A DNA stretch of 63,709 bases, counting the filler, from Collodictyon triciliatum (taxonomy: Eukaryota): assembly GCA_043381765.1 (NCBI GenBank). It is 10 parts of 10 records of this genome, joined end to end, with 100 filler letters (N's around TTAATTAATTAA, not from the genome) between each part and the next. Parts side by side here need not be neighbours in the genome. Positions count along the whole stretch, not along the records: positions 13,931 to 20,796 come from JBHJMP010004196.1; positions 20,897 to 27,752 come from JBHJMP010004199.1; positions 27,853 to 34,702 come from JBHJMP010004200.1; positions 34,803 to 41,652 come from JBHJMP010004201.1; positions 41,753 to 48,600 come from JBHJMP010004202.1; positions 48,701 to 55,546 come from JBHJMP010004203.1; 4 more parts are not named here. One strand, written 5' to 3'. Position 1 is the stretch's first letter, and every line of letters begins with the position of its first letter. The notes beneath the pieces were generated by a model, which saw nothing but the letters and a program-made list of their open reading frames with translations, made no database searches and was not told where the DNA came from. The position numbers and the translations under genes are program-made. Of this stretch, positions 1 to 63,709 are shown in pieces.

Positions 1-1014
1 GAATTTTTTAATTTTTGATTGTATTTGATTAATTTTTGTCATGAAAAAGTATATCGATATGTTGATTGTGACATGTTGCTTATATACAGTATTCAAGTCT
101 GAATGGGTATTAAAAGGGTAAATCAGATTATACATATATAAAATCCTCGATACGAAGAAACCAACCTATCCATACAGTAAGCACCCTCCAAAAAGTCATA
201 TTAGTTGGATGCCTATTAAAAATTTTCATGTGACTGTGTCTATACATATTGAACACAATATTTTGTTATTAAGCTATTCGTCATTATAAACTGAAACATC
301 TGCATTAATCAAGAAAAAAACTAAAGAAAAATCCTTCAAAATTAGCCTGTGTAAAGGTTATGTGCCCGCAGGTAAAAACGTTTTCTACGGATTTACTTTC
401 TCGATATAACACTGTAGAAAAACACCAAATAAAATCGCGCGTTAATATATATTGGTAGACAAATGGGCGGATTATAGCGTCAAACAAATATGAGCTCCAT
501 GACCTAAAAACAAGAGTAAAAAAATAAATGCAAGTGATTAGCGAAGAAGCGAAGCATATCAGACGTGTTTTTAGGGGATTGCGAAGCAAAAGCAGAGTCA
601 AATATTCTTATTTTTTGCTTTATTGTTATTTGCCCAGTCGCGTTGCACACAAAGATTTATGATACAAAAAAGTAGAAAGTAAAAAATATGGTATGTGTTT
701 CCAGTTGCTTTAGATTTATGAATATAATAGAAGTGTGTTCAACCCGTCTTGATGGAGCACATGACTGAATGGACGCCACTGAATGCTACTTATCACTGGG
801 CATATACCATAAGACATAATGTTGTTTTGGATATACACTACTAGGCGGGATGGCAAAACATACGACCCATGCTCGTTCATTACTTTTTTCACTTGCCGCA
901 GTCATTAGAAAACAAAATATTATATGGTCGAAATCATACAGAGTGAATCATTTGCTTTTTTTATATTTTTTATGTTCTGGTTTGCATTTATTTTGTTTTG
1001 GCAGTGTTTTCGGC

Positions 1015-1672
1015 TGCTTTATGTCATCTCATCAATAGGGAGCTATGGATAGGCACACGCGTGACAAAAGCTGGCAAAGTCTCCCAACAATGCATATGAG
1101 CAGCAACAGTGATGAATCCATTGAGCACACATTTGTGCAATGTCCGTTCGCTCAAAACCTGCGCGAAACAGCTGGTGAGATTCTTCGACTGACACTCAAC
1201 ACGGCTGCGGCTGTTGGCTCAATCCAGGCGATATTTGGGCGTCTGCAACAGCTGCGTCCAGAGGCAAATACATTCTGGGCAGTGACGCGAGGCCATTTGC
1301 TATGGGCTACGTGGATAGCGCGCACATACTCACGCAAAGCAAGACTCAACAACCAGCCACCCATTCCTGATAATAGGCTGAATGACATCATACAAATCTC
1401 TTTTCTCAACAGTTTCCTTAGCCACCTGCATGCTCTCTACTACTCAGACCCTGTGAGAAGAGATATGTGGAAAGAGGCTGAGAAAGAGATTCAACCTCGC
1501 CTTGTCTCTCTCATGCAAGCACAAGACTCTGGCTATTGGCCTAACCGCAGGATGCAATTCCTGATTACCGACTGCTTCTCCGCCACCCGGCCACCAGGTA
1601 GCGTTAGTGCGAAAGAAGGCTGGCACCTTGGAGACAGGAACTGTATCTCCACGCGCAAAGAAAAATAAAAAA
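1015..1672 (+). mobile_element. Decayed 3' fragment of a non-LTR retrotransposon (L1/Tx1-like ORF2 C-terminal zf-RVT region)
   Basis: ORF 1045-1668 has ESIEHTFVQCPFA and LLWATWIART, matching the H..C and W..W..R motifs of LINE ORF2 C-termini. The upstream half (LWIGTRVTKAGKVSQQCI) is in another frame, implying a frameshift near 1095. It ends in an A-rich tail. No RT core is present. Confidence 0.7.
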
Positions 1673-4600
1673 TGGCAAAGAATGGCCCAGTAAGATGGGT
1701 TTAGAAGCAAAGTAAATTGACTTTGACTTCAACTTCGTGGAAAAATAAATTAATCGAACGCGATGCATTCTTTGAACGATGCACTTAAACAGAGCTTTGC
1801 AAAAAATGGTGAAATGAAGTTACTCAGGAAATGGGTCGTAGTGCGTCAGCATAGTTCATATACATATATTCATCACGGGCTAAAGGCATTCAATCAAACA
1901 ATAGAAAAAAAATCGAATACAGCATTATATACAAATTGAAGGTTCTTTTTTTTTTAAATAAAATTAGCAACTTTCACATGTTGCGTCTACTAGTTACGCA
2001 TTAATTGTCTGATTTAAATCAGTCGCGACACTTAGTTTTTGCCGGAAGTTAGGCCTCGGATTGAATCCAAGTCAGGCCTTTTGGCAGTTACAGCTTTTAA
2101 GGATTGTATGTAGAAGCTCGACCCACAATAGATATATTTAGATGAGTCATGACTTTTGTTTCTATACTACAACGACCTGCACATGAATCCAAAACGCGCT
2201 CGTGCTTTCAACTAAGGCGCAACAACTAGGGCGGGCTGTAGAATCATAATAAAAAAACTTTCTTTAAACAAAATAAAAAGGAAAAAAATCAAAGAGCCAC
2301 ATTGACCTCAACGAGTGTGTGAGATCAGTAACTTAGAAAAAAAAGAGATTTCTAACAGTGATCTAATAAGTTATTTTTACAGAATATCCAATAATATCAT
2401 ATATTCCTTTAGAAAAGTAAAAAATGTAAGACTATAGCATAAACCTTTGCTTTGTGTTGGGTTTTGTAAGCCATTATAATAAGTAAAGATACTCGTAAGG
2501 TGGTGCGCGTCACTTAAGCCGCATCAAATATCAGCCTTTTCAAAAAAAACATAGATTAAAAAGAAACGGTATTCATCATCGGCGATGTGTTTGATCAATA
2601 AACTATTGAAAAAAAGAAAGAAAAGAAGGAAGAAGTAACAAGCTATTAAACTAGACTTTGGATTCCAATAGCGATATGCGCCCGCAGTGCTTTCAAGAGC
2701 AACAATCAGCAGTGAAATGTATCAAAGTGCTTTGATTTACTGGTTTTTTTTAGATCACGGACTGCATCCCTTTCCATCAGATATCTGAATGGATAAGGTT
2801 GATGTGTGGCCATTTGATGCGCACAATGTGCTTTTCTCTTCAACTAATACAATGCAATACTCTGGTGCTTTTGTTTTTTGATATGTGAATGTTAATGTTA
2901 ATATTCTTTCCATAGGTTCGCATTTTATTATGTGCAGTTGTAATATTTCCCTCTGTTCAAAGCCCATTACTAAAAAAAAAAGAATCGACCAAGAGTTGAT
3001 TTATTTTCGCGACAGATTATGTATAATTCATAAAAAATTGTACATGTTAAGACGTAATCAATGAATCTTTCTTCATTTCGCGGCAAAACCAGTCAAATCT
3101 CTCAAATCTATGTTGCATCTCACAAAAAAATATGAGAAATCGATGAAGAATTGATAGTGTGATGGAAGAGATGGATTGGTTTGCAGTATTATAAAATAAT
3201 ATTATTTCAAGCTATATTTACTTTCATGACAGTCACTAACCCGCTTGTTTAGATATCAAAAACAATAGCCTCATTTTTTCCACATTTGCTCCGTCCATCA
3301 CTTTCCTATAATTTTTCTTTTTTTATATCTCTGCATACAAATTTATTATAATAAAACATTAACTACGGTTATTGTACTAATAAAATGTAAAATATTATCA
3401 ATTCCATAACGAGAAAAAAGCTCATCAGTATATAGCAGATCAACTCACAAACGCATTTCTACCGACTCCACCAACGAAAGCACACAGATAGCCAAGAACT
3501 AAAGCCAAAGACCAGCAGAACGCAAAAGAGATATTTCATAGAATCCCTATGGCGGGACACTCATTCTTTTTTCCACACAAACAACAATATCAACATATGC
3601 CAAGCAAACTAAAAAATCCAACATGGAATCATACTTCATTTTCATTAAAAAGGCAAAGGAATAACTTTAAGCAAGTTTGATATTTTATTTCAAATTGATA
3701 TCTTATTTCAAAAAGCCAAAAGACTTTATCGAGAGAGGGGTAGTTTATCGGATGCTGGGAAATAATACAAACTCTAAAAGATAAAAGCAAGGACACAAAA
3801 CGATTCCTTCCAGCAAACCTATATGTGTTTGGCTTAGTCCTTGCCTTGTTTAATATCTGGTTCTACCATTACTCATCATCCCACAACTCAAAAAACTCTT
3901 GAAAACTCAATTGCGTATCCATATGATTAAGAATTCAAGTTTTCTAATTTTATGTGCCAATTTTATCAGGGCTCTCATTTATACAGCAATCTGCAAGCCA
4001 AGAAGAACTGGGACTATTCAAGTTATGGAGCAATCTGTAGCAGAGAATTTTTGTCCATGCGTCCACACTTTCTGAGCTACCAAATATCCATATTCACTTT
4101 ATTCTTTTATCTTCATAGCTATAGCTTTAGTTTTATTATTATTTATGGTGTATATTGGACTCTAATCCCATCACGTGCAGCTTGGGATAATTTTCACGGG
4201 CATGACAGCGACTGAGACATTAGTTGCTCTGTTGTCCACATCGCACTCACTTGGACGAATTCTTCCAAAGATGCAGCCATTAAGTACATCTCATTTGGTC
4301 ACATGTTTTCTATCATTTCGGTTATTTTGATCTTTTTGCCTAGTTCTTATCAACTCAGGCTTTTTTTATGGGATTCACGTACTAGTGAAAAAATACAACA
4401 TATTCTGATCTATATAATAATTGTATGCCTTCCTCCCCCTATATATTTTTTTTTATCAAGCGAAGCTGCCGTCTATTTAACGAGCCTGGGAACATACTAT
4501 CAGGATAACAGACTAAGCCCCTCATCGTTTATTGTGCTCGGGGAATCGCTATGACTAAGGGTAAGTGATGAGTTATTTATCATTATTTTTTTATTACCAT

Positions 4601-6865
4601 CGTTAAGTTTTTTTCATCAACTGCAGGCCGTATCAAAATATATGACAATATATACTTTTATTAGTCATGCTATTTTAAACGATACCTTAAATGACCCTCA
4701 CTGTCCATAGGATAGAGAAAATGGTTGGGCTGTGGCCAAAAAGGGAGGAAAAGTTCATCTATAATGACTGCATCCCTGCGACTGAAGCTGATCATTTGGC
4801 ATCAGAAATGTAATAGTGTAACTTTATAATAACAAATTATAACAAAGAATCGATTTTTATTACACGCGAGATGACATAATTTTTAAATAATAAGACAATT
4901 CGCAACATTAATTGTTCGCTCGAACATTTGCAACCATCGAAGAAGAGGAAGAAATCTGCGTGATCAAGAAGCGGTTACTCTATCTACTGTTTTGATATTT
5001 ACTACTCCATTCTTTTATTATATTGAATTCTTAAACTTTAGAAATCGTTTTTGTTGATCAATTCACATTTAGTATCCAGCCGATTACAAACAATAGCTGA
5101 CATACTGCACAACTCCTGCAACAAAGGCAATAGTGGATTCGTAAGAATAATGCTCTTGAATTGTCGGGTAGACTCCAAAAAAACATACATATATTTATAG
5201 TTGAATTAGTTACTACATTAAACCTCAATATTTTCGAAACTTAAACAAACAATTATACATTCCAAATAGTCCGGAGATAGTCGTCCTTTCAACGCGGCAC
5301 CTTTAGTCGCAAAATTACACTTCAATTAGTCGTATTTAAGTATGATACACTTTGCATTACTTAATACATAAGTTCTTTGATTATATAATTCTAAGAAAGT
5401 AGTAGACTCTGCTTCTTTGTTATCATTACAAAATTTTCTTTATTTCTCACATGGGCACAAATGAGATTGGGTGATGGATGTATTATAAGAATAGATGTTC
5501 GAAAAACAAAGGTGATTGGATTTTACGACATGAAAAGATTTTAAAACAAACATTATAGATATTGCTAGCCTTTCTACGGCAGTGTCTTCTACTCGCGTTT
5601 GCTCTCTACCACGCGCACTTTTCTCGTCCGTTTGTATGGCAAAACCGCGCTCCACTTTGAATCGAATTAAGGAACAAAAATTTAATCATTTCAGATATCC
5701 TTCAGATATACAGAGTTACGGATAGGGTAATTTTAATGCTTTCTCCGTGGAATCTAACAGAAGCTTTTTATAGTAGCACCTGACGAACTAGCCAAATAGG
5801 CTCATTTTTCCCTATCTCATCGCACAGAAGTCTTTGCGCTCGCAATTTTAGGTCATATAAAAGCCATACTATGAATTTTGTTCGTTTCATTTTTATAAGG
5901 AATATTTATTTATATCACATATTGAATTATCTCAATACATAGAAACCCCTATAATTAACATATTCAACGCACATTTTACAAGAGAGTGGAATCTTTAGGC
6001 CAGAATTCACAAGCATTCTGATAGTAGAACAGTGTGGTTCTGATCAAATTTTATCATACAAAAAATTTGGTATGTTTCACTTCTAGAAACAAAAAAAAAA
6101 TAATTAGAATAATAAATTACATGATAGAAAATTCGTCACATGTTTGATACTCAACAATTGAACACAAAATACGCACACACTGAGTTTCAATTCGTCTAGA
6201 AAAAAAAAAACGAGAATCAAACAAACTTCATTCTGTGCCAATGCCCTTTTTTTCGATAAATGGTTCAACCTGGCTACTTCACGGACCAGCAGAAAATCGC
6301 ATTATTTTATTCAATATACCATGCTAAGCATAAATTATTCATTTTGAATCGGAAAATGTTCAAACTAGAGTCATGGAAAAACTCTGATACGGTTGAAAAT
6401 GGAAGGGAGAAAAGACAAAATCCGTGGGAAAGGGAACTGTTTCGATCTACTACTTAGAGGAGAGGGGAAGGGTGGTGGATCGGCGGCTCCTAGTTTTCCC
6501 GATGGCCTGAAGTAAAGGTCTAAGAACGTACGGTGGGGGTGTTGGGTGTGTTGTGTGTGGGAGTAAGTATGTCTTTGATCAATCATTCAAAAAAATAACA
6601 AAAAATCAGAATATTATAATTTTTAAATCTAAGAGACTGGGAAATGACTTTCTTGCGGCTCCTACAAATTCAAGTTACATATGATTTATGATTAATGGCT
6701 TACACAAGAGATTAAAATGGATAACTAGATTCCAGATTAATTTTTCTCTATTATGCAGACTCAAGAATCATTTAGTGATATTTGTTGGTTTGGATCGGAA
6801 GAACATGCATCTACGATAAAATGCCGCGTTTACAGCAGCCAATTAGTAATTTAAATGTTTTACAG

Positions 6866-6965
6866 NNNNNNNNNNNNNNNNNNNNNNNNNNNNNNNNNNN
6901 NNNNNNNNNTTAATTAATTAANNNNNNNNNNNNNNNNNNNNNNNNNNNNNNNNNNNNNNNNNNNN
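6866..6965. other. Artificial contig spacer N44-TTAATTAATTAA-N44 (also at 13831-13930, 20797-20896, 27753-27852, 34703-34802, 41653-41752, 48601-48700, 55547-55646, 62491-62590)
   Basis: An identical 100-nt spacer with stops in all frames recurs nine times. The contigs between spacers are 6866-6844 nt in near-descending order. Confidence 0.99.
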
Positions 6966-7018
<53 letters not shown>

Positions 7019-7100
7019 TTTTTTTTTTGGTTTTTTTTTTTTTTGGTTTTTTGTCGAATAATTGAAAAAAAAAGAACAGACATGATGGAAACAAAGTTAC

Positions 7101-7873
7101 CGAGAACGATAATCATAACCGAAAAGACGATTGAAAAGGTTGGTGACTTTCGCAGCATAACTTTCTGTAATACGAGAGTAAACAATACGCCGAGCCGACG
7201 AAGTGCGACATACATAGGGACATTCACTGCACCAAGTCCCGCAATTCCAAAGAGGACGTTGGCAACAAAAGTCAACGAGAGAGGAAGCACCTTTGCACGA
7301 CCATCACGAGTGGAAATCATAGTGGATAATACAGGAATCATCACGGAGGAGTATTTGTCAGTGAACTGAAGGCTTATCGAAACAAAATAGAAATGCATGC
7401 ATGAAGATGCAACCGCACGGGTGTGACAAGAACAAACCTCCAAGAGAACTGCAACACTGAAGGAAGGGATGCTTATGAAGCCCATCGCACCCATGGCAGA
7501 CGAAACCAGCCACGAAAGCAAGAGCTGACCGAAAGTGATGACAAAAACATGCTGGAACCGGAATGTGACAAAGAGGCTCTTGTTGACAAACACAATGGCG
7601 GTAGCAAGCAGCCCTGGGATGAAAGAAGGCAGGCCAAAGACCGGATTATGGAAAGGACCGACGAGTGCAGACACGCAAAACAGTATCAGACAGTGCCGTA
7701 AGCCTGTGGCCAGCAGAATACGTGGACATTGTGCGAGCTACTGCCAACAGAGAAAGCAGAATGGCGGCTGCGAGGCAGTCTCCCGACACACGCCAACACT
7801 CACCGTAGAGCAGACCAGACCCAAAGGGAGCCCACTGCGAGGCGATCTCCCACAGCCGCGTCCGCCTCCGCAT
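7101..7873 (-). CDS. Nucleotide-sugar transporter, SLC35D-like (3' end truncated by contig edge)
   Basis: Spliced exons MRRRTRLWEIASQWAPFGSGLLYG / LLATAIVFVNKSLF..ITFGQLLL / VLPLSLTFVANVLFGIAGLGAVNVPMYVALRRLGVLFT..SVMIIVLG. The FVNK and VPMxxxLRR motifs and hydrophobic pattern fit SLC35D-type transporters. Introns are GT-AG. Confidence 0.85.
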
Positions 7874-8137
7874 TCCCGGCCGAGTTCTTGTAGAAGGGGG
7901 AGGGAGAGACAGGGAGAGAGCGCTGTCTGTTCCACTGAGTCGCAGTGTCTACAGAGTACTCGAGCCGCAAAAGAAAGAGAGTCTTAGTCATAAACACAAG
8001 CACGCGGGGTGGTTCTCTGGGATAGGCGCTTTCTGTGGGATAGTTGCGTTTCTCACGCACCGCCACGAATTTATTTACCTTTGCGGCTGGGACAGTGCTA
8101 CGACTCCGCAGGCCGGGCGGCTGCCTTGCGCGATGCG

Positions 8138-9994
8138 CTATGGTTTGTTCGCCCTGGTGAAGGCGTCGTAGACAAAGAGGCACGCCTTTGCGGCCGTCGT
8201 CAAGTGCTTTCCATCAAGGGCGGTGCCCAATGCTCCGTCCGGTATGCACACGATTTCTGTAGACTCGAAGGCGTCCACACCGCCCTTCCGGTAGAGCGCG
8301 GCAATCTGTTTGGACAACCGAGTGAATACCACACATCACGGGCAATCTGGCTCAGTCATCATCAGAGGCTTAAACGTGACAAAAAAAAAAAAGACCTCGC
8401 TTGCGGCGAGGGTGCATTCAACGACAAAGACTAGGTCTGGTTTTGCGTATCGGAGCCGGTTGGCAACCAGTCCTATGAGAAGTGCTGGCCCGCATTGCTC
8501 GGGTGGGACGTTCACTTCCTCGTGGATCTCTCGGACGATAGAGTCAAATATCTCGATGTTGATGAAGGATGGGTCTCTAAGGAGATTTTGAACAGTCGCT
8601 GGAATGCGCTCGGTGAAGGGCAGAGATGCATCACTGTTTCGCTTTGGATATCGAAAGGCTTCATTTCGGATAATATGCTCAGGCTCGGCGTGGCCTGTGC
8701 CCGTCGTTCTTATTGGGTGCTTTTTCTTTTTTCTTTTTCTTTTTTTCTTTTTTCTTTTTTCTTTTTTCTTTTTTCTTTTTTCTTTTTTCTTTTTTCTTTT
8801 TTCTTTTTTCTTTTTTCTTTTTTCTTTTTTCTTTTCTTTCGATTGCTTGTTCATAATTACCTCCTATAAGACCGTATAGTTCGGTATCTTCAGAGACCTG
8901 GCTGCTTCTCTTCAAAAGGATGATCTTGAAAATATGCAAATTTAGTACCAAAAGAAAGGATGTGCTGAATGTCTTTGTCTGTTACAAATGCTTGACTGAG
9001 CTTATCAGAACTATGGATATATCAATTCATATTGTCGTATTTTAAGAACTTTAACATTTAGAGAACGAGCGATTTTTAACTAAAATAAAATACTAATGTG
9101 TTTGTATATGTGCTTTTGCTCACATGGTCGTCCTTGCTTTTAAGGATGACCTCAACACCCAATGCGTTGCTTAGGAAGAAGTAAGGTTCGTGCCCATCGT
9201 GTTGAGCTTTCTCTACAAGAGCTTGGGCTTCTGATGAATATTCGTGCGTCAGGAGATGCCTATAGTCAGTGAGTCCGACGAGTAGAGTGGGAGCATGTTC
9301 AAGATAGACTATTTCCTCCCTGCAGTTCAAACAATATCGCTTTGATGCTCCTCATTTACGACACATCCAAAATCACTTGCTCAGGAAAACTCACGTATAC
9401 TCTTTGCATTTTCCAAACAAAAGAAAGCATGAAAAGCAAGCATCTCTTTGTGGCCAATCATTCGGACTGTCATATATCATTCACGTAATGGAACATAACC
9501 AAGATGAGAACACTTACGCTCCATCAAACGAGTGCGGATAATCAAAAGGCTGCATCAAATCACATCTCGATAAAGGCGTGTAAGGTCCCCCTGTTGTCTT
9601 CATCCCAGCAAGCCTGTACTTGAGGGCGTTGTGAAGATGCTTTTGTGAAGAGAGCAGAGTGTCCCATCCTTTTTCCGCGCCAATCTGCAGTGTTGCAGTT
9701 GTTTCAGACAGGCAGTGAGAATCATCGGTTCGGCCAAGGTTGGCCTTATCTAGAGAAGGATATGTTGGGAAAGCATGTAGCATGTTAGACCGAATGGCTG
9801 CGATCCACGGCCGAGTCGAAGCTGCTTTCGCACTTGATGCCGAGAGACTAGCAAAGTGCCGCGGTGTTAGTCACATGACGCGCATCTGTGGGCGAGGTTT
9901 TTTTGTGGTTTCGAAATCGCTTTCAAGAGTCTTGTGAAGGGGCATTACTTACGCGGAAAGGCTTCTGTGCAACGAAGAGAACAGAGAAGCTCAT
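8138..9994 (-). CDS. NUDT22: Nudix hydrolase 22-like (UDP-glucose/UDP-galactose pyrophosphatase), multi-exon
   Basis: Exons give GWDTLLSSQKHLHNALKYRL, VGLTDYRHLL..FLSNALGV, LLKRSSQVSE..IGGHAEPE, IFDSIVREIHEEVNVP..LLIGLV and LYRKGGVDAFEST..AAKACL, colinear with the NUDT22 motif order. The start at 9994 (MSFSVLFVAQKPFR) is inferred. Confidence 0.88.
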
Positions 9995-10687
9995 GGAGGG
10001 ACTACCTTCCGGGCCTTTCCTTCCTCTGAAGAAGCTGTATTCAGCGCGTGTGTTTGCAGAGACGCTGCTGCGCTTATTGTCTCGCCTGGCAAGGCTCAGC
10101 TGGGTATGGGACGCACGCTGCTTCTACATGCAGGAGGGCTTGTTAAGCATCAGAGTGTCTTACGCTCGAGGTAGAATGTGCTGCGGATTCGTCTACTCCC
10201 AACCTGCCGCACAAAAACGACGGTGCCTTCTGCCTGTTGAGTTGACTTTGTTGTTGTCCACCTTGTGTTTGCCCTTTTCTTGTGCGACTGTCCGAAGGCT
10301 GCGGCGACCTATGCGCACAGAGAAACAAAGAGAAAGCGTGGGTGGCAGCGAGAAACGCAAGCAGCGTGAACCTCTTTTCTTTCTTTTCTTTCTTTTCTTT
10401 CTTGTCATATCCGTCCGCGAGTATCGAGACTTTCTTCCATGTCGTTTCTCTTGTTAAGACTGCCCCAATACCGCGTGTGGAGGGTTACTTCCCTTGGGAA
10501 CGAATGTGAAACAGCCAAAGACAAAGGGCTCGAAGCCACAACCACGAAAGACCCGCGGCTGAGCGCAGAAACCTCGTGTTGCCTTTTCTCTTTTGCTGCC
10601 TTGAAGGCCAACACCCGATACAAAGGAACGGTCATAGCAGTCTAACCCCAAGGTCTTGGCAGTGTCGGCGCGTCGCTCGAATAGAAA

Positions 10688-13048
10688 TGCAGACTCTTGC
10701 ACGCGTTGGAGCGGACGTTCTCGTCATCCTCCTTGTCAGCGTCGCGGCCGTCAAACTGCTTCCTGTTGAACTCTGCACCCTGTGCGAAACACTTCGAGCC
10801 ACGGAAAAGGCTCCGTCGGTCGCAGGACTCTCGGGCGTTGAAGAAGCTCCAGAAGCTCTTCATGAAAGCAGCGTGAAAGACTGGGAAACGATGGTTTCGC
10901 AGTCCTGGAACATAACTCTGGTAGCAGACCTCGACTGGAACAGCCGCGATCCAACAGACTTTGTTTGGCTGTCGTATTTGAAGGTATTTATTCATGTTTT
11001 TTAAATAATGACTGGTGTCTGTAGCGTGTTTCAAGGCTCTGTCAACGCTTAATATCTAAGCCCGCATACACGTCTATGTCTATGTCTATGTCTATGTCTA
11101 TGTCTATGTCTATGTCTATGTCTATGTCTATGTCTATGTCTATGTCTATGTCTATGTCTATGTCTATGTCTATGTCTATGTGTGTATGTATCTATGTGTC
11201 TATGTGTCTAATTGTGTGTGTGTCTATGTGTCTATGTGTGTATGTGTCTATGTGTGTGTGTAAATTAACTTATTGTGACCATCATTTTTAGAAAACAACA
11301 CTGCAACTAGACAAGGACTTGCGATTCCGTGCAACCCCTTTTCGTACACAACAGATACAAACAAGCATCTCCCGCAAGAACCGAAGCCTTGAGCTTAGTG
11401 AGCTGCTTCTGTTCAGAGGAAAACTGCTATCTTTTTGTGATTACACCGGCCTCGTTTACCAAATCGATGATACAAGACTTTTTCTGCGGTTTGTGGCCGA
11501 ATTTTGATTCCGTAGCTTAGATTTCGATGCATTAGTAATTTGGCAGTTTTTTTTTTTTTNNNNNNNNNNNNNNNNNNNNNNNNNNNNNNNNNNNNNNNNN
11601 NNNNNNNNNNNNNNNNNNNNNNNNNNNNNNNNNNNNNNNNNNNNNNNNNNNNNNNNNNNNNNNNNNNNNNNNNNNNNNNNNNNNNNNNNNNNNNNNNNNN
11701 NNNNNNNNNNNNNNNNNNNNNNNNNNNNNNNNNNNNNNNNNNNNNNNNNNNNNNNNNNNNNNNNNNNNNNNNNNNNNNNNNNNNNNNNNNNNNNNNNNNN
11801 NNNNNNNNNNNNNNNNNNNNNNNNNNNNNNNNNNNNNNNNNNNNNNNNNNNNNNNNNNNNNNNNNNNNNNNNNNNNNNNNNNNNNNNNNNNNNNNNNNNN
11901 NNNNNNNNNNNNNNNNNNNNNNNNNNNNNNNNNNNNNNNNNNNNNNNNNNNNNNNNNNNNNNNGCTGCACAAGCAAACTTTTCATCAACATAATATATGA
12001 TGCGTTGTTTACACCCCAATCTCGATGAAATCGGGTGACTTTTAAAATCGATTTTTGTTTTATTTCGTTTGGTGTAGCATATTTTGCATCGTAATATGGA
12101 ATGGGTTAAACGCATAGACTCTTGTGGAAACATTGAAAACCTGGATTGGTATAAAAAAAAAAAAAGCATAGGCAGATTTGATTCGATTTCATGCGTGTTG
12201 CCATCAGAACAAAGATATTGAACACATGCTGACTCGCTTATGCTTTCCTATACCATCAAAAGGAATGATAAATATAATGCTCTACGAGTAGCAGCCAACG
12301 CCTCCGAACCAGGATATCTCAGTCATGAGGCTGTTGTCTGGCATCCTGGTTTGCTTCTAATATCAAAATACTTCAATCAAAGCGGTATGGACACACCTGT
12401 CTTTTAGTATTCGAGAAGCTTTTCTCACCAGAAGATATTGTTTTGCAATCGCTGATTTTAGAACGAAGGCTCTGGATATTTGTGCCTCGCCGAGCAAGCC
12501 ATGGGATTCCTTACACTGAATACGACGATGAACGACTAGTATTACATACTTTACATATCAACATAAATCATAAATCAAAAAGGAAAGCATGTGTGGCACC
12601 CTCGCGGTATCATCAGGAATATATGGCAATCAAATATAATTGAGGAACTCTGTTAAATGATGAGACTAACTCCACTGTTTTTTTTTTTCCTAAATTTCTA
12701 TGAATAGGGCACGAATATCATCATCACAGCTGACGAAACTTTTAAAATACTCAAAGCTGTTCGTATTGGTGACCTGGATACTGATTTGGGATTTACCTCT
12801 GTGAAACTTCTTCCAGGGACAGGTGAAAAAAAAAAAGGACGCAATATCCGCGTACGATGAAAATCAACATAATTATGAAACTTAAATGTCATCCAGATAT
12901 CATTGTTGGATTGAGAGTATACGAAAGGTTTGGTGAAGCATCATCGACCTGGCTCATGGTTTTTGATATGGAAGGAAACATTTTATCTGACCCACCGATG
13001 ATCGTGGTGGATTCTGAAATGAAATTTGAAGGAATCGAAATCGTTTGA
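10688..13048 (+). CDS. CANT1: Soluble calcium-activated nucleotidase / apyrase with N-terminal hydrophobic anchor; internal exon(s) lost in the N gap
   Basis: Exons encode ITLVADLD..WLSYLK, SLELSELLLFRGKL..DYTGLVY, EWVKRI..ENLDW, YNALR..PGYLSHEAVVW, WIFVPRRAS..DDER, GFTSVKLLPGT and KFEGIEIV*, the characteristic CANT1 motifs in order. Confidence 0.93.
11072..11180 (+). repeat. (ATGTCT)n microsatellite in apyrase intron 1
   Basis: Perfect hexamer tandem array, decaying into TG-rich sequence. Confidence 0.95.
11560..11963. other. Scaffold gap (404 N) inside the apyrase gene
   Basis: Run of N without the spacer motif. Confidence 0.99.
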
Positions 13049-13730
13049 AACTTTAGTTTCCATCAGTTCTATCCTTCTTTCTTTCTCGCATCTATCTATT
13101 AGATAAATTTCAGCATATCCGCATAATAAATATACAATAATAATTGTGAGAATTTAGGAATCGCAGAGGCCATTTGTAATCATTCTGTTTTTAAGGCAAT
13201 AATGATATATTCACTCTTTTCTGTAGATAATAAAAGAGCTTAAAAAGATTTTTGCGACATAAATGAACCCGCTCGTCCTTTTTTTCTTTTTTTCTTAATA
13301 GCATCTTTGGTGTAAAAGAGGAATTGTTGTGTCATCATCTTATATGTTCTATATCAAATTTCATGACTGCAAAAACTTTGTTTCATTTCGCTTTATTTCA
13401 CCATTCCTTATTATTCAAGAATATTCCATTCACAACTGGATAGTGTACATACAATCACTCGAGTAAATTTTGATTCATCTCCTTGTCATCCCAGGGTATT
13501 TTCAGGCGGAATTGATGAATGATAGTCATTTTCATGGTTTATAATCACCATTCATAAGAGCGCAGAAGTTCATCTTATCCCTTCGAGAGATGAGACCCTT
13601 TAAAGCTCACATTAGTTTTTTGTTCTCGTTTAGAGTGAGGTACACTGAGGCCCTGTAGAGTAAAATTACAATCTATCTGTTTAACAGGCATCAAGATTTG
13701 ATTGGAGGATTCGATAATATTGCTTCAGGT

Positions 13731-13830
13731 TCTTTATTCTTTATTCTTTATTCTTTATTCTTTATTCTTTATTCTTTATTCTTTATTCTTTATTCTTTAT
13801 TCTTTATTCTTTATTCTTTATTCTTTATTC
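13731..13830 (+). repeat. (TTCTTTA)n heptamer microsatellite at contig end
   Basis: Perfect tandem array running into the spacer. Confidence 0.95.
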
Positions 13831-14252
13831 NNNNNNNNNNNNNNNNNNNNNNNNNNNNNNNNNNNNNNNNNNNNTTAATTAATTAANNNNNNNNNNNNNN
13901 NNNNNNNNNNNNNNNNNNNNNNNNNNNNNNTATATTTTATCTTTTTATTTTGCACCCACCAACCTTCTATTTTTTATAAAAAAAAAAAAAAAAAAAATAG
14001 AGAAAAATACTCGAGGCACTCTGAATCATCATTTATACAAGATTTGCCCATACCTCGTCCATTTGAATATGAATGTTATAGAACACTTGAGCTCCATGCA
14101 TTCTCACGCCTCGCAGTCAAATGAACCATCATCTATAACGAAGATTGGAACAAAGAAACAAAGAAAGAAACAAAGGAGGGGTAAACGATGAAATTCATTT
14201 GAGCTAATAAATGAATAAATAAACGGCAGATGGCCCACCACCACTCGAAGAC

Positions 14253-15052
14253 ATGAGCGAAATGGTTCGCCGCATACAAGAACGTTCGGCACACAAGACG
14301 ACCGCCGTACCCGAAGGCTACTTTGCAGAAAAAGAATCTGTCCTTGTTGCCGTGCCAAAACATAAGGCTGCTGAGCCTAAGAAGGCCGAGTCAGGGCTTA
14401 AGCGCGGATTTTTTAATGCGCCTTCAAAAGAAAAGACTGCAGTAAAGACAAACACATCAGCAGTTCAAATTACATCACAGCAGAGCGCTCCTCAGCATAA
14501 GAAGCAAGATTCAGAGGTGATAGAAATTGTACGTCCAAAGGCCTCTGTTGCAGGCGCCTCCCAGAGCAAAGCGCCAGTGTTTCCTGAACTGCAACAACTC
14601 AATTCGTGTAAGATGGCATCCTTCTACCTGCCCTTAAATATTTTTTGTAACTGGTATTTCCTTGTGGACAATCATTTCTATTAGTACTCCGGTGTTGAAT
14701 ATTCATCTTTTCTTTTTCCTTTAAAACTTTAATTCTTTATTCTTTTTTTTTTTTTGGTTTCTTTTCAACAGTTTATTGAGAGAAAACAAAGCCGAGGAAA
14801 CCGCCTTCGCTTAATTCTTTATTCTTAATTTTTGGCACTAATGCAGCCATGGGCTCCTTGTTCTCATCACCAAAATTCATGGAGAAACTATCTTCCGATC
14901 CCCAAATGCTACGTCTATTTATGGATCCAGAAATACAAACAGCATTTAGTGAGATGGGAAAGGATCCGTCGGCCGTTGTTCGTCACCAGCAGAACCCGAA
15001 AGTAAGGAACTTTTTTGCGCTCTTTGGGGAGTTTCTGTCAAATATTGAATAA
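14253..15052 (+). CDS. STI1/DP-domain protein (two exons)
   Basis: Exon 1 is a low-complexity charged region with GLKRGFF. Exon 2 reads FMEKLSSDPQMLRLFMDPEIQTAFSEMGKDPSAVVRHQQNPKV, the DP-repeat pattern of STI1 domains. Confidence 0.75.
14745..14810 (-). mobile_element. Tiny poly(A)-tailed retroposed insert, family C, copy 1, with 16-bp TSD
   Basis: TTAATTCTTTATTCTT lies at 14729-14744 and 14811-14826. It flanks minus-strand GCGAAGGCGGTTTCCTCGGCTTTGTTTTCTCTCAATAAACTGTTGAAAAGAAACC(A)n, inside the STI1 gene intron. Confidence 0.85.
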
Positions 15053-15237
15053 AAAAATGACTTCACAGAGAGACCATTTTATTATCAATTACTGTCCATT
15101 TGTTAAGAGGGGCTTATTGAACAAAAATACAATTTGGCAGGAAAAAATCATAATCCGGCATGAAAACGTATTGCATAAAATTCATTTTATTTTATCTTAT
15201 TTATGTGTGCTTGTTAGAATATGCAATACAGCTTTTG

Positions 15238-18200
15238 TTATTGCGACATTGGATCAAACACATTTCTCTTTGTCAGATTTTTCATTTGAACCAACTTTTG
15301 TTTGATTTGGCCACCCCTTGTAAGAGGGATAATGAAAGCAACGAACATAAAGTATAATATCCATATGGAGTTCATTCCAATCAGCAAAGCAGCAATCCAA
15401 GACTGTGAGTCGAAAAGATTTGACATGAGTGTAAGGAAAAATGAAACAAAAATGATGTATAAACTGGACAGCTCCATTTGATTCTCGATTTTTGAGTTGT
15501 ATGGCCTGTATTCTTTCTGCATCCAAATTGAGCCCTGAAGTTCATTTTCCAATGATCAGATAGGTTGCCTATAGAGAACCACAATATGGTATGACATATT
15601 GATTATTTTCTAACCTGGATGACAACCACAAGAAGCGAAAATGAAACGGCTGGGTTTGTGTATGGAATGACACTGAGAATAAATGAAAAGGCAATGCGAC
15701 GAGCAATTATAACGAATTCCCAGTGCTTGAAGCTCTAATTGACACATATATGTTTAAATATTGCAAATTTTACTTATTGATATATGATACATAATAATTC
15801 GTTTATACCTCTTTATATGGCAGGTATAAGAAACCGTATCTCGCTCCAGGCTCGTAACCAGGTCTTTCAAACATAATTCTTACTTTCCACCAAAGAAATG
15901 CAGGCAGTCCAACCAGAAACAGAATAAAAACAGGAACAGCTATCGCAACGAGTTTTCGGTACTCACTAGATGCCGGGCTGCATTGAATCCAAGGATTGTG
16001 ATTGAGATACCATTTTTCCTCGCCATTGTCATACACTGTGCATCCAAACACACCAAAAACTTCCCTTGCCACAGAGTAGTAAATGAAAAATAAAAAATTC
16101 AAAGTGATGAACACCGCCTATTAAAATTAAAACATTTTTTTTAAAAAAAAAGATAATTAAAATATGATAGATATAATTCGAAAGCTTTAGATTTTATCAT
16201 TTCTCTAATAAATGCAAGATATGGTGTTGCCTTATTTTTCTTCTTTCCGTATCCGGTATAATATGTAATGGCGCCTATGATTATTAAAATCGGTATTCTT
16301 ATAAAACTGAATAAGAGGTAGTCGAATGTATTGTCTATCCCAAATATACAGGATAAGTTAGGAAACTGAAAAGAACTAAAGGAAGAGGAAAAATCAATAA
16401 ATTTGCTAGCATCCTCTGATTTTAAAAGCCCTGAAGAGATAATGGAAAGCGTTTGAAGGTGTAGCATCGTTATCCTTAGTTTTGCTGTATTACAATAATA
16501 ATAATGATGATAAAAAATAAAAAAAAAATAGGTAAGTAGTAATAGTAAAAATAATAATGCGTATGTAAGTAAATGAGTGATTTCTTGACTGCATGACTGT
16601 AAAAATTGTTCAAAATATACGTATATGTATTAAAGGAATCATTCATACCTGATTTTGATGTTTCTGAGAAATAGAGGTAAGTTGCAAAAACGCAAAGCCA
16701 AATTAAACCAAGTGTAAATGTTGAATAAATGCTTGATTTTTTACATTTCACGCATGATCTACCTTGATTGCCATACCCACTCTGGCATTTCGAACATGCA
16801 TGACCTTCGTATCCCTCTTGGCATAAGTTAGCTATTTCAACTGATATACTCGAATTTGATATTCTGTTTCCAATTAACTTATCACATGATTCAGGTCGAG
16901 GGCACGGGAGAATTGATTTCACTTCAATTACGTTTGGGGAAGCGTGGCAGTATTTCATCGTGACTCCATCTATGCATTCGCATTCTCTAGGGCATTGTAC
17001 GCAATTTTTTCCAAAACCAAAATAGCCAGGTAAACATTTACAAAATTCATGATTGTAATATTCTGGATTTAGACCTACATTTAAGTCGATAAGGCCTGAT
17101 TTTGAAACAATAGATGGGCATATAAAGAATTTTGTCTCATCTTGCAAACTGTATGGACTGCTGTAATTCAAGAAATCTGGAAGAAAATTTGATGCTCCAT
17201 GATTCATAAACGTGTCTATCAAACCTAAATATTCTAGCTTTGAAAAAAGTCTGTATGATTCCGGAATGTATCCGTATATTGGATTTCCGGACAGATCAAG
17301 TGAGCTCCACTTCAATAAATTGGTGAGTTCACCAAGTTTACTGATATTGTTATTATTTAAACGGAGTACCTTGATGTTAGTCATATAATTAAAAATTCTC
17401 CAATTTAATTCCCCATGGAGCTCATTATCATCGAGCAAAAGAATTTCATAATAATAGGCATCATCTTGGGAGCCAGGTGAAATGAAGGTACTAATGTCTC
17501 CAGAAAACAAGTTACTTCTCAAATCAATCGATACCAAGTTTTTTAATTTCCAAAAATTTGGGGGCATGCTCCCAGAAAACTTATTGTGAGATATGATCAG
17601 TGATTTTAGTAGTGACAGAGATTCAAAATAATTTGGAATTGATTCGTGAATTTGATTTCTGGATAAATCTATGTATTGAATTAAGGTAATATTCCAATCG
17701 TTAGGAATCGAACCATTAATTTGATTCTCACTAACATCTAATCTTGTGAGCTTTGGTAGATTAAAAGAGGGCAGTGTCCCGTTTAAAATATTTCTGTATG
17801 TAACTATTTCCTTTATATCTAAGCAACTTCCGAAGCTCGGAAGGTTTCCACCAATTTTATTGTCAGATATAGTAAAGATCTCTATGTTTGACAGCTTTGA
17901 AAAAATGGGGACTTCGCCTAATTTTTTAGAATTACTATTTAATATGCAATATTATTCCGTTATTGTATATTCAATATGGAAAAATTGTATATCAAACTTA
18001 CCCATCAAATTATTGTTATCTAATTGAATTCTTTTTACAATCGGGGTCTTATTGAAATCAGGAATAGTTCCTTTGATGAATGAAGATATTTAAAATTGTT
18101 ATTGGCTAACATATTTTTATATTTAATTTTTAATATTACTTTAATTAAAGCCGATTATTACCTTTTATAGTATAGGTGATATAAAATTGTGATTTTTTAA

Positions 18201-20680
18201 CTTTTTGTTATTTTCTTTAAAAAAATACGTGTTTGTCTCATGGTAGTTGAATATTACTTAAATTTTCCTTTTTGTTTTATTTTATTTCTTTCATGAAGTA
18301 AAAACACACCATTCAATTGGTTATTGAATAGTAAAATTAATTCAACGATTGGCACATATCTGAATGCCGGTATTGCTCCTGTATTACAATAAGTCGGAAT
18401 TTTTCTGTTTATTTTTCAAATAAATGTTTTCGATGGTTCTGTTTTACTTTGAAACGTATTATGCATAATAAAAAAAATTCAATCATAAAAGTACCGGATA
18501 ATTTGTTGCTGAACAACCTTATCTCTTTCACGGATGGGATGTGACTAAAATCCGGAACAGTTCCTATAAAAATTTAAAATATGAAAATAAAAGATAAAGG
18601 GATAAAAAAAAACTTACCATTTAATTGGTTACTAGAAAGACGAATTCTTTCGAGATAGGAAATATTCTGGAAATTTGGGATAGATCCTGCATTTGGGGTC
18701 ATTAGACTTTATTTTATCTTCCAATTGCAAATCTATGAATTGAATAAGAGAAATATATCTCTTTTAATTATGTTTTCATTTACTTGAATCATACCACTGA
18801 ATTGGTTGTCATATAGGTATACTCTCTCTACTCTATGGATTTTATTGAAGTCTGGTAGCTCACCTATTTTTAGATATCAGCATGGTACTTCATTAGAATT
18901 CAAATGAAAATAAATTACCGAAAAAATTGTTTCCTGACATCCTTATACGTCGTACAAAAGTAATATCACTAAAGTTTGGTATTGTTCCTAAATATTATTC
19001 ACTTTAATATACCATTAATATGAGTACATTCTCTTTTTATCGCGTTTCAATAAGGTACAAGGTATAATATTCGGTTCGACACTTAGATTACCTGTCACTC
19101 TGTTGCTGGTCAATCTAATCTCTTCAACTATTGGGATAAAACTGAAATTTGGTAATGTCCCTATAAAAAAATTAAATATTGAGAAACAAAATAGCACAAT
19201 TTACAAAATATAAAATCCAAGATTTTCAAAACTGTATAATTTGAATATGTGTGGGATCAAGGTCCAGTAACAATATCGGTAATTGAAACCACCATTCAGG
19301 TCATTATCATAGAAGGATATCACTTTCACTATCGGAATTCCACTAAAATTTGGAATATCTCCTATATTAATAATAAATTGAGATTATGTAACAGGTATTT
19401 ACTCATCAATATTTAAAGAAAAACCGTAAATTTCTCCGCTGTATATCAAAATGGTCTCGATATTGGGGATCCCGGAAAATTTTGGTATTGGTCCTGAATA
19501 TTTTAGTGAGAGTGATATTTTCAGTGATGCAATCATAAATTTTTCACTATGATGCATAAAAATGATTATTATTGGTTATCTTGAAGATTGAAACTTCAAT
19601 AATACAATCATAAATATTTAGAAAATTTAGAAAAACCTTTCATTTGGTCACTCAACCCAATCGATATACTTTTAATGAAGGAAATTCCAGAGAAATCTGG
19701 AATTGGACCCCCTAAATCGTTTCCATCAATTTTTATGACCAGAATATTAGGTATCCCTTGAAAATTTGGAATCGTTCCGATTAAGTTATTAAAAGACAAG
19801 TCTAGATTCAAAATCATCGGAAGATTAATGTTTTCAATCTTTCCGTGTAAAGAATTGTAGCTCAAATTCAAGGTGTGAATAAAAGGTAGCTTCTCTAAAA
19901 TTAAAAAAGCTGATAGAATATCCCCACGAACGCTGTTATCCGGGAGTGATATTTGATCGACGGGGCACATATTATTCTGCGTATAATGGTTAAAATTTTG
20001 AAAATTTATGTTTATCTTGATCTATCAAATATCACCTCGTAAAATTCATCGAAGCAATCGATATTGCAAGATATTCCAAACCATTCACAAATTGGAATGT
20101 TTTTGTCCTTCCATCCAGTATTACAATTCCAATTGTTTCCTCCAAGAACATCATAAAGCTGAACAAGGAGATGAAATTGATTATTCTCTACATCGTCACT
20201 GTCGATTCTCTCATCACAATTTCTCATCAAGCATGACATCTCCTTTTTGTTGGATCCCTGGAAAATTTTCTCTCCTGATGAGACAAAACTGCTCATATAG
20301 ATGTTGCCTCCATGAAAGAATTCACTGCTAGTGGGTTGGCTCAAGTCTGGTATACTCTTGTTTTCATTTAACGACTCAAAATTGAGCTTATCTTCGTCAA
20401 TCAAGACTGCTTTGCAAGTTTCATCATAATGGTCTAGCAATATCTGAAATGCATCCGGAAGTCTCATTGATAGAAAGTCATCTCTTGTGTACTGGCATCT
20501 AGTTGAGGTATATATCAATCAAATTATTTTTTCTTCCTTTTGGTTTCTGAAAGATGGTGGAGGTTTTAGTGATCAATCCCAAATCATGTAAAAAGGATAT
20601 CTGGTGGAATAAATATACCTATCACTTGAAATTGCAGATAAGGAAGGTGTCGTGGAAATGTATATTAGCATTAAAAGCAT
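15238..20680 (-). CDS. LRR receptor-like membrane protein: hydrophobic N-terminus, plant-type LRR N-cap, long LRR array, Cys-rich region, multi-pass TM domain, no kinase
   Basis: N-cap LYDVLGGNNW..GW..ICEWFGISC; many LxLxxNxxxGxIP repeats; CKCLPGYFG..CQEGYEGHACSKCQSGY; TM region with VFGC..YLNHNPWIQC, YGFLYLPYK..WEFVIIARR and RPYNSKIENQMEL. The ATG at 20680 is preceded by an in-frame AAT run, so the true start may lie off-contig. Confidence 0.85.
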
Positions 20681-20703
20681 CCATACTTTAGGTTTCCTAT
20701 CGA

Positions 20704-20704
<1 letters not shown>

Positions 20705-20796
<92 letters not shown>
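20705..20796 (+). repeat. (ATT)n microsatellite at contig end (similar AAT/ATT arrays at about 23061-23157, 38811-38902, 41481-41577, 59488-59547)
   Basis: Perfect trinucleotide arrays. Confidence 0.95.
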
Positions 20797-21290
20797 NNNN
20801 NNNNNNNNNNNNNNNNNNNNNNNNNNNNNNNNNNNNNNNNTTAATTAATTAANNNNNNNNNNNNNNNNNNNNNNNNNNNNNNNNNNNNNNNNNNNNCGAC
20901 GCATCGCTTTTTGTCTGAGTCGCGCAGCAAGAAACGCAAGGAAAGTGACCCGTTGTCCCCTCAAAAGACTCATCCTGTGGAATGAAATAGGATGTAAACC
21001 TTGTCTGAGATAGACGGTTGAAAGGATTCGTCGGAATCGATTTGAGAAGTAACTGCCATGTGCGTACTTTCATCGACCCGACAACTTTATCCGCTCTTCT
21101 GTCAGTCTCGAATACAACCGGAAATCGCGTTGGAGTTGATTCACCTCGGGTAGAATAGTCTGCGTGTGAGAACACTTTCTCTTCTTCCTTCCCTGTTTTT
21201 TTCTTTTTCTTTCCACCCAAAACACAAAAACTCCAACCGCACAATCCGAGGCTTCTGCCCTCTCGTCCACAGCTCATTTTTGTCCCATAG

Positions 21291-21360
21291 GCGAAGGCGG
21301 TTTCCTCGACTTTGTTTTCTCTCAATAAAGTGTTGAAAAGAAACCAAAAAAAAAAAAAAA
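21291..21360 (+). mobile_element. Tiny poly(A)-tailed insert, family C, copy 2
   Basis: GCGAAGGCGGTTTCCTCGACTTTGTTTTCTCTCAATAAAGTGTTGAAAAGAAACC(A)15 differs from copy 1 (on another contig) by two substitutions. No clear TSD is seen. Confidence 0.8.
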
Positions 21361-21769
21361 TTACGAGAACCTATGAATCCAAACAAGACGAGAGGAAGAG
21401 AAAGGATATTAAAACATCCGGAGCCAACAAGAGGAAAGGGCGTTTTTTCCAAGAAGTAAAGGGGTGCACATTCGACTTTGATGGCGATCCATTACTATAT
21501 GTATTGGACAAATTGCCAAGATATAATATTCGCAAGATTTTGGTTGCTGACTAATGAATGATGACTTATTGTGAACCTCATGACAAAGTGAAGTAAATGA
21601 ACAAGACATTCATGCCATAGTTTAATTACTTTGCAATTTTAATTTTCATAACTCTTGGTCACTCTCTTTAGTCTGAAATACTTTGTAGTTGCTCACTAGG
21701 GATTTATGAATATCGCTTCTGGCTTTATCTTGTGTGCACCATTCAAAACTTTCCTTTGTCGTGTGTGCA

Positions 21770-23060
21770 TCACTCTGGGGGAAGCACAAATGGTGTCGGA
21801 TAGCGAACATGGGCTGTTTTTGCGTAGGTGATGAACTGTGGGACGGGTTCACAGATAAAGAATTATTATTTTTGATAAGAAGCACAGCATTCCACTCGCG
21901 GTGGGATTCGTCGACAGTTAGGTATATTACCTGCTCGGGAATGTCAGACAAAGTTGTCGTCGTGAGGGCGACGCTGTCTCCCTTGGGGATATCCCGTAGA
22001 GACACAAACTATAAGTGAATTGATGAATCAATTTGCGTGCAACAAAATCCAAACAGAAGACAATCTATTTTGCCATCCCTATGGCAATACAGCAGGGTGA
22101 CTTTCAGGCTTGTACTTTAGATCATATCATATACCTTAACAATGTGCCGTTTGGCGACCTCTCCAGAGCTACTTCTGAGTAAGTGTTTGCTTTTGTCCAG
22201 AGCCTCGATACTACTAAAATCGGCAGGACCAACACTGTTTGATTGAAATTATCAGTGGGATTCGCCAAACATAAAGTCATCGTATGGTACGTACCCGGCG
22301 ATGATGATAGACATTGGCAAAGAGCTAGCCTCCACAATTAGATCAATGGTTTCGCGGTGGTCTATGGCACGCATATTAGTGCAATACAGCTTCCTCTTGA
22401 TGTGAATGGCAACTTTAAACGAATATATATCATATAGCTATTCTTGATGTTAAAAAGGAAAAAGAAAAAGAACCATTAAATGCTCCGTCGGTCAAAATCT
22501 TTTGAGTGCAGAGGCGCGCAGGGTGATATGGCAATGGAAAGGGTAACTTAGTACCAATCAGAAAACCATAACAACTTTGCCCAAACAAAGGTACTAAATT
22601 AATATCCCATTACAAACGATTACAATTAAATTAAAAAAATGTTATCGTACGAGCAGTATAAAGTATTTTCGACTGTCGTCTTTGGTTGATTCGCGTGCCA
22701 ATTTTATACAATGCTCGATGCTCTGAGAATTAACTTGGGTTATTAAAGTGTAGCAATGTATGTGGATGTGCAATAAAGAATTATTTTTTTTTTTTATTAT
22801 TCCCTTCTATTTGCGTAAGATGGGATCAAGCGTATGTACAATAGAATTTTGAGTGTGACGCATAAGTAATGTTGTTTCTTCTTTATCTTATAATCATTTT
22901 TTTTTTTTAAAAAAAAAATCTAGTATTTCTGGGTGCAACAAATTTAAAATGATCAAACCGGTCCATAGTTCGTTGGGGAAGAAAACGGGATTCTACGGAC
23001 TGCATCACGATAGACATCAAGGACTCCATTAATTCCAGAGACTTCGGTCTGTATTTGTTA

Positions 23061-23157
<97 letters not shown>

Positions 23158-26100
23158 TCTTTTTCAAAAAGAAAAGTATCACATATCTCCAAAAAAGAGA
23201 ATTGTGTTTGTAACCGTGAAAAAATGGTTGTTAGCGATCAGATAATTATCGCGTCTATGAACCTTTGAAAAAGCGCGAGAAAGGGCAAAGTGATGGGAAA
23301 CCATTCCACGAAAGGGAGCGCCACCAAATCCGAACACCTATATCAAAATATGCAGCAGATGATGAGAAAAAACCCGATAAAATGTACAAAATAAATAAAT
23401 AAATAAATATGTCAGGGTATTTGGGTTACAGGAAACTTTTTGTCTGTGTCAAAGGCTGCAACAACGTTTCCAATGGAGGATATGGCGAACTACAACCCAT
23501 TTCATGGAGTTCATGTATCAATTACTTATATGTTTCAAAAAAATAAGGTAATTCTTGCTCTTAAAAAAATACAATCCAACAGAATTATATCTAAAGCTGA
23601 TAACCGTAAATATAAATCTAATAAATGATGTTCCTACCTCGTAGCTGTTCATAGCACCCTCTGAAATATAGTGGAGACTTGAAGGGTCAGTAACTTTTCC
23701 GTTGCTCCCAGTGAAATCAATGGAGAAAATCTTTCCATGAGGTAAAAGGGATCAAATGAAAACAAGGAAGTGGATAAATTGTACTGGGAGTGAAATAGAA
23801 AACTTAAACTATAAAATATGAAGGAAAAAATAATAGATACCTGGGCAATCTCAAACCCATCGAGAATAAAATCGATGAACGAGAACCTTGGGACGACTTG
23901 GAGTGGGTCACATTGGATAAAACCTGAGTTTGCATATGTAGATTTATGCCTTTTCGCTGGATGCACAAGAGTTAGGGTGATAGAATTTGCCAACTGATTC
24001 CATGTGCACTGTTGAGAATAAAATAAAATATTATTCATTTGTGAAGAAAAGGATATTGCCAAGGTATCTTTCCCAAAAAGGCACTTTTCAGATTAAGAAA
24101 AGAGTATGAAAGATAGTTAAGATTTATTTTTGAAAAAAAAATCTAAATAAGTAGCGAAACCTCGGCCATCCCGATCAATTCGTGGTCTTTAATTTTGTTC
24201 CAATCATAACATTCGATCTAAATTGTTTAGGTTAAATTATGCGATATTTTGTAGATAAAATTAAAAGAGAGGAAAACAAAAGAATACAAAAAGGAAGAAT
24301 AATATTATTCATAAAAGAAAAAAACCTTTAGTAATGTTTGTGCGGTGAAATCGATGAATGTTGGATCGTTGATGCAGAATGGATCCCAGGCACTAAAGAA
24401 AATTGAGTTGATAGAGTACAAGCTTACGAGGAAAATCTACCGAAAAGTATTATATACAATTTATAATTTGTTGTTGTTTGTATTTGTATTGGTTTTTTTT
24501 CTTTAAAAAAAAAAGGGAAAACTGGAAGTGATAACTATAATAGCTAATTAAATTGATGACAATCCTACGGGTTGAGGGTATTCTGGATGACTTCTGAACG
24601 ATAGATTAGGTCCCATAAGCCATTTTCTAGGCGACGAAATATCTTGATATAAGGATCTGAATTTGTGATATTTTAAAAGAAAGTCCTTACAATTTGCTGG
24701 TAAATGATAAATAAATAAGTTAAAAATCAACAGTGAAGCAAAAGATTTGCAAAAATATATATTTTTTTACCGCTGAGTCCCATTAAATCCTTTTTATCCA
24801 GACTTGCCCCCCTCATCCGTACCCTAGTACAGGTTATACACAAGCATTTTGAGTCAAGTTGAAGTAAAAATCGATTACTCTGGTAAACTAAACGAATGGT
24901 CACATAATAACATTAGTTAAGTATAAAGTAGGATTAAATTTTTGATACAGTTTCTAAATAGCATACCCTACACGACGCAGAGAAGTGTCGAATGTTTTCC
25001 AAGATATGGTAAGGGTTCCTTTTGCCTCTTCCCCTTCACTAGATAATTCGTTTCACAGATATTAGTTGTTGGTTTTTAACCTCCAACCTTTTTGTTTACT
25101 TTTGTTAACAAGGATTATCCACACCGTGATTGATAAAGATATTTTTGGATGCAGTTTTTCACGACATAAATGAAAGCAATAAGTTAACAAAAGGAAAAGA
25201 GCCAACAATAGCGGGATATGTGGTGCGACCTAGATGTTAACTTTGATAGATGCTGAGGAACTCGTGATGCAATTATATGATTTAAGTTGACAATCTATTG
25301 AGCCATTCAGATGGGATTAGTTAAATGAATTCAGGATAGTATTATTCAAATTATGTTACATATGAAAACGTCCCCTAGAAGGGGAAATATGAAATTCATG
25401 GAATCTCAGTTATAGGAGCAAAAATAAAAAAATAGAAAAAAAACACGCATAACCCTTTCATAAGTTAAGGGGTATGGTAATTGAGGAGGTGGGAGGGGGA
25501 TTAATGAAATGTCCAAAAAACAATGGGCCTTTTCATATTTCATACAGCTCGGCCGTGCAACGTGGAATCACTTAGGGTAGACTTTTCATTGATGATGTGC
25601 ACGAAAATGGCCAATTCACGCTCCTATCAGACAAAATTGGTGATAAAACTTGTCAAAAGTCAGAGCCATAAAAGAAAGGGAGAAAAGGTAGGGTATATAA
25701 CACAGAGATTAGACAACACGAACCCTCTCGAAAATAAATTCTGTTTGAATGTACCCAGAGAATATCATATTGGGTGAGTACCTAGAGTAATATCATGATA
25801 TTAGATTCAATCAACGCTACATGATACACTCATTTTGCACATTCATGTAAAAAGAAATTAATACGGAGAGCATTCCAGGCAACCTAAGTCGTGACTGCCT
25901 TCGCTCTCTATACTTTTTATGACGATACAAGCCTTTGACTTTTGCGAATGGTCGATTTTTGGGAGCCCGCTAAAGAGGGAGTGAGTTAGCCACGATGGAA
26001 AACACTCTATTCTAGATTTCTTGAAGAGAATAGAAAAGAAAAGAAAAGAAGAAAAAGGAAAAAAGGAAACATCTTTAAGAAAACCAACGAATTAGATGAA

Positions 26101-26253
26101 TTTTCGTCAGAGTATGCTACAAAAAATAATTAAAAAATGACTGATGAAGTAGTTAAGCGCTCTGTTAAAACGAACGAACGGTTCCTCCGCTGAAATCATT
26201 TACTTGCAAGAAAACGATAGTTGCAGCTTCTGCTCGGTTACTTGAGATGACAT
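21770..26253 (-). CDS. Copine (C2A-C2B-vWA), many exons
   Basis: Start MSSQVTEQKLQLSFSC; C2B LDKKDLMGLSDPY..RSEVIQNTLNP..IECYDWN; vWA FSFIDFI..IDFTGSNG..SLHY, VFGFGG, PTNYGP, ILTDG, ASSLPMSIIIAGVGPADF, DIPEQ. Confidence 0.92.
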
Positions 26254-28998
26254 TCCGATGGGCGCGGTAGTTGTGCCTTTTTTTATTAAAAAAAAAAAAA
26301 GCAATAATAATAATATCAGATACACATCCACTTCAATTTTTGTTTAGGCAGAAAGGAGAACTTTCAAGCCGGAACATACTAAAACGAAAGACATAGATCC
26401 CAACCCTTGCGCCGGCAATATACTTGTTTATCATGGTAATAAGAGATTGTCGAAAAGTAATCATCTCAAGATATAAACACCTAAGCGCTCAGGCAGACAA
26501 AGGCCCTTCTCTTCTTCGAATAAACTATGATCGCAAGAGAAAACGAAAAAGAAAACAGAAACAGAGAACGAAAAAGAAAAAGAAGAAAACGAAACAGAAC
26601 CAGGACCAGAACCAGAAACTTCACGCAGGGAGGGCCGTATTACGGCAAAATGGGCATAGATCCGAGGCGAGACTACCCGCAATGGCCGAAGAATCCGAGC
26701 CGTGCGGAGCGACCCACCAGGACGCGTGTCGCCCCACAAAGCCGGTCTTCTGATCACTCTCGCGCACACCCTCTCTGCCTGCCTCGGCCATGAAATACTG
26801 CACCAGGATCTGGTGGCAGGAGAGAACATTCTATAGAATACACTTATATCTGGATTTCACAATCTCCGAACTAGCCAAGGGAAAAGCGGACAGCCTAAGC
26901 ACCCGGAAATGGCTTCGCGGCGGTGACGTGGCCATTTTTATTTGGTATGAATTCGATTTTATAATTGCGGAATATATAAATTATTATTTATACATTATTA
27001 CATATTGACATTTTAAAGACGATGGTAATATGTAAACTAATCAGAATATAAATTTATATTATTGTGCATCAAAACTAGGTTTCCACAATCGTATTCGTTT
27101 TTTATGACTTTCGATGCACATCAAAAGAAGGATGGAAAAAGTCCAATTTTGATTTCAATTGTGGTGCGTTCAATGGGAATATTCCATTTAGTCACATTTT
27201 TGGACCGGACAGCCACACGCGGCAAAACACACGGTTGAGCAACAAAAGAGACAGAGACAGGAAAAGAGACAAGAGAGATCACGGGAAGGAAAGCCTGAAA
27301 AACCTTCGATCATAATCACAAGCGAAAGCACCCATTCGCATGGAGGAAGACCAGCCACACTGGACATGTTTCGCGCTTATCATCTGATCTGGTTAACTTT
27401 GTGTGACAGGATCGAACTGCGTAAGTTTCCCAGTCAACTCCCAGCGAAAGCACATAATAACCGCACTCAGAACTTCCAGAGCTTCAGCTCAAAATGTTCA
27501 AGTTCAGGTAAAGTAGTTTTTTTTCCCGGTGCTGTTTGCCCAATATTTTCCGCTTTACTTGTAAACCCGACAATTTGTTAATAACCACAGGGATGTGCAG
27601 TATTGGCTCTTCCTAATAGCAGGGCTGTCAGTTGTCTGCTCCAAAGGTTGATTTTCTATTGCACATGTTTTTTTTTAACAAAAAAAAAAAAAAAATAAAG
27701 GGAGTTTTTTTTTTTTTTTTTGAAAATTAAAAAAAAAAATTTTAATTTAAAANNNNNNNNNNNNNNNNNNNNNNNNNNNNNNNNNNNNNNNNNNNNTTAA
27801 TTAATTAANNNNNNNNNNNNNNNNNNNNNNNNNNNNNNNNNNNNNNNNNNNNTTCTTTTTCTTTTTCTTTTTCTTTTTCTTTTTCTTTTTCTTTTTCTTT
27901 TTCTTTTTCTTTTTCTTTTTCTTATTGTATTGTGTCCGTGGTGATTTTCTGCAGTTCGATTCGTGGTCGGCCCGATGAGAGTTGATGATAACGAAAAAGA
28001 AATAAACATAGCAAAGCACTTCACCACTCGAAATGAATTTGAATCGCCTGTTGTCGCTTTTGTTGTTTACTTGGCCGTGCTCGGCCATGAACCAGTTGTT
28101 TTTTCCATCAGCAATAGGTATGAGTCTGGTCAAGTCAAGCAAAGCAGAGCAGCCAACTGATCCGTCCCTTGCGAGGCTCATTTCAAGCGAGTTTGATAAA
28201 TTGTAAGCCCTCCCCGTGGTAGATTGTATTTGAGCCACTTTTTGTTTTTCATTTTTTATTCATTTTTATTATTCGCATATCGCCTTTTCTTTTTCTTTCC
28301 TTTTCTTTTCCTTATTCTTTAATTTTTCTTTTTCTTTTCTTTTTCTTTTTCTTTTTTATTTTTCTTTTTTCTTTTTCTTTTTTCTTTTTCTTTTTTCTTT
28401 TTCTTTTTTATTTTTCTTTTTTATTTTTCTTTTTTATTTTTCTTTTTTATTTTTCTTTTTTATTTTTCTTTTTTATTTTTCTTTTATTTTTCTTTTATTT
28501 TTCTTTTATTTTTCTTTTATTTTTCTTTTATTTTTCTTTTATTTTTCTTTTTGTTATATCCTTCGATATTATTTAACACGCGTAGAGAATTAAGTCTTGA
28601 TTCCATTTTAAACCGTGTTATCACAATATTAATATAAAATATTGATAGCAAATATTAATACATTGCATGCGAATTTATGTAATGTAGATATGTCTTTTCT
28701 TTTCCTATTCCTTTTTCCTTTTCTTTTCCTTTTTCTTTTCCTTTTTCTTTTCCTTTTTCTTTTCCTTTTTCTTTTCCTTTTTCTTTTCCTTTTTCTTTTC
28801 TCTTAAGTTTTAGTTTTAGTTTTATAATATTCGGATGGCACCCATTAAGAAACGTTACTAGATGTTTGTTATCATTAATAAATAAGTATGCTCCGTGCAC
28901 ATCGACAATTGAGCTGATTTCATCTTCGTGTGAATTAATGGCATTGACAATGGCTTCTTTTCTTATTATGATTATTCCAATTATTCTGATCGTGAAGA

Positions 28999-29905
28999 TA
29001 CACGAGCCTTTTTGCGCCGCAAGTTCTCCTCATTGAACCTCCGAACCCATGCGAGGGAGCACAAAAGGTTGATCTGGAGGATCTACAAAAACAGAATGAA
29101 AGTGCAAAAGTTTCGCCAAGGACTCCACGATCTAGAAGGATGAAAGGTGCCATTATTTTACTACAATTACCACTATATGATTAACAATCATGAAAAATAA
29201 TGAAATTGACGGTCTGCTTCACTATGGGACTAGGCATACATACCCTGATTTAAATCATTAAACAACTCTTTGTGCGTAGTCCATGCTTATGTAGCTATGT
29301 TTATTCGATTTTGTTTTATGTGATTATTTTTTTTATTCTTCCTTTCAACTTTTGTGCAGGACCGAGGGGATTTTGTTTTATGTGATATTGATTTCACGAC
29401 GCTTGCTTCGATTTCCGTATTGACCTTTTATTATCATTTAGTTCATAAAGACTTTGTCACTAGCGATACCAAGAAGAGAACTTCAAATACACTTCAAAAG
29501 AGAGGAAATGCAAAAGGTACGCTCATCCGGTCCCCGCCTCCGATAAACTTTAGGAAAAATATCGGCTCTACAAGAAGATTTCAAACAAGCAGAAGTGCCA
29601 TCGACGTAGAAAAAATATCAAAGTCCTACCGGAGCGATACACAAAAGGCCATACTATCACGATATCCGTTCCTCAGCAGGAACCTTGCAAGGCAAAAAGC
29701 ACAGAGTATCAGACATTCCACTGCTCCAACAAGGAAGGTCGCCATCAGATGCCCAAGGACAAAGCCAGACTCAACTGTAATGAAGGCCGTCTTATCGTCC
29801 TACCAGGGCTATTTTGAAGCAGAGCGGAATGTTCATGAGAGTACACCTCCAGCAAAAAGGGCGTTTCAGCTTTGGTGGATGGGGCTTCACAGGGAATTGG
29901 ATTAG
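28999..29905 (+). CDS. Probable exons of an uncharacterised low-complexity protein
   Basis: Phase-compatible GT-AG join of ..SPRTPRSRRMK (to about 29146) with VHKDFVTSD.. (from about 29442, in ORF 29354-29905). No recognisable domain. Confidence 0.3.
29325..29368 (-). mobile_element. Tiny A-tailed retroposed insert, family A, copy 1, with 18-bp TSD
   Basis: GATTTTGTTTTATGTGAT lies at 29307-29324 and 29369-29386. It flanks minus-strand CCCTCGGTCCTGCACAAAAGTTGAAAGGAAGAATAAAAAAAATA. Confidence 0.88.
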
Positions 29906-30551
29906 TGAAGATGCACCCAAACTATTGCATCGTGTTGTCGAACATCCGCCGCATAATAAACTCACAATCAAAATCCCTCGTCCAAGGGATGAGATTTTGG
30001 TTTCTTTGATTTACATTCTCATATTCCTCTGCACTGAATAATCTTAACTTTTCTTTTTTTTTTCTTTTTTCTTTTTTTCTTTTTTTCTTTTTTTCTTTTT
30101 TCTTTTTTCTTTTTTTCTATTTTTTCTTTTTTTTCTTTTTTTCGTTTTTTCTTTTTGGTATTGCTCTATCACTAGATTTCAACATCTATTAAAGTATACC
30201 AGAGAAATGGTGGTTAAGTCCTCGTTATAGGCATGGAATTAAGAATGCAAGAAACATGAATGATATTCAGTGCTTTGGTTCGTTTTATTTACGATTATTT
30301 TTACGTGATTCTTGTTCATGAGGAGGGTCATTGTTCCAATTTGAATCGAATAGCGGGTGAAAATTAGGACAGGAGGAATCGGAGTCATGAAGAATCCGGT
30401 GCGTCATTATGAGTAGAAGAATGAGAAGAAAAAGAATAAAGGCATATTAGAACAGTGGACTTTGTGAATGGGGATGGGGCAGTGGGCCGGACTCTGAGCT
30501 TTGCGGCCTTGTTTGATGCAGAGGGTGCCAACGCGACACTGAAAGTGAGCC

Positions 30552-33500
30552 TCATTGTGCTCCCAGGTCATCGAGAGCAGAGCGAGACTTTGGTATAGAG
30601 ACGAGTGGTTTTTTGTCCGATAGTGTAGGAATGGTGTCTGACACATAAGTGGGCATCATCGTTGAAGTACCTACACGGGTGAATAACCCGGTATAAAATT
30701 CGCAATTTCGCTTCTTTTTTTTTTTTTTAATTCTCATATTTCCTGCCATGTATTGGTTATGCATAATATCATTTTATTTATGTTAACACTTGAACGAAGG
30801 GGGAGGAAATAATAATAATAAAAAAAATAAAAAACGTGGGGAAATGGATGTCCCTATCTTTGTTTCTTTAGTTCACTTATGATTTTGTTTGACTTGGATT
30901 TCGGCTCATGAAATCGATTCATATCAGGGTTTTTTGAAAGAGAGAAATAGATAATATGAGAAAAATAAAACAGAACCTATTCTTAATCAAAATACCTGTG
31001 GGTTCAGGCTCGATGGTGTGGTGACTGTCAGGCGCATAATTCAGATATTGTAAAAAGAAAATGCATTGTGAAAACATTTTCTCAAATATATATCATACAC
31101 AACTTATCTCGTAGCGAATGAGAACTATTTACTTGACGTACTTCCGGCGAGGAATGTTTGCGGGTCGGGATTGGTTGTTTGGCTTTGAATAAAGTCATAT
31201 TAAATTAGAATCATGGTTTCATCATTTGGTAGTTATTTATTTTCTTTGTAATATCCCAGGAGAACACCAGAAAACATCATGATAATTTATTTTATTTTTT
31301 TTATTCTTCCTTTCAACTTTTGTGCAGGACCGAGGGGAACATCATGATATATTATTTCCATATGCCAAGAGCTGGTATATATAAACTTACAGGGTGCGGA
31401 CTAAGCATCTTTAGTTTGTGGTAAAGAGGAGGTTTTGGTATCCGCAACAACGACGGAATAGGATTTGAATGCTGAACAGACCTATGCATATATTGTTTTG
31501 GTGTAGTTGTTAGTACTTTGTCGATGTAGCAGGAGTAAGTAAACCTGACAATGGGTTGAGCACTCGGAAAAATGATATTGATATGGCTATGAACTCTTCG
31601 AGAATGAGCAAAAATGCGACAGAAAGAGCTAATTGATACATGTAATTTTGTTGAAGTAAATGGATTTTGTGAAAATAAATTTGCAGAATTGCTATTACGA
31701 TTGGGCTGTGGATGCTTCCCAGTTGAGTCCTCTGTGCATTATGTAAATCAATTTACGTTAATATGATGAGTCCAAAAAATGAAATATTGATGACACCTCA
31801 TCTGATTGGTAATTTAAACAGTACAACTGAGGTATTTTTGATAAATCCCCAAATATGAGAAGAGTAAAAAAATTTAAAAAAAATCTAACATTTTTGAACG
31901 CCCGTAAGTTGAGACCCACTGCCTAACACCCCGTATATCTTTAAATTCTGTGCTTGCGATTCTGGTATATGGGTTTATTTCATCCACATCGATGGCCGAC
32001 ACAAGAATCGCCTAAATTAAATCTTTACATCACCCTTTGAATCGAGAAGAAAAAAAAAGAAAGAAAAAAAAAAGGAGAGGGGGGGGGGGGGTTTTTATTT
32101 TGTAATCCCCATTCGACTTTGCCGATGTGATTTTAGGATTCATTCATATCCATAAATAAGTTGATGTATAAAACAAGTGTATCGCATCGTCACCTTTCCA
32201 ATATCAGCCCAAGATTTTTGTGTATATATTTGAGGCCCGTTGGCTTGAGACGAGTGTATATCACTCAAGCAGACTAAATTTAATAAATAATATCCATTAC
32301 TATTTATTTATTTATTTATTTTTACATCTGATGTGTGAGTGGAAGGCCGAATTAAATTTGTCGCAGAAAATTGAATGATAACCTCCTGATGAAGCAGTTA
32401 TTTTTCTAGATGACTTTCCAGCATTATAGTTGCATTCGAGAGTATATGATTGAACCACTCCACTTTGGTAGTAAAGGGCTACCCGACCACAGCTCTCTTT
32501 GGTACGCGCATCTTTTCTGTGAAATTTGCATTATAAAAAAAAATATATTGCGACATGCTCCTGATTGTCAAGATTATCAATTTTCCATAAAATTTTGTTT
32601 CAAAGAATATATAAAAACCTCTCCTGAGCAACCATATTTTCGCGAGAAAAATTGCATTGGTCCATATCAAAATGAGCTGTGTTTAAGGACAATATTTTGC
32701 AGTACGATACAGTTTTGGTAAAATCTTCGTCACGCACCTTGGATTAAAATAAATTAGCGAATGTATTATGGTTCATTTCATTTTTTTAAAAACAAATAAT
32801 TGGTAAAATGATTATATTTATATTTTTACCATAAAATTTCCGTACATGAAGCAACCTTTTTTTGTTGCATGTGCGTGGCAATCCACATAAAGTATTACTC
32901 CGTAATCTTGATTGCATTTTAGAAAAACCTGAACAGTACGCGTTAGGGATTATATGTATATCAATTGTCACTATCATTTAGAAGGTAGAGAAAAAAGGTA
33001 TTGTTTCGTACAAATAATCGTCGGTGATAGAGATTTTGATGACACAAATAGAAATAGAGAATTACCTTCTGGGTGGCAAAAATTGAGGGGTGTAGGTTCA
33101 TGTCTGGATTGTCATAGTAGCGATTAAGGTTGACTCCGTTTGTATCGGTTCGGTAGTTGCCCACTATACAATTATATTTTTTTTATTCGCCAACTCGGCT
33201 AAGCTTTAGTTCTAGAAATAGCAGCTATTTATAAAAAGTGCAGGGGGGATAGACTAAGAGACAAACCAATCACCCCATCCGGGTTCAGCATGGGGATTAT
33301 CTTTATGATATAATTTTCTCGAATTATTCTTGCTCTGGGGTCTGTGTCGATGTGTTGCATATATATCGATGAGTGCCATTTGGATTTCGAATGGTTTCGT
33401 TCAGTTTTCTTTAACTTATACGTACTGAATGTCATATATTTGATTCTTAAACTAGCAAAGTATTCATTACTGTGTACAAAAAAATATGATTATGAAGCGA

Positions 33501-34350
33501 TGCTTGTATTTTGAAAATATATTGTATCTTATTTTTACCGTTTTGGAGAGCAAAAAGCATTGCACCGTCAATAACATAACTCGAAGGAGTTTCTCCAGGG
33601 TGGACTCTAGCAGTTAGAAATATGACTGGTTTCTTTTTCAGTTTCAGTGATGTAGGCTGCGATGTATCCGGAAATAGCCCATCTGATGAAAATTAATACT
33701 TAAATTTGAGATTGGTGGATATTTTCAATGAATAAGAAAGAGCTTTGGTTACGTATATGGGTATTCATAAAAACCTGGTCTATCTTCTTCTGATCCATCG
33801 TGGATATTACTGGTGGAACTTTAAAATAGCGAAATAGGATAAAGATATTTACTTATACAATACAAAAAGAACAAAACGAAAATAGAATGTTATCGGCGAG
33901 TGTTGGACAAACGTGATTGTGATAAGGTCCACTCTATTCCCAAGTACCGATGTCGTCAACAAATCGCGGTGATAATATATCCCCTTGGAATATAAACTGT
34001 GGTATTAAAAAAAAAAATTAATTTGCTATTTTAGGGGGGGGGGGGGGGAAAAAAAAAAAAAAAAAAAAAATTTTCATAAAAAAAAAAAAAGTAGTAAAAA
34101 AAAAAAAAAAAAATTTTTTGGAGGGGGGGGGGGGGGGGGGACCAAAAAAAAAAGTAGAAAAAGACTAGTACTTTTGACATCTTACTCTGTTTGTGTGTCA
34201 TCCAAGTATGACAATTTATTCTGAAGATCAGAATAAGTATAGGGATAACAAAATGCGAAATAGACGATTTCTTTTTCATATTCAAATCTATATCTAAATT
34301 TGACTCGAAAATGCTCATCAATCATTTGTCCTTGTGTCTGAAGTGGAATT
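30552..34350 (-). CDS. AGBL5: Cytosolic carboxypeptidase 5-like tubulin deglutamylase (M14 family), 5' end truncated
   Basis: Exons give [87 protein letters not shown] and [13 protein letters not shown], which are CCP5-type signatures. The 3' low-complexity exons and the stop at 30552 are less certain. Confidence 0.88.
31285..31337 (-). mobile_element. Tiny A-tailed retroposed insert, family A, copy 2, with 12-bp TSD
   Basis: AACATCATGATA lies at 31273-31284 and 31338-31349. It flanks the same core as copy 1 with a longer (TAAAA) tail, in a probable AGBL5 intron. Confidence 0.88.
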
Positions 34351-34802
34351 CTGAGTAAACGTGTATAGAGGAGACATGTATCATTTAGTACAATATTTTA
34401 GTATTTCAGCATATGTCCGTGCATGTAATTAACGGATTGTAGTTTAATACAAGGGATGCTATTTGTAAAGCGCATTTAAAATTCGATCGTGTGTTTTCTT
34501 TTTCTTTTCTTTTTTTTCTTTTCTTTTTTTCTTTTCTTTTTTTCTTTTCTTTTTTTCTTTTCTTTTTTTCTTTTCTTTTTTTCTTTTCTTTTTTTCTTTT
34601 CTTTTTTTCTTTTCTTTTTTTCTTTTCTTTTTTCTTTTCTTTTTTTCTTTTCTTTTTTTCTTTTCTTTTTTCTTTTCTTTTTTTCTTTTCTTTTTTTCTT
34701 TTNNNNNNNNNNNNNNNNNNNNNNNNNNNNNNNNNNNNNNNNNNNNTTAATTAATTAANNNNNNNNNNNNNNNNNNNNNNNNNNNNNNNNNNNNNNNNNN
34801 NN

Positions 34803-37800
34803 ATTGGAATCGCCTGCGGATATTTGTGTTTTTCTCCTGTTTTGTCTCCCCAAGTTCCATATTCCAGGATATCTTCCTTCATCTCTGCCATTTCTTTCAA
34901 AGCAAAGAACGCCTGTTGTGAATCTCGTTGAGCAAGTTGCTTGAGTTTTTCAAAGTCCTCCGCATTTTTGTAACATTCTACAGTTTTTTCTGCATCTCTT
35001 TCAACGCCCCATCCGTTTTCATAGCACTCAGCGATTATCAGAACAGCCTCTGGATATTTGTATTTCTCGCCAATTTTTCTCCTGCGACTCATAACATTTT
35101 CTTTAATTTCAGCCATTTCTTTTAAAGCAATGAATGCTTCCTTGGAGCCCTTTTGTGCTAATTGCATCATTTTTCCAAAGCTCTCTGATTCTTTTAACCA
35201 TTTGACTGTTTCCTTGAGGTCTCTTTCAACACCCCATCCATTTTCATAACAGTTCGCAACAATTGGAATCGCCTGCGGATATTTGTGTTTTTCTCCTGTT
35301 TTGTCTCCCCAAGTTCCATATTCCAGGATATCTTCCTTCATCTCTGCCATTTCTTTCAAAGCAAAGAACGCCTGTTGTGAATAACGTTGAGCAAGTTGCT
35401 TGAGTTTTTCAAATTCTTGGGCACTTTTGTAATATTCTACAGTTTTTTCTGCATCTCTTTCAACACCCCATCCGTTTTCATAGCACTCAGCCACGATTAT
35501 AAGTACCAGAGGAAATTTGCGTCTTTCTCCTATTCTTCGGTCAGATTCGTCGAAAACATCTTCTTTAATTTCAGACATTTCTTTCAAGGCAATGAATGCT
35601 TCCTTGGAGCCCTTTTGTGAGATTTGCTGAAGTTTATAAACGTCTTCCGCTGCTTTAAATAAATCAATAGCTTTTGAGATATTCCTCTCGACACTCCATC
35701 CATTTTCATAGCACTCAGCTATGATTGAAACAGCTTGTGGATATTCATACTTTTCTCCAATTTTATCTCCCCATGTTTGATATTGCAAAATATTGAATGC
35801 ATCGAGGGAACCTTGTTGCACAAGGTGTCTCAACTCACCGAAATCTAATAATAGCTTCAAAGGGGCTACTGCTCTCCAGTAATTTGCTTTCTCGGTGTCT
35901 TTCTCTACATCCCATCCATTTTCATAACAGTCAGCCATCATCTGAGCTTGGAACTTTGTGTAATTTCCTTGTTCACAATACCTCACAAACTCTTCATCGA
36001 AGGAAGTAGCACCAATCGAAAACAAGAGTGATTTGTTGTTTTGACCCAAATTAGTGACATTCCTCATTTGAATGTCCCCACCCTCCAATTTTCGTGGTCG
36101 AATAGCTGGTATTGTCACCAAATCTATCGTTTCTTCGGCGCTGCTAGAATTTATTTCGCTACTACTTTTGAATGATGGTGTCTCATGTTCGCCGAAATTT
36201 ATCTTGGGACGGTATTTTACCTGGGTGTAAGGTACTTCTGATTCATGAGAGGAAATAATTTGGCTTCCTATTGATATATCCCATATAGATATTGCCTTAT
36301 CCCCACTTCCAGAGGCTAGCCAGGTTTCGCCGTTTGGTCCTTTGATACCGCAAACGCTGAAGACAGCTTCTGTATGACCACCAAATATTTGGACCTCATT
36401 TCCAGTTTCTGTATCCCAGACACGAATTGCTTTGTCTTCACTCCCAGAGGCTAGCCAGCTTTCTCCATTTGGCCCTTTGATACCACAAACACTGAAGACA
36501 GGATTTTCATGACCGCTCAAAATTCGTATCTGCTTTCCAGTGGACACGTCCCAGATGCGTATCGTTTTATCTTCACCTCCAGATGCAAGCCAGATTTCAC
36601 CATTTTTTCCTTGAATACTGCAAATGCTCAAGACACGTTCTGAATGACCTTCCAAAATCTTGACTTTTTGTCCATGGATAATGTCCCAAATGCATATTTC
36701 TCTGTAACTGCCGGAAGCCAGCCAATATTCACCATTAGGTCCTTTAATACTACAAATGCTGCTTACCCAATTGGTGTTGGTTTGCAGTCTTTTGATTTGG
36801 TTTCCAGTGACAATATCCCAAATACGTATAACATTATCTCTACTTCCAGATGCTAACCAATTTTCGCCGTTGGGTCCAAGAATACTACAAACACTGAGCA
36901 CAAGATCGGTGCTTGTATCCTCCAATATTTGGATTTGGTTCCCTGTCGTTCCATCCCAAACTCGAACTGTATTATCATAACTTCCAGATACTAACCATTT
37001 TTCACAATTAGGCGCTTGAATGCTGCAAACACTTGATACTTCATTTGTGTGACCCTTCAATATTTTGACTAAGCCTCCTGTGTTTACATTCCATATAATG
37101 ATTGTGTCATCATAACTGCCAGAAACTAACCAAATTTCTCCGTTTGACCCTGCTGCAGAACATAAAGCACTGACTGATTTTTTGTGAAATTCTAATTTAT
37201 TGTGAGAAATTCCGAATTTAGAATTTTTCATGTTCGTATCACAAAAACTGCAGTCTCCAAGTATTGAATTTGTGAAATTAACGCCAGTCAAATCAGCACC
37301 AGTGAAGTTTGCACCGTCAATTATCGAACAGCTGAGGTTCGCATTTGGAATTTTAATATTTGATAAATCTGTTCCACCAAAGGAAACATTCATGAAATTC
37401 AGGAAGGTAATTGCATCAGATGCAGCCTTTGATTTGGTCTCGTCAGTTCTTGACATGTGTATAATTCGGAATAAGGACGATATTACCCGTTCGCGATTCC
37501 ATTCCTTATCAATTTCTGTATCACCTGATACTTCAATAATAAAATCCTTGACTTTTGTAAACTCAGCGGGTTCTTTATATATTCCAATTTCTTTTGCATG
37601 GAAGGATAAGTATTTGCACGAATTCAAAGTCTTTGTGTGAAACCAACCGATGTTGTCCGCGAACTTGTCCCTCATTATTGACCAGAATTCAATAGCTTCA
37701 TTGTGCTGCTTCAGTTCCCTGTAATTTTTGTCTACATTCTCGCAAGCCACCCAGCAATTCCAGTTGTCATAGGAGTCATGTTCTCCATACCTTATGGCAG

Positions 37801-38809
37801 CTGATTTATGAAGTGTTGTAACGATGTTTAATTCCGCGCTCACTCCTGATGATTTGGCTATTCTTTGACATTGCGAACCGTCTTTCAGAGACATCATAGT
37901 GCATGTTTCACCTCTGATAAGTATAGCTTTCCTGAGGTAATCAACAACTTGGTCAAATCTAAGTAAACGAAATGGGGGTTAGCAGACATAATTTCACAAT
38001 AACTAAATTAAATAATTTAAAATAAACTTTCATGCACAATTTTTTCTTTTATTCGACTCAAGGAATTTTTATACACAATTAGAATATAAACCTCTCGAGC
38101 TCAAAGTTAGTTCTTCCTACATTTTCGAGGGAAGTTGCATAATCTGAATTCATTTCCCCCAAAGTTCTCTTACGGATTTCAAGAGTCTTCGAGTAAGCTT
38201 CCAATGCACTTTTATGACTGTAAAGGATATAATTAGTATTTATTTAAGTATATAATGAATTTTCATATGTTGTTGTTACTCTTTCATCTCATGATAGATG
38301 TCTCCGATTGATTCAAAGCAAGTGACAACGTTCGGATGATTTTCACCGAGAGCGAAAATGAATATATCTAGGGATTTCTGCAACGAAGATAAAGCCTCTG
38401 TTTTCCTATTTGAAAAGAATTCCATCACAATTCACAAATTAAACCAAATTATATTTTATATTAGATTGTGTTCAAATCACCTAGCACTTTCGACATATAC
38501 TTTTGCCATGAATTGAATTGCCGACGCAACAGATGAATGGGTAGATCCTAGCGATTTTTCAAGAATTCCCTTTGCTTTTTCATAAATTTCAATGGATTCT
38601 TCATACCTTATATTAAAATAAAAGTTTAGTGATGTTTACATGAATATTAATTTATATGCATATTACAGTGACAATTAAGTACCTTTTATCCAATAAAAAT
38701 AAGTGTCCATAATTTTGATAAGATATTGCAATGAGGGGATGCTCATTTCCAACTTTCTTTTGGCGTATTACAAAGGATTTTTTGTATTCATCCAAGGCCA
38801 TCCCAATTC

Positions 38810-38903
<94 letters not shown>

Positions 38904-41480
38904 TGCAATAATTGTAATAATTGTAATAATAGTAATAGTAATAGTAATAATGATACGTTTTCGGATTCATTTTACTGCGATATTTTCTAGAGAAAATTGA
39001 ATAGAATTATATATACTTTGCCTCCATCGCATAAACATCTCCAAAGCGGTCATAGCACTGAGCCACTTGCAAATCATACTCGCCAAATTTTTTAATTCTC
39101 AAAAACAAAGATTTTTTGTATTCTTCAAGAGCCTCTTCCATTCTGAATTTTTATAATACCAACATTAATTATGTTCCATTAAATGCTCAAATAAATGATG
39201 AACTAACTTATTCTGTCTCTGGTAGATAATGCCCATTTCTTCATGAATTGCAGATAAACTTGTAAAATCTTCATTTTTCTCGATAGAATCAATACATTTT
39301 TTGTAGAAAACTATGGATTCCGACCAACTATAATTATACAATTTACACTTAAAAATGAATATCGAAATTATTAACCCCGTACTTTCCTTCATAATATATT
39401 GTTATTACTTTTGGAGATTTTTGTAAACACGACCGACATTCAGATAGTCACCAGCCTTGGTTTCTGTTGTATTAATAATTTTATTAGTAAAAATAGAAAT
39501 TACTACTAATTAATAAAATACATCATGCATACCTTCTGATTGATGTTTTCTGAGGCGCACATTAAGAACAGACAACAGGAATGTATTCTCAAATGATTCC
39601 AAGAAATAATCAACGAGTAGTTCTCCCACTTCATCCAGGGTCTTTCATAATTATATATAATTAAATAAAATTTAAGAATGAATAATGATATGATTATTAT
39701 AAAAAACCAAAATACCTTGGCCATAGCTCCATATATATCTTTTCAATTTGCAACTCCACTTGAATTTATCTCTCTCCAGCATGTGAAGAACTCATGGCGA
39801 TAGCGGCCACTCAGAAGAATTTTTGTAACCTTCAGAACAAATATTTAAATGAAATTTCACAAGTAGTTATCATAAGATCAAATGTAAGAGAAAAATTACG
39901 TGTTTTTGTTTCAAGTATTCGACCAGCAATTCAAAAGATTTTCCTCTTAGAAGTTGGTAACATATTTCTGCCATAAGCTCCTCATCGATATCGATAGCTT
40001 CAGAGTATCGACCAAACAGCCATTTTCCATACTGCTCATGAATTTGTGTCGTTTCTTGCAACCCAAAGAAGAAAACATTTTCGATAGTCTCTGAAAGCAG
40101 CTGATGGAAATACATATACCTAGAAATTTTAATGTTAATATATTTCCCATCGTGCACAATCACATAGCATTTTTAGCATTAAAAATAATTATTTTTAGAC
40201 TAACCTTCCATTACGAACGAAGAGAGAATCAATTAGAGTAAAAAAGAACGATTTCCTAAATAAATTCACCATTAATAAAAAAAAAAAAGTATTGGTACAA
40301 TTATAAGAGTTTTTAATTGGTTCTAATTAAGAACCATTCCGCAAGCTCGAATCCAATTCCAATCGTGTCTTTCATGTAATCATCCAAATCTCCTTCACTT
40401 AGTCCAATACGAGAGACAAAAAGAACTTTCATTGAGGTGGCAACATACTGAATACCTGATGTTCACCATGTAAGAAATTTTTTGAAAAATCAAAAAAATT
40501 AAATTCAATATGATTCAAAATAGTATACCTTTCTTGTCTAGCTTCAGTTGCCAGCGTTGAATAATCAGAGTGTAAAGCTCAATTACACCTTTTGTAGAAA
40601 GCAATGTGTCCAATTCATCATCGAGTTTCTCATAAATTCCAAAAACTCTAATTTCATCTAGAACTATACGGAGATAGAGCGGGTGGCCTATTTGAATAAT
40701 AAATTAGTATAATTCATAAAAAAAAAATCGAATTCATCTTGAATTCACAGTTTTTTTGAAAATTTATATAACCAGTGTCCTCCAAATCTTCCAGGATCAT
40801 TCCAACTTGCTTCTCGCTCAAAGTTTTATCATAGCGAGCCAGGAATGAGTCAGCTCCATTTTTAACTTCATCCTTTGTCAACTTGGTGACAGAAATGGGC
40901 TCCAAACCATTTTGCTCCGCATACTTTTTCAATTTTTGAGTTTTTAGGGACCACATTTAATTTATTAAAGAAATTTAAAAGATTATTACATAGAATAAAC
41001 ACCTTGCATGATTCATGGGTATGAATTGTTGACACAACCAAGGAAACACTAGATGGTGTTTCTTTGGGTAGCCAAGTCAGCAAATGGGGGGCTGGCGTTG
41101 CTTTCGTGGGATGTACTTGATTGATTGCGTCGATGATGAAGACAAACTTCTCTTCTCTTTAAAAACATAATATTTGTGTTCAATGTTTGACTAAAATAAA
41201 TCAGGTATGTCATAATATAAACTTAATTTTTACTTTTTAGTCTCTTGAATCATCTTAAACAGACCCTGAATCCCTTCTTCTTCAAATTCTATCACAAAAT
41301 GTAAATAATCAGCTTTATTGGATTGTCTATAAAACCAAGAAATATACTGAATTTTAATCATTAATTTAGTTACCAGTGTCTTCGTGCTTCTTTTGGGCGC
41401 TGAAATTGGGCAAGTTTGTGACCAGAGTCCAAAAGCGAGCAGAAATACTAAAACAAAATAGGAGTGAGGCAAAATACCAA

Positions 41481-41577
<97 letters not shown>

Positions 41578-41652
41578 GTTGTTCTTATCTTGGAAATTTA
41601 TATTGACCTTTCCACATAATTGCTGAAATTAGTACATCCAACAAAATGAAAA
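34803..41652 (-). CDS. Large STAND/NACHT (NPHP3/TEP1-type) - TPR - pentapeptide repeat - WD40 - SEL1-like repeat protein; both ends truncated
   Basis: Exons give FHFVGCT, FVFIIDAINQV..LTWLPK..LVVST and GHPLYLRIVLDEIRVFG (NPHP3-type NACHT), then six TPR exons. These splice in frame at 37959 into the 1048-aa ORF, which has AASDAITFLN..DLSNIKIPNANLS pentapeptides, seven WLASGSxDxxIRIWD WD40 repeats and five AxCYENGWxVExD units. Confidence 0.85.
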
Positions 41653-41752
41653 NNNNNNNNNNNNNNNNNNNNNNNNNNNNNNNNNNNNNNNNNNNNTTAA
41701 TTAATTAANNNNNNNNNNNNNNNNNNNNNNNNNNNNNNNNNNNNNNNNNNNN

Positions 41753-43402
41753 TTCGATTTGCTATTCCTTTGAGACTCCAGGGAGCAGCACTAGTTATTT
41801 GAGCCACTCTTCTGCAGATTGCGAGTCTTTTCCGTCCCCTTCTCAAAGTCCCGCGTTTCACCCTGGTTCACCAGACACTTCTAGTTCTGTTGACCATCCT
41901 CGGAGACTTTCGAAACGCGGTGCACCCGAGCAGAAAAAAGGTGAAGCGCCCGAGCTAACTTGCAGGCTAGATCCGCTGGAAGGATCGTACCCCACCTCAG
42001 ACGAAGAGTTTGAACCGCGCAGGAAAAACTCAAAGACTGACCCGATGATTGACTGGGTCATGTGTGATTTTTGCTATAAGTGGAGAAAGCTTCCAAGTTC
42101 TGTTCCTAAATCCTCTATTCCAGACGAGGTAGGAATTACATACTATACTGTTTTTTTCCCTTGCTTCTTTCCCTAACATTTAACTATTCTGTGACGATAC
42201 ATTGTGTTCCATCGAAGACAAGACCCTTTTTTAAAATGCCTGCGAGTTGAAAGTATACATTTTTGTTTTCATCTTATCTCCTTTCATCTTCCATATCTAT
42301 TTGGTCTCTACATTTTCCTTAATATTTTATGTCTCATTGTAGTCGTTTGTTGTGATATTAATGCATCCTTCTCCCTTTACAGTGGACATGCAGTATGTTT
42401 CCCGTCAAGGAACTCGCAGTATGCTCGTTTCGCAATCCTCCCAGGGTAACGGCGTCTATATCCACACCAATACCGCCTAAAAAGAGTGAGTCCATATTCC
42501 ACCAGCTAAATCTCTGTCTCTTGTCCCTGAATCACCTCTATCTTACTGCAACGTCTTCAAAAGCATCGCCTCATTTTCATGCCATACTATCATAGAGATA
42601 AATAGTATCCGATATACTACCTTCTCGACGGATCAGCATTTCTTAATGTTTTAGGCATTGATATTAATTTATCAAAATACAGACACGAGCCAATTTAACT
42701 CGAATCGTCACCAAAGAGAACTTTGTCCTGCTGCACCCAAACCAGTCTCCATATCCCCACCGAAATCAATACTCCGGGGGAAGTCCGTCAAGGAAACACC
42801 CGATGCAATCCAAATTATTCTGAACTACGCGCACGAGCTGGCCACAGACTTACTGGGTCCCTATCAAATAAGAGGGAATCTCCGTCGCCGCACACCTGTG
42901 TGCCCCTCTGCTAGTACCGGAGTTTCTCTTGGCCCAGAAGAAGAGTTCGATCGACTAATACAAGAACAAATAGCTATACACGACTTTGGGTATTTAATAA
43001 CCATCCAAACTTTAATATCACATGCTTAATCTATCTGCATATTTCTATTCGTATTTTATATTTGACCACTTCAGAAACTTTCACATACGGAAGAAAGTAT
43101 TCACTTTGAATTGTATCGTATTACCTTCTTCTCTGATCCAAACTCTCTCCTCCTCGTCCAGATCCACAATGAGAGACCTTTTGACACTTCAGCTTCTGCC
43201 TGAAGAGGCCGACTCAAACACCAAAATATCGAACCACTGGTCTTCAGGGACGCCGTCCAACCCTGGCCCTGTAAGACACGAGACAAGACGGTTCGTCAAG
43301 CTCGTGCTGCAGTGTCTCCACGAATTACCAGAATGCAGACCAACCAGCCAAGAGATACTGACATTCACCAAGGAGTTCAACAGCGAGGATTTAGATGAAT
43401 AG
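41753..43402 (+). CDS. CW-type zinc finger protein (5' end probably truncated)
   Basis: DWVMCDFCYKWRKLP..IPDE splices to WTCSMFP..CS, a zf-CW signature. Further exons lie at about 42681-42988 and 43075-43402. Confidence 0.8.
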
Positions 43403-44663
43403 CTAGCTTCTTTCCTCTATCAATACTATGCACATTCTTTTCTTTTACTTCTTTTGCTACCTATCGAAACATGCCCTACTGGGATGGCCTCGCCACCTGT
43501 TTCTCCCTTTGCCCTTCTCATTCTCTCTTCGTCCTGCTCCATCTTCATTTTCGTATTATTCGCTCGCTCGCTCGCTCAAACAAACTGGCTGGGCTCATTC
43601 GCTCACCTCACCTCACCTCACCACACCATTCCCTGTCTTCCGTCACTCCAGCCTTCACAACACCCCGATTTGTACAGAGACCCCTCACGCACCAAGAGAC
43701 ACAGCCAACCAGCCAGCCAGATGATTCGCCCGCAACTCACAAGGCAGAGCTCCCTCGACTCTGAACGCACAACCAGCCACATAGGCTCGTTCTGCGCATA
43801 ACGCAAGCCGACGAGTCCCTTCGACTACCCATTGGCTCACAGTGATGTCTGATGCGCGTGGATTAGCCGCTGCCCTCAATCTTCCAGTCCCCGCAGCGCC
43901 CGTCATCCTTCCCCTGCACAAGAAGGAAAGAAGGAAGTCTTGAAAAGAAATAGACACAAAGGCTCCATCAGACTCTCTTGCCTCGCTGCCTGGCGCGTTT
44001 GTGTCTTTCGCGCTGGTTGGCAAATACTTCACCTCACACACTCTTTCCCTTGACAGAAACCATGAAACAAACATGAAGCAAACAAACATACACACATACT
44101 CCGTAAGTCTTCTTCCAACCACGCCCCACCGCTGCCTCTTCTCTCCCCCAAACACAAATAAAGATGTATCAACGCCACCATCAATCACAATCACACGAGC
44201 GATGATTTGGGTTGGGTTGTCCCTGAATCACTCGCCGTGCGAAGCAATCGTTCCCAATCTCCATACCCGATGAGGAAATAGATGGCACATATTTGTCATT
44301 TTTCTTTTCTTTTTCTGGTGAGCGACGCTTTGGGATGAAACAACGCCCGTGCCCGTTTGCCGCGGACTCTGTCGATCAGAGGTTGATGGCAAGGAAGCCC
44401 GGCGGGTGGCTCATAGAGCAAATCATTGAAATGAACGGCCGCTTGGTTCTTGTGTAGGATTGAGTGCGAGGAATCTGGACGAAGACATCGTTTCTTTGGT
44501 GCTTTGTCTGTTATCCGTTTCTTATGTTTTGGTTTCCTGAAGCAAACCATAAATCGCTCATTCTTCGTTTGAGCTGCAAAGTCAATAGAGAATACTGTGT
44601 GCTTTGTATCGCACTGCTTTGAAAGTTTCCCTTATTCTTTTTATTTTTTTTTTCTCTGGCAGG

Positions 44664-47600
44664 ATGATTCCTAGTCGCGTGGCAAAGAGCTTTGTTGGCG
44701 CTTCTGTCGCCGCTGTCGTTGTCGTGTTTGGAGTCGCTTTGGTTTGCGGCCTTCCTATGGAGTCCATGATCAAGGTATTCACTTTCCCTGTTCTTTATGT
44801 TCTCGAGTTTTTTTTTTTTGGCCCAGGGGCGCACATATCCGTTTGCTCTTTACTCTCCTAAAAGTTTTGACCGCACAAACCCTTTCGCTATTCTTATCTT
44901 GTAGGAAGGAAACGGCCTCAAACCCGATTATTTGGACATTATCTTCAAGCAGCGCTTGGACAAGTAAAATACATTTAAAAATAATGTTGCTGCAACAATT
45001 CTCAAAGATATATATATATACCAACATGAGTTATATTCCTTGCTTTTCAAATCGCTTGTTTCAAATTCAAAGATTCTGTTTTATTCTTTTTCTCTTTTCC
45101 TTTTTTTTCTCTTTTTATTCAAATATTTTCGAATAACTCTATTAGAAATGGTGACCTCAAACTGGATGTTGATGAACTGGTACAGTTTGTCACGTGAGCT
45201 TCTCCTTGAACCATCTGAAATATATAAAAAGATCATAATTTCATAACCAGCAAAAATTTTCTTCCATAAAAGACATATTATCGCAATCAAGCAGAGATCA
45301 TTCCACCTTCATATGGACACTTAGCTAACGATTTGTACATATATTATGCGTTCAGCGAGGCTGAAGACCACCCAGTGAGCCCTCTCCAAGTCTACACAAT
45401 CATCGCCACCTTGGACTCAAACAACAATGGTTTCATTGATTACAGCGAATTCCGTGAAAAATACGCCCGCCTGCAACCAAAGGATGAAGCTCTTGTATTC
45501 TTCCATGCGAACAAAAATATACATAAGAAGGATAATACCCCATTAATGATATCAATCTTGATTTTCTCCATTCATTTCCAGCACTATATAAGTCACTCAA
45601 CTTTTCCCTCATCTCGTTCATGAAGTTGAATGTGTAATCTATTAATTGAATAAAGGAAAAAAAATTTGAATGCGTTATTCTTCGATGCTATAGGCTGTTC
45701 CGGAACAAGTGCATCTTTCACTCACAACCGATCCTAGTCGCGTATGGGTCATGTGGGTGACTTTCGGTACGTTTGATTATGGATTTCGCTCGATAAACAT
45801 ATGGAAAAGAGTTTTAACCCAGTTCAATGCTTTATTCTGTTTAAATTTAACTTCAGATTAATGACACATTTTCACACAATCAGAGTCCACTCCACTGAAT
45901 GCAGTACGCTTCGGAACAGAGTCAGGTCGCTTAGGCTCAATCGCCTACGGAAATGAAACCACATACAATGTGGGCGAAAGAGGTTTTCATTTTTATTCAC
46001 GCTCATCTTAGTCTTTCAATCCATCTATCAAGCGAATTTCTTATATATGTGGACATACCTTAATTTTTTTTAAGCTAAGCTAGTCTTTTCAATCGATTAT
46101 TGAGGCCCATATTATTTTACACCAATCGTGATGCGTAGGATGGTTTGGATTTATCCATGAAGTCTTGCTGACTGATTTGAGGCCATTCACCACCTACTAT
46201 TACCAAGTCGGCGACGGTCGCCTCTGGGTTTTGTTTAATATGATGTTATTAATTTTTGTGTTGTTTTATGAGTTACAGCGTACCTCACTTTTGCTTGAAA
46301 TGACCTGACTATGAAGACTGAATTATATATTTATTTCGAAAATAACATTATTTTGACCACTTTACATGCCTAAGTGAAACTAATCAATATCAGGGAAAGC
46401 AATACAGTTTCCACACGGCACCATCACGAGATGCGCCAGCGCCAAACGGAATACGCTATTGCACATATGGTATCACTTCATGAAATTTACACTTTAGTTT
46501 AACTAACGTTTGATTCGTTCCCTCACTCTTCTCTTTCACCCACTAGGTGACATGGGGACTTTCATGCCTGTATATTTTTATTATCATACTTGTGTCTCTT
46601 TTACGTTTGTTTATGCTGAGTCAATTAAATAATATACGCCCCTTTATTCAATTTTTGCTATCAATATTCGACACATAGTTCGGATTCATGGTTACTGAGG
46701 TAATAATCATCTCCCATTTACCTTTTATTGGGGTTCCCGATTATTATTTTCATTATTTTTTTGCGCATATATAGTTTCTGAACTATGTACATCAATATAA
46801 TATTCTCTAAATTATCAGGGGATTGTGAAGGTGCACCAGGCAAATCCTTATGACATGTTGCTTCATCTCGGCGACATTGCGTGTACGGACTATCATTGAT
46901 ACAATATTGCCTTTTCATATGCTCTTCACCTTTTGCATATCAGCCAACGTGATGGGGTGTAATAGTACCTTTTATAATTATCGCGCCAAGATTTGATCAA
47001 AAAAGACGGTTCGACGTTTGGTGAATGCTATCTGAATTAAAATATTAAAAGAGTGATTATGCATACCTTCATTTTAGATGCTGGAACATCATCCACTCGT
47101 GAGTGGGAGATTGTCTGGGACATATTCGGGCGCCAAGTTGAACCACTGGCTGCGAGTATGCCTTACATGACAACCGTCAGTATTTTATTTGAGCCATTTG
47201 ATTGGTTTTAATGTAATAAACTTAACCGATTCCATATGTAAATATGCTAATAAAAAATATGAATTCTGTATCACTTACTCAAAACAGGTTGGAAACCATG
47301 AAAAGGTCAGGAAGCAATTATTGTGAATACCTCCTTTAAGAATATCTCTTTTAGAATTGAAACTCAATTAATAACTCTTAAGTATGACCAGAAATATTCC
47401 TTTCCGAATCACGCATCCTTCATTTAGTACTACAACTACACCGCATATCGTACCCGTTTCCGTATGCCTGGGGAAGAAAGCCGAGGCCACGACGATTTCT
47501 TCTTCAGTTTTGATTATGGAGGTAAACAAAAGAAACGAATATAAAACTACACTCCGTACATCAATCTTTGGTATCAAGACACATTCATAATCCACGATAG

Positions 47601-48458
47601 ATCAACTCGGTCATTCTCTCCAATACTTACACGTTTCATGCTGCTGTTCACCATTAGCTGTTCACTTTGCGTCGATTGCCACCGATTCATATCCCCCAAA
47701 CTACCCACCTGACCAGCGTCTACCTGGGTCTGAACAATACAATTGGCTTGAGCAGGTATTCTAGATTATCAGAAAAGTTTAAACAAAGAAAACGTTTGGA
47801 ATTGAACGAAAAATCCATCTATCTGCACTGCGACTTATCCATAATATATTTATGCACTGTGTTCTTTATGACTTCATGGATTCTAGGACTTGATCAAAGC
47901 TGTGGCCAACCGCGATAAAGTTCCGTGGATTATTGTAGCCGGGCATCGCCCGATGTATGGTGAGTAAAAAAATAAAAATAAAAATAAAAATTGATGTATG
48001 ATTTCTATGCGTGATTAACAATCACTTCATCAGCTTTATTGCTGGGTATAGGAGCCACGAAGAAATATCTCTCTCTTAGTTTTTTTTTTAAAAAAAACTA
48101 CAATATCGGTTATTATCAAATTAAGGGCTCCTAATATATTCATTTTTCACTTACGAAGGTTCCTCCGAGAATGGAAACTGGGAAGACCTCCGCATGGGTT
48201 TTCTTTATATATATCCCACAGTTTTTTCTTTTAAATATTGACGTCGCATTACGAACCTTAATCAATTTTTTTTTTTTTAATGTTTTGCAAAATATTATCT
48301 CTCCAACTCTCTGTATTGCCTATTAAATGCTCTCCACGTACTATGTTAAGGAATGGAGCCCCTCCTCAAAAAATACGACGTTGACATGTATCTGTCCGGT
48401 CACATGCATATTTACGAGCGTGTTCACCCCATCTACGATTATGTCCATGAAATGGAAG
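44664..48458 (+). CDS. Purple acid phosphatase with signal/anchor peptide and two N-terminal EF-hands (3' end truncated)
   Basis: EF loops DKNGDLKLDVDEL and DSNNNGFIDYSEF; FN3-like region PEQVHLS..IHEVLLTDLRPFTTYYYQVG; metal motifs GDMG, GDIAY, GNHE, GHRPMY and GHMHIYER. Confidence 0.9.
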
Positions 48459-48469
48459 GTTTGGTCATA

Positions 48470-48571
48470 AAACAAACAAACAAACAAACAAACAAACAAA
48501 CAAACAAACAAACAAACAAACAAACAAACAAACAAACAAACAAACAAACAAACAAACAAACAAACAAACAA
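48470..48571 (+). repeat. (AAAC)n microsatellite near contig end
   Basis: Perfect tetramer array. Confidence 0.95.
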
Positions 48572-48700
48572 CCAACCAACCAATAAACAACCAATAAACA
48601 NNNNNNNNNNNNNNNNNNNNNNNNNNNNNNNNNNNNNNNNNNNNTTAATTAATTAANNNNNNNNNNNNNNNNNNNNNNNNNNNNNNNNNNNNNNNNNNNN

Positions 48701-51451
48701 TAATCCACGACGTTGACAGTCGGGGCATTCAAATTGATATGCTTCCACAAAATTTGGTCGAATCGATGATATTTGTTTGATGAAGGTGCAAAGAATGTCA
48801 AAAATTCTGACGAATCTATCACCTTCATGAACGTTATTTTCGTATTTTCTAATCTTGACTGAAATGCTCTTCTGGTGGATTTGATACAAAATAATCAAAC
48901 CGTCTCCAGGAAGTAGTTGAATTTCATCCGTTCCTGTTTTGTAGTAAGCATTCAGGTGTATGAACGCCACATCTCTGAAAAACTGGTCGTCATACTGAAC
49001 TCCAGCTTGTGCCCCTTTTGTCAAACGAAGCGCTTGTATGACGACGTTGCTTTTGTCAGAGAGCTGGACTTCACCATTGGTAATTATTTCTACAGAGGTC
49101 TCAGCGATGCAGTTTGACTCTGGTTTTTCATTCCATAACGCTTTGAGGTTTTGGCATTCTTCCATCAGTGAGGGGAAAGCGATACATTCTCTATTGAATT
49201 GGATCCCAAGGCCGAAATGGTCAAAGATTCGAAGAATTGTATTGAATACCTCTTCATCTATTTCTGTATTCAGTTCTTGTTTGATTTGGTCTTTTAGCTT
49301 GCTCAATAAAATGATGCCACTTGTGTCCTTCCCGATGCCTTTGAAGCTGAAGACACAGCGGAAAATGTTGATGAGAAATAGCGGGTCTAAAAATATAATG
49401 TCTTTGATATATTCAAGTGATGAATACCAAACGAGAGAGCCAAGGTCGTGGAGGAATTTGAGAGCACTTTCGCACTCATTTCTGTCCATACCCAGCTTCT
49501 TCTCGGCAAAATCGTAAGTGTCTTGGATTCGTTCGTACTTTGATATTTGGCTTTTCGAATTCAGATAGTCTTTCAGTCCGATATATGTTTTTGGAATGTC
49601 CTTGTTCATGCTATCAAGCGTCATCATTCCTTTGTATATTTCATCCTTCAAAGCTGAAATGTTTGTTCCACTCTTGTTGCTTACTTTCAACTCTGTACTG
49701 ATGAAGATGTGGCGAGCCTTTTCATCCGGTTTCTGCTCATTTTCTTTTTTGATTCGTTCGAATTCTTTTTGCATCTCCTGACCACAAGTTCGATTTTCGC
49801 AATCTTGATGAGTCCCAGCGATAATAATTTTTGAGCCAGGTGCAAAGTCATCAAGCATTTTGACCCAGCGGCTGAGATTATTCTTCTCCTTGTCTTGGTC
49901 GAGTCTGTAAAGGATTAAAACGAGGGCGCCTGATGACAAAAAGAACGGGTGTGTCACTTGGAACTCCTCTTGTCCTCCAAAGTCCCAGATTCGTACAGAT
50001 AGCTTTGTCTTGAATAATCCACCCATCATCGACTCATCGATATCGACATGAGCAATACCATCAGTTCGCTTTCTCTCTTGATCTGTCTCATCATGAAATA
50101 ATCTGGATTTTTGTGTAATTGATTTGATGAGTGTTGTTTTTCCTGCCTCTCCCTCACCCAATAGCAGGAGTCTTCCTTGGGTCCATTTTACAACACCCTT
50201 CACGGAGTTTGATAGGAAATCAAAGACTGCCTCAGACCCATTTCTGATGACGTTCTCTGGGATATTTTTGATGGGATTTCCCTGGATATTCAGTCCCCAA
50301 CGCAATTTTTTCAACGTCCCCATAATTGAAGGGATTTTTTCAATCTAAGTGTTTTTTTGCTGAGTGTTTTTTTTGTGTGATTTGTCCATATAAATTATCG
50401 AAGAAATAAATGGAGAATGTAAATAGAAAAGTGTTTGACCTTGTTGTTGGATACGTCCAGTTTTTGAAGATTTGCAAGGTTTGCTATGGCATCTGGGATG
50501 TGTGAAATCTGGATTCGTATTGGTGACAATTCATGTAAGTCTCGACCTTGTCGCTTTTTTACAACACTTTTAAAAAATAGTTGGAATGCTATATTTTCTA
50601 TTCGAAGAATATTGAAAAACCTGGTTGTTTGATATGCTGAGACCCATAACAAGGGGTAATTTACAGATCAATTCGGGAAATTGATGGAACTTTTTTTTTT
50701 AAAAAAAAATATGTAAACAATCAGAATAGTGAGACTGATATGACATTCAATGAATTAGCTGTTGAAAAGTGATTATAATAATGTTAATTCAATAGACCTT
50801 GTTGTAATCGATTCTGATTAGCGTAACTCCTCCCAAACGAGATATCTCGGAGGGCAATGACGATAATTGATTGCGGCATAAAAAAAATTGATTAAGTCTT
50901 GTCAAACACGATATTCCATGGGGGATGGATGAAAGGTTATTTTGGAGAATATTAAACTCTGTCAAGCCGGTCAAATATGAAAGCTCTGGAGGCAAATTGG
51001 TGAGCTTATTTTCTGAAGCACAAAGGTATGTCAAGCCAACCAGGCAAGATATTTCTGGAGGCAGGGATTTTAGGTGATTGTTACGAATACCGAACCATTT
51101 TAGAGCCTTTAGCCTAGATATCTGAGGCGGTAGATTCGACAATTGATTGTGTTGAATACTGAGAAATGTCAGATCTGTCAAGTATGATATTTCTGGTGGA
51201 AGAGAGGTAAGCTTGTTTTTCGAGACACTGAGCCACCGGAGACGAAGTAAGTCTGATATTTCTGGAGGCAGAGACAATAGGCCACCATCGAAAAAGTCCA
51301 AATGCAACAAACAAGAGAGGGATAATACTCCTTTAGGAACAATAGAACCTGTTTGGCCGCTCAGATCAAGAAATGTGCGGTTTCGAAGAACTGAAACATG
51401 TGAGTCCCCAGTAATCTTTCGGAGATCTTCTAAATACTGGTTAACGGTCAT
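48701..51451 (-). CDS. Roco protein (LRR-Roc-COR), 3' end truncated
   Basis: Exons are 50798-51451 (LPPEISxLxxL 23-aa LRRs), 50621-50689, 50440-50508 and 48701-50344. Roc motifs are GEGEAGKTT, RTDGI, WDFGGQEEFQVTHPFF, GTHQD and VSNK. COR motifs are IPKTY..LKFLHDLGSL..IFLDP. Confidence 0.93.
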
Positions 51452-53462
51452 GCGGGAAAGTGAAGTGGGTGGTACGGGAGGGTTGCGGCGGCTGTCTGGA
51501 TGAGTTTTCTGGGTAGTACGTTTTTTTTTTTAAGCCCTGCGTCGATCAGTTTCTTGACTGTGCTAGAAAAAAAAAAAGGCTGAGAAAGGTTGGGTTCTTG
51601 CAAGAAAGAAGGTATGGCCTCACAACGTCTCACCCAGCCCGACCGGAGGTTGTTCAAAAAACCACACAAAGGCGTGAGAATATTCAGTCAAAAAAATCTA
51701 ATGTGGAAATATATTAATTCGCCTCCTGTTTGTCTCCTCGTAATTCCCTATGTGGTTCGATTCTCGGTGCTTTTTTTCTTTGCCCGATGCAAATTTTGGG
51801 AGTTTAGGACTCACAGGATATTTTTTTCTTTATTTGCGAGCGCGGGTAGAATAGCAAACACAAGTAGGAGATGTTACTGTGGAGAGGCTGGGACTGGAGA
51901 GAAATGATTGACGGCGAGTTGGTCAGGTGGGGGGTCCAACTGGTTGATAGGCTTTGTGGGTAGCAAGTGATTGAATATGTTGTGAGAGATATCTTACGAC
52001 ACTTTCACACATCTCTGTTTGCTAGCTGTTAGACAAGCGGATGATTCGGGCGTGGTTTGGCACTATGCTCAAGGAAGCTGTATTTCACGAAGATTACCAG
52101 CCTAGATGAATCGATACCTCGTTCAGTCAAATAGTTGGAGCGAGTAAAAGGCGCCTGGACGGTGGGTGGCTAAGTTTATTCAAGCAAGACATTCTATGGC
52201 ATGCACGCAATCTTACAAATACTGTTTACGTTTATATCAAAACGGCGAAGTGTCGACCAACTTGCTCATGAACCTAGCAGCGATGACGTTGAAGCACAGA
52301 CGAGAAGAATTAATAAACAGCAGTATGACTGTACAGGCGAAGAATCATACATTTTGGGATACAGTAAGTGCTCTACGAATACAGCAGAATACGAATTGAT
52401 GCAAATACATGAATTATGAGTAATTTTCTATAATATTATTGGTGCGATGAGCGTTTGTTCCAAATTTATAAACGAATGATGTTGTAAGCGGTGGTAAATG
52501 GGAGTAATAAGAACGCGTGAAAGTCCTTTTCTTCTTCAAGTATTACGAGTCTGTATGGTACATTGTTATTCTCCAAGAACGTACCGTCAGGAGTTGCGCT
52601 GAAGCCACGGGGCCGCTCCTCACTAATTCGTAATGCGCCGCCGCGTATAGTCGTTTCAAAATAGCTTAACAGTTTGTGTAGTGACTACATTCAGTAGTTC
52701 TCTTCCCAGCGTGGAAAGTTCCAACTGTGGAGCACCACATGCCTCGGCAGTCCCAATATGAGAAAGATTTTCTCTGCGCGAAGCTATGGAGCCATCTTTG
52801 ATATCTTTTTTTATATATATATATTCTATATACCTAGAATAGAAAGATATCAATCTGATAAACTCCACAGCGCCGCACTTAACTTTCTTAACTTGCTAAG
52901 GATAACCTGCGTGAATGAATCGATGATGAGGGGATATGCATGAAACTATATAAATAACACTAATTGCTACTCTCTCAACAAAAAAAAAATTAGCTGGAAC
53001 AATGCCTTCCAAAACGTTCTCTTCCTAGAATCTTTGGATTCCGCACAAAACACACACGACCCCAAACCCCACAGACAATCGCATCAAAAGTTCATCCATA
53101 CCATACCAGAAAATTAATATGTCATACTAAAAATACTGCATATATGACGCAAACATTATCCTTTTTTGGGGGTTATCCCCAAATCCGGAGGGATACCCTT
53201 CATTCGGTATGTTTTCGCGGTCTTTATCGTCTGTGGCTCAGTTCTGCAGATTCACAACCAAACGCGCTGTGTGCGCATCAGACTTGTCTGCCATTCGCCT
53301 TGATTTCTGCTCGAATAGATTCTGTTCTTCGTTTCCTTTTTTCCTTTGTTTTTTCTTGATTTTTTTGGCTTTATTTTGTTTTTTTGGTTATTTATTATTT
53401 ATGAGTCCATTTCTAACCCAAATACTGGCTATTGAAAAAGAAAGGAAAGGGGAGTTTGGAGA

Positions 53463-53666
53463 ATGCGCATCGCAATAGTGGGAAGCGGAATCAGCGGGCT
53501 CGGAGCTGCCTGGGCTCTGTCCCACCACGATCACGAAATTATCCTCTACGAAAAGAACGACTATGTCGGAGGCCATAGGTTTGCTCTTGGATACAAACAA
53601 ACTGAAGCAGTTTTTTGTTTGTTTTGTTTTGTTTTGTTTTGTTTTGTTTTGTTTTGTTTTGTTTTG

Positions 53667-53699
<33 letters not shown>

Positions 53700-55546
53700 G
53701 TGAAAATTACAAGTTAGTCATGTTATCTTTTCAACTACAGCAACACAGTCACTTTCCAGAGAAAAGATGGACAGAACGTCTCGGTCGGTCAATTTCTTGT
53801 TATGTTTTATGAAACAAAAATACGATAGTAAAAAAAAGGAGTCCCCTATTCTCAAGCCAATAGAGTTGATGGCACAAATAAAAGTAAGAGAACTGACTCG
53901 TTTGTAATCTAGGTGGATACCGGTTTCATTGTCTATAATACCCTGAATTATCCGAACTTGAAGCGTATGTTTGAAAGCCTCAGCGTTGAGACACAGGAGA
54001 GCGATATGAGCTTTGCTGTTTCTGCTGACAATGGTGCTCTCGAATACGCCGGCACAAATCTATTCACCGTAACTCTTCCTTTTTTTTTTTTTTTTTTTTT
54101 TGAAGAATCCCAGTTTTTAAAAAAAACCTTTCACTAAATTTTTCTTTCATGAAAAAATTTTTTTCTTCATGCTTCGTACCGTCACCTTTGTTACTGTAAC
54201 CCATAAACAAGCGCAAAGAACAAAAGCAAAAGCAAACATAAATATCTCCTGCGTACCGCTTTGTTCACGCAGTTTTATTTAACTAGTTCTTTGCCCAAGT
54301 TTCCAACTTGTTCAGCTTTCGTTTCATGCGGTTTCTTCGAGAGATTCTTCGCTTCAATAAAGAGTCGCTGAACGTGCTTCGTAATGAAGGCGACTTTAAG
54401 GAGACTCTTGGTGAATTTTTGGATAGAAACCATTATTCCGCAGAGTTTAGGTAACAAAACCCTTTTCATAAACATAGGCTCATTTTTCTTAAATGAAATT
54501 TTTCTCATGGGATAAAGCCGATTAAAAAAGAAGTGCATTCTTTGTGATGAACGAATACGATTTCGCATGTAGACATTATTACATACTGCCCATGTGCGCT
54601 GCGATATGGAGTGGACCGATGGGAACTATGCTTCAATATCCCATAACGGTGAGTTCTCACGAAGCTGAATAGCGTGTGGCATCAGAAGATAAGAAATATT
54701 TACACATCAACCAATTCACGTATATTTACATATATGTGAACTTAAAAAAATACAAATTAATTGAATTCATCTATATTTTCAGACTCTCATTCGTTTCTTT
54801 CATAATCACTGCCTGATGCAAGCAACAGGGAGACCACAATGGAGAACGGGTATAAATTGCAAATCTACTTAATCACACATCAATCCATATTTCTGATGAT
54901 CAGATTAATTGATGCAGTGACCGGAGGATGCCAAGAGTATGTCAAGAAGATTAAAAGTATCTTGGGCAACAGAATTAAGGTGGGAACCGGGGTTTCTTCT
55001 ATTATCCGAAAGGGAGAAACTGTTAAGGTAATTTATTATGCAAAAACAAAAATTTATTAAAATTATTATTACTATGGCATGTTTCCCCCCCAAAAAAAAA
55101 TCTGGCATGGTAAATGTCATACGATTGATGATTGTTTCAACACTTGAAAGGTTGTTGATTCCAACGGAGACGAAAAAGTGTTCGATCGTATCATCCTTGC
55201 GAGTAATATCAACCAGTCTTAAGTCCACATAATATAACGAACCTTGAAGAAATTGACTCCTTTTTATATATCTTCTTAAATATTCAGCACACAGCGACCA
55301 GGCACTCAGAATTCTTGGTTCTGATGCATCCACTATCGAGGTTCTTTCATCCTGTTTCTATTTAATTTAAAAGATTGTAAAGTTAAGGGGCCAAAAACAA
55401 AACTTATCATGCTTTCTCGAGAAACTCAACTTCTGCTTTATTATTGCAGCAAGAGATATTGTCAGACATAAAGTACCAAAAAAATGTCGCCTGGTTACAC
55501 ACCGATGAAAACTTGATGCCAAAAAGAAAAGCTGTTTGGTCCAGCT
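53463..55546 (+). CDS. FAD-dependent oxidoreductase, COG2907 / amine-oxidase-like family (3' end truncated)
   Basis: MRIAIVGSGISGLGAAWAL..EKNDYVGGHSNT, VDTGFIVYNTLNYPNL..SDMSFAVS, PMCAAIWS, FFHNHCLMQATGRPQWRTVTGG, HSDQAL and LHTDENLMPKRKAVWSS, spread across GT-AG-spliced exons. Confidence 0.9.
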
Positions 55547-55887
55547 NNNNNNNNNNNNNNNNNNNNNNNNNNNNNNNNNNNNNNNNNNNNTTAATTAATT
55601 AANNNNNNNNNNNNNNNNNNNNNNNNNNNNNNNNNNNNNNNNNNNNAGGAAGGCAGGCACAAAAGAAAAAAAAGAAAAAAAAAGAAAAAAAGAAAAAAAG
55701 AGAAAAAAGAGAAAAAAGAGAAAAAAGAGAAAAAAAGAAAAAAGGAAAAGAAAAAGAAAAGGATAAAGGATAAAGGAACAATAGATAAAAAAAAAAAAAA
55801 AGAAAAGGGAAAGTTTTCTCCTTTCTTTTCCTCTTTCTATTTTTTCCCCCCTTCCCAAACGCCGCAGCTCAAAGGATTAAGGACGCT

Positions 55888-56916
55888 TTAGCTGGAACTT
55901 CCCGAGCCGACATAAGGATGCATCTGAACCAAGCGGTTGTGGGGTGCCTGGTGGGCAAAATCATCATCGAGATGCTGGCTCGCATCATCTTCGCGTTGGA
56001 CTGTGCCGATGCGCAAAGGGACGTGTATTTGCTGCTGCCTGAGCTGACTCACACCCGTAAAGACCAAGACGACCTTCAAGCGAGACTGGATGGTGATGAG
56101 GGAATCCGGGGCGGCGTAGTCGGCGGCGGCGTTTGGCGGGATGACAACTTCCTTTGCAATCATGAAGTTGGTCTTGCCGGGCGGGACAGACTGCGGATGG
56201 TCCAGAAGAAGGGTGTCTTCGTAGCAGACTTCAACGTGGCCTTGGGCTTTGTATGCAACCTTCTGGGAGAGGAGGAATCTCACGCGGGTGACTTCTTGGC
56301 GGGAGGAGTTGGACAGGACCAGCGTGGGCGTGAAGGCTTGTCCACACAGGACGGCCGCATGTGGGACGGTCAACTCGCTGGCAATCGGGTCACTTTCCCA
56401 CCAGAAGCAGCAGAGCGAGGTTGACTCGTGGACAACCAGCGGCCTTTGCACATGGACAGGCGGAATCTCCACCGCGTCGGCCACGTTTACTGTGACCTTG
56501 GCCTTGGGGTTCTTTTGCCACTTGACAAAGACCTCGGCCTTGATTGTGTAGGCCACAGTCCCGTGCGAGCCTTGGAAAGACGGAGGAAGCTTCTTGTGGA
56601 ACGGGGCCGAAAACTCAAAGGGGAAGGTCTGCTCCTCGGCAAAGTTCAAGGGTTCGGAGCCGAGAAGGCCCTCGCTTCGCCAAAGGATGCTTTTTTCTTG
56701 CAGGACCACCCGCGATTCTTTCTGGGTGGTGCTGTTCTCGGCAGATTCTCGCTGCACAAAAGTCTTGACTCGGCCTTTGAAGTGGGCCACCACAGACTGG
56801 GGCTCAAGGGCCTTCAGCGAGCGCACAGTGATGTTTCCTTGGATCGTCTCTCCCGGGAGGAAGGGAGTCGCCTTTGTGTTGGTAATCACAACCTGGACAT
56901 TGCTGAGGCTCAACAT
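55888..56916 (-). CDS. Alpha-arrestin (arrestin N and C domains), intronless
   Basis: The 342-aa ORF has FLPGETIQGNI..FKG..FPFEFSAP..LPPSFQGSHGTVAYTIKA, and a C-domain with NSSRQEV..LSQKVAYKA..VPLRIGTV. Confidence 0.9.
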   Translation of the reverse strand: MLSLSNVQVVITNTKATPFLPGETIQGNITVRSLKALEPQSVVAHFKGRVKTFVQRESAENSTTQKESRVVLQEKSILWRSEGLLGSEPLNFAEEQTFPFEFSAPFHKKLPPSFQGSHGTVAYTIKAEVFVKWQKNPKAKVTVNVADAVEIPPVHVQRPLVVHESTSLCCFWWESDPIASELTVPHAAVLCGQAFTPTLVLSNSSRQEVTRVRFLLSQKVAYKAQGHVEVCYEDTLLLDHPQSVPPGKTNFMIAKEVVIPPNAAADYAAPDSLITIQSRLKVVLVFTGVSQLRQQQIHVPLRIGTVQREDDASQHLDDDFAHQAPHNRLVQMHPYVGSGSSS

Positions 56917-58343
56917 CGGCTTGTCTTTGCGTCTCTGGCGCTCAATCTGCCTAGTATTGGAGAGTTGTTTCAGCCTCTTTTCAAAAAAAAAAAAAAGCTG
57001 TTTTTTTTGTTTAGTTTTATTTTGTTCTTTTCTTTTCTTTCCTTTTCTTTTCTTTTCTTTTCTTTTTCTTATTCAAAAAGTAATGAGAACCGGAACTGAA
57101 GTAGTGTCAGGCTACTGTCCACGCCTCTCAATACTCTGATAACCTTTTCATCCCAGACAAAAGCCGAAGTGTGATGACTTCAGGGATCAAAAAAAAAATA
57201 AGATATGGGGAAGGCCATAAGGCGAAGGGAAGAAGGCACGTCCGCCGCGAAGGCATAAATACTGGCAGCACTGTGAGAATGTGAACAGAATGACATGACG
57301 GCTGCGAACGAAGCAGACCTTGCCTGCAGCAAGATGCAAAACGCGTCGGAAATGCGTTTCCTTTGTGAAAAGGGTGGCTGACGGCAAAGGGTTCTCGGAT
57401 TCAGAGCAATCATAGCATTTGTGGATAAAAGAGACTTTGGGTTTCTCGGCCTGTGGCCTTTGCCTTCTATCGCTGCTGTTGGCTGCAGTCCACCTCCTTT
57501 TTCCCTGTCTGGTTTATTATATTTCTTTGTCTCGCTCGCTCTCTCTCTTAATATCAGACTCGACTTCTTGGTAACGTTAACCCCCCCCTTTTTTTTTTTT
57601 TTTGAAAAAAATAATACTCATAAAGCAGCATTTACTACTGGGTAAGTGGCCCACGTTATGGGCGATTCTGTAGCAACTCTATTATTTTGAGATATAGTAT
57701 GATATTGTGCTGAGAGTGGTATTGTCGCGCGCTGGTCTATCATGCTGTGTGGTACTTTGCATGCTTATGACATAAAACTTCTTTGCCTTTCAAAATCCAT
57801 GAACAGGTTTCTAGCGATCTCAACACTTGTGTATTTTTCATAACAAGATACTTGTTTGCTGTGTTGATAGAGCATGGAATAGCAGCCTATAGTTGAAGCT
57901 GTTGTTTCCCGCCCCTCCTCCTCTATTCGATTCAAACAACTTATACTTGAAGTTATCGATATTGCCTGTAACTTGGGAGATTCGCTTTTAGAGGGAACCA
58001 AATGAGAAGAATGTAAATATGAAAGATAATGGTTTGATTTGCGTTTAGGTACGAAGAAATAATATAGTAGTGTTAATAAATGGGAACGAGTTAACTCGAA
58101 TATAAAAATTTTCTAATACAATTGCTATTAATCGATTTCATGTCATATCAAAAGTGATTTTTGCTCCACTTTTTCTTCTTTTTTGCAAGTTGCTTCAGTG
58201 TCGTGTAGTGAAGCAGTTTCTATTCAACTGAATGTTGTATATTTATTTATTTATCTATCTATCATTAATTACCAAAATTATATATTTATTTTATTTCTTA
58301 CTATTATCGATTTATTTTACTCGTTCCACAGCAAAGGGTAGAG

Positions 58344-59487
58344 ATGGACATCCATGAGAGAAATATTGCATTTACTGTATGGTTGGAAAAGTTAAGAGAG
58401 GTTGAGTTGGAGTCCGTGTTTGAAGCTGGTTTGTATATCATTTCATTGTAATTCGCCACTTGGTCTTATTCTTAAAGATGACAATGTCGTATAAACACCC
58501 CATTTTAATATGGATATGACTGAATTCAAGAAACTTGTTTGATTTTAAGCATTATAGCTTTACTCTGTGTAGTTTTCCATTCTTATTTTTTTTTCATTAA
58601 TTAACACACATCCTAATGCATAGATATTGCAGAAAATGGCGGGCTCTCATATTATTTGCGCCTTGTTGCTATTAGAGGCCAGTTCCAGGATACCTGTCAT
58701 ATATTGGTTCAAAAAAAGTTACCAGACTTCCAAGAATCTAGTGATAGTGAGAGTAAAAGACATAAAGCAGATGAAAGGTCACCAACCCGTGAATCCAGTT
58801 CTAACGTTGAAGGAAACTGTGTTTTCCATTCACAAATAATCATTGATTCATCAGCATTAGTCAATGACACATGGGAGAGGATTCACCTTGGTACTTTCAT
58901 TTGACAAATATGAATGGCATTCTTTGTGGCCATTTGATTCAATCATGCGCGGGGGAAAAAGCCTATTGTTTATACTTTTTTAAACAAAAGAAAATAATTA
59001 TAAGGTTCATGGAAAGACTTGCACCAATCTTGGAGACAGCTATATATGTACAGTATTTTGTACGATGTTGGACAAAAGATAATAGACAATTTAGACCATG
59101 AGGTATACTAGGAACTCTAATTTCAGAAAATTTTCTTTCTAGAGAAATTTAATTTACATTTTTATCTACCTTGTTTATTTTTTTTTTCACGATTTTACCA
59201 TTTCATATTTGTTTTTCTCATCCATGAAAGATTAATGACAGCACTGCGAAGAAGTATTGTCGGGATTTGGACCAAAGTTTGATCGTTGGACATCACGGAA
59301 CAGATAGACGTACTTTGTAAATTATGCAACTGGATGTATATATATTACGATACCAATTGGGCACAAGAAACTGTCTGAATATATTTCGTCATTAGACTTG
59401 AGGCAACTAGTTGAAGAAATTCTTAGTCTACTGCAGAAACTCCATACAGATAGAAAAAGCTTCGTCGAAAATGCAGATTCTGAGTAA

Positions 59488-59548
<61 letters not shown>

Positions 59549-61526
59549 CCACTCAATACTTGACCTGGAAATATTTTCATTCAATTTTCAAGAAATTGGC
59601 GATGCAAAATAGGTCAACCAAACTACAAGAGACACCAATCAACTTAAACCCACATAAAATTCTCAGAACAATAGAAGCTCCTCCTTTAGATAGATTTTTT
59701 AATGAGTAAGATTCATCATTCAACTTTTCTTTTTCTTTTTCTTTTTCTTTTTCTTTTTCTTTTTCTTTTTCTTTTTTTGTATCATCGGTGAATTATTAAA
59801 CTTATTTTTTTTTAAAAAAAATAAATTATTTTCTGGGGGAAAAATACATAGGTATATGATTCTAGGGAGGCCTGTTCTGATCAGAAAAGGAATAGAAGCA
59901 TGGCCTGCTTATTCGGACCCGAGCCGTTCATGGGCAAACTTATCGTATTTAAAGAGCAAAATGGTTTACGAATGATACAAATATGATAAATTAACCATTC
60001 CAAGAACTATGTGCTGGGGTGGAAATCCACATAAAATTGAATATTAGTCGATGCAAACAAACTTAACCACACTAGGGGTTGAGAACGGTTCCCATAGAGT
60101 TTGGTAGTCATTACCTTGTCGACAAATTCTCATTAAAAATGATGACAGTGGAAGATTTTATAGAGACATGCATTAACAGTGTATTTACATTATAAAACAT
60201 GTATATGCACACATCATTTCAACTAACGAAGGTATACACATTTCAAGAAATCAAAGGAATGTGGTTATCTCGCCCAACACAAAGTACGTATATTAAGTAT
60301 GGAATGCTCATTCTAATGTGTTACTTTTTTTTCCTTATTTCGATTCAAAGCATTCTAATGTGTTACTTAATATCATCTACAACCACATCTTTGAATCGAA
60401 TATATTAAGAAAAAAAAACTGCAATCGCATAGTTGTTTGATCAAATACCATCCTTGAAGCAAGACATAATGATTCCCGACTACTGTTGCTTGACTGAAAA
60501 GTATTCAGTTTTTTTCTTTTTTAGCTTTTTCTTAGTAAGATTGAATATAATGGGGTTTTATCTATAAAGAAATGTGAGAATATCATCAGAGTAATTCGAT
60601 CTGAGGAATTTCATAAATCACCGCAAAACAGAGATGAATCTTCAACAGAACCACAAATAAATGCATGGTTTGGCCCTGGAGGTAGCTCCACTTCGCCCTA
60701 ATATACTTTGATTAATCTCTAGGGGCCTTATTTTATATGATGATGATCTTGAAAGAAATTTTTTTGAAGAAAACAACTGAAGTACATGTTTATGGAAGCG
60801 TACGAAGTGGTCTAATTCATTAAATTTTATAGGAACGATATCGCCTCTGCATTATGACCCTAGCCATAACATTTTTTGTCAAGTAGTCGGTCGAAAATAC
60901 ATTCGTTTGTACGCACCCGAGCATTCCACTGCTCTTTATCCATATGAAGAGCAGCTGTTGAAAAATTCTAGTCAGGTTGGCAACTAGAGTTGATTTCACT
61001 TTCATATGAACCATACATAATTTTTTTTCCTTTATTCGATTTTGAACCATACATATTTTAATCTCGAGATTGAAAATGTGTTTATTACAACTCATATTGA
61101 TATTGAAATCAAGGTAAATAAATTACATTTCATGTTCTTGAGACTATTGCAATAGCAAGTAAATTATTTGTCTATTCGTTCGGAAATATTCCTCCATTTC
61201 TTTCAGATTATAATTGCTGTTATTTAGAACCAGGAATTTCCTTCCATAGGTTGACTTGAATTGCGTCGACCATCAGAAGTTTCCCCTGTTTGAAAGCGCT
61301 CCCTACTTTGAGGTAACCATATATTTACCCATGATTATACCGAGGAAGCAAAAGGAATGCTGCATAGATATGTTATATATATGAAACAAAATTAACTATA
61401 ATTTATTTAATAATATGAAATAAGTGTGTTATCGAATCCGGAGATATGTTGTATTTGCCACCGAGATGGTGGCATTACGTGAGGTCTCTTGAAACCAGCT
61501 TCTCGGTTTCCTTCTGGTGGGACTAA
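58344..61526 (+). CDS. KDM8: JmjC-domain protein KDM8/JMJD5-like, many exons
   Basis: [87 protein letters not shown] and [17 protein letters not shown]. The HxD..H triad is intact. The start codon is inferred. Confidence 0.9.
60327..60350 (-). mobile_element. Tiny A-tailed insert, family B, with 18-bp TSD; a second, opposite-strand copy lies at 60389-60418
   Basis: CATTCTAATGTGTTACTT lies at 60309-60326 and 60351-60368, flanking minus-strand CTTTGAATCGAAATAAGG(A)n. The second copy, CTTTGAATCGAATATATTAAG(A)9, sits between CTACAACCACAT and CTGCAATCGCAT. Both are in a KDM8 intron. Confidence 0.75.
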
Positions 61527-61815
61527 TCTACGCGGCTCGTCAAGTGAAAATAAAAAAAATAAAAAAAGGGATATAAAGAAAAGGCCAATATGTTGTCTGT
61601 CTTAGAGAGGTTAAGTTTTAAATCATTCACTACCACACCGCACAAATGCTGAATCTCTCGACAGTTCTCTGAGATATGTCCAGTCGCACACTTTTCTTTC
61701 AAAAAGAAAAAAAGAAGGAAAGGGTGGTTGCGGTATTGTTTATTCGATAGGTCAAAGGCCAAAGATATTCCTCGTTCATATTGGTCAGTGTCGCAAAGTG
61801 AGAGAAGTGAATATA

Positions 61816-61884
61816 CGGTTTCCTCAGCAGCTTTATTTTCTCTCAATAAACTGTTTAAATGAAATGAAATGAAATAAAAAAAAA
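61816..61884 (+). mobile_element. Diverged copy of family C insert
   Basis: CGGTTTCCTCAGCAGCTTTATTTTCTCTCAATAAACTGTT followed by an A-rich tail. Confidence 0.65.
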
Positions 61885-62590
61885 TGGTTATGTGCCTTCT
61901 CCGAATCTGGTGACTGCATTGATGATCCCCAACACTACAAGGTTTGATGTATTTTCCTCTTTGTTCGATTCAATACTACAAACTATGATCTTAACAGCTA
62001 CCGAGAGGCCAAAGGCTAGTAGCCAAAGTCATTTGACAGGCTGTGATCTATTCGAGTTTAGCCAGAATAATAATGATTAAAAAAATAACGCTCTCCGTGC
62101 CGCTCCAATGGCTGGTTTTTGGGGGGTTCACTTTTGTTTCCACTTTCTGTGGTGACCAAACACCATTATGATCAAACGAGTGCACTTTCTTCTGCAATAA
62201 TATAATACCGGGACTCGAACTCAAGGAATGGAAGAGGGGAACTGCTGTGGGGCGCTTGTCGAGGTAAAGCACCGCTACATGGCGTTCGAGGAGTTCATGG
62301 ATAAGGTTTATATGGATCCAAGCTATCGTTTTTTGATCGTTTCTTTTTTCGTTTCATTTTTTCTATTTTCTTTGTCTTTGTCTTTTTCTTCTCTTTTTCT
62401 TTTTCTTTTTCTTTTTCTTTTTCTTTTTCTTTTTCTTTTTCTTTTTCTTTTTCTTTTTCTTTTTCTTTTTCTTTTTTTTTTTTTTTTTTTNNNNNNNNNN
62501 NNNNNNNNNNNNNNNNNNNNNNNNNNNNNNNNNNTTAATTAATTAANNNNNNNNNNNNNNNNNNNNNNNNNNNNNNNNNNNNNNNNNNNN

Positions 62591-62840
62591 CCACCACCTT
62601 CGCTGAATGTTGCCCTGGCCAAGCTTGTAGAGACCGCCAAGAATAGCGACAGTCGAGACAGCGAAAAGGACAGACGAGGCTCACGGTCCGCATGCACCGA
62701 GCAAGGCGAACGCAGCATTCCGCCTGCTGCCGGCAAGCGGACCTGGTGTTCCCTCGTCTGTCCTTTTCGCTGTCTCGACTGTCGCTATTCTTGGCGGTCT
62801 CTACAAGCTTGGCCAGGGCAACATTCAGCGAAGGTGGTGG
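62591..62840. repeat. Perfect 89-bp inverted repeat starting at the contig edge
   Basis: 62591-62679 is the exact reverse complement of 62752-62840, with a 72-nt spacer. Confidence 0.95.
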
Positions 62841-63592
62841 CCGTAAAATATCCCAACTGAATTGCTTGGCTTTCTTCCTACACGTTTTTCGATGAGCCAC
62901 TTCGTTTTTGGTTTCTCTCTTTTCCTCCTCTTTTTACTTTTCCGTCTTTAGATTCAGGGTGTTTTTTTTTTTTTTAAAATGCTGCACCAGGCCATACTGG
63001 AATGAAAAGGATAGACTGCACCTGTACTTGCTGACCACTATATTCTTTGTACTTGTATTCATCACTGAGAATCACTACTTAGAGCTGTCGCTGATGAGAA
63101 GCGCGCTGCAAAGAAGGCCATTCTCCCATTGCTTCAGGCAGAGTCTGATGCCAGGTAAATTAGCGCAGATTCCTCTCAGTCTTCTTGTGAAGCTTAAGTC
63201 ATATTCATTTACATAGCTATGTACATAATAAAATGATTGGTTGGTTTGAGTTTGTGAGGTTGGGAAGTTTTCTAAGCTGCGAGTTTGTGAATGTCTCTCC
63301 CATGGTTATTGCCGCTGAACTCATTACTTTTCCATATCTTGCAATTAAACACTTAATATTAAAGAAATTAAGCAGATTGACAATGCACATTTTCACCGCA
63401 GTTATGTCCGTGCCATGCCGAGGATTACGAAAGAGAGGCCAAATCATGAAAACGTTCCTGGTGGAGGTTGGAAAGAGTGTCTATAATACGAAGTTGATGC
63501 CCCCCACAGTGCTCAAGCATCTCATCTAAACCACACCTGAAAGATGGAGGACATACACGACGAGATAAAAAATAAAAGAATCACCCCCTCAA

Positions 63593-63643
<51 letters not shown>

Positions 63644-63709
63644 AATCACCATTCGTCGGGTGGGGAACGCAGTTCGCTTGTCTTCGTGCTGCTTCATCAC
63701 CGCACATAC

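Follow-up and report, generated by a model that had tools for sequence, protein, structure and literature searches.

Part of the repeat array in each of three Collodictyon triciliatum genes is divided into symmetric exons of fixed length that hold exactly one repeat: nine exons of 69 nt in an LRR receptor-like gene, five of 126 nt (plus one of 120 nt) in a NACHT-TPR gene and two of 69 nt in a Roco gene. The exonised portion of the repeats is partial in every one of the three. These single-repeat exons look like an old, stable trace of array growth and not like an active diversifying system. We consider it probable that all three are ordinary spliced genes in which exon-intron units, duplicated in tandem long ago, gave rise to part of the repeat array and then became fixed. 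The window, meaning the whole 63,709-nt stretch analyzed here, consists of 10 contigs joined by N44-TTAATTAATTAA-N44 spacers, and the three genes are spread over contigs 3 to 8.

All 18 introns flanking single-repeat exons run from GT to AG and all 18 contain an in-frame stop, with a single intron phase within each of the LRR, NACHT-TPR and Roco genes. Since GT and AG dinucleotide frequencies give an expectation of ~0.002 per boundary pair, the same-register bounding of nine units cannot be chance. Furthermore, alignments with transcript-derived Diphylleia rotans proteins cover the exons and jump the introns. The exon coordinates and introns bear out an earlier note on this DNA, which had described a one-repeat-one-exon architecture on three contigs. 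The gene classes that it named also hold: the Roco assignment is confirmed by Roc, COR-A and LRR matches, and the STAND assignment is borne out by co-linearity with D. rotans proteins.

The LRR receptor-like gene (contig 3; 15241..20518, minus strand) was delineated from open reading frames, Pfam matches (LRR_1/4/8) and tblastn co-linearity with residues 96-1308 of D. rotans P0205. An N-terminal cap is followed by ~24 LRRs, then by a Cys-rich region and a hydrophobic, multi-pass C-terminus. The predicted product has a plant-type LRR ectodomain and a membrane tail of several passes. An (ATT)n tract closes the contig, and the 5' end of the gene is probably situated past it. The block of nine single-LRR exons (18002..19493, minus strand; open reading frames, HMM and splice-site check) occupies 19493-19425, 19361-19293, 19160-19092, 18987-18919, 18863-18795, 18686-18618, 18563-18495, 18378-18310 and 18070-18002, separated by introns of 63, 132, 104, 55, 108, 54, 116 and 239 nt that split a Gly codon after its first base every time. 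Multi-LRR exons flank the block on both sides. The upstream one (19637..19979, minus strand; tblastn) likewise stops one base into a Gly codon, with its donor GT at 19636, and its final two units (HMM matches at 19778-19713, E 3.3e-7, and 19709-19659, E 4.2e-5) share the LRR subtype of the single exons. The large downstream exon (16479..17917, minus strand; acceptor AG at 17919-17918; Pfam, tblastn) contains ~10 more LRRs together with the Cys-rich region and the initial hydrophobic segment; the 3' limit quoted marks where the open frame stops, not a fixed donor.

An HMM built from the nine LRR exons recovered the exons it was trained on at E 7e-11 to 1.6e-13, which its construction would predict, and the two adjoining units at 3e-7 and 4e-5, while the later LRRs of the gene were matched only at E of at least 1.4. 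The exonised LRRs form one subtype, which fits local amplification. Variability among the nine repeats was not concentrated at the beta-strand x positions, a comparison that covers the repeats of one gene and is no measure of selection. After D. rotans, plant receptor-like proteins and kinases were prominent among the best database matches, beside unnamed metagenome proteins, and an ESM Atlas search with an LRR exon returned only generic LRR clusters with scores <0.9.

The gene on contig 6 (34805..41292, minus strand), open at either contig end, has an NPHP3-like NACHT-TPR-pentapeptide-WD40-Sel1 layout according to Pfam and to tblastn co-linearity with residues 725-2615 of D. rotans P0080; its predicted product is an NPHP3-like NACHT-TPR-WD40 STAND NTPase. 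No canonical Walker A motif was found by reading contig 6, which the gene leaves behind an (AAT)n tract. A Walker-B-like exon of the putative NTPase domain (41003..41155, minus strand), aligned to P0080 residues 746-794, matches Pfam NACHT at profile positions 81-128 with E 0.0078 and 16.5 bits, below the 26.7-bit cut-off. The 53-residue exon from the helical stretch that follows the NTPase core (40527..40685, minus strand), used as a query, retrieved 112 library proteins at E <= 1e-3 with a top identity of 79%; NACHT was present in six of seven relatives scanned and above cut-off in three of the seven. NACHT is not among the 25 of 52 families listed for P0080. The closest relatives of the contig 6 gene carry DUF4062, NACHT/NPHP3_N/nSTAND1 and TPR_12.

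The five 126-nt single-TPR exons of this gene (block 38092..39142, minus strand; TPR_12, splice-site check, TRF) lie at 39142-39017, 38808-38683, 38606-38481, 38405-38280 and 38217-38092. Each matches TPR_12 (E 1.3e-3 to 9.3e-7), although singly all fall below the gathering score. One exon of the gene gives a weak match to TPR_NPHP3. Introns of 208, 76, 75 and 62 nt, the longest of them mostly (TAA)n by TRF, interrupt the block after the second codon base throughout. These five exons agree with the earlier note, but its list lacked a sixth, the 120-nt exon at 39327-39208 (39208..39327, minus strand), which has no TPR match of its own in Pfam and corresponds in position to the first of the 42-residue TPR units in P0080 (diagonal score 67). 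Downstream, an intronless 3.2-kb 3' exon (34805..37958, minus strand; Pfam, repeat identities), whose start was placed by means of the AG dinucleotide at 37960-37959 together with the reading frame, contains pentapeptide repeats, WD40 repeats (~7, each 135 nt) and Sel1-like repeats (each ~228 nt). Nucleotide identity reaches 70-74% among the WD40 repeats and 90% among the Sel1 repeats, so the recent repeat turnover of this gene is in its intronless WD40/Sel1 arrays and not in its single-TPR exons.

The Roco gene (contig 8; 48701..51451, minus strand; Pfam) is open at the contig start, and its first ATG is probably the one at 51451. Matches to LRR_8 (4e-19, 68.6 bits), Roc (6.4e-20, 72 bits) and COR-A (1.7e-12, 47.9 bits) all exceed their cut-offs and follow the order LRRs, Roc, COR of an LRR-Roc-COR GTPase, and 76 homologues carry PF08477/PF16095. 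Its two 69-nt single-LRR exons (50689-50621 and 50508-50440, minus strand; open reading frame and splice-site check) are flanked by three introns in one register, between codons and after the N-x of the LRR, and ~nine LRRs of the gene lie within one exon. A Roc-COR search among proteins of near length found only distant relatives, chiefly from bacteria, archaea or unnamed metagenome contigs, with identity no higher than 28% where the bulk of the query was aligned; a single match reached 34%, over 27% of the query.

The best protein matches for the genes of contigs 2, 3 and 6 were all from D. rotans, which points to a probable diphyllatean (CRuMs) as the freshwater source; the proteins compared are homologues, whether by orthology or by paralogy. 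The contig 6 gene and P0080 have six TPR units each, which pair one-to-one: for four of the six the diagonal score is clearly the highest (67, 81, 88 and 115) and two are ambiguous (62 against 60; 48 against 53). For these units, then, both number and order are conserved, and conserved exon order was an observation that the earlier note had named as speaking against its own proposal. The contig 3 gene has three fewer LRRs than its nearest D. rotans homologue, P0205, with 8 versus 11 units in the single-exon stretch, as counted from tblastn coordinates and HMM matches spaced by 23 residues. The length of the exonised LRR block has thus changed over evolutionary time, and the mapping of the three-unit difference to that block favors modular change. 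The earlier note suggested large families; in D. rotans, the NACHT-TPR and LRR-receptor families are multi-gene (9 of the 20 clusters looked up, and 5 Trinity genes). Internal indels of repeat size (multiples of 23 or 42 residues) were found in none of 22 isoform comparisons, which were drawn from Trinity assemblies of D. rotans, the transcriptome of another species, and covered only members of clusters at 90% identity; the isoforms differed by terminal truncations and one 5-residue gap.

Short freshwater-metagenome contigs from three studies match exon-intron stretches of the window with 0 to 1 differences, and all three differences observed are intronic. A junction 18599->19605 in one X1 contig was discounted, one side being just 22 letters long. 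Metagenome scans with the Roc-COR exon and with the LRR-receptor homologue alignment yielded no confirmed locus.

The repeat exons within a gene are anciently diverged and saturated at synonymous sites, their third codon positions being close to random. Pairs of LRR exons have a mean nucleotide identity of 52% (range 43-65%), with 34% at third codon positions, and TPR exon pairs are 38-52% identical, with 32% at third positions versus a random expectation of 27%. Between introns of the repeat blocks, no similarity was found beyond matches of <=15 nt. Near-identical exons with their flanks, as a mark of recent recombination, were not found in the within-gene comparison (maximum identity 65% for LRR and 52% for TPR). 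A six-frame HMM scan of the whole window detected no relic or reverse-strand repeat exons in introns; outside the coding exons and the two adjoining units, the best E values were 1.4 for LRR and 0.31 for TPR.

Several known systems resemble these genes in part. Plant LRR receptor genes of the ERECTA type have single-LRR exons. The contig 3 gene shares their plant-type LRRs with G-x-I-P but has no kinase domain, a multi-pass membrane tail and 23-residue units. The contig 6 gene resembles nephrocystin-3-like STAND proteins (DUF4062-NACHT/NPHP3_N-TPR_12) in the domains of its closest relatives and in its weak TPR_NPHP3 match; unlike them, it and P0080 have added WD40 propellers, and the contig 6 gene also has pentapeptide and Sel1-like repeats, with its P-loop part off the contig. 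Exonic modularity of LRR domains is described in human NLRs and other families (PMC6642158), and for gonadotropin-receptor LRR exons as cited in PMC11378527; such in-phase exons are interpreted there as the outcome of exon duplication and as a prerequisite of alternative splicing (PMC6642158, PMC11378527). Those genes likewise place LRR units on in-phase exons of similar sizes, although the proteins are unrelated, exon sizes differ from those here, and the splicing evidence belongs to those genes.

The closest parallel drawn by the earlier note, with the brown alga Ectocarpus, is accurate (PMC3341825, PMC11378527). Brown algae have single-repeat LRR and TPR exons of equal length and symmetric phase, type I LRR exons are bounded at a split Gly codon by the papers' descriptions (PMC3341825, PMC11378527), splice variants with differing repeat combinations are reported (PMC11378527), and Ectocarpus introns contain inactivated or intact extra repeat exons, on the non-coding strand included (PMC3341825). 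The genes here share one repeat per exon, 42-residue TPR exons and the LRR-Roc-COR order, and the contig 3 exons, like the type I exons, open with a split codon for the Gly in G-x-x-P. The genes here differ in LRR exon length (69 versus 72 nt), in Roco introns that leave codons intact and lie two residues closer to the start of the LRR, in a NACHT/NPHP3-like and not NB-ARC STAND domain, and in the merely partial exonisation of each array. The intronic and reverse-strand relics and the signs of recent recombination described for Ectocarpus are absent here, and the host is a CRuMs-like protist, not a stramenopile. No description of single-repeat-exon architecture in diphyllateans was found among the literature matches listed, none of which mentions Collodictyon or Diphylleia.

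Under the explanation that we favor, part of each array would have arisen when a unit comprising one exon and an intron was duplicated in tandem. Each unit has the same codon phase at both ends and a length that is a multiple of three, which would have kept the reading frame at every duplication; the copies would later have diverged and become fixed parts of the proteins, with the repeat exons probably spliced constitutively. The two same-subtype LRRs that lie in the upstream exon without an intervening intron require intron loss or a more complex history. Alternatively, introns may have been inserted independently into intronless arrays, at a proto-splice site recurring in each repeat. The introns are indeed unrelated in sequence and 54 to 239 nt long, but duplicated introns, if old, would likewise have lost similarity; the large flanking exons of these genes lack introns at the corresponding positions, but intron loss toward the 3' end accounts for this equally well. 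The split Gly codon also bounds brown-algal type I LRR exons, in the descriptions cited above, and could be a favored insertion site (for example, the Gly after N-x-L-x). Parallel gain would nevertheless require 10, 5 and 3 independent insertions at an identical codon position and phase, and the exonised LRRs have their own sequence subtype, as copies of one module would; we regard it as very unlikely.

The symmetric exons could instead belong to an active, Ectocarpus-like system in which they are alternatively spliced, or recombined within or between paralogues, and so diversify binding surfaces. Exons of equal length and symmetric phase permit in-frame skipping and shuffling, brown algae have the architecture in the same three protein classes, with splice variants reported, two of the families are multi-gene in D. 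rotans, and the three-unit LRR difference from P0205 falls in the exonised block. However, the Ectocarpus hallmark of intronic, inactivated and reverse-strand repeat exons did not appear in the window scan, the exons of a gene, like its introns, diverged from one another long ago, TPR number and order are conserved relative to P0080, and the D. rotans isoforms show no internal repeat-sized indels. In the NACHT gene, moreover, the recent duplicates are the intronless WD40 and Sel1 repeats. We therefore consider such a system unlikely, and the earlier note's suggestion of an undescribed exon-cassette repertoire is not sustained by the synonymous saturation, the unrelated introns, the missing relics and the 0/22 isoform result. 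A bolder version is about as unlikely: that a predator of the CRuMs lineage independently evolved the brown-algal toolkit of LRR-receptor, Roco and STAND-TPR families, its symmetric single-repeat exons being spliced as cassettes, or gained and lost as units, to tune recognition, with the three-unit LRR difference as a trace.

One-repeat exons are already known from brown algae and human NLRs, and those described here are of the same kind in a further lineage. An active system, if real, would mean that exon-cassette receptor diversification had arisen a second time, independently, in a deep-branching lineage of eukaryotes. Exon symmetry by itself is no evidence for ongoing shuffling; the recently changing repeats of the NACHT gene are intronless. 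For these putative sensor proteins, the three genes provide a clean added example of LRR, TPR and Roco arrays growing via duplicated in-phase exon-intron modules, and suggest that such modules can remain fixed over very long periods.

Single-repeat exons are a real feature of the three genes, and the one-repeat-one-exon architecture described in the earlier note was confirmed. The LRR receptor-like gene on contig 3 (13931-20796, minus strand) contains nine exons of 69 nt, spread from 19493 to 18002, each encoding one 23-residue plant-like LRR (G-x-[IL]-P-x-F...I-x-L-x-x-N-x-L-x), and the introns of this block all split a Gly codon after base 1. In the NACHT gene on contig 6 (34803-41652, minus strand), five exons of 126 nt lie within 39142-38092 and follow one of 120 nt at 39327-39208; introns at these TPR exons fall after codon base 2, and each of the five 126-nt exons alone matches Pfam TPR_12 (E 1.3e-3 to 9.3e-7). 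The Roco gene on contig 8 (48701-55546, minus strand) has two 69-nt exons, 50689-50621 and 50508-50440, and each of the three introns around them is positioned between codons, following the N-x of the LRR. Across the three genes, all 18 introns flanking repeat exons are GT-AG and all 18 contain in-frame stops; since AG x GT dinucleotide frequencies are ~0.002, chance is excluded for the exon boundaries. GC content is ~35% in exons versus 19-22% in introns, and Diphylleia rotans transcript-derived proteins align exon to exon with the introns skipped. Within the LRR block, the longest intron (18071-18309, 239 nt) carries an LRR-tail-like stretch, L-x-N-N-N-F, just before its acceptor; this stretch, unscored in the HMM scan, may be due to chance.

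Domain content identifies the gene on contig 8 as a Roco gene, with LRR_8, Roc and COR-A each above the Pfam cut-off; relatives in the database are distant, none exceeding 28% identity across most of the query. A search of 1.84 billion representatives with the 53-residue exon of the NACHT gene (40685-40527) returned 112 proteins at E ≤ 1e-3, with a top identity of 79%; among 20 clusters looked up, 9 were D. rotans EukProt transcriptome proteins and 11 were genomic or metagenomic ORFs. The seven relatives scanned contain DUF4062, NACHT/NPHP3_N/nSTAND1 and TPR_12, to which P0080, a D. rotans protein of 2,619 residues, adds WD40. Co-linearity of the NACHT gene with P0080 residues 725 to 2615, together with the relatives' domains, indicates that it encodes an NPHP3-like NACHT-TPR-WD40 protein. 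Its Walker-B exon matched NACHT below the Pfam threshold only, and no canonical Walker A was seen by reading on contig 6, including the region upstream of that exon (41232-41652). Shortly before the contig end there is an (AAT)36 tract (41481-41588), located either in open frame or in an intron. The best match of the LRR gene is D. rotans P0205 (1,309 residues, 42% identity, E 2.7e-134), followed by four further D. rotans proteins interleaved with metagenome proteins and, lower down the list, prominent plant receptor-like proteins. Co-linearity between the LRR gene and P0205 extends across the LRRs and a Cys-rich region to several hydrophobic segments at the C-terminus. The D. rotans proteins may be either orthologues from another species or paralogues.

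The 63,709 bases comprise ten contigs of ~6.85 kb, the last one 1.1 kb, linked by artificial N44-TTAATTAATTAA-N44 spacers; GC is 33-41% in the nine full-length contigs and 44% in the short tenth. The finding extends from contig 3 to contig 8, and its substance lies in the minus-strand genes of contigs 3, 6 and 8. Microsatellites or homopolymers ((TAT)n, AAG-rich repeats, poly-T) occur at several contig starts or ends (e.g., 20704-20796, 34600-34702, 6966-6990 and 62470-62490), and simple repeats seem to be the points at which the assembly breaks, genes frequently being cut at them. Contig 2 contains a 404-base run of N (11560-11963), distinct from the 44-N spacers and representing either masked sequence or a gap in the scaffold, as well as a sugar-phosphate/nucleotide-sugar transporter-like (TPT-family) ORF whose sole strong match is from D. 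rotans (48% identity). Together with the matches of the contig 3 and contig 6 genes, this points to a diphyllatean (CRuMs) protist. On contig 9, an uninterrupted 394-residue ORF (55891-57072, minus strand) has Arrestin_N and Arrestin_C domains and a local GC of ~49%, richer than the LRR and TPR genes. Contig 10 opens with an inverted repeat whose 89-nt arms (62591-62679 and 62752-62840) match perfectly across a 72-nt spacer; it could be either a natural palindrome or a chimera produced during amplification or assembly.

The active exon-cassette system that the earlier note had proposed was supported by none of the sequence-based tests that we ran. The repeat copies are diverged: the nine LRR exons share 43-65% pairwise nucleotide identity (mean 52%) and 34% at third codon positions, and the TPR exons share 38-52%, with third positions at 32% versus a random expectation of 27%. 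The introns are unrelated, sharing matches of ≤15 nt only. When the whole window was scanned in six frames with one HMM per exon type, the models recovered their own training exons, together with two LRRs of the same subtype located in the upstream exon, and nothing else, and no relic repeat exons were found in introns or on the other strand. Relic exons of this kind are the reported hallmark in Ectocarpus.

Recent repeat change in the NACHT gene falls in its intronless arrays, where the copies are similar, and not in the exonised TPRs. Its last exon, 3.2 kb and intronless, encodes pentapeptide, WD40 and Sel1-like repeats. The WD40 units (36265-37074) have a 135-nt period and adjacent copies 70-74% identical in nucleotides, a much higher similarity than among the exonised TPR units of this gene, and are reminiscent of fungal NLR-like proteins, whose WD40 arrays are conserved internally. 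In the same exon, a 277-nt Sel1-like segment is duplicated with 90% nucleotide identity and 459-nt spacing (34803-35538, minus-strand gene). The copy at 34803 touches the end of contig 6, and the duplication reflects either a recent tandem event or a repeat within which the assembly broke.

In a comparison with P0080, the six TPR units of the NACHT gene pair with the six of that protein along the diagonal (4 clear, 2 ambiguous). Trinity isoforms of six NACHT-TPR and five LRR-receptor genes of D. rotans (22 comparisons) differed by terminal truncations and one 5-residue gap; internal indels in multiples of 23 or 42 residues were found in 0 of 22, which is weak evidence because the isoforms come from transcript assembly and were seen solely as members of 90%-identity clusters. 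Parts of the LRR gene recur with 0 to 1 differences in short freshwater or lake metagenome contigs from three studies, all three differences being intronic and the coverage small. Pointing the other way, P0205 residues 166-280 correspond to the upstream exon of the LRR gene and residues 532-554 to its last single exon, with LRR HMM matches at 23-residue spacing from residue 233 onward. These alignment limits and this spacing indicate that the intervening stretch comprises 11 units in P0205 versus 8 single exons here, so that, on this alignment, the length of the exonised LRR block has altered by three units since the genes diverged. Such a change is consistent with whole exons having been gained or lost, the usual evolutionary model, and does not demonstrate an ongoing diversification mechanism. 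The large families also envisaged gain partial support, in that the NACHT-TPR and LRR-receptor families are both multi-gene in D. rotans.

Two brown-algal studies (PMC3341825, PMC11378527) describe 72-bp LRR exons in ROCO genes, with nucleotides 3-71 encoding 23 residues, and 42-residue TPR exons in NB-ARC-TPR genes; they also report relic exons within introns, paralogues that have recombined, and splice variants. The LRR gene shares the brown-algal exon register, starting at a split Gly codon, although its units are 69 nt rather than the 72-bp exons of brown-algal ROCO genes. The register and phase of the Roco gene differ from the brown-algal ones, so that its exon pattern probably arose independently. 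LRR exonic modularity is also described in a study of human NLRs (PMC6642158) and, as cited in PMC11378527, in gonadotropin receptors. The single-repeat exon architecture seen here is of a kind already known from other genes, of which it provides an additional example.

Follow-up and report, generated by a model that had tools for sequence, protein, structure and literature searches.

Nine 69-nt exons, each encoding one LRR and bounded within a glycine codon, in a receptor-like gene of Collodictyon triciliatum

A 17-exon gene lies on the minus strand of the window, by which we mean the whole stretch of 63,709 nt of Collodictyon triciliatum DNA that was analysed (Table 1). Its product begins with a signal-peptide-like start and an LRR cap, continues with about 20 LRRs and ends in a Cys-rich module followed by a multi-pass membrane domain. 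The 1244-codon frame is unbroken over 16 splice junctions. The closest sequenced homologues are transcript-derived proteins of Diphylleia rotans. A global alignment of the spliced model, end to end over about 1200 residues, gave identities of 40% for P0122, 37% for P0246 and 34% for P0244. The model is collinear with the relatives' mRNAs (P0122 in tblastn) and has Pfam matches to LRR_8, LRR_4 and LRR_1. Searching the window for other copies by tblastn with P0001, P0002 and P0041 led back to this single gene.

Table 1. Positions of the gene, its exons and the introns bounding the array; exons are listed in the direction of the minus strand.
Feature	Position in window	Strand	Length (nt)	Content and basis
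Whole gene	15238..20680	minus		17 exons, 3735-nt CDS, 1244 aa; the nine array exons are exons 4-12
Exon 1	20619..20680	minus	62	putative start codon and short hydrophobic leader
Exon 2	20036..20498	minus	463	N-terminal region with CxWxGIxC cap resembling LRRNT_2
Exon 3	19637..19976	minus	340	five LRRs; Pfam support
Exon 4 (unit 1)	19425..19493	minus	69	open segment and motif
Exon 5 (unit 2)	19293..19361	minus	69	open segment and motif
Exon 6 (unit 3)	19092..19160	minus	69	open segment and motif
Exon 7 (unit 4)	18919..18987	minus	69	open segment and motif
Exon 8 (unit 5)	18795..18863	minus	69	open segment and motif
Exon 9 (unit 6)	18618..18686	minus	69	open segment and motif
Exon 10 (unit 7)	18495..18563	minus	69	open segment and motif
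Exon 11 (unit 8)	18310..18378	minus	69	open segment and motif
Exon 12 (unit 9)	18002..18070	minus	69	open segment and motif
Introns 3-12 (span)	17918..19636	minus	54-239 each	ten GT-AG introns, phase 1
Exon 13	16649..17917	minus	1269	more LRRs without introns, Cys-rich module, first membrane helix
Exons 14-17	16484-16231, 16117-15809, 15734-15615, 15534-15238	minus		multi-pass membrane domain

The putative start codon and signal peptide of exon 1 were placed by reading the sequence and by its collinearity with the P0122 N-terminus. Exon 2 matches residues 96-163 of P0122 in tblastn. Its cap scored 15.3 bits against Pfam LRRNT_2 (E = 0.025), under the cutoff of 20.7 bits, and the homologue P0246 likewise stayed under it (19.7 bits, E = 0.001). 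The flanking LRRs had been described as lying in long exons, which agrees with exons 3 and 13. The last two LRRs of exon 3 are of the same GxIPxF subtype as those of the array, yet no intron separates them. Exon 13 matched LRR_8 (5.2e-15) and, weakly, DUF7630 (18 bits, under the 27-bit cutoff). It is 48% identical to P0001 and 61% to P0002, and the best matches outside the family were plant receptor-like proteins at about 28-31% identity. Exons 14-17 match residues 969-1308 of P0122 (tblastn), and intron 14 (16230-16118) has a GC-AG boundary. No Pfam family was found for the C-terminal membrane domain, including exon 15. In Atlas, this domain fell with unnamed protist clusters at 0.92-0.95, of whose members only 12% carried TRP (PF06011); we treat the TRP link as a lead only.

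Between these long exons lies the array. Each of its nine exons has an AG before it and a GT after it, and is open solely in the frame that leaves one G per end (AG/G...G/GT, the slash marking a splice border). Spliced together, they give 621 nt and 207 aa with zero stops, that is, nine plant-type LRRs of 23 residues. The borders fall in the same Gly codon in nine of nine exons, each of 23 codons, and introns 3-12 are all in phase 1 with a split Gly (G/GN) at 10 of 10 junctions. The initial annotation, which had recognized nine 69-nt phase-1 exons with one 23-aa LRR each, was thus accurate in coordinates, GT-AG borders and split Gly, and the example peptides that it quoted were correct. For exon 5, an AG/GT pair moved by 3 nt (19358-19290) also fits.

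A scan of the entire window for open AG-N69-GT segments gave 130, of which 75 are on the minus strand and 55 on the plus strand. Those that start with x[ILV]PxF number exactly nine and are the array exons. The interval 17901-19700 alone holds 12 open segments, compared with a mean of 0.61 and a maximum of 5 in 500 mononucleotide shuffles. The nine exons occupy all three genomic frames, and each of introns 3-12 would bring in at least one in-frame stop if retained. Therefore, splicing is required to read the array. The length of five of these ten introns is not divisible by 3, and their GC content is 15-28%, against 35% for the nine exons. Among stop-to-stop ORFs of at least 40 aa, those of 44-61 aa contain eight of the exons (only two reach 60 aa) and none contains exon 7, so that an earlier remark that the ORF track misses almost all of the array was roughly right. 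Gene finders easily overlook 69-nt exons that lie between AT-rich introns, so annotations of this receptor family are probably incomplete.

Across the nine units, G1, P4 and F6 are invariant, I or V dominates at positions 9, 12 and 15, and L17, N20 and L22 prevail. Plant-specific (PS) LRRs follow the consensus LxxLxLxxNxLxGxIP, repeat every 23-25 residues and form another short beta strand beyond the NxL segment. By consensus and by their 23-residue period, the nine units fit this class. The fold was predicted on the homologue P0124 rather than on the window protein. In that AlphaFold model, the strands recur at a strict 23-residue period, short strands lie over unit positions 21 to 1/2 in seven of the units listed, and the Gly is at the end of the second short strand. 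The pLDDT was 83-97 in blocks to about residue 640 and lower beyond, with the Cys-rich and membrane parts mostly below 60. With the strand register taken from this model, the mean entropy of the concave-face x positions (13, 14, 16 and 18) was 1.92 bits, against 2.09 bits at other non-framework positions. The binding face is therefore without extra variability. The initial annotation's statement that the beta-strand positions vary widely is thus no more than half correct.

The array is old. The nine exons share on average 52% of their nucleotides, and third codon positions are near chance (34% identity against 27% expected). Introns 3-12 are unlike each other, their best local score being 13.1 against 12.8 in shuffles. 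A search for decayed exons inside the same introns found none: the highest score there was 3.2, whereas real units scored 44-57 and the background reached 9.0 at most. At the protein level, the nine units resemble one another at 9.58 of 23 residues and the five intron-less flanking units at 6.98, a difference matched by only 13 of 5000 label permutations.

Comparison with the D. rotans proteins indicated that copy number between related genes differs by whole units. Inside the array, P0246 has no gap of 8 aa or more relative to the model. P0122 is longer by 68 aa (about three units) and P0244 by about 245 aa, the extra sequence coming in blocks of 20-22, 46 or 68 aa; these comparisons with P0122 and P0244 were made on protein-level alignments only. 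In a unit-by-unit comparison with P0246, the positional counterpart was the best match in only four of 14 units. In metagenome scans with a single-protein query and with the A1 alignment query, no genomic locus of the relatives was confirmed.

The D. rotans isoforms that were compared did not differ by whole units. The initial annotation had proposed an isoform check: among 21 comparisons in seven D. rotans genes, no pair differed by a multiple of 23 aa, and no RNA contig of the window's own organism lay over the array. The D. rotans isoforms were assembled with Trinity and clustered at 90% identity, a set from which rare skipped forms could be absent. The differences seen mostly resemble retained introns that truncate the protein. 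Exon structures of the D. rotans genes were deduced from protein breakpoints only. In the pairs P0247/P0246 and P0252/P0163, the isoforms part directly after the unit-initial Gly, as expected from a retained phase-1 Gly intron. Five more breakpoints lie at most one residue from the positions of window introns 2, 14 (twice), 15 and 16, and that of P0248/P0126 lies within an LRR, away from the Gly. The pair P0275/P0363 has a 12-aa difference beginning at a unit-initial Gly, and from these sequences some splice-site flexibility at unit borders may exist.

Taking these results together, we consider it fairly probable that exons 4-12 are constitutive exons of a receptor-like gene of this freshwater protist, that the array grew anciently by tandem duplication of an exon with its intron, and that it has one fixed splice form. 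Each exon encodes exactly one plant-type LRR turn of the solenoid and has its border in the Gly of NxLxG/xIP. If the 69-nt exon was anciently duplicated in tandem along with its intron, unequal crossing-over inside introns being one conceivable route, symmetric phase-1 exons of equal length would have resulted automatically. Related genes differ by whole units, and loss or gain of some per-unit introns may have left the end units inside long exons. Genomes with short introns mostly splice by intron definition, so that retention outweighs exon skipping, which is uncommon where introns are short. We counted the short introns of the array (54-239 nt) toward constitutive splicing. Today a single splice form seems most likely, and the modularity would be a footprint of solenoid growth, rather than a splicing switchboard. 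Several points count against this explanation: the lack of transcript coverage over the array, the possible loss of rare skipped forms from the clustered D. rotans assemblies, the P0248/P0126 break inside an LRR, the P0275/P0363 difference starting at a unit-initial Gly, an intron-like break of D. rotans between units where the window has no intron, and the weak unit-by-unit orthology with P0246 (four of 14 positional best matches), which does not separate duplication from homogenisation.

A related possibility, to which we give clearly less weight, is that all ancestral units had an intron in the Gly codon and that introns were lost at both ends of the array, in what are now exons 3 and 13. 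It is compatible with an origin by duplication, and differs on when and where it occurred. The break of P0247 falls between units that align with the two intron-less units of exon 3, P0252 breaks likewise in a different gene, and the predicted protein P0001 starts with a read-through tail that ends just before a G-T-I-P-S-F unit, which in the alignment corresponds to where exon 13 begins. As D. rotans shows an intron-like break where the window has no intron, the nine exons may be leftovers of intron loss that need no separate burst. However, the nine units are significantly closer to one another than to the flanking units. A later burst within the nine would agree with this, but homogenisation between array neighbours can have the same effect.

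We also considered whether the nine symmetric exons are variably included or skipped, giving receptors that differ in the number and order of LRR turns. The statement that any subset could be skipped or duplicated in frame holds as arithmetic, since all 55 forward combinations of donor and acceptor rebuild the Gly (GGN) and every skip is in frame; no use of this property for diversity was seen. There are precedents, namely the multiple splice variants reported for the 72-bp LRR exons of brown-algal ROCO genes (PMC11378527) and the skipping of one 171-bp LRR exon in human NLRP3 (PMC6642158), as far as the cited parts of these papers go. The 12-aa difference between P0275 and P0363 may be a hint that the choice of acceptor has some freedom. 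Set against this are the isoform comparisons without any whole-unit difference, the truncating character of most variants, the short introns and a binding face no more variable than other non-framework positions. Variable inclusion is therefore unlikely in our view, and its extreme form, a combinatorial cassette of independently included exons with up to 2^9 = 512 in-frame forms, is more doubtful still. If it were true, a single-celled predator on a deep branch of the eukaryotes could vary the length and surface of one receptor for prey or microbe recognition, and would thus possess a diversity device comparable to Dscam. The locus allows the use of LRR exon skipping by such a predator to be asked about cleanly.

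Ten independent intron gains in the same Gly codon, through targeting of a proto-splice site or a burst of introners, would explain why intron-less units of the same subtype occur in the same gene, but we regard them as very improbable: the bases ahead of the phase-1 introns are CG, TG, AG or GG, with no common proto-splice site, so that duplication fits better than ten separate insertions; the introns lack mutual similarity; and duplication predicts that phase and codon agree between sites, as they do at 10 of 10.

Contigs from other sequencing runs bear on whether the array could be a misassembled repeat, or a pseudogene with unexpressed exon-like pieces. The loose end of the X1 contigs resembles a cDNA template-switch oligo, and run X1 is presumably RNA. 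Its contigs on the gene cover only 16785-17554, inside exon 13; none lies over the nine-exon array and they contain zero splice joints. Compared with the window sequence, one of them carries one inserted nucleotide at 17538. DNA contigs from freshwater and lake metagenomes match intron-exon pieces at 151 of 151 nt, 247 of 247 nt, and over 150-151 nt with one or two differences. The lake contig over 18787-18937 (exon 8) has one difference, which is intronic, and another metagenome contig over 18558-18707 (exon 9) has two, both in intron 9; thus all three differences are intronic. The only joint reported, of 18599 to 19605 in X2, a DNA metagenome, was rejected as splicing because one side was only 22 nt, the ends were GG..TA and both lay in AT-rich introns; it was read as a chance or foreign match. 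Although the window consists of contigs with N linkers between them, such a linker lies only about 120 nt ahead of the start codon, and X1 gave no RNA over the array and the one insertion, an artefact or dead gene can hardly be the explanation, given the intact frame, the independent metagenome DNA and the presumed cDNA over 16906-17554 of exon 13.

Symmetric exons with one LRR each are on record for plants, brown algae, Tetrahymena and vertebrates. What differs here is the intron in phase 1 within the Gly of NxLxG/xIP. LRR exons of 69 bp in phase 1 were not found described in our literature search, and no LRR exon array from Collodictyon or the Diphylleia-related lineage (CRuMs) was among the matches listed. 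The layout looks like an independent origin in this lineage. Its different intron place in the repeat supports the view that LRR solenoids have repeatedly grown by exon duplication, whatever the starting intron. The phase-2 family of LRR exons has lengths of 72 or 90 nt, whereas the present exons are in phase 1, are 69 nt long and split a Gly. The cited papers give phase 2 for the plant, brown-algal, Tetrahymena and gonadotropin-receptor introns but not for those of NLRs, and the supplementary tables of PMC6564038 and PMC11378527 may list other phases or exon lengths.

In rice, LRR receptor kinases with one-repeat exons of 72 nt have been described and an origin by exon duplication proposed; the introns of plant LRRs are in phase 2 and interrupt the Leu that comes first in xxLxLxx, a beta-strand residue (PMC3050792). 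The consensus LxxLxLxxNxLxGxIP and short exons of exactly one repeat are shared with our gene. Unlike in plants, the introns here are in phase 1 and interrupt a Gly some six residues further along, so that the intron positions are not homologous. The repeat has 23 rather than 24 aa. A kinase is also absent here, the Cys-rich module and multi-pass membrane domain standing in its place.

Vertebrate NLRs resemble the array in strict exonic LRR modularity with a constant border position, a precondition for in-frame skipping. Exons of NLRP3 and other NLRs are 171 bp long, carry two repeats each and meet their neighbours within the beta sheet; experiments demonstrated that NLRP3 exon 5 can be skipped (PMC6642158). 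Gonadotropin-receptor LRR introns are in phase 2 (as cited in PMC11378527).

In Tetrahymena, 90-bp LRR exons number tens of thousands genome-wide, over 98% in phase 2; they are associated with retrotransposons and have been read as the clonal expansion of an exon (PMC6564038, in the part cited). They share with our array an exact exon length, an extreme bias to a single phase and a junction codon common to neighbours. In contrast to that genome-wide set, nine phase-1 exons of 69 bp form a single array here, in the only gene of this kind in the window.

The brown-algal LRR-ROC-COR (ROCO) genes of Ectocarpus and Saccharina are cytoplasmic GTPases with 72-bp phase 2 exons, each coding for a 23-aa LRR plus the junction residue, and splice variants with different LRR sets were reported (PMC11378527, citing Zambounis et al. 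2012, as far as the cited part describes them). Tandem symmetric exons of equal length with one LRR each are common to both systems, and exon duplication and shuffling were proposed there. Our gene differs in its 69-bp length, its phase 1 border in Gly and its extracellular plant-type ectodomain, and no splice variants were seen. A ROCO gene elsewhere in the window has its LRRs in one exon.

On re-reading the sequence between 17000 and 21500, we found the nine minus-strand exons proposed in the initial annotation at their coordinates, each 69 nt long with AG before it and GT after it, so that this observation is confirmed in full. Cut from the window, each exon begins and ends with G and is open in one frame only, in which one codon is made up of its last G and the two bases that open the next exon. 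Joined, they give 621 nt and 207 residues with 0 stops, in nine 23-residue units that follow the pattern G-x-[ILV]-P-x-F-x-x-[IV]-x-x-[VIL]-x-x-[IV]-x-[LIFM]-x-x-N-x-[LFIV]-x. The two strands of the window hold 130 open AG-N69-GT segments, and the nine of them that start with x[ILV]PxF are exactly these exons. The 1.8-kb array region contains 12 such open segments, compared with a mean of 0.61 (maximum 5) in 500 shuffles. All three genomic frames are occupied among the nine exons. Introns 3-12 are all of phase 1 and split a Gly codon (10/10). If retained, each of the ten would bring in an in-frame stop, and the lengths of five are not multiples of three. GC content is 15-28% in the ten array introns and 35% in the nine exons.

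A model of the whole LRR gene was built from ORFs, splice signals and tblastn with homologues. Exon 3 (19637-19976) encodes five LRRs, the last two of the GxIPxF subtype as in the nine array units; exon 13 (16649-17917) encodes more, of this subtype and others, all intron-less. Pfam identified LRR_8, LRR_4 and LRR_1 on the long exons, together with an LRRNT_2-like cap and a DUF7630 Cys-rich module, both sub-threshold. DUF7630 was above the Pfam cutoff in P0244, a homologue derived from Diphylleia rotans transcripts. The C-terminal exons encode a predicted multi-pass membrane domain, for which no Pfam family matched and Atlas gave weak leads only. Judging from sequence and collinearity, exon 1 would carry the start codon and a signal peptide. 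The same evidence points to a GC-AG boundary for intron 14, which has no fitting GT donor and in which only GC-AG keeps both frame and homology. In the D. rotans isoform P0126, a retained-intron-like tail at the position of this intron starts with Ala (GCN), which fits a GC donor and hints at its conservation. The contig of the LRR gene ends ~120 nt upstream of the start codon, and a long microsatellite extends to the contig edge from a point just before the putative start. At its 3′ end, where the stop lies at 15238, the LRR gene faces a convergent gene that has an STI1/HOP DP domain.

Coordinates of the LRR gene, its parts and other features of the window
Feature	Position	Strand	Description
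LRR gene model	20680..15238	minus	17 exons, 3735-nt CDS, 1244 aa; exons 4-12 are the nine 69-nt exons
Nine-exon array	18002-19493	minus	one 23-aa LRR per exon
Intron 14 of the LRR gene	16118-16230	minus	putative GC-AG (AAG/GCAACA...TAATAG/G)
(AAT)n microsatellite	20700-20796		
STI1/HOP DP domain gene	14223-15052	plus	domain at 14780-15049
ROCO-type gene	48701-51529	minus	LRR_8 block, 246 aa, in one exon (50792-51529); Roc and COR-A (48701-50344)
WD40/Sel1 open frame	34802-37978	minus	single frame of >1000 aa
Arrestin N+C domain ORF	55891-57072	minus	

The best matches of similar length to exon 13 were two unnamed short-contig proteins (48% and 61% identity), followed by plant receptor-like proteins at ~28-31%. 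Among the matches to longer proteins, five of the stronger ones, including the top three, were Trinity transcript ORFs labelled Diphylleia rotans by their source. In global alignments over ~1200 residues, the spliced model was 40% identical to P0122, 37% to P0246 and 34% to P0244, all three D. rotans homologues. P0246 showed no gap of at least 8 residues within the array; the array of P0122 was longer than that of the model by 68 residues and that of P0244 by ~245, in blocks of 20-22 or 68. By these alignments, the proposed splice pattern yields an uninterrupted 23-residue array as in the relatives' mRNAs, and the relatives appear to differ from one another by whole units.

No RNA contig over the array of this organism was found in the sequencing runs searched. 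Contigs of one run, X1 (RNA by guess), covered 16906-17554 within exon 13, and the loose end of one contig is presumably a template-switch cDNA oligo. Another observation in exon 13 is an extra, frame-shifting T at 17538 in one X1 contig of low depth (4.5); an error or a second copy is a likelier cause than a true difference. DNA contigs from freshwater and lake metagenomes were near-perfect matches to intron-exon pieces; three differences were seen, all in introns 7 and 9, too few for a selection test.

For seven D. rotans genes, isoforms within each 90%-identity cluster were set against the representative or the longest form, which gave 21 comparisons (8 + 2 + 11). P0245 (by inspection an N-terminally truncated piece) and, from the P0279 cluster, five bacterial members of 54-55 aa had been left out. 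In none of the 21 was the internal difference a multiple of 23 residues. Isoforms P0247 and P0252 diverged directly after a unit-initial Gly, exactly as expected from a retained phase-1 intron in the Gly codon. P0243, P0124, P0126, P0163 and P0123 diverged at, or within one residue of, window introns 2, 14, 14, 15 and 16, respectively, and P0248 broke within an LRR, away from Gly. Two 99%-identical Trinity genes, P0275 and P0363, differed by 12 residues, the first of them exactly a unit-initial Gly (residue 548/549), which could reflect use of another acceptor 36 nt inside an LRR exon or an allelic deletion. The other differences were one of 5 aa at the N-terminus and, outside the regular units, replacements of segments 12-21 aa long. 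Intron positions in D. rotans were read here from protein-level differences between assembled transcripts. This indirect evidence suggests that the Gly-codon intron is present in the family beyond the window gene, including at a junction that is intron-less in the window, and that the splice variation seen in D. rotans is intron retention, not exon skipping.

The most likely explanation, which we hold with fair confidence, is that the array arose long ago by exon duplication in a receptor-like gene and is constitutively spliced. It had been proposed that any subset of the exons could be skipped or duplicated in frame. The modular anatomy and in-frame interchangeability behind that proposal stand, but a use in generating diversity is unsupported, and the scant evidence disfavours it. 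Interest in the array would rise markedly only with cDNA evidence of a ladder in 69-nt steps.

The mean pairwise nucleotide identity of the nine exons is 52% (range 43-65%). By codon position it is 54%, 69% and 34%, and as composition alone predicts 27%, the third-position value shows that synonymous sites are saturated. The array introns showed no mutual similarity beyond that of shuffles, and no decayed units were found within them. The nine units are alike in 9.58 of 23 residues among themselves and in 6.98 when compared with five flanking intron-less units, a difference reached by 13 of 5000 label permutations. The simplest history would be that one exon was duplicated in tandem together with its intron and that the copies then diverged over a long time. 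The bases just before the introns vary (CG, TG, AG, GG), which makes it unlikely that a proto-splice site was hit by ten separate insertions. After such a duplication, units may have been homogenised or turned over in single lineages, since positional orthology with P0246 is weak (the positional counterpart was the best match in 4 of 14 units).

In place of the spliced window protein, the homologue P0124 was folded with a ten-row family alignment. Mean pLDDT was 69; in the LRR part (~160-740), block values were 83-97 as far as residue ~640 and, beyond it, mostly 68-96. The model has strands at a 23-residue period, the main one at unit positions 14-16 and a second, short one from 21 to 1 or 2, which ends at the Gly split by the window introns. 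Each 69-nt exon would thus correspond to one full turn, and the exon border is predicted to cut the solenoid turn at its side. At the concave x positions 13, 14, 16 and 18 of the nine window units, mean entropy was 1.92 bits, compared with 2.09 at the other non-framework positions; the binding face is variable, but not more so than the other positions.

LRR exon arrays of exact length in a single phase are already known from four settings. Those of Tetrahymena are described as 90 bp and >98% phase 2 (PMC6564038), those of brown-algal ROCO genes as 72 bp and phase 2 with splice variants (PMC11378527), and those of rice LRR kinases as 72 nt and phase 2, with the intron in the codon of the first Leu of xxLxLxx (PMC3050792). 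Human NLR exons are given as 171 bp, with NLRP3 exon 5 skipped (PMC6642158). Gonadotropin-receptor introns are cited as phase 2 in PMC11378527. The window array works like these four, but its intron position is not homologous: unlike the phase-2 arrays of rice, brown algae and Tetrahymena, it has 69-nt exons in phase 1, with the Gly after NxLx split. A search of the main text of published papers for LRR exons of 69 bp and phase 1 found nothing, and no mention of leucine-rich repeats was found in the Collodictyon or Diphylleia literature searched. In contrast to the array, the window's own ROCO-type gene has its LRRs in one exon, without per-repeat introns; per-repeat exons are therefore not the rule in this DNA. 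The 5′ side of this gene is cut by a linker.

At ~20797-20896, N runs flank the 12-mer TTAATTAATTAA, which we take to be a linker with stops in all frames. The motif recurs, as X-runs, in the ORF translations at 6910-7737, 13659-13886, 27801-28259, 34751-37978, 41709-42176, 48653-50344 and 62535-62933. The window thus consists of separate contigs strung together, and as GC content ranges from 29% to 49% across 2-kb windows, linkage of adjacent segments, or even their origin in one organism, cannot be assumed. A linker also cuts off the C-terminal end of the WD40/Sel1 frame, in which Pfam identified WD40 propeller repeats and then many Sel1 repeats. The arrestin ORF falls within the window's GC-richest segment (49%), compared with 29-36% near the LRR gene.
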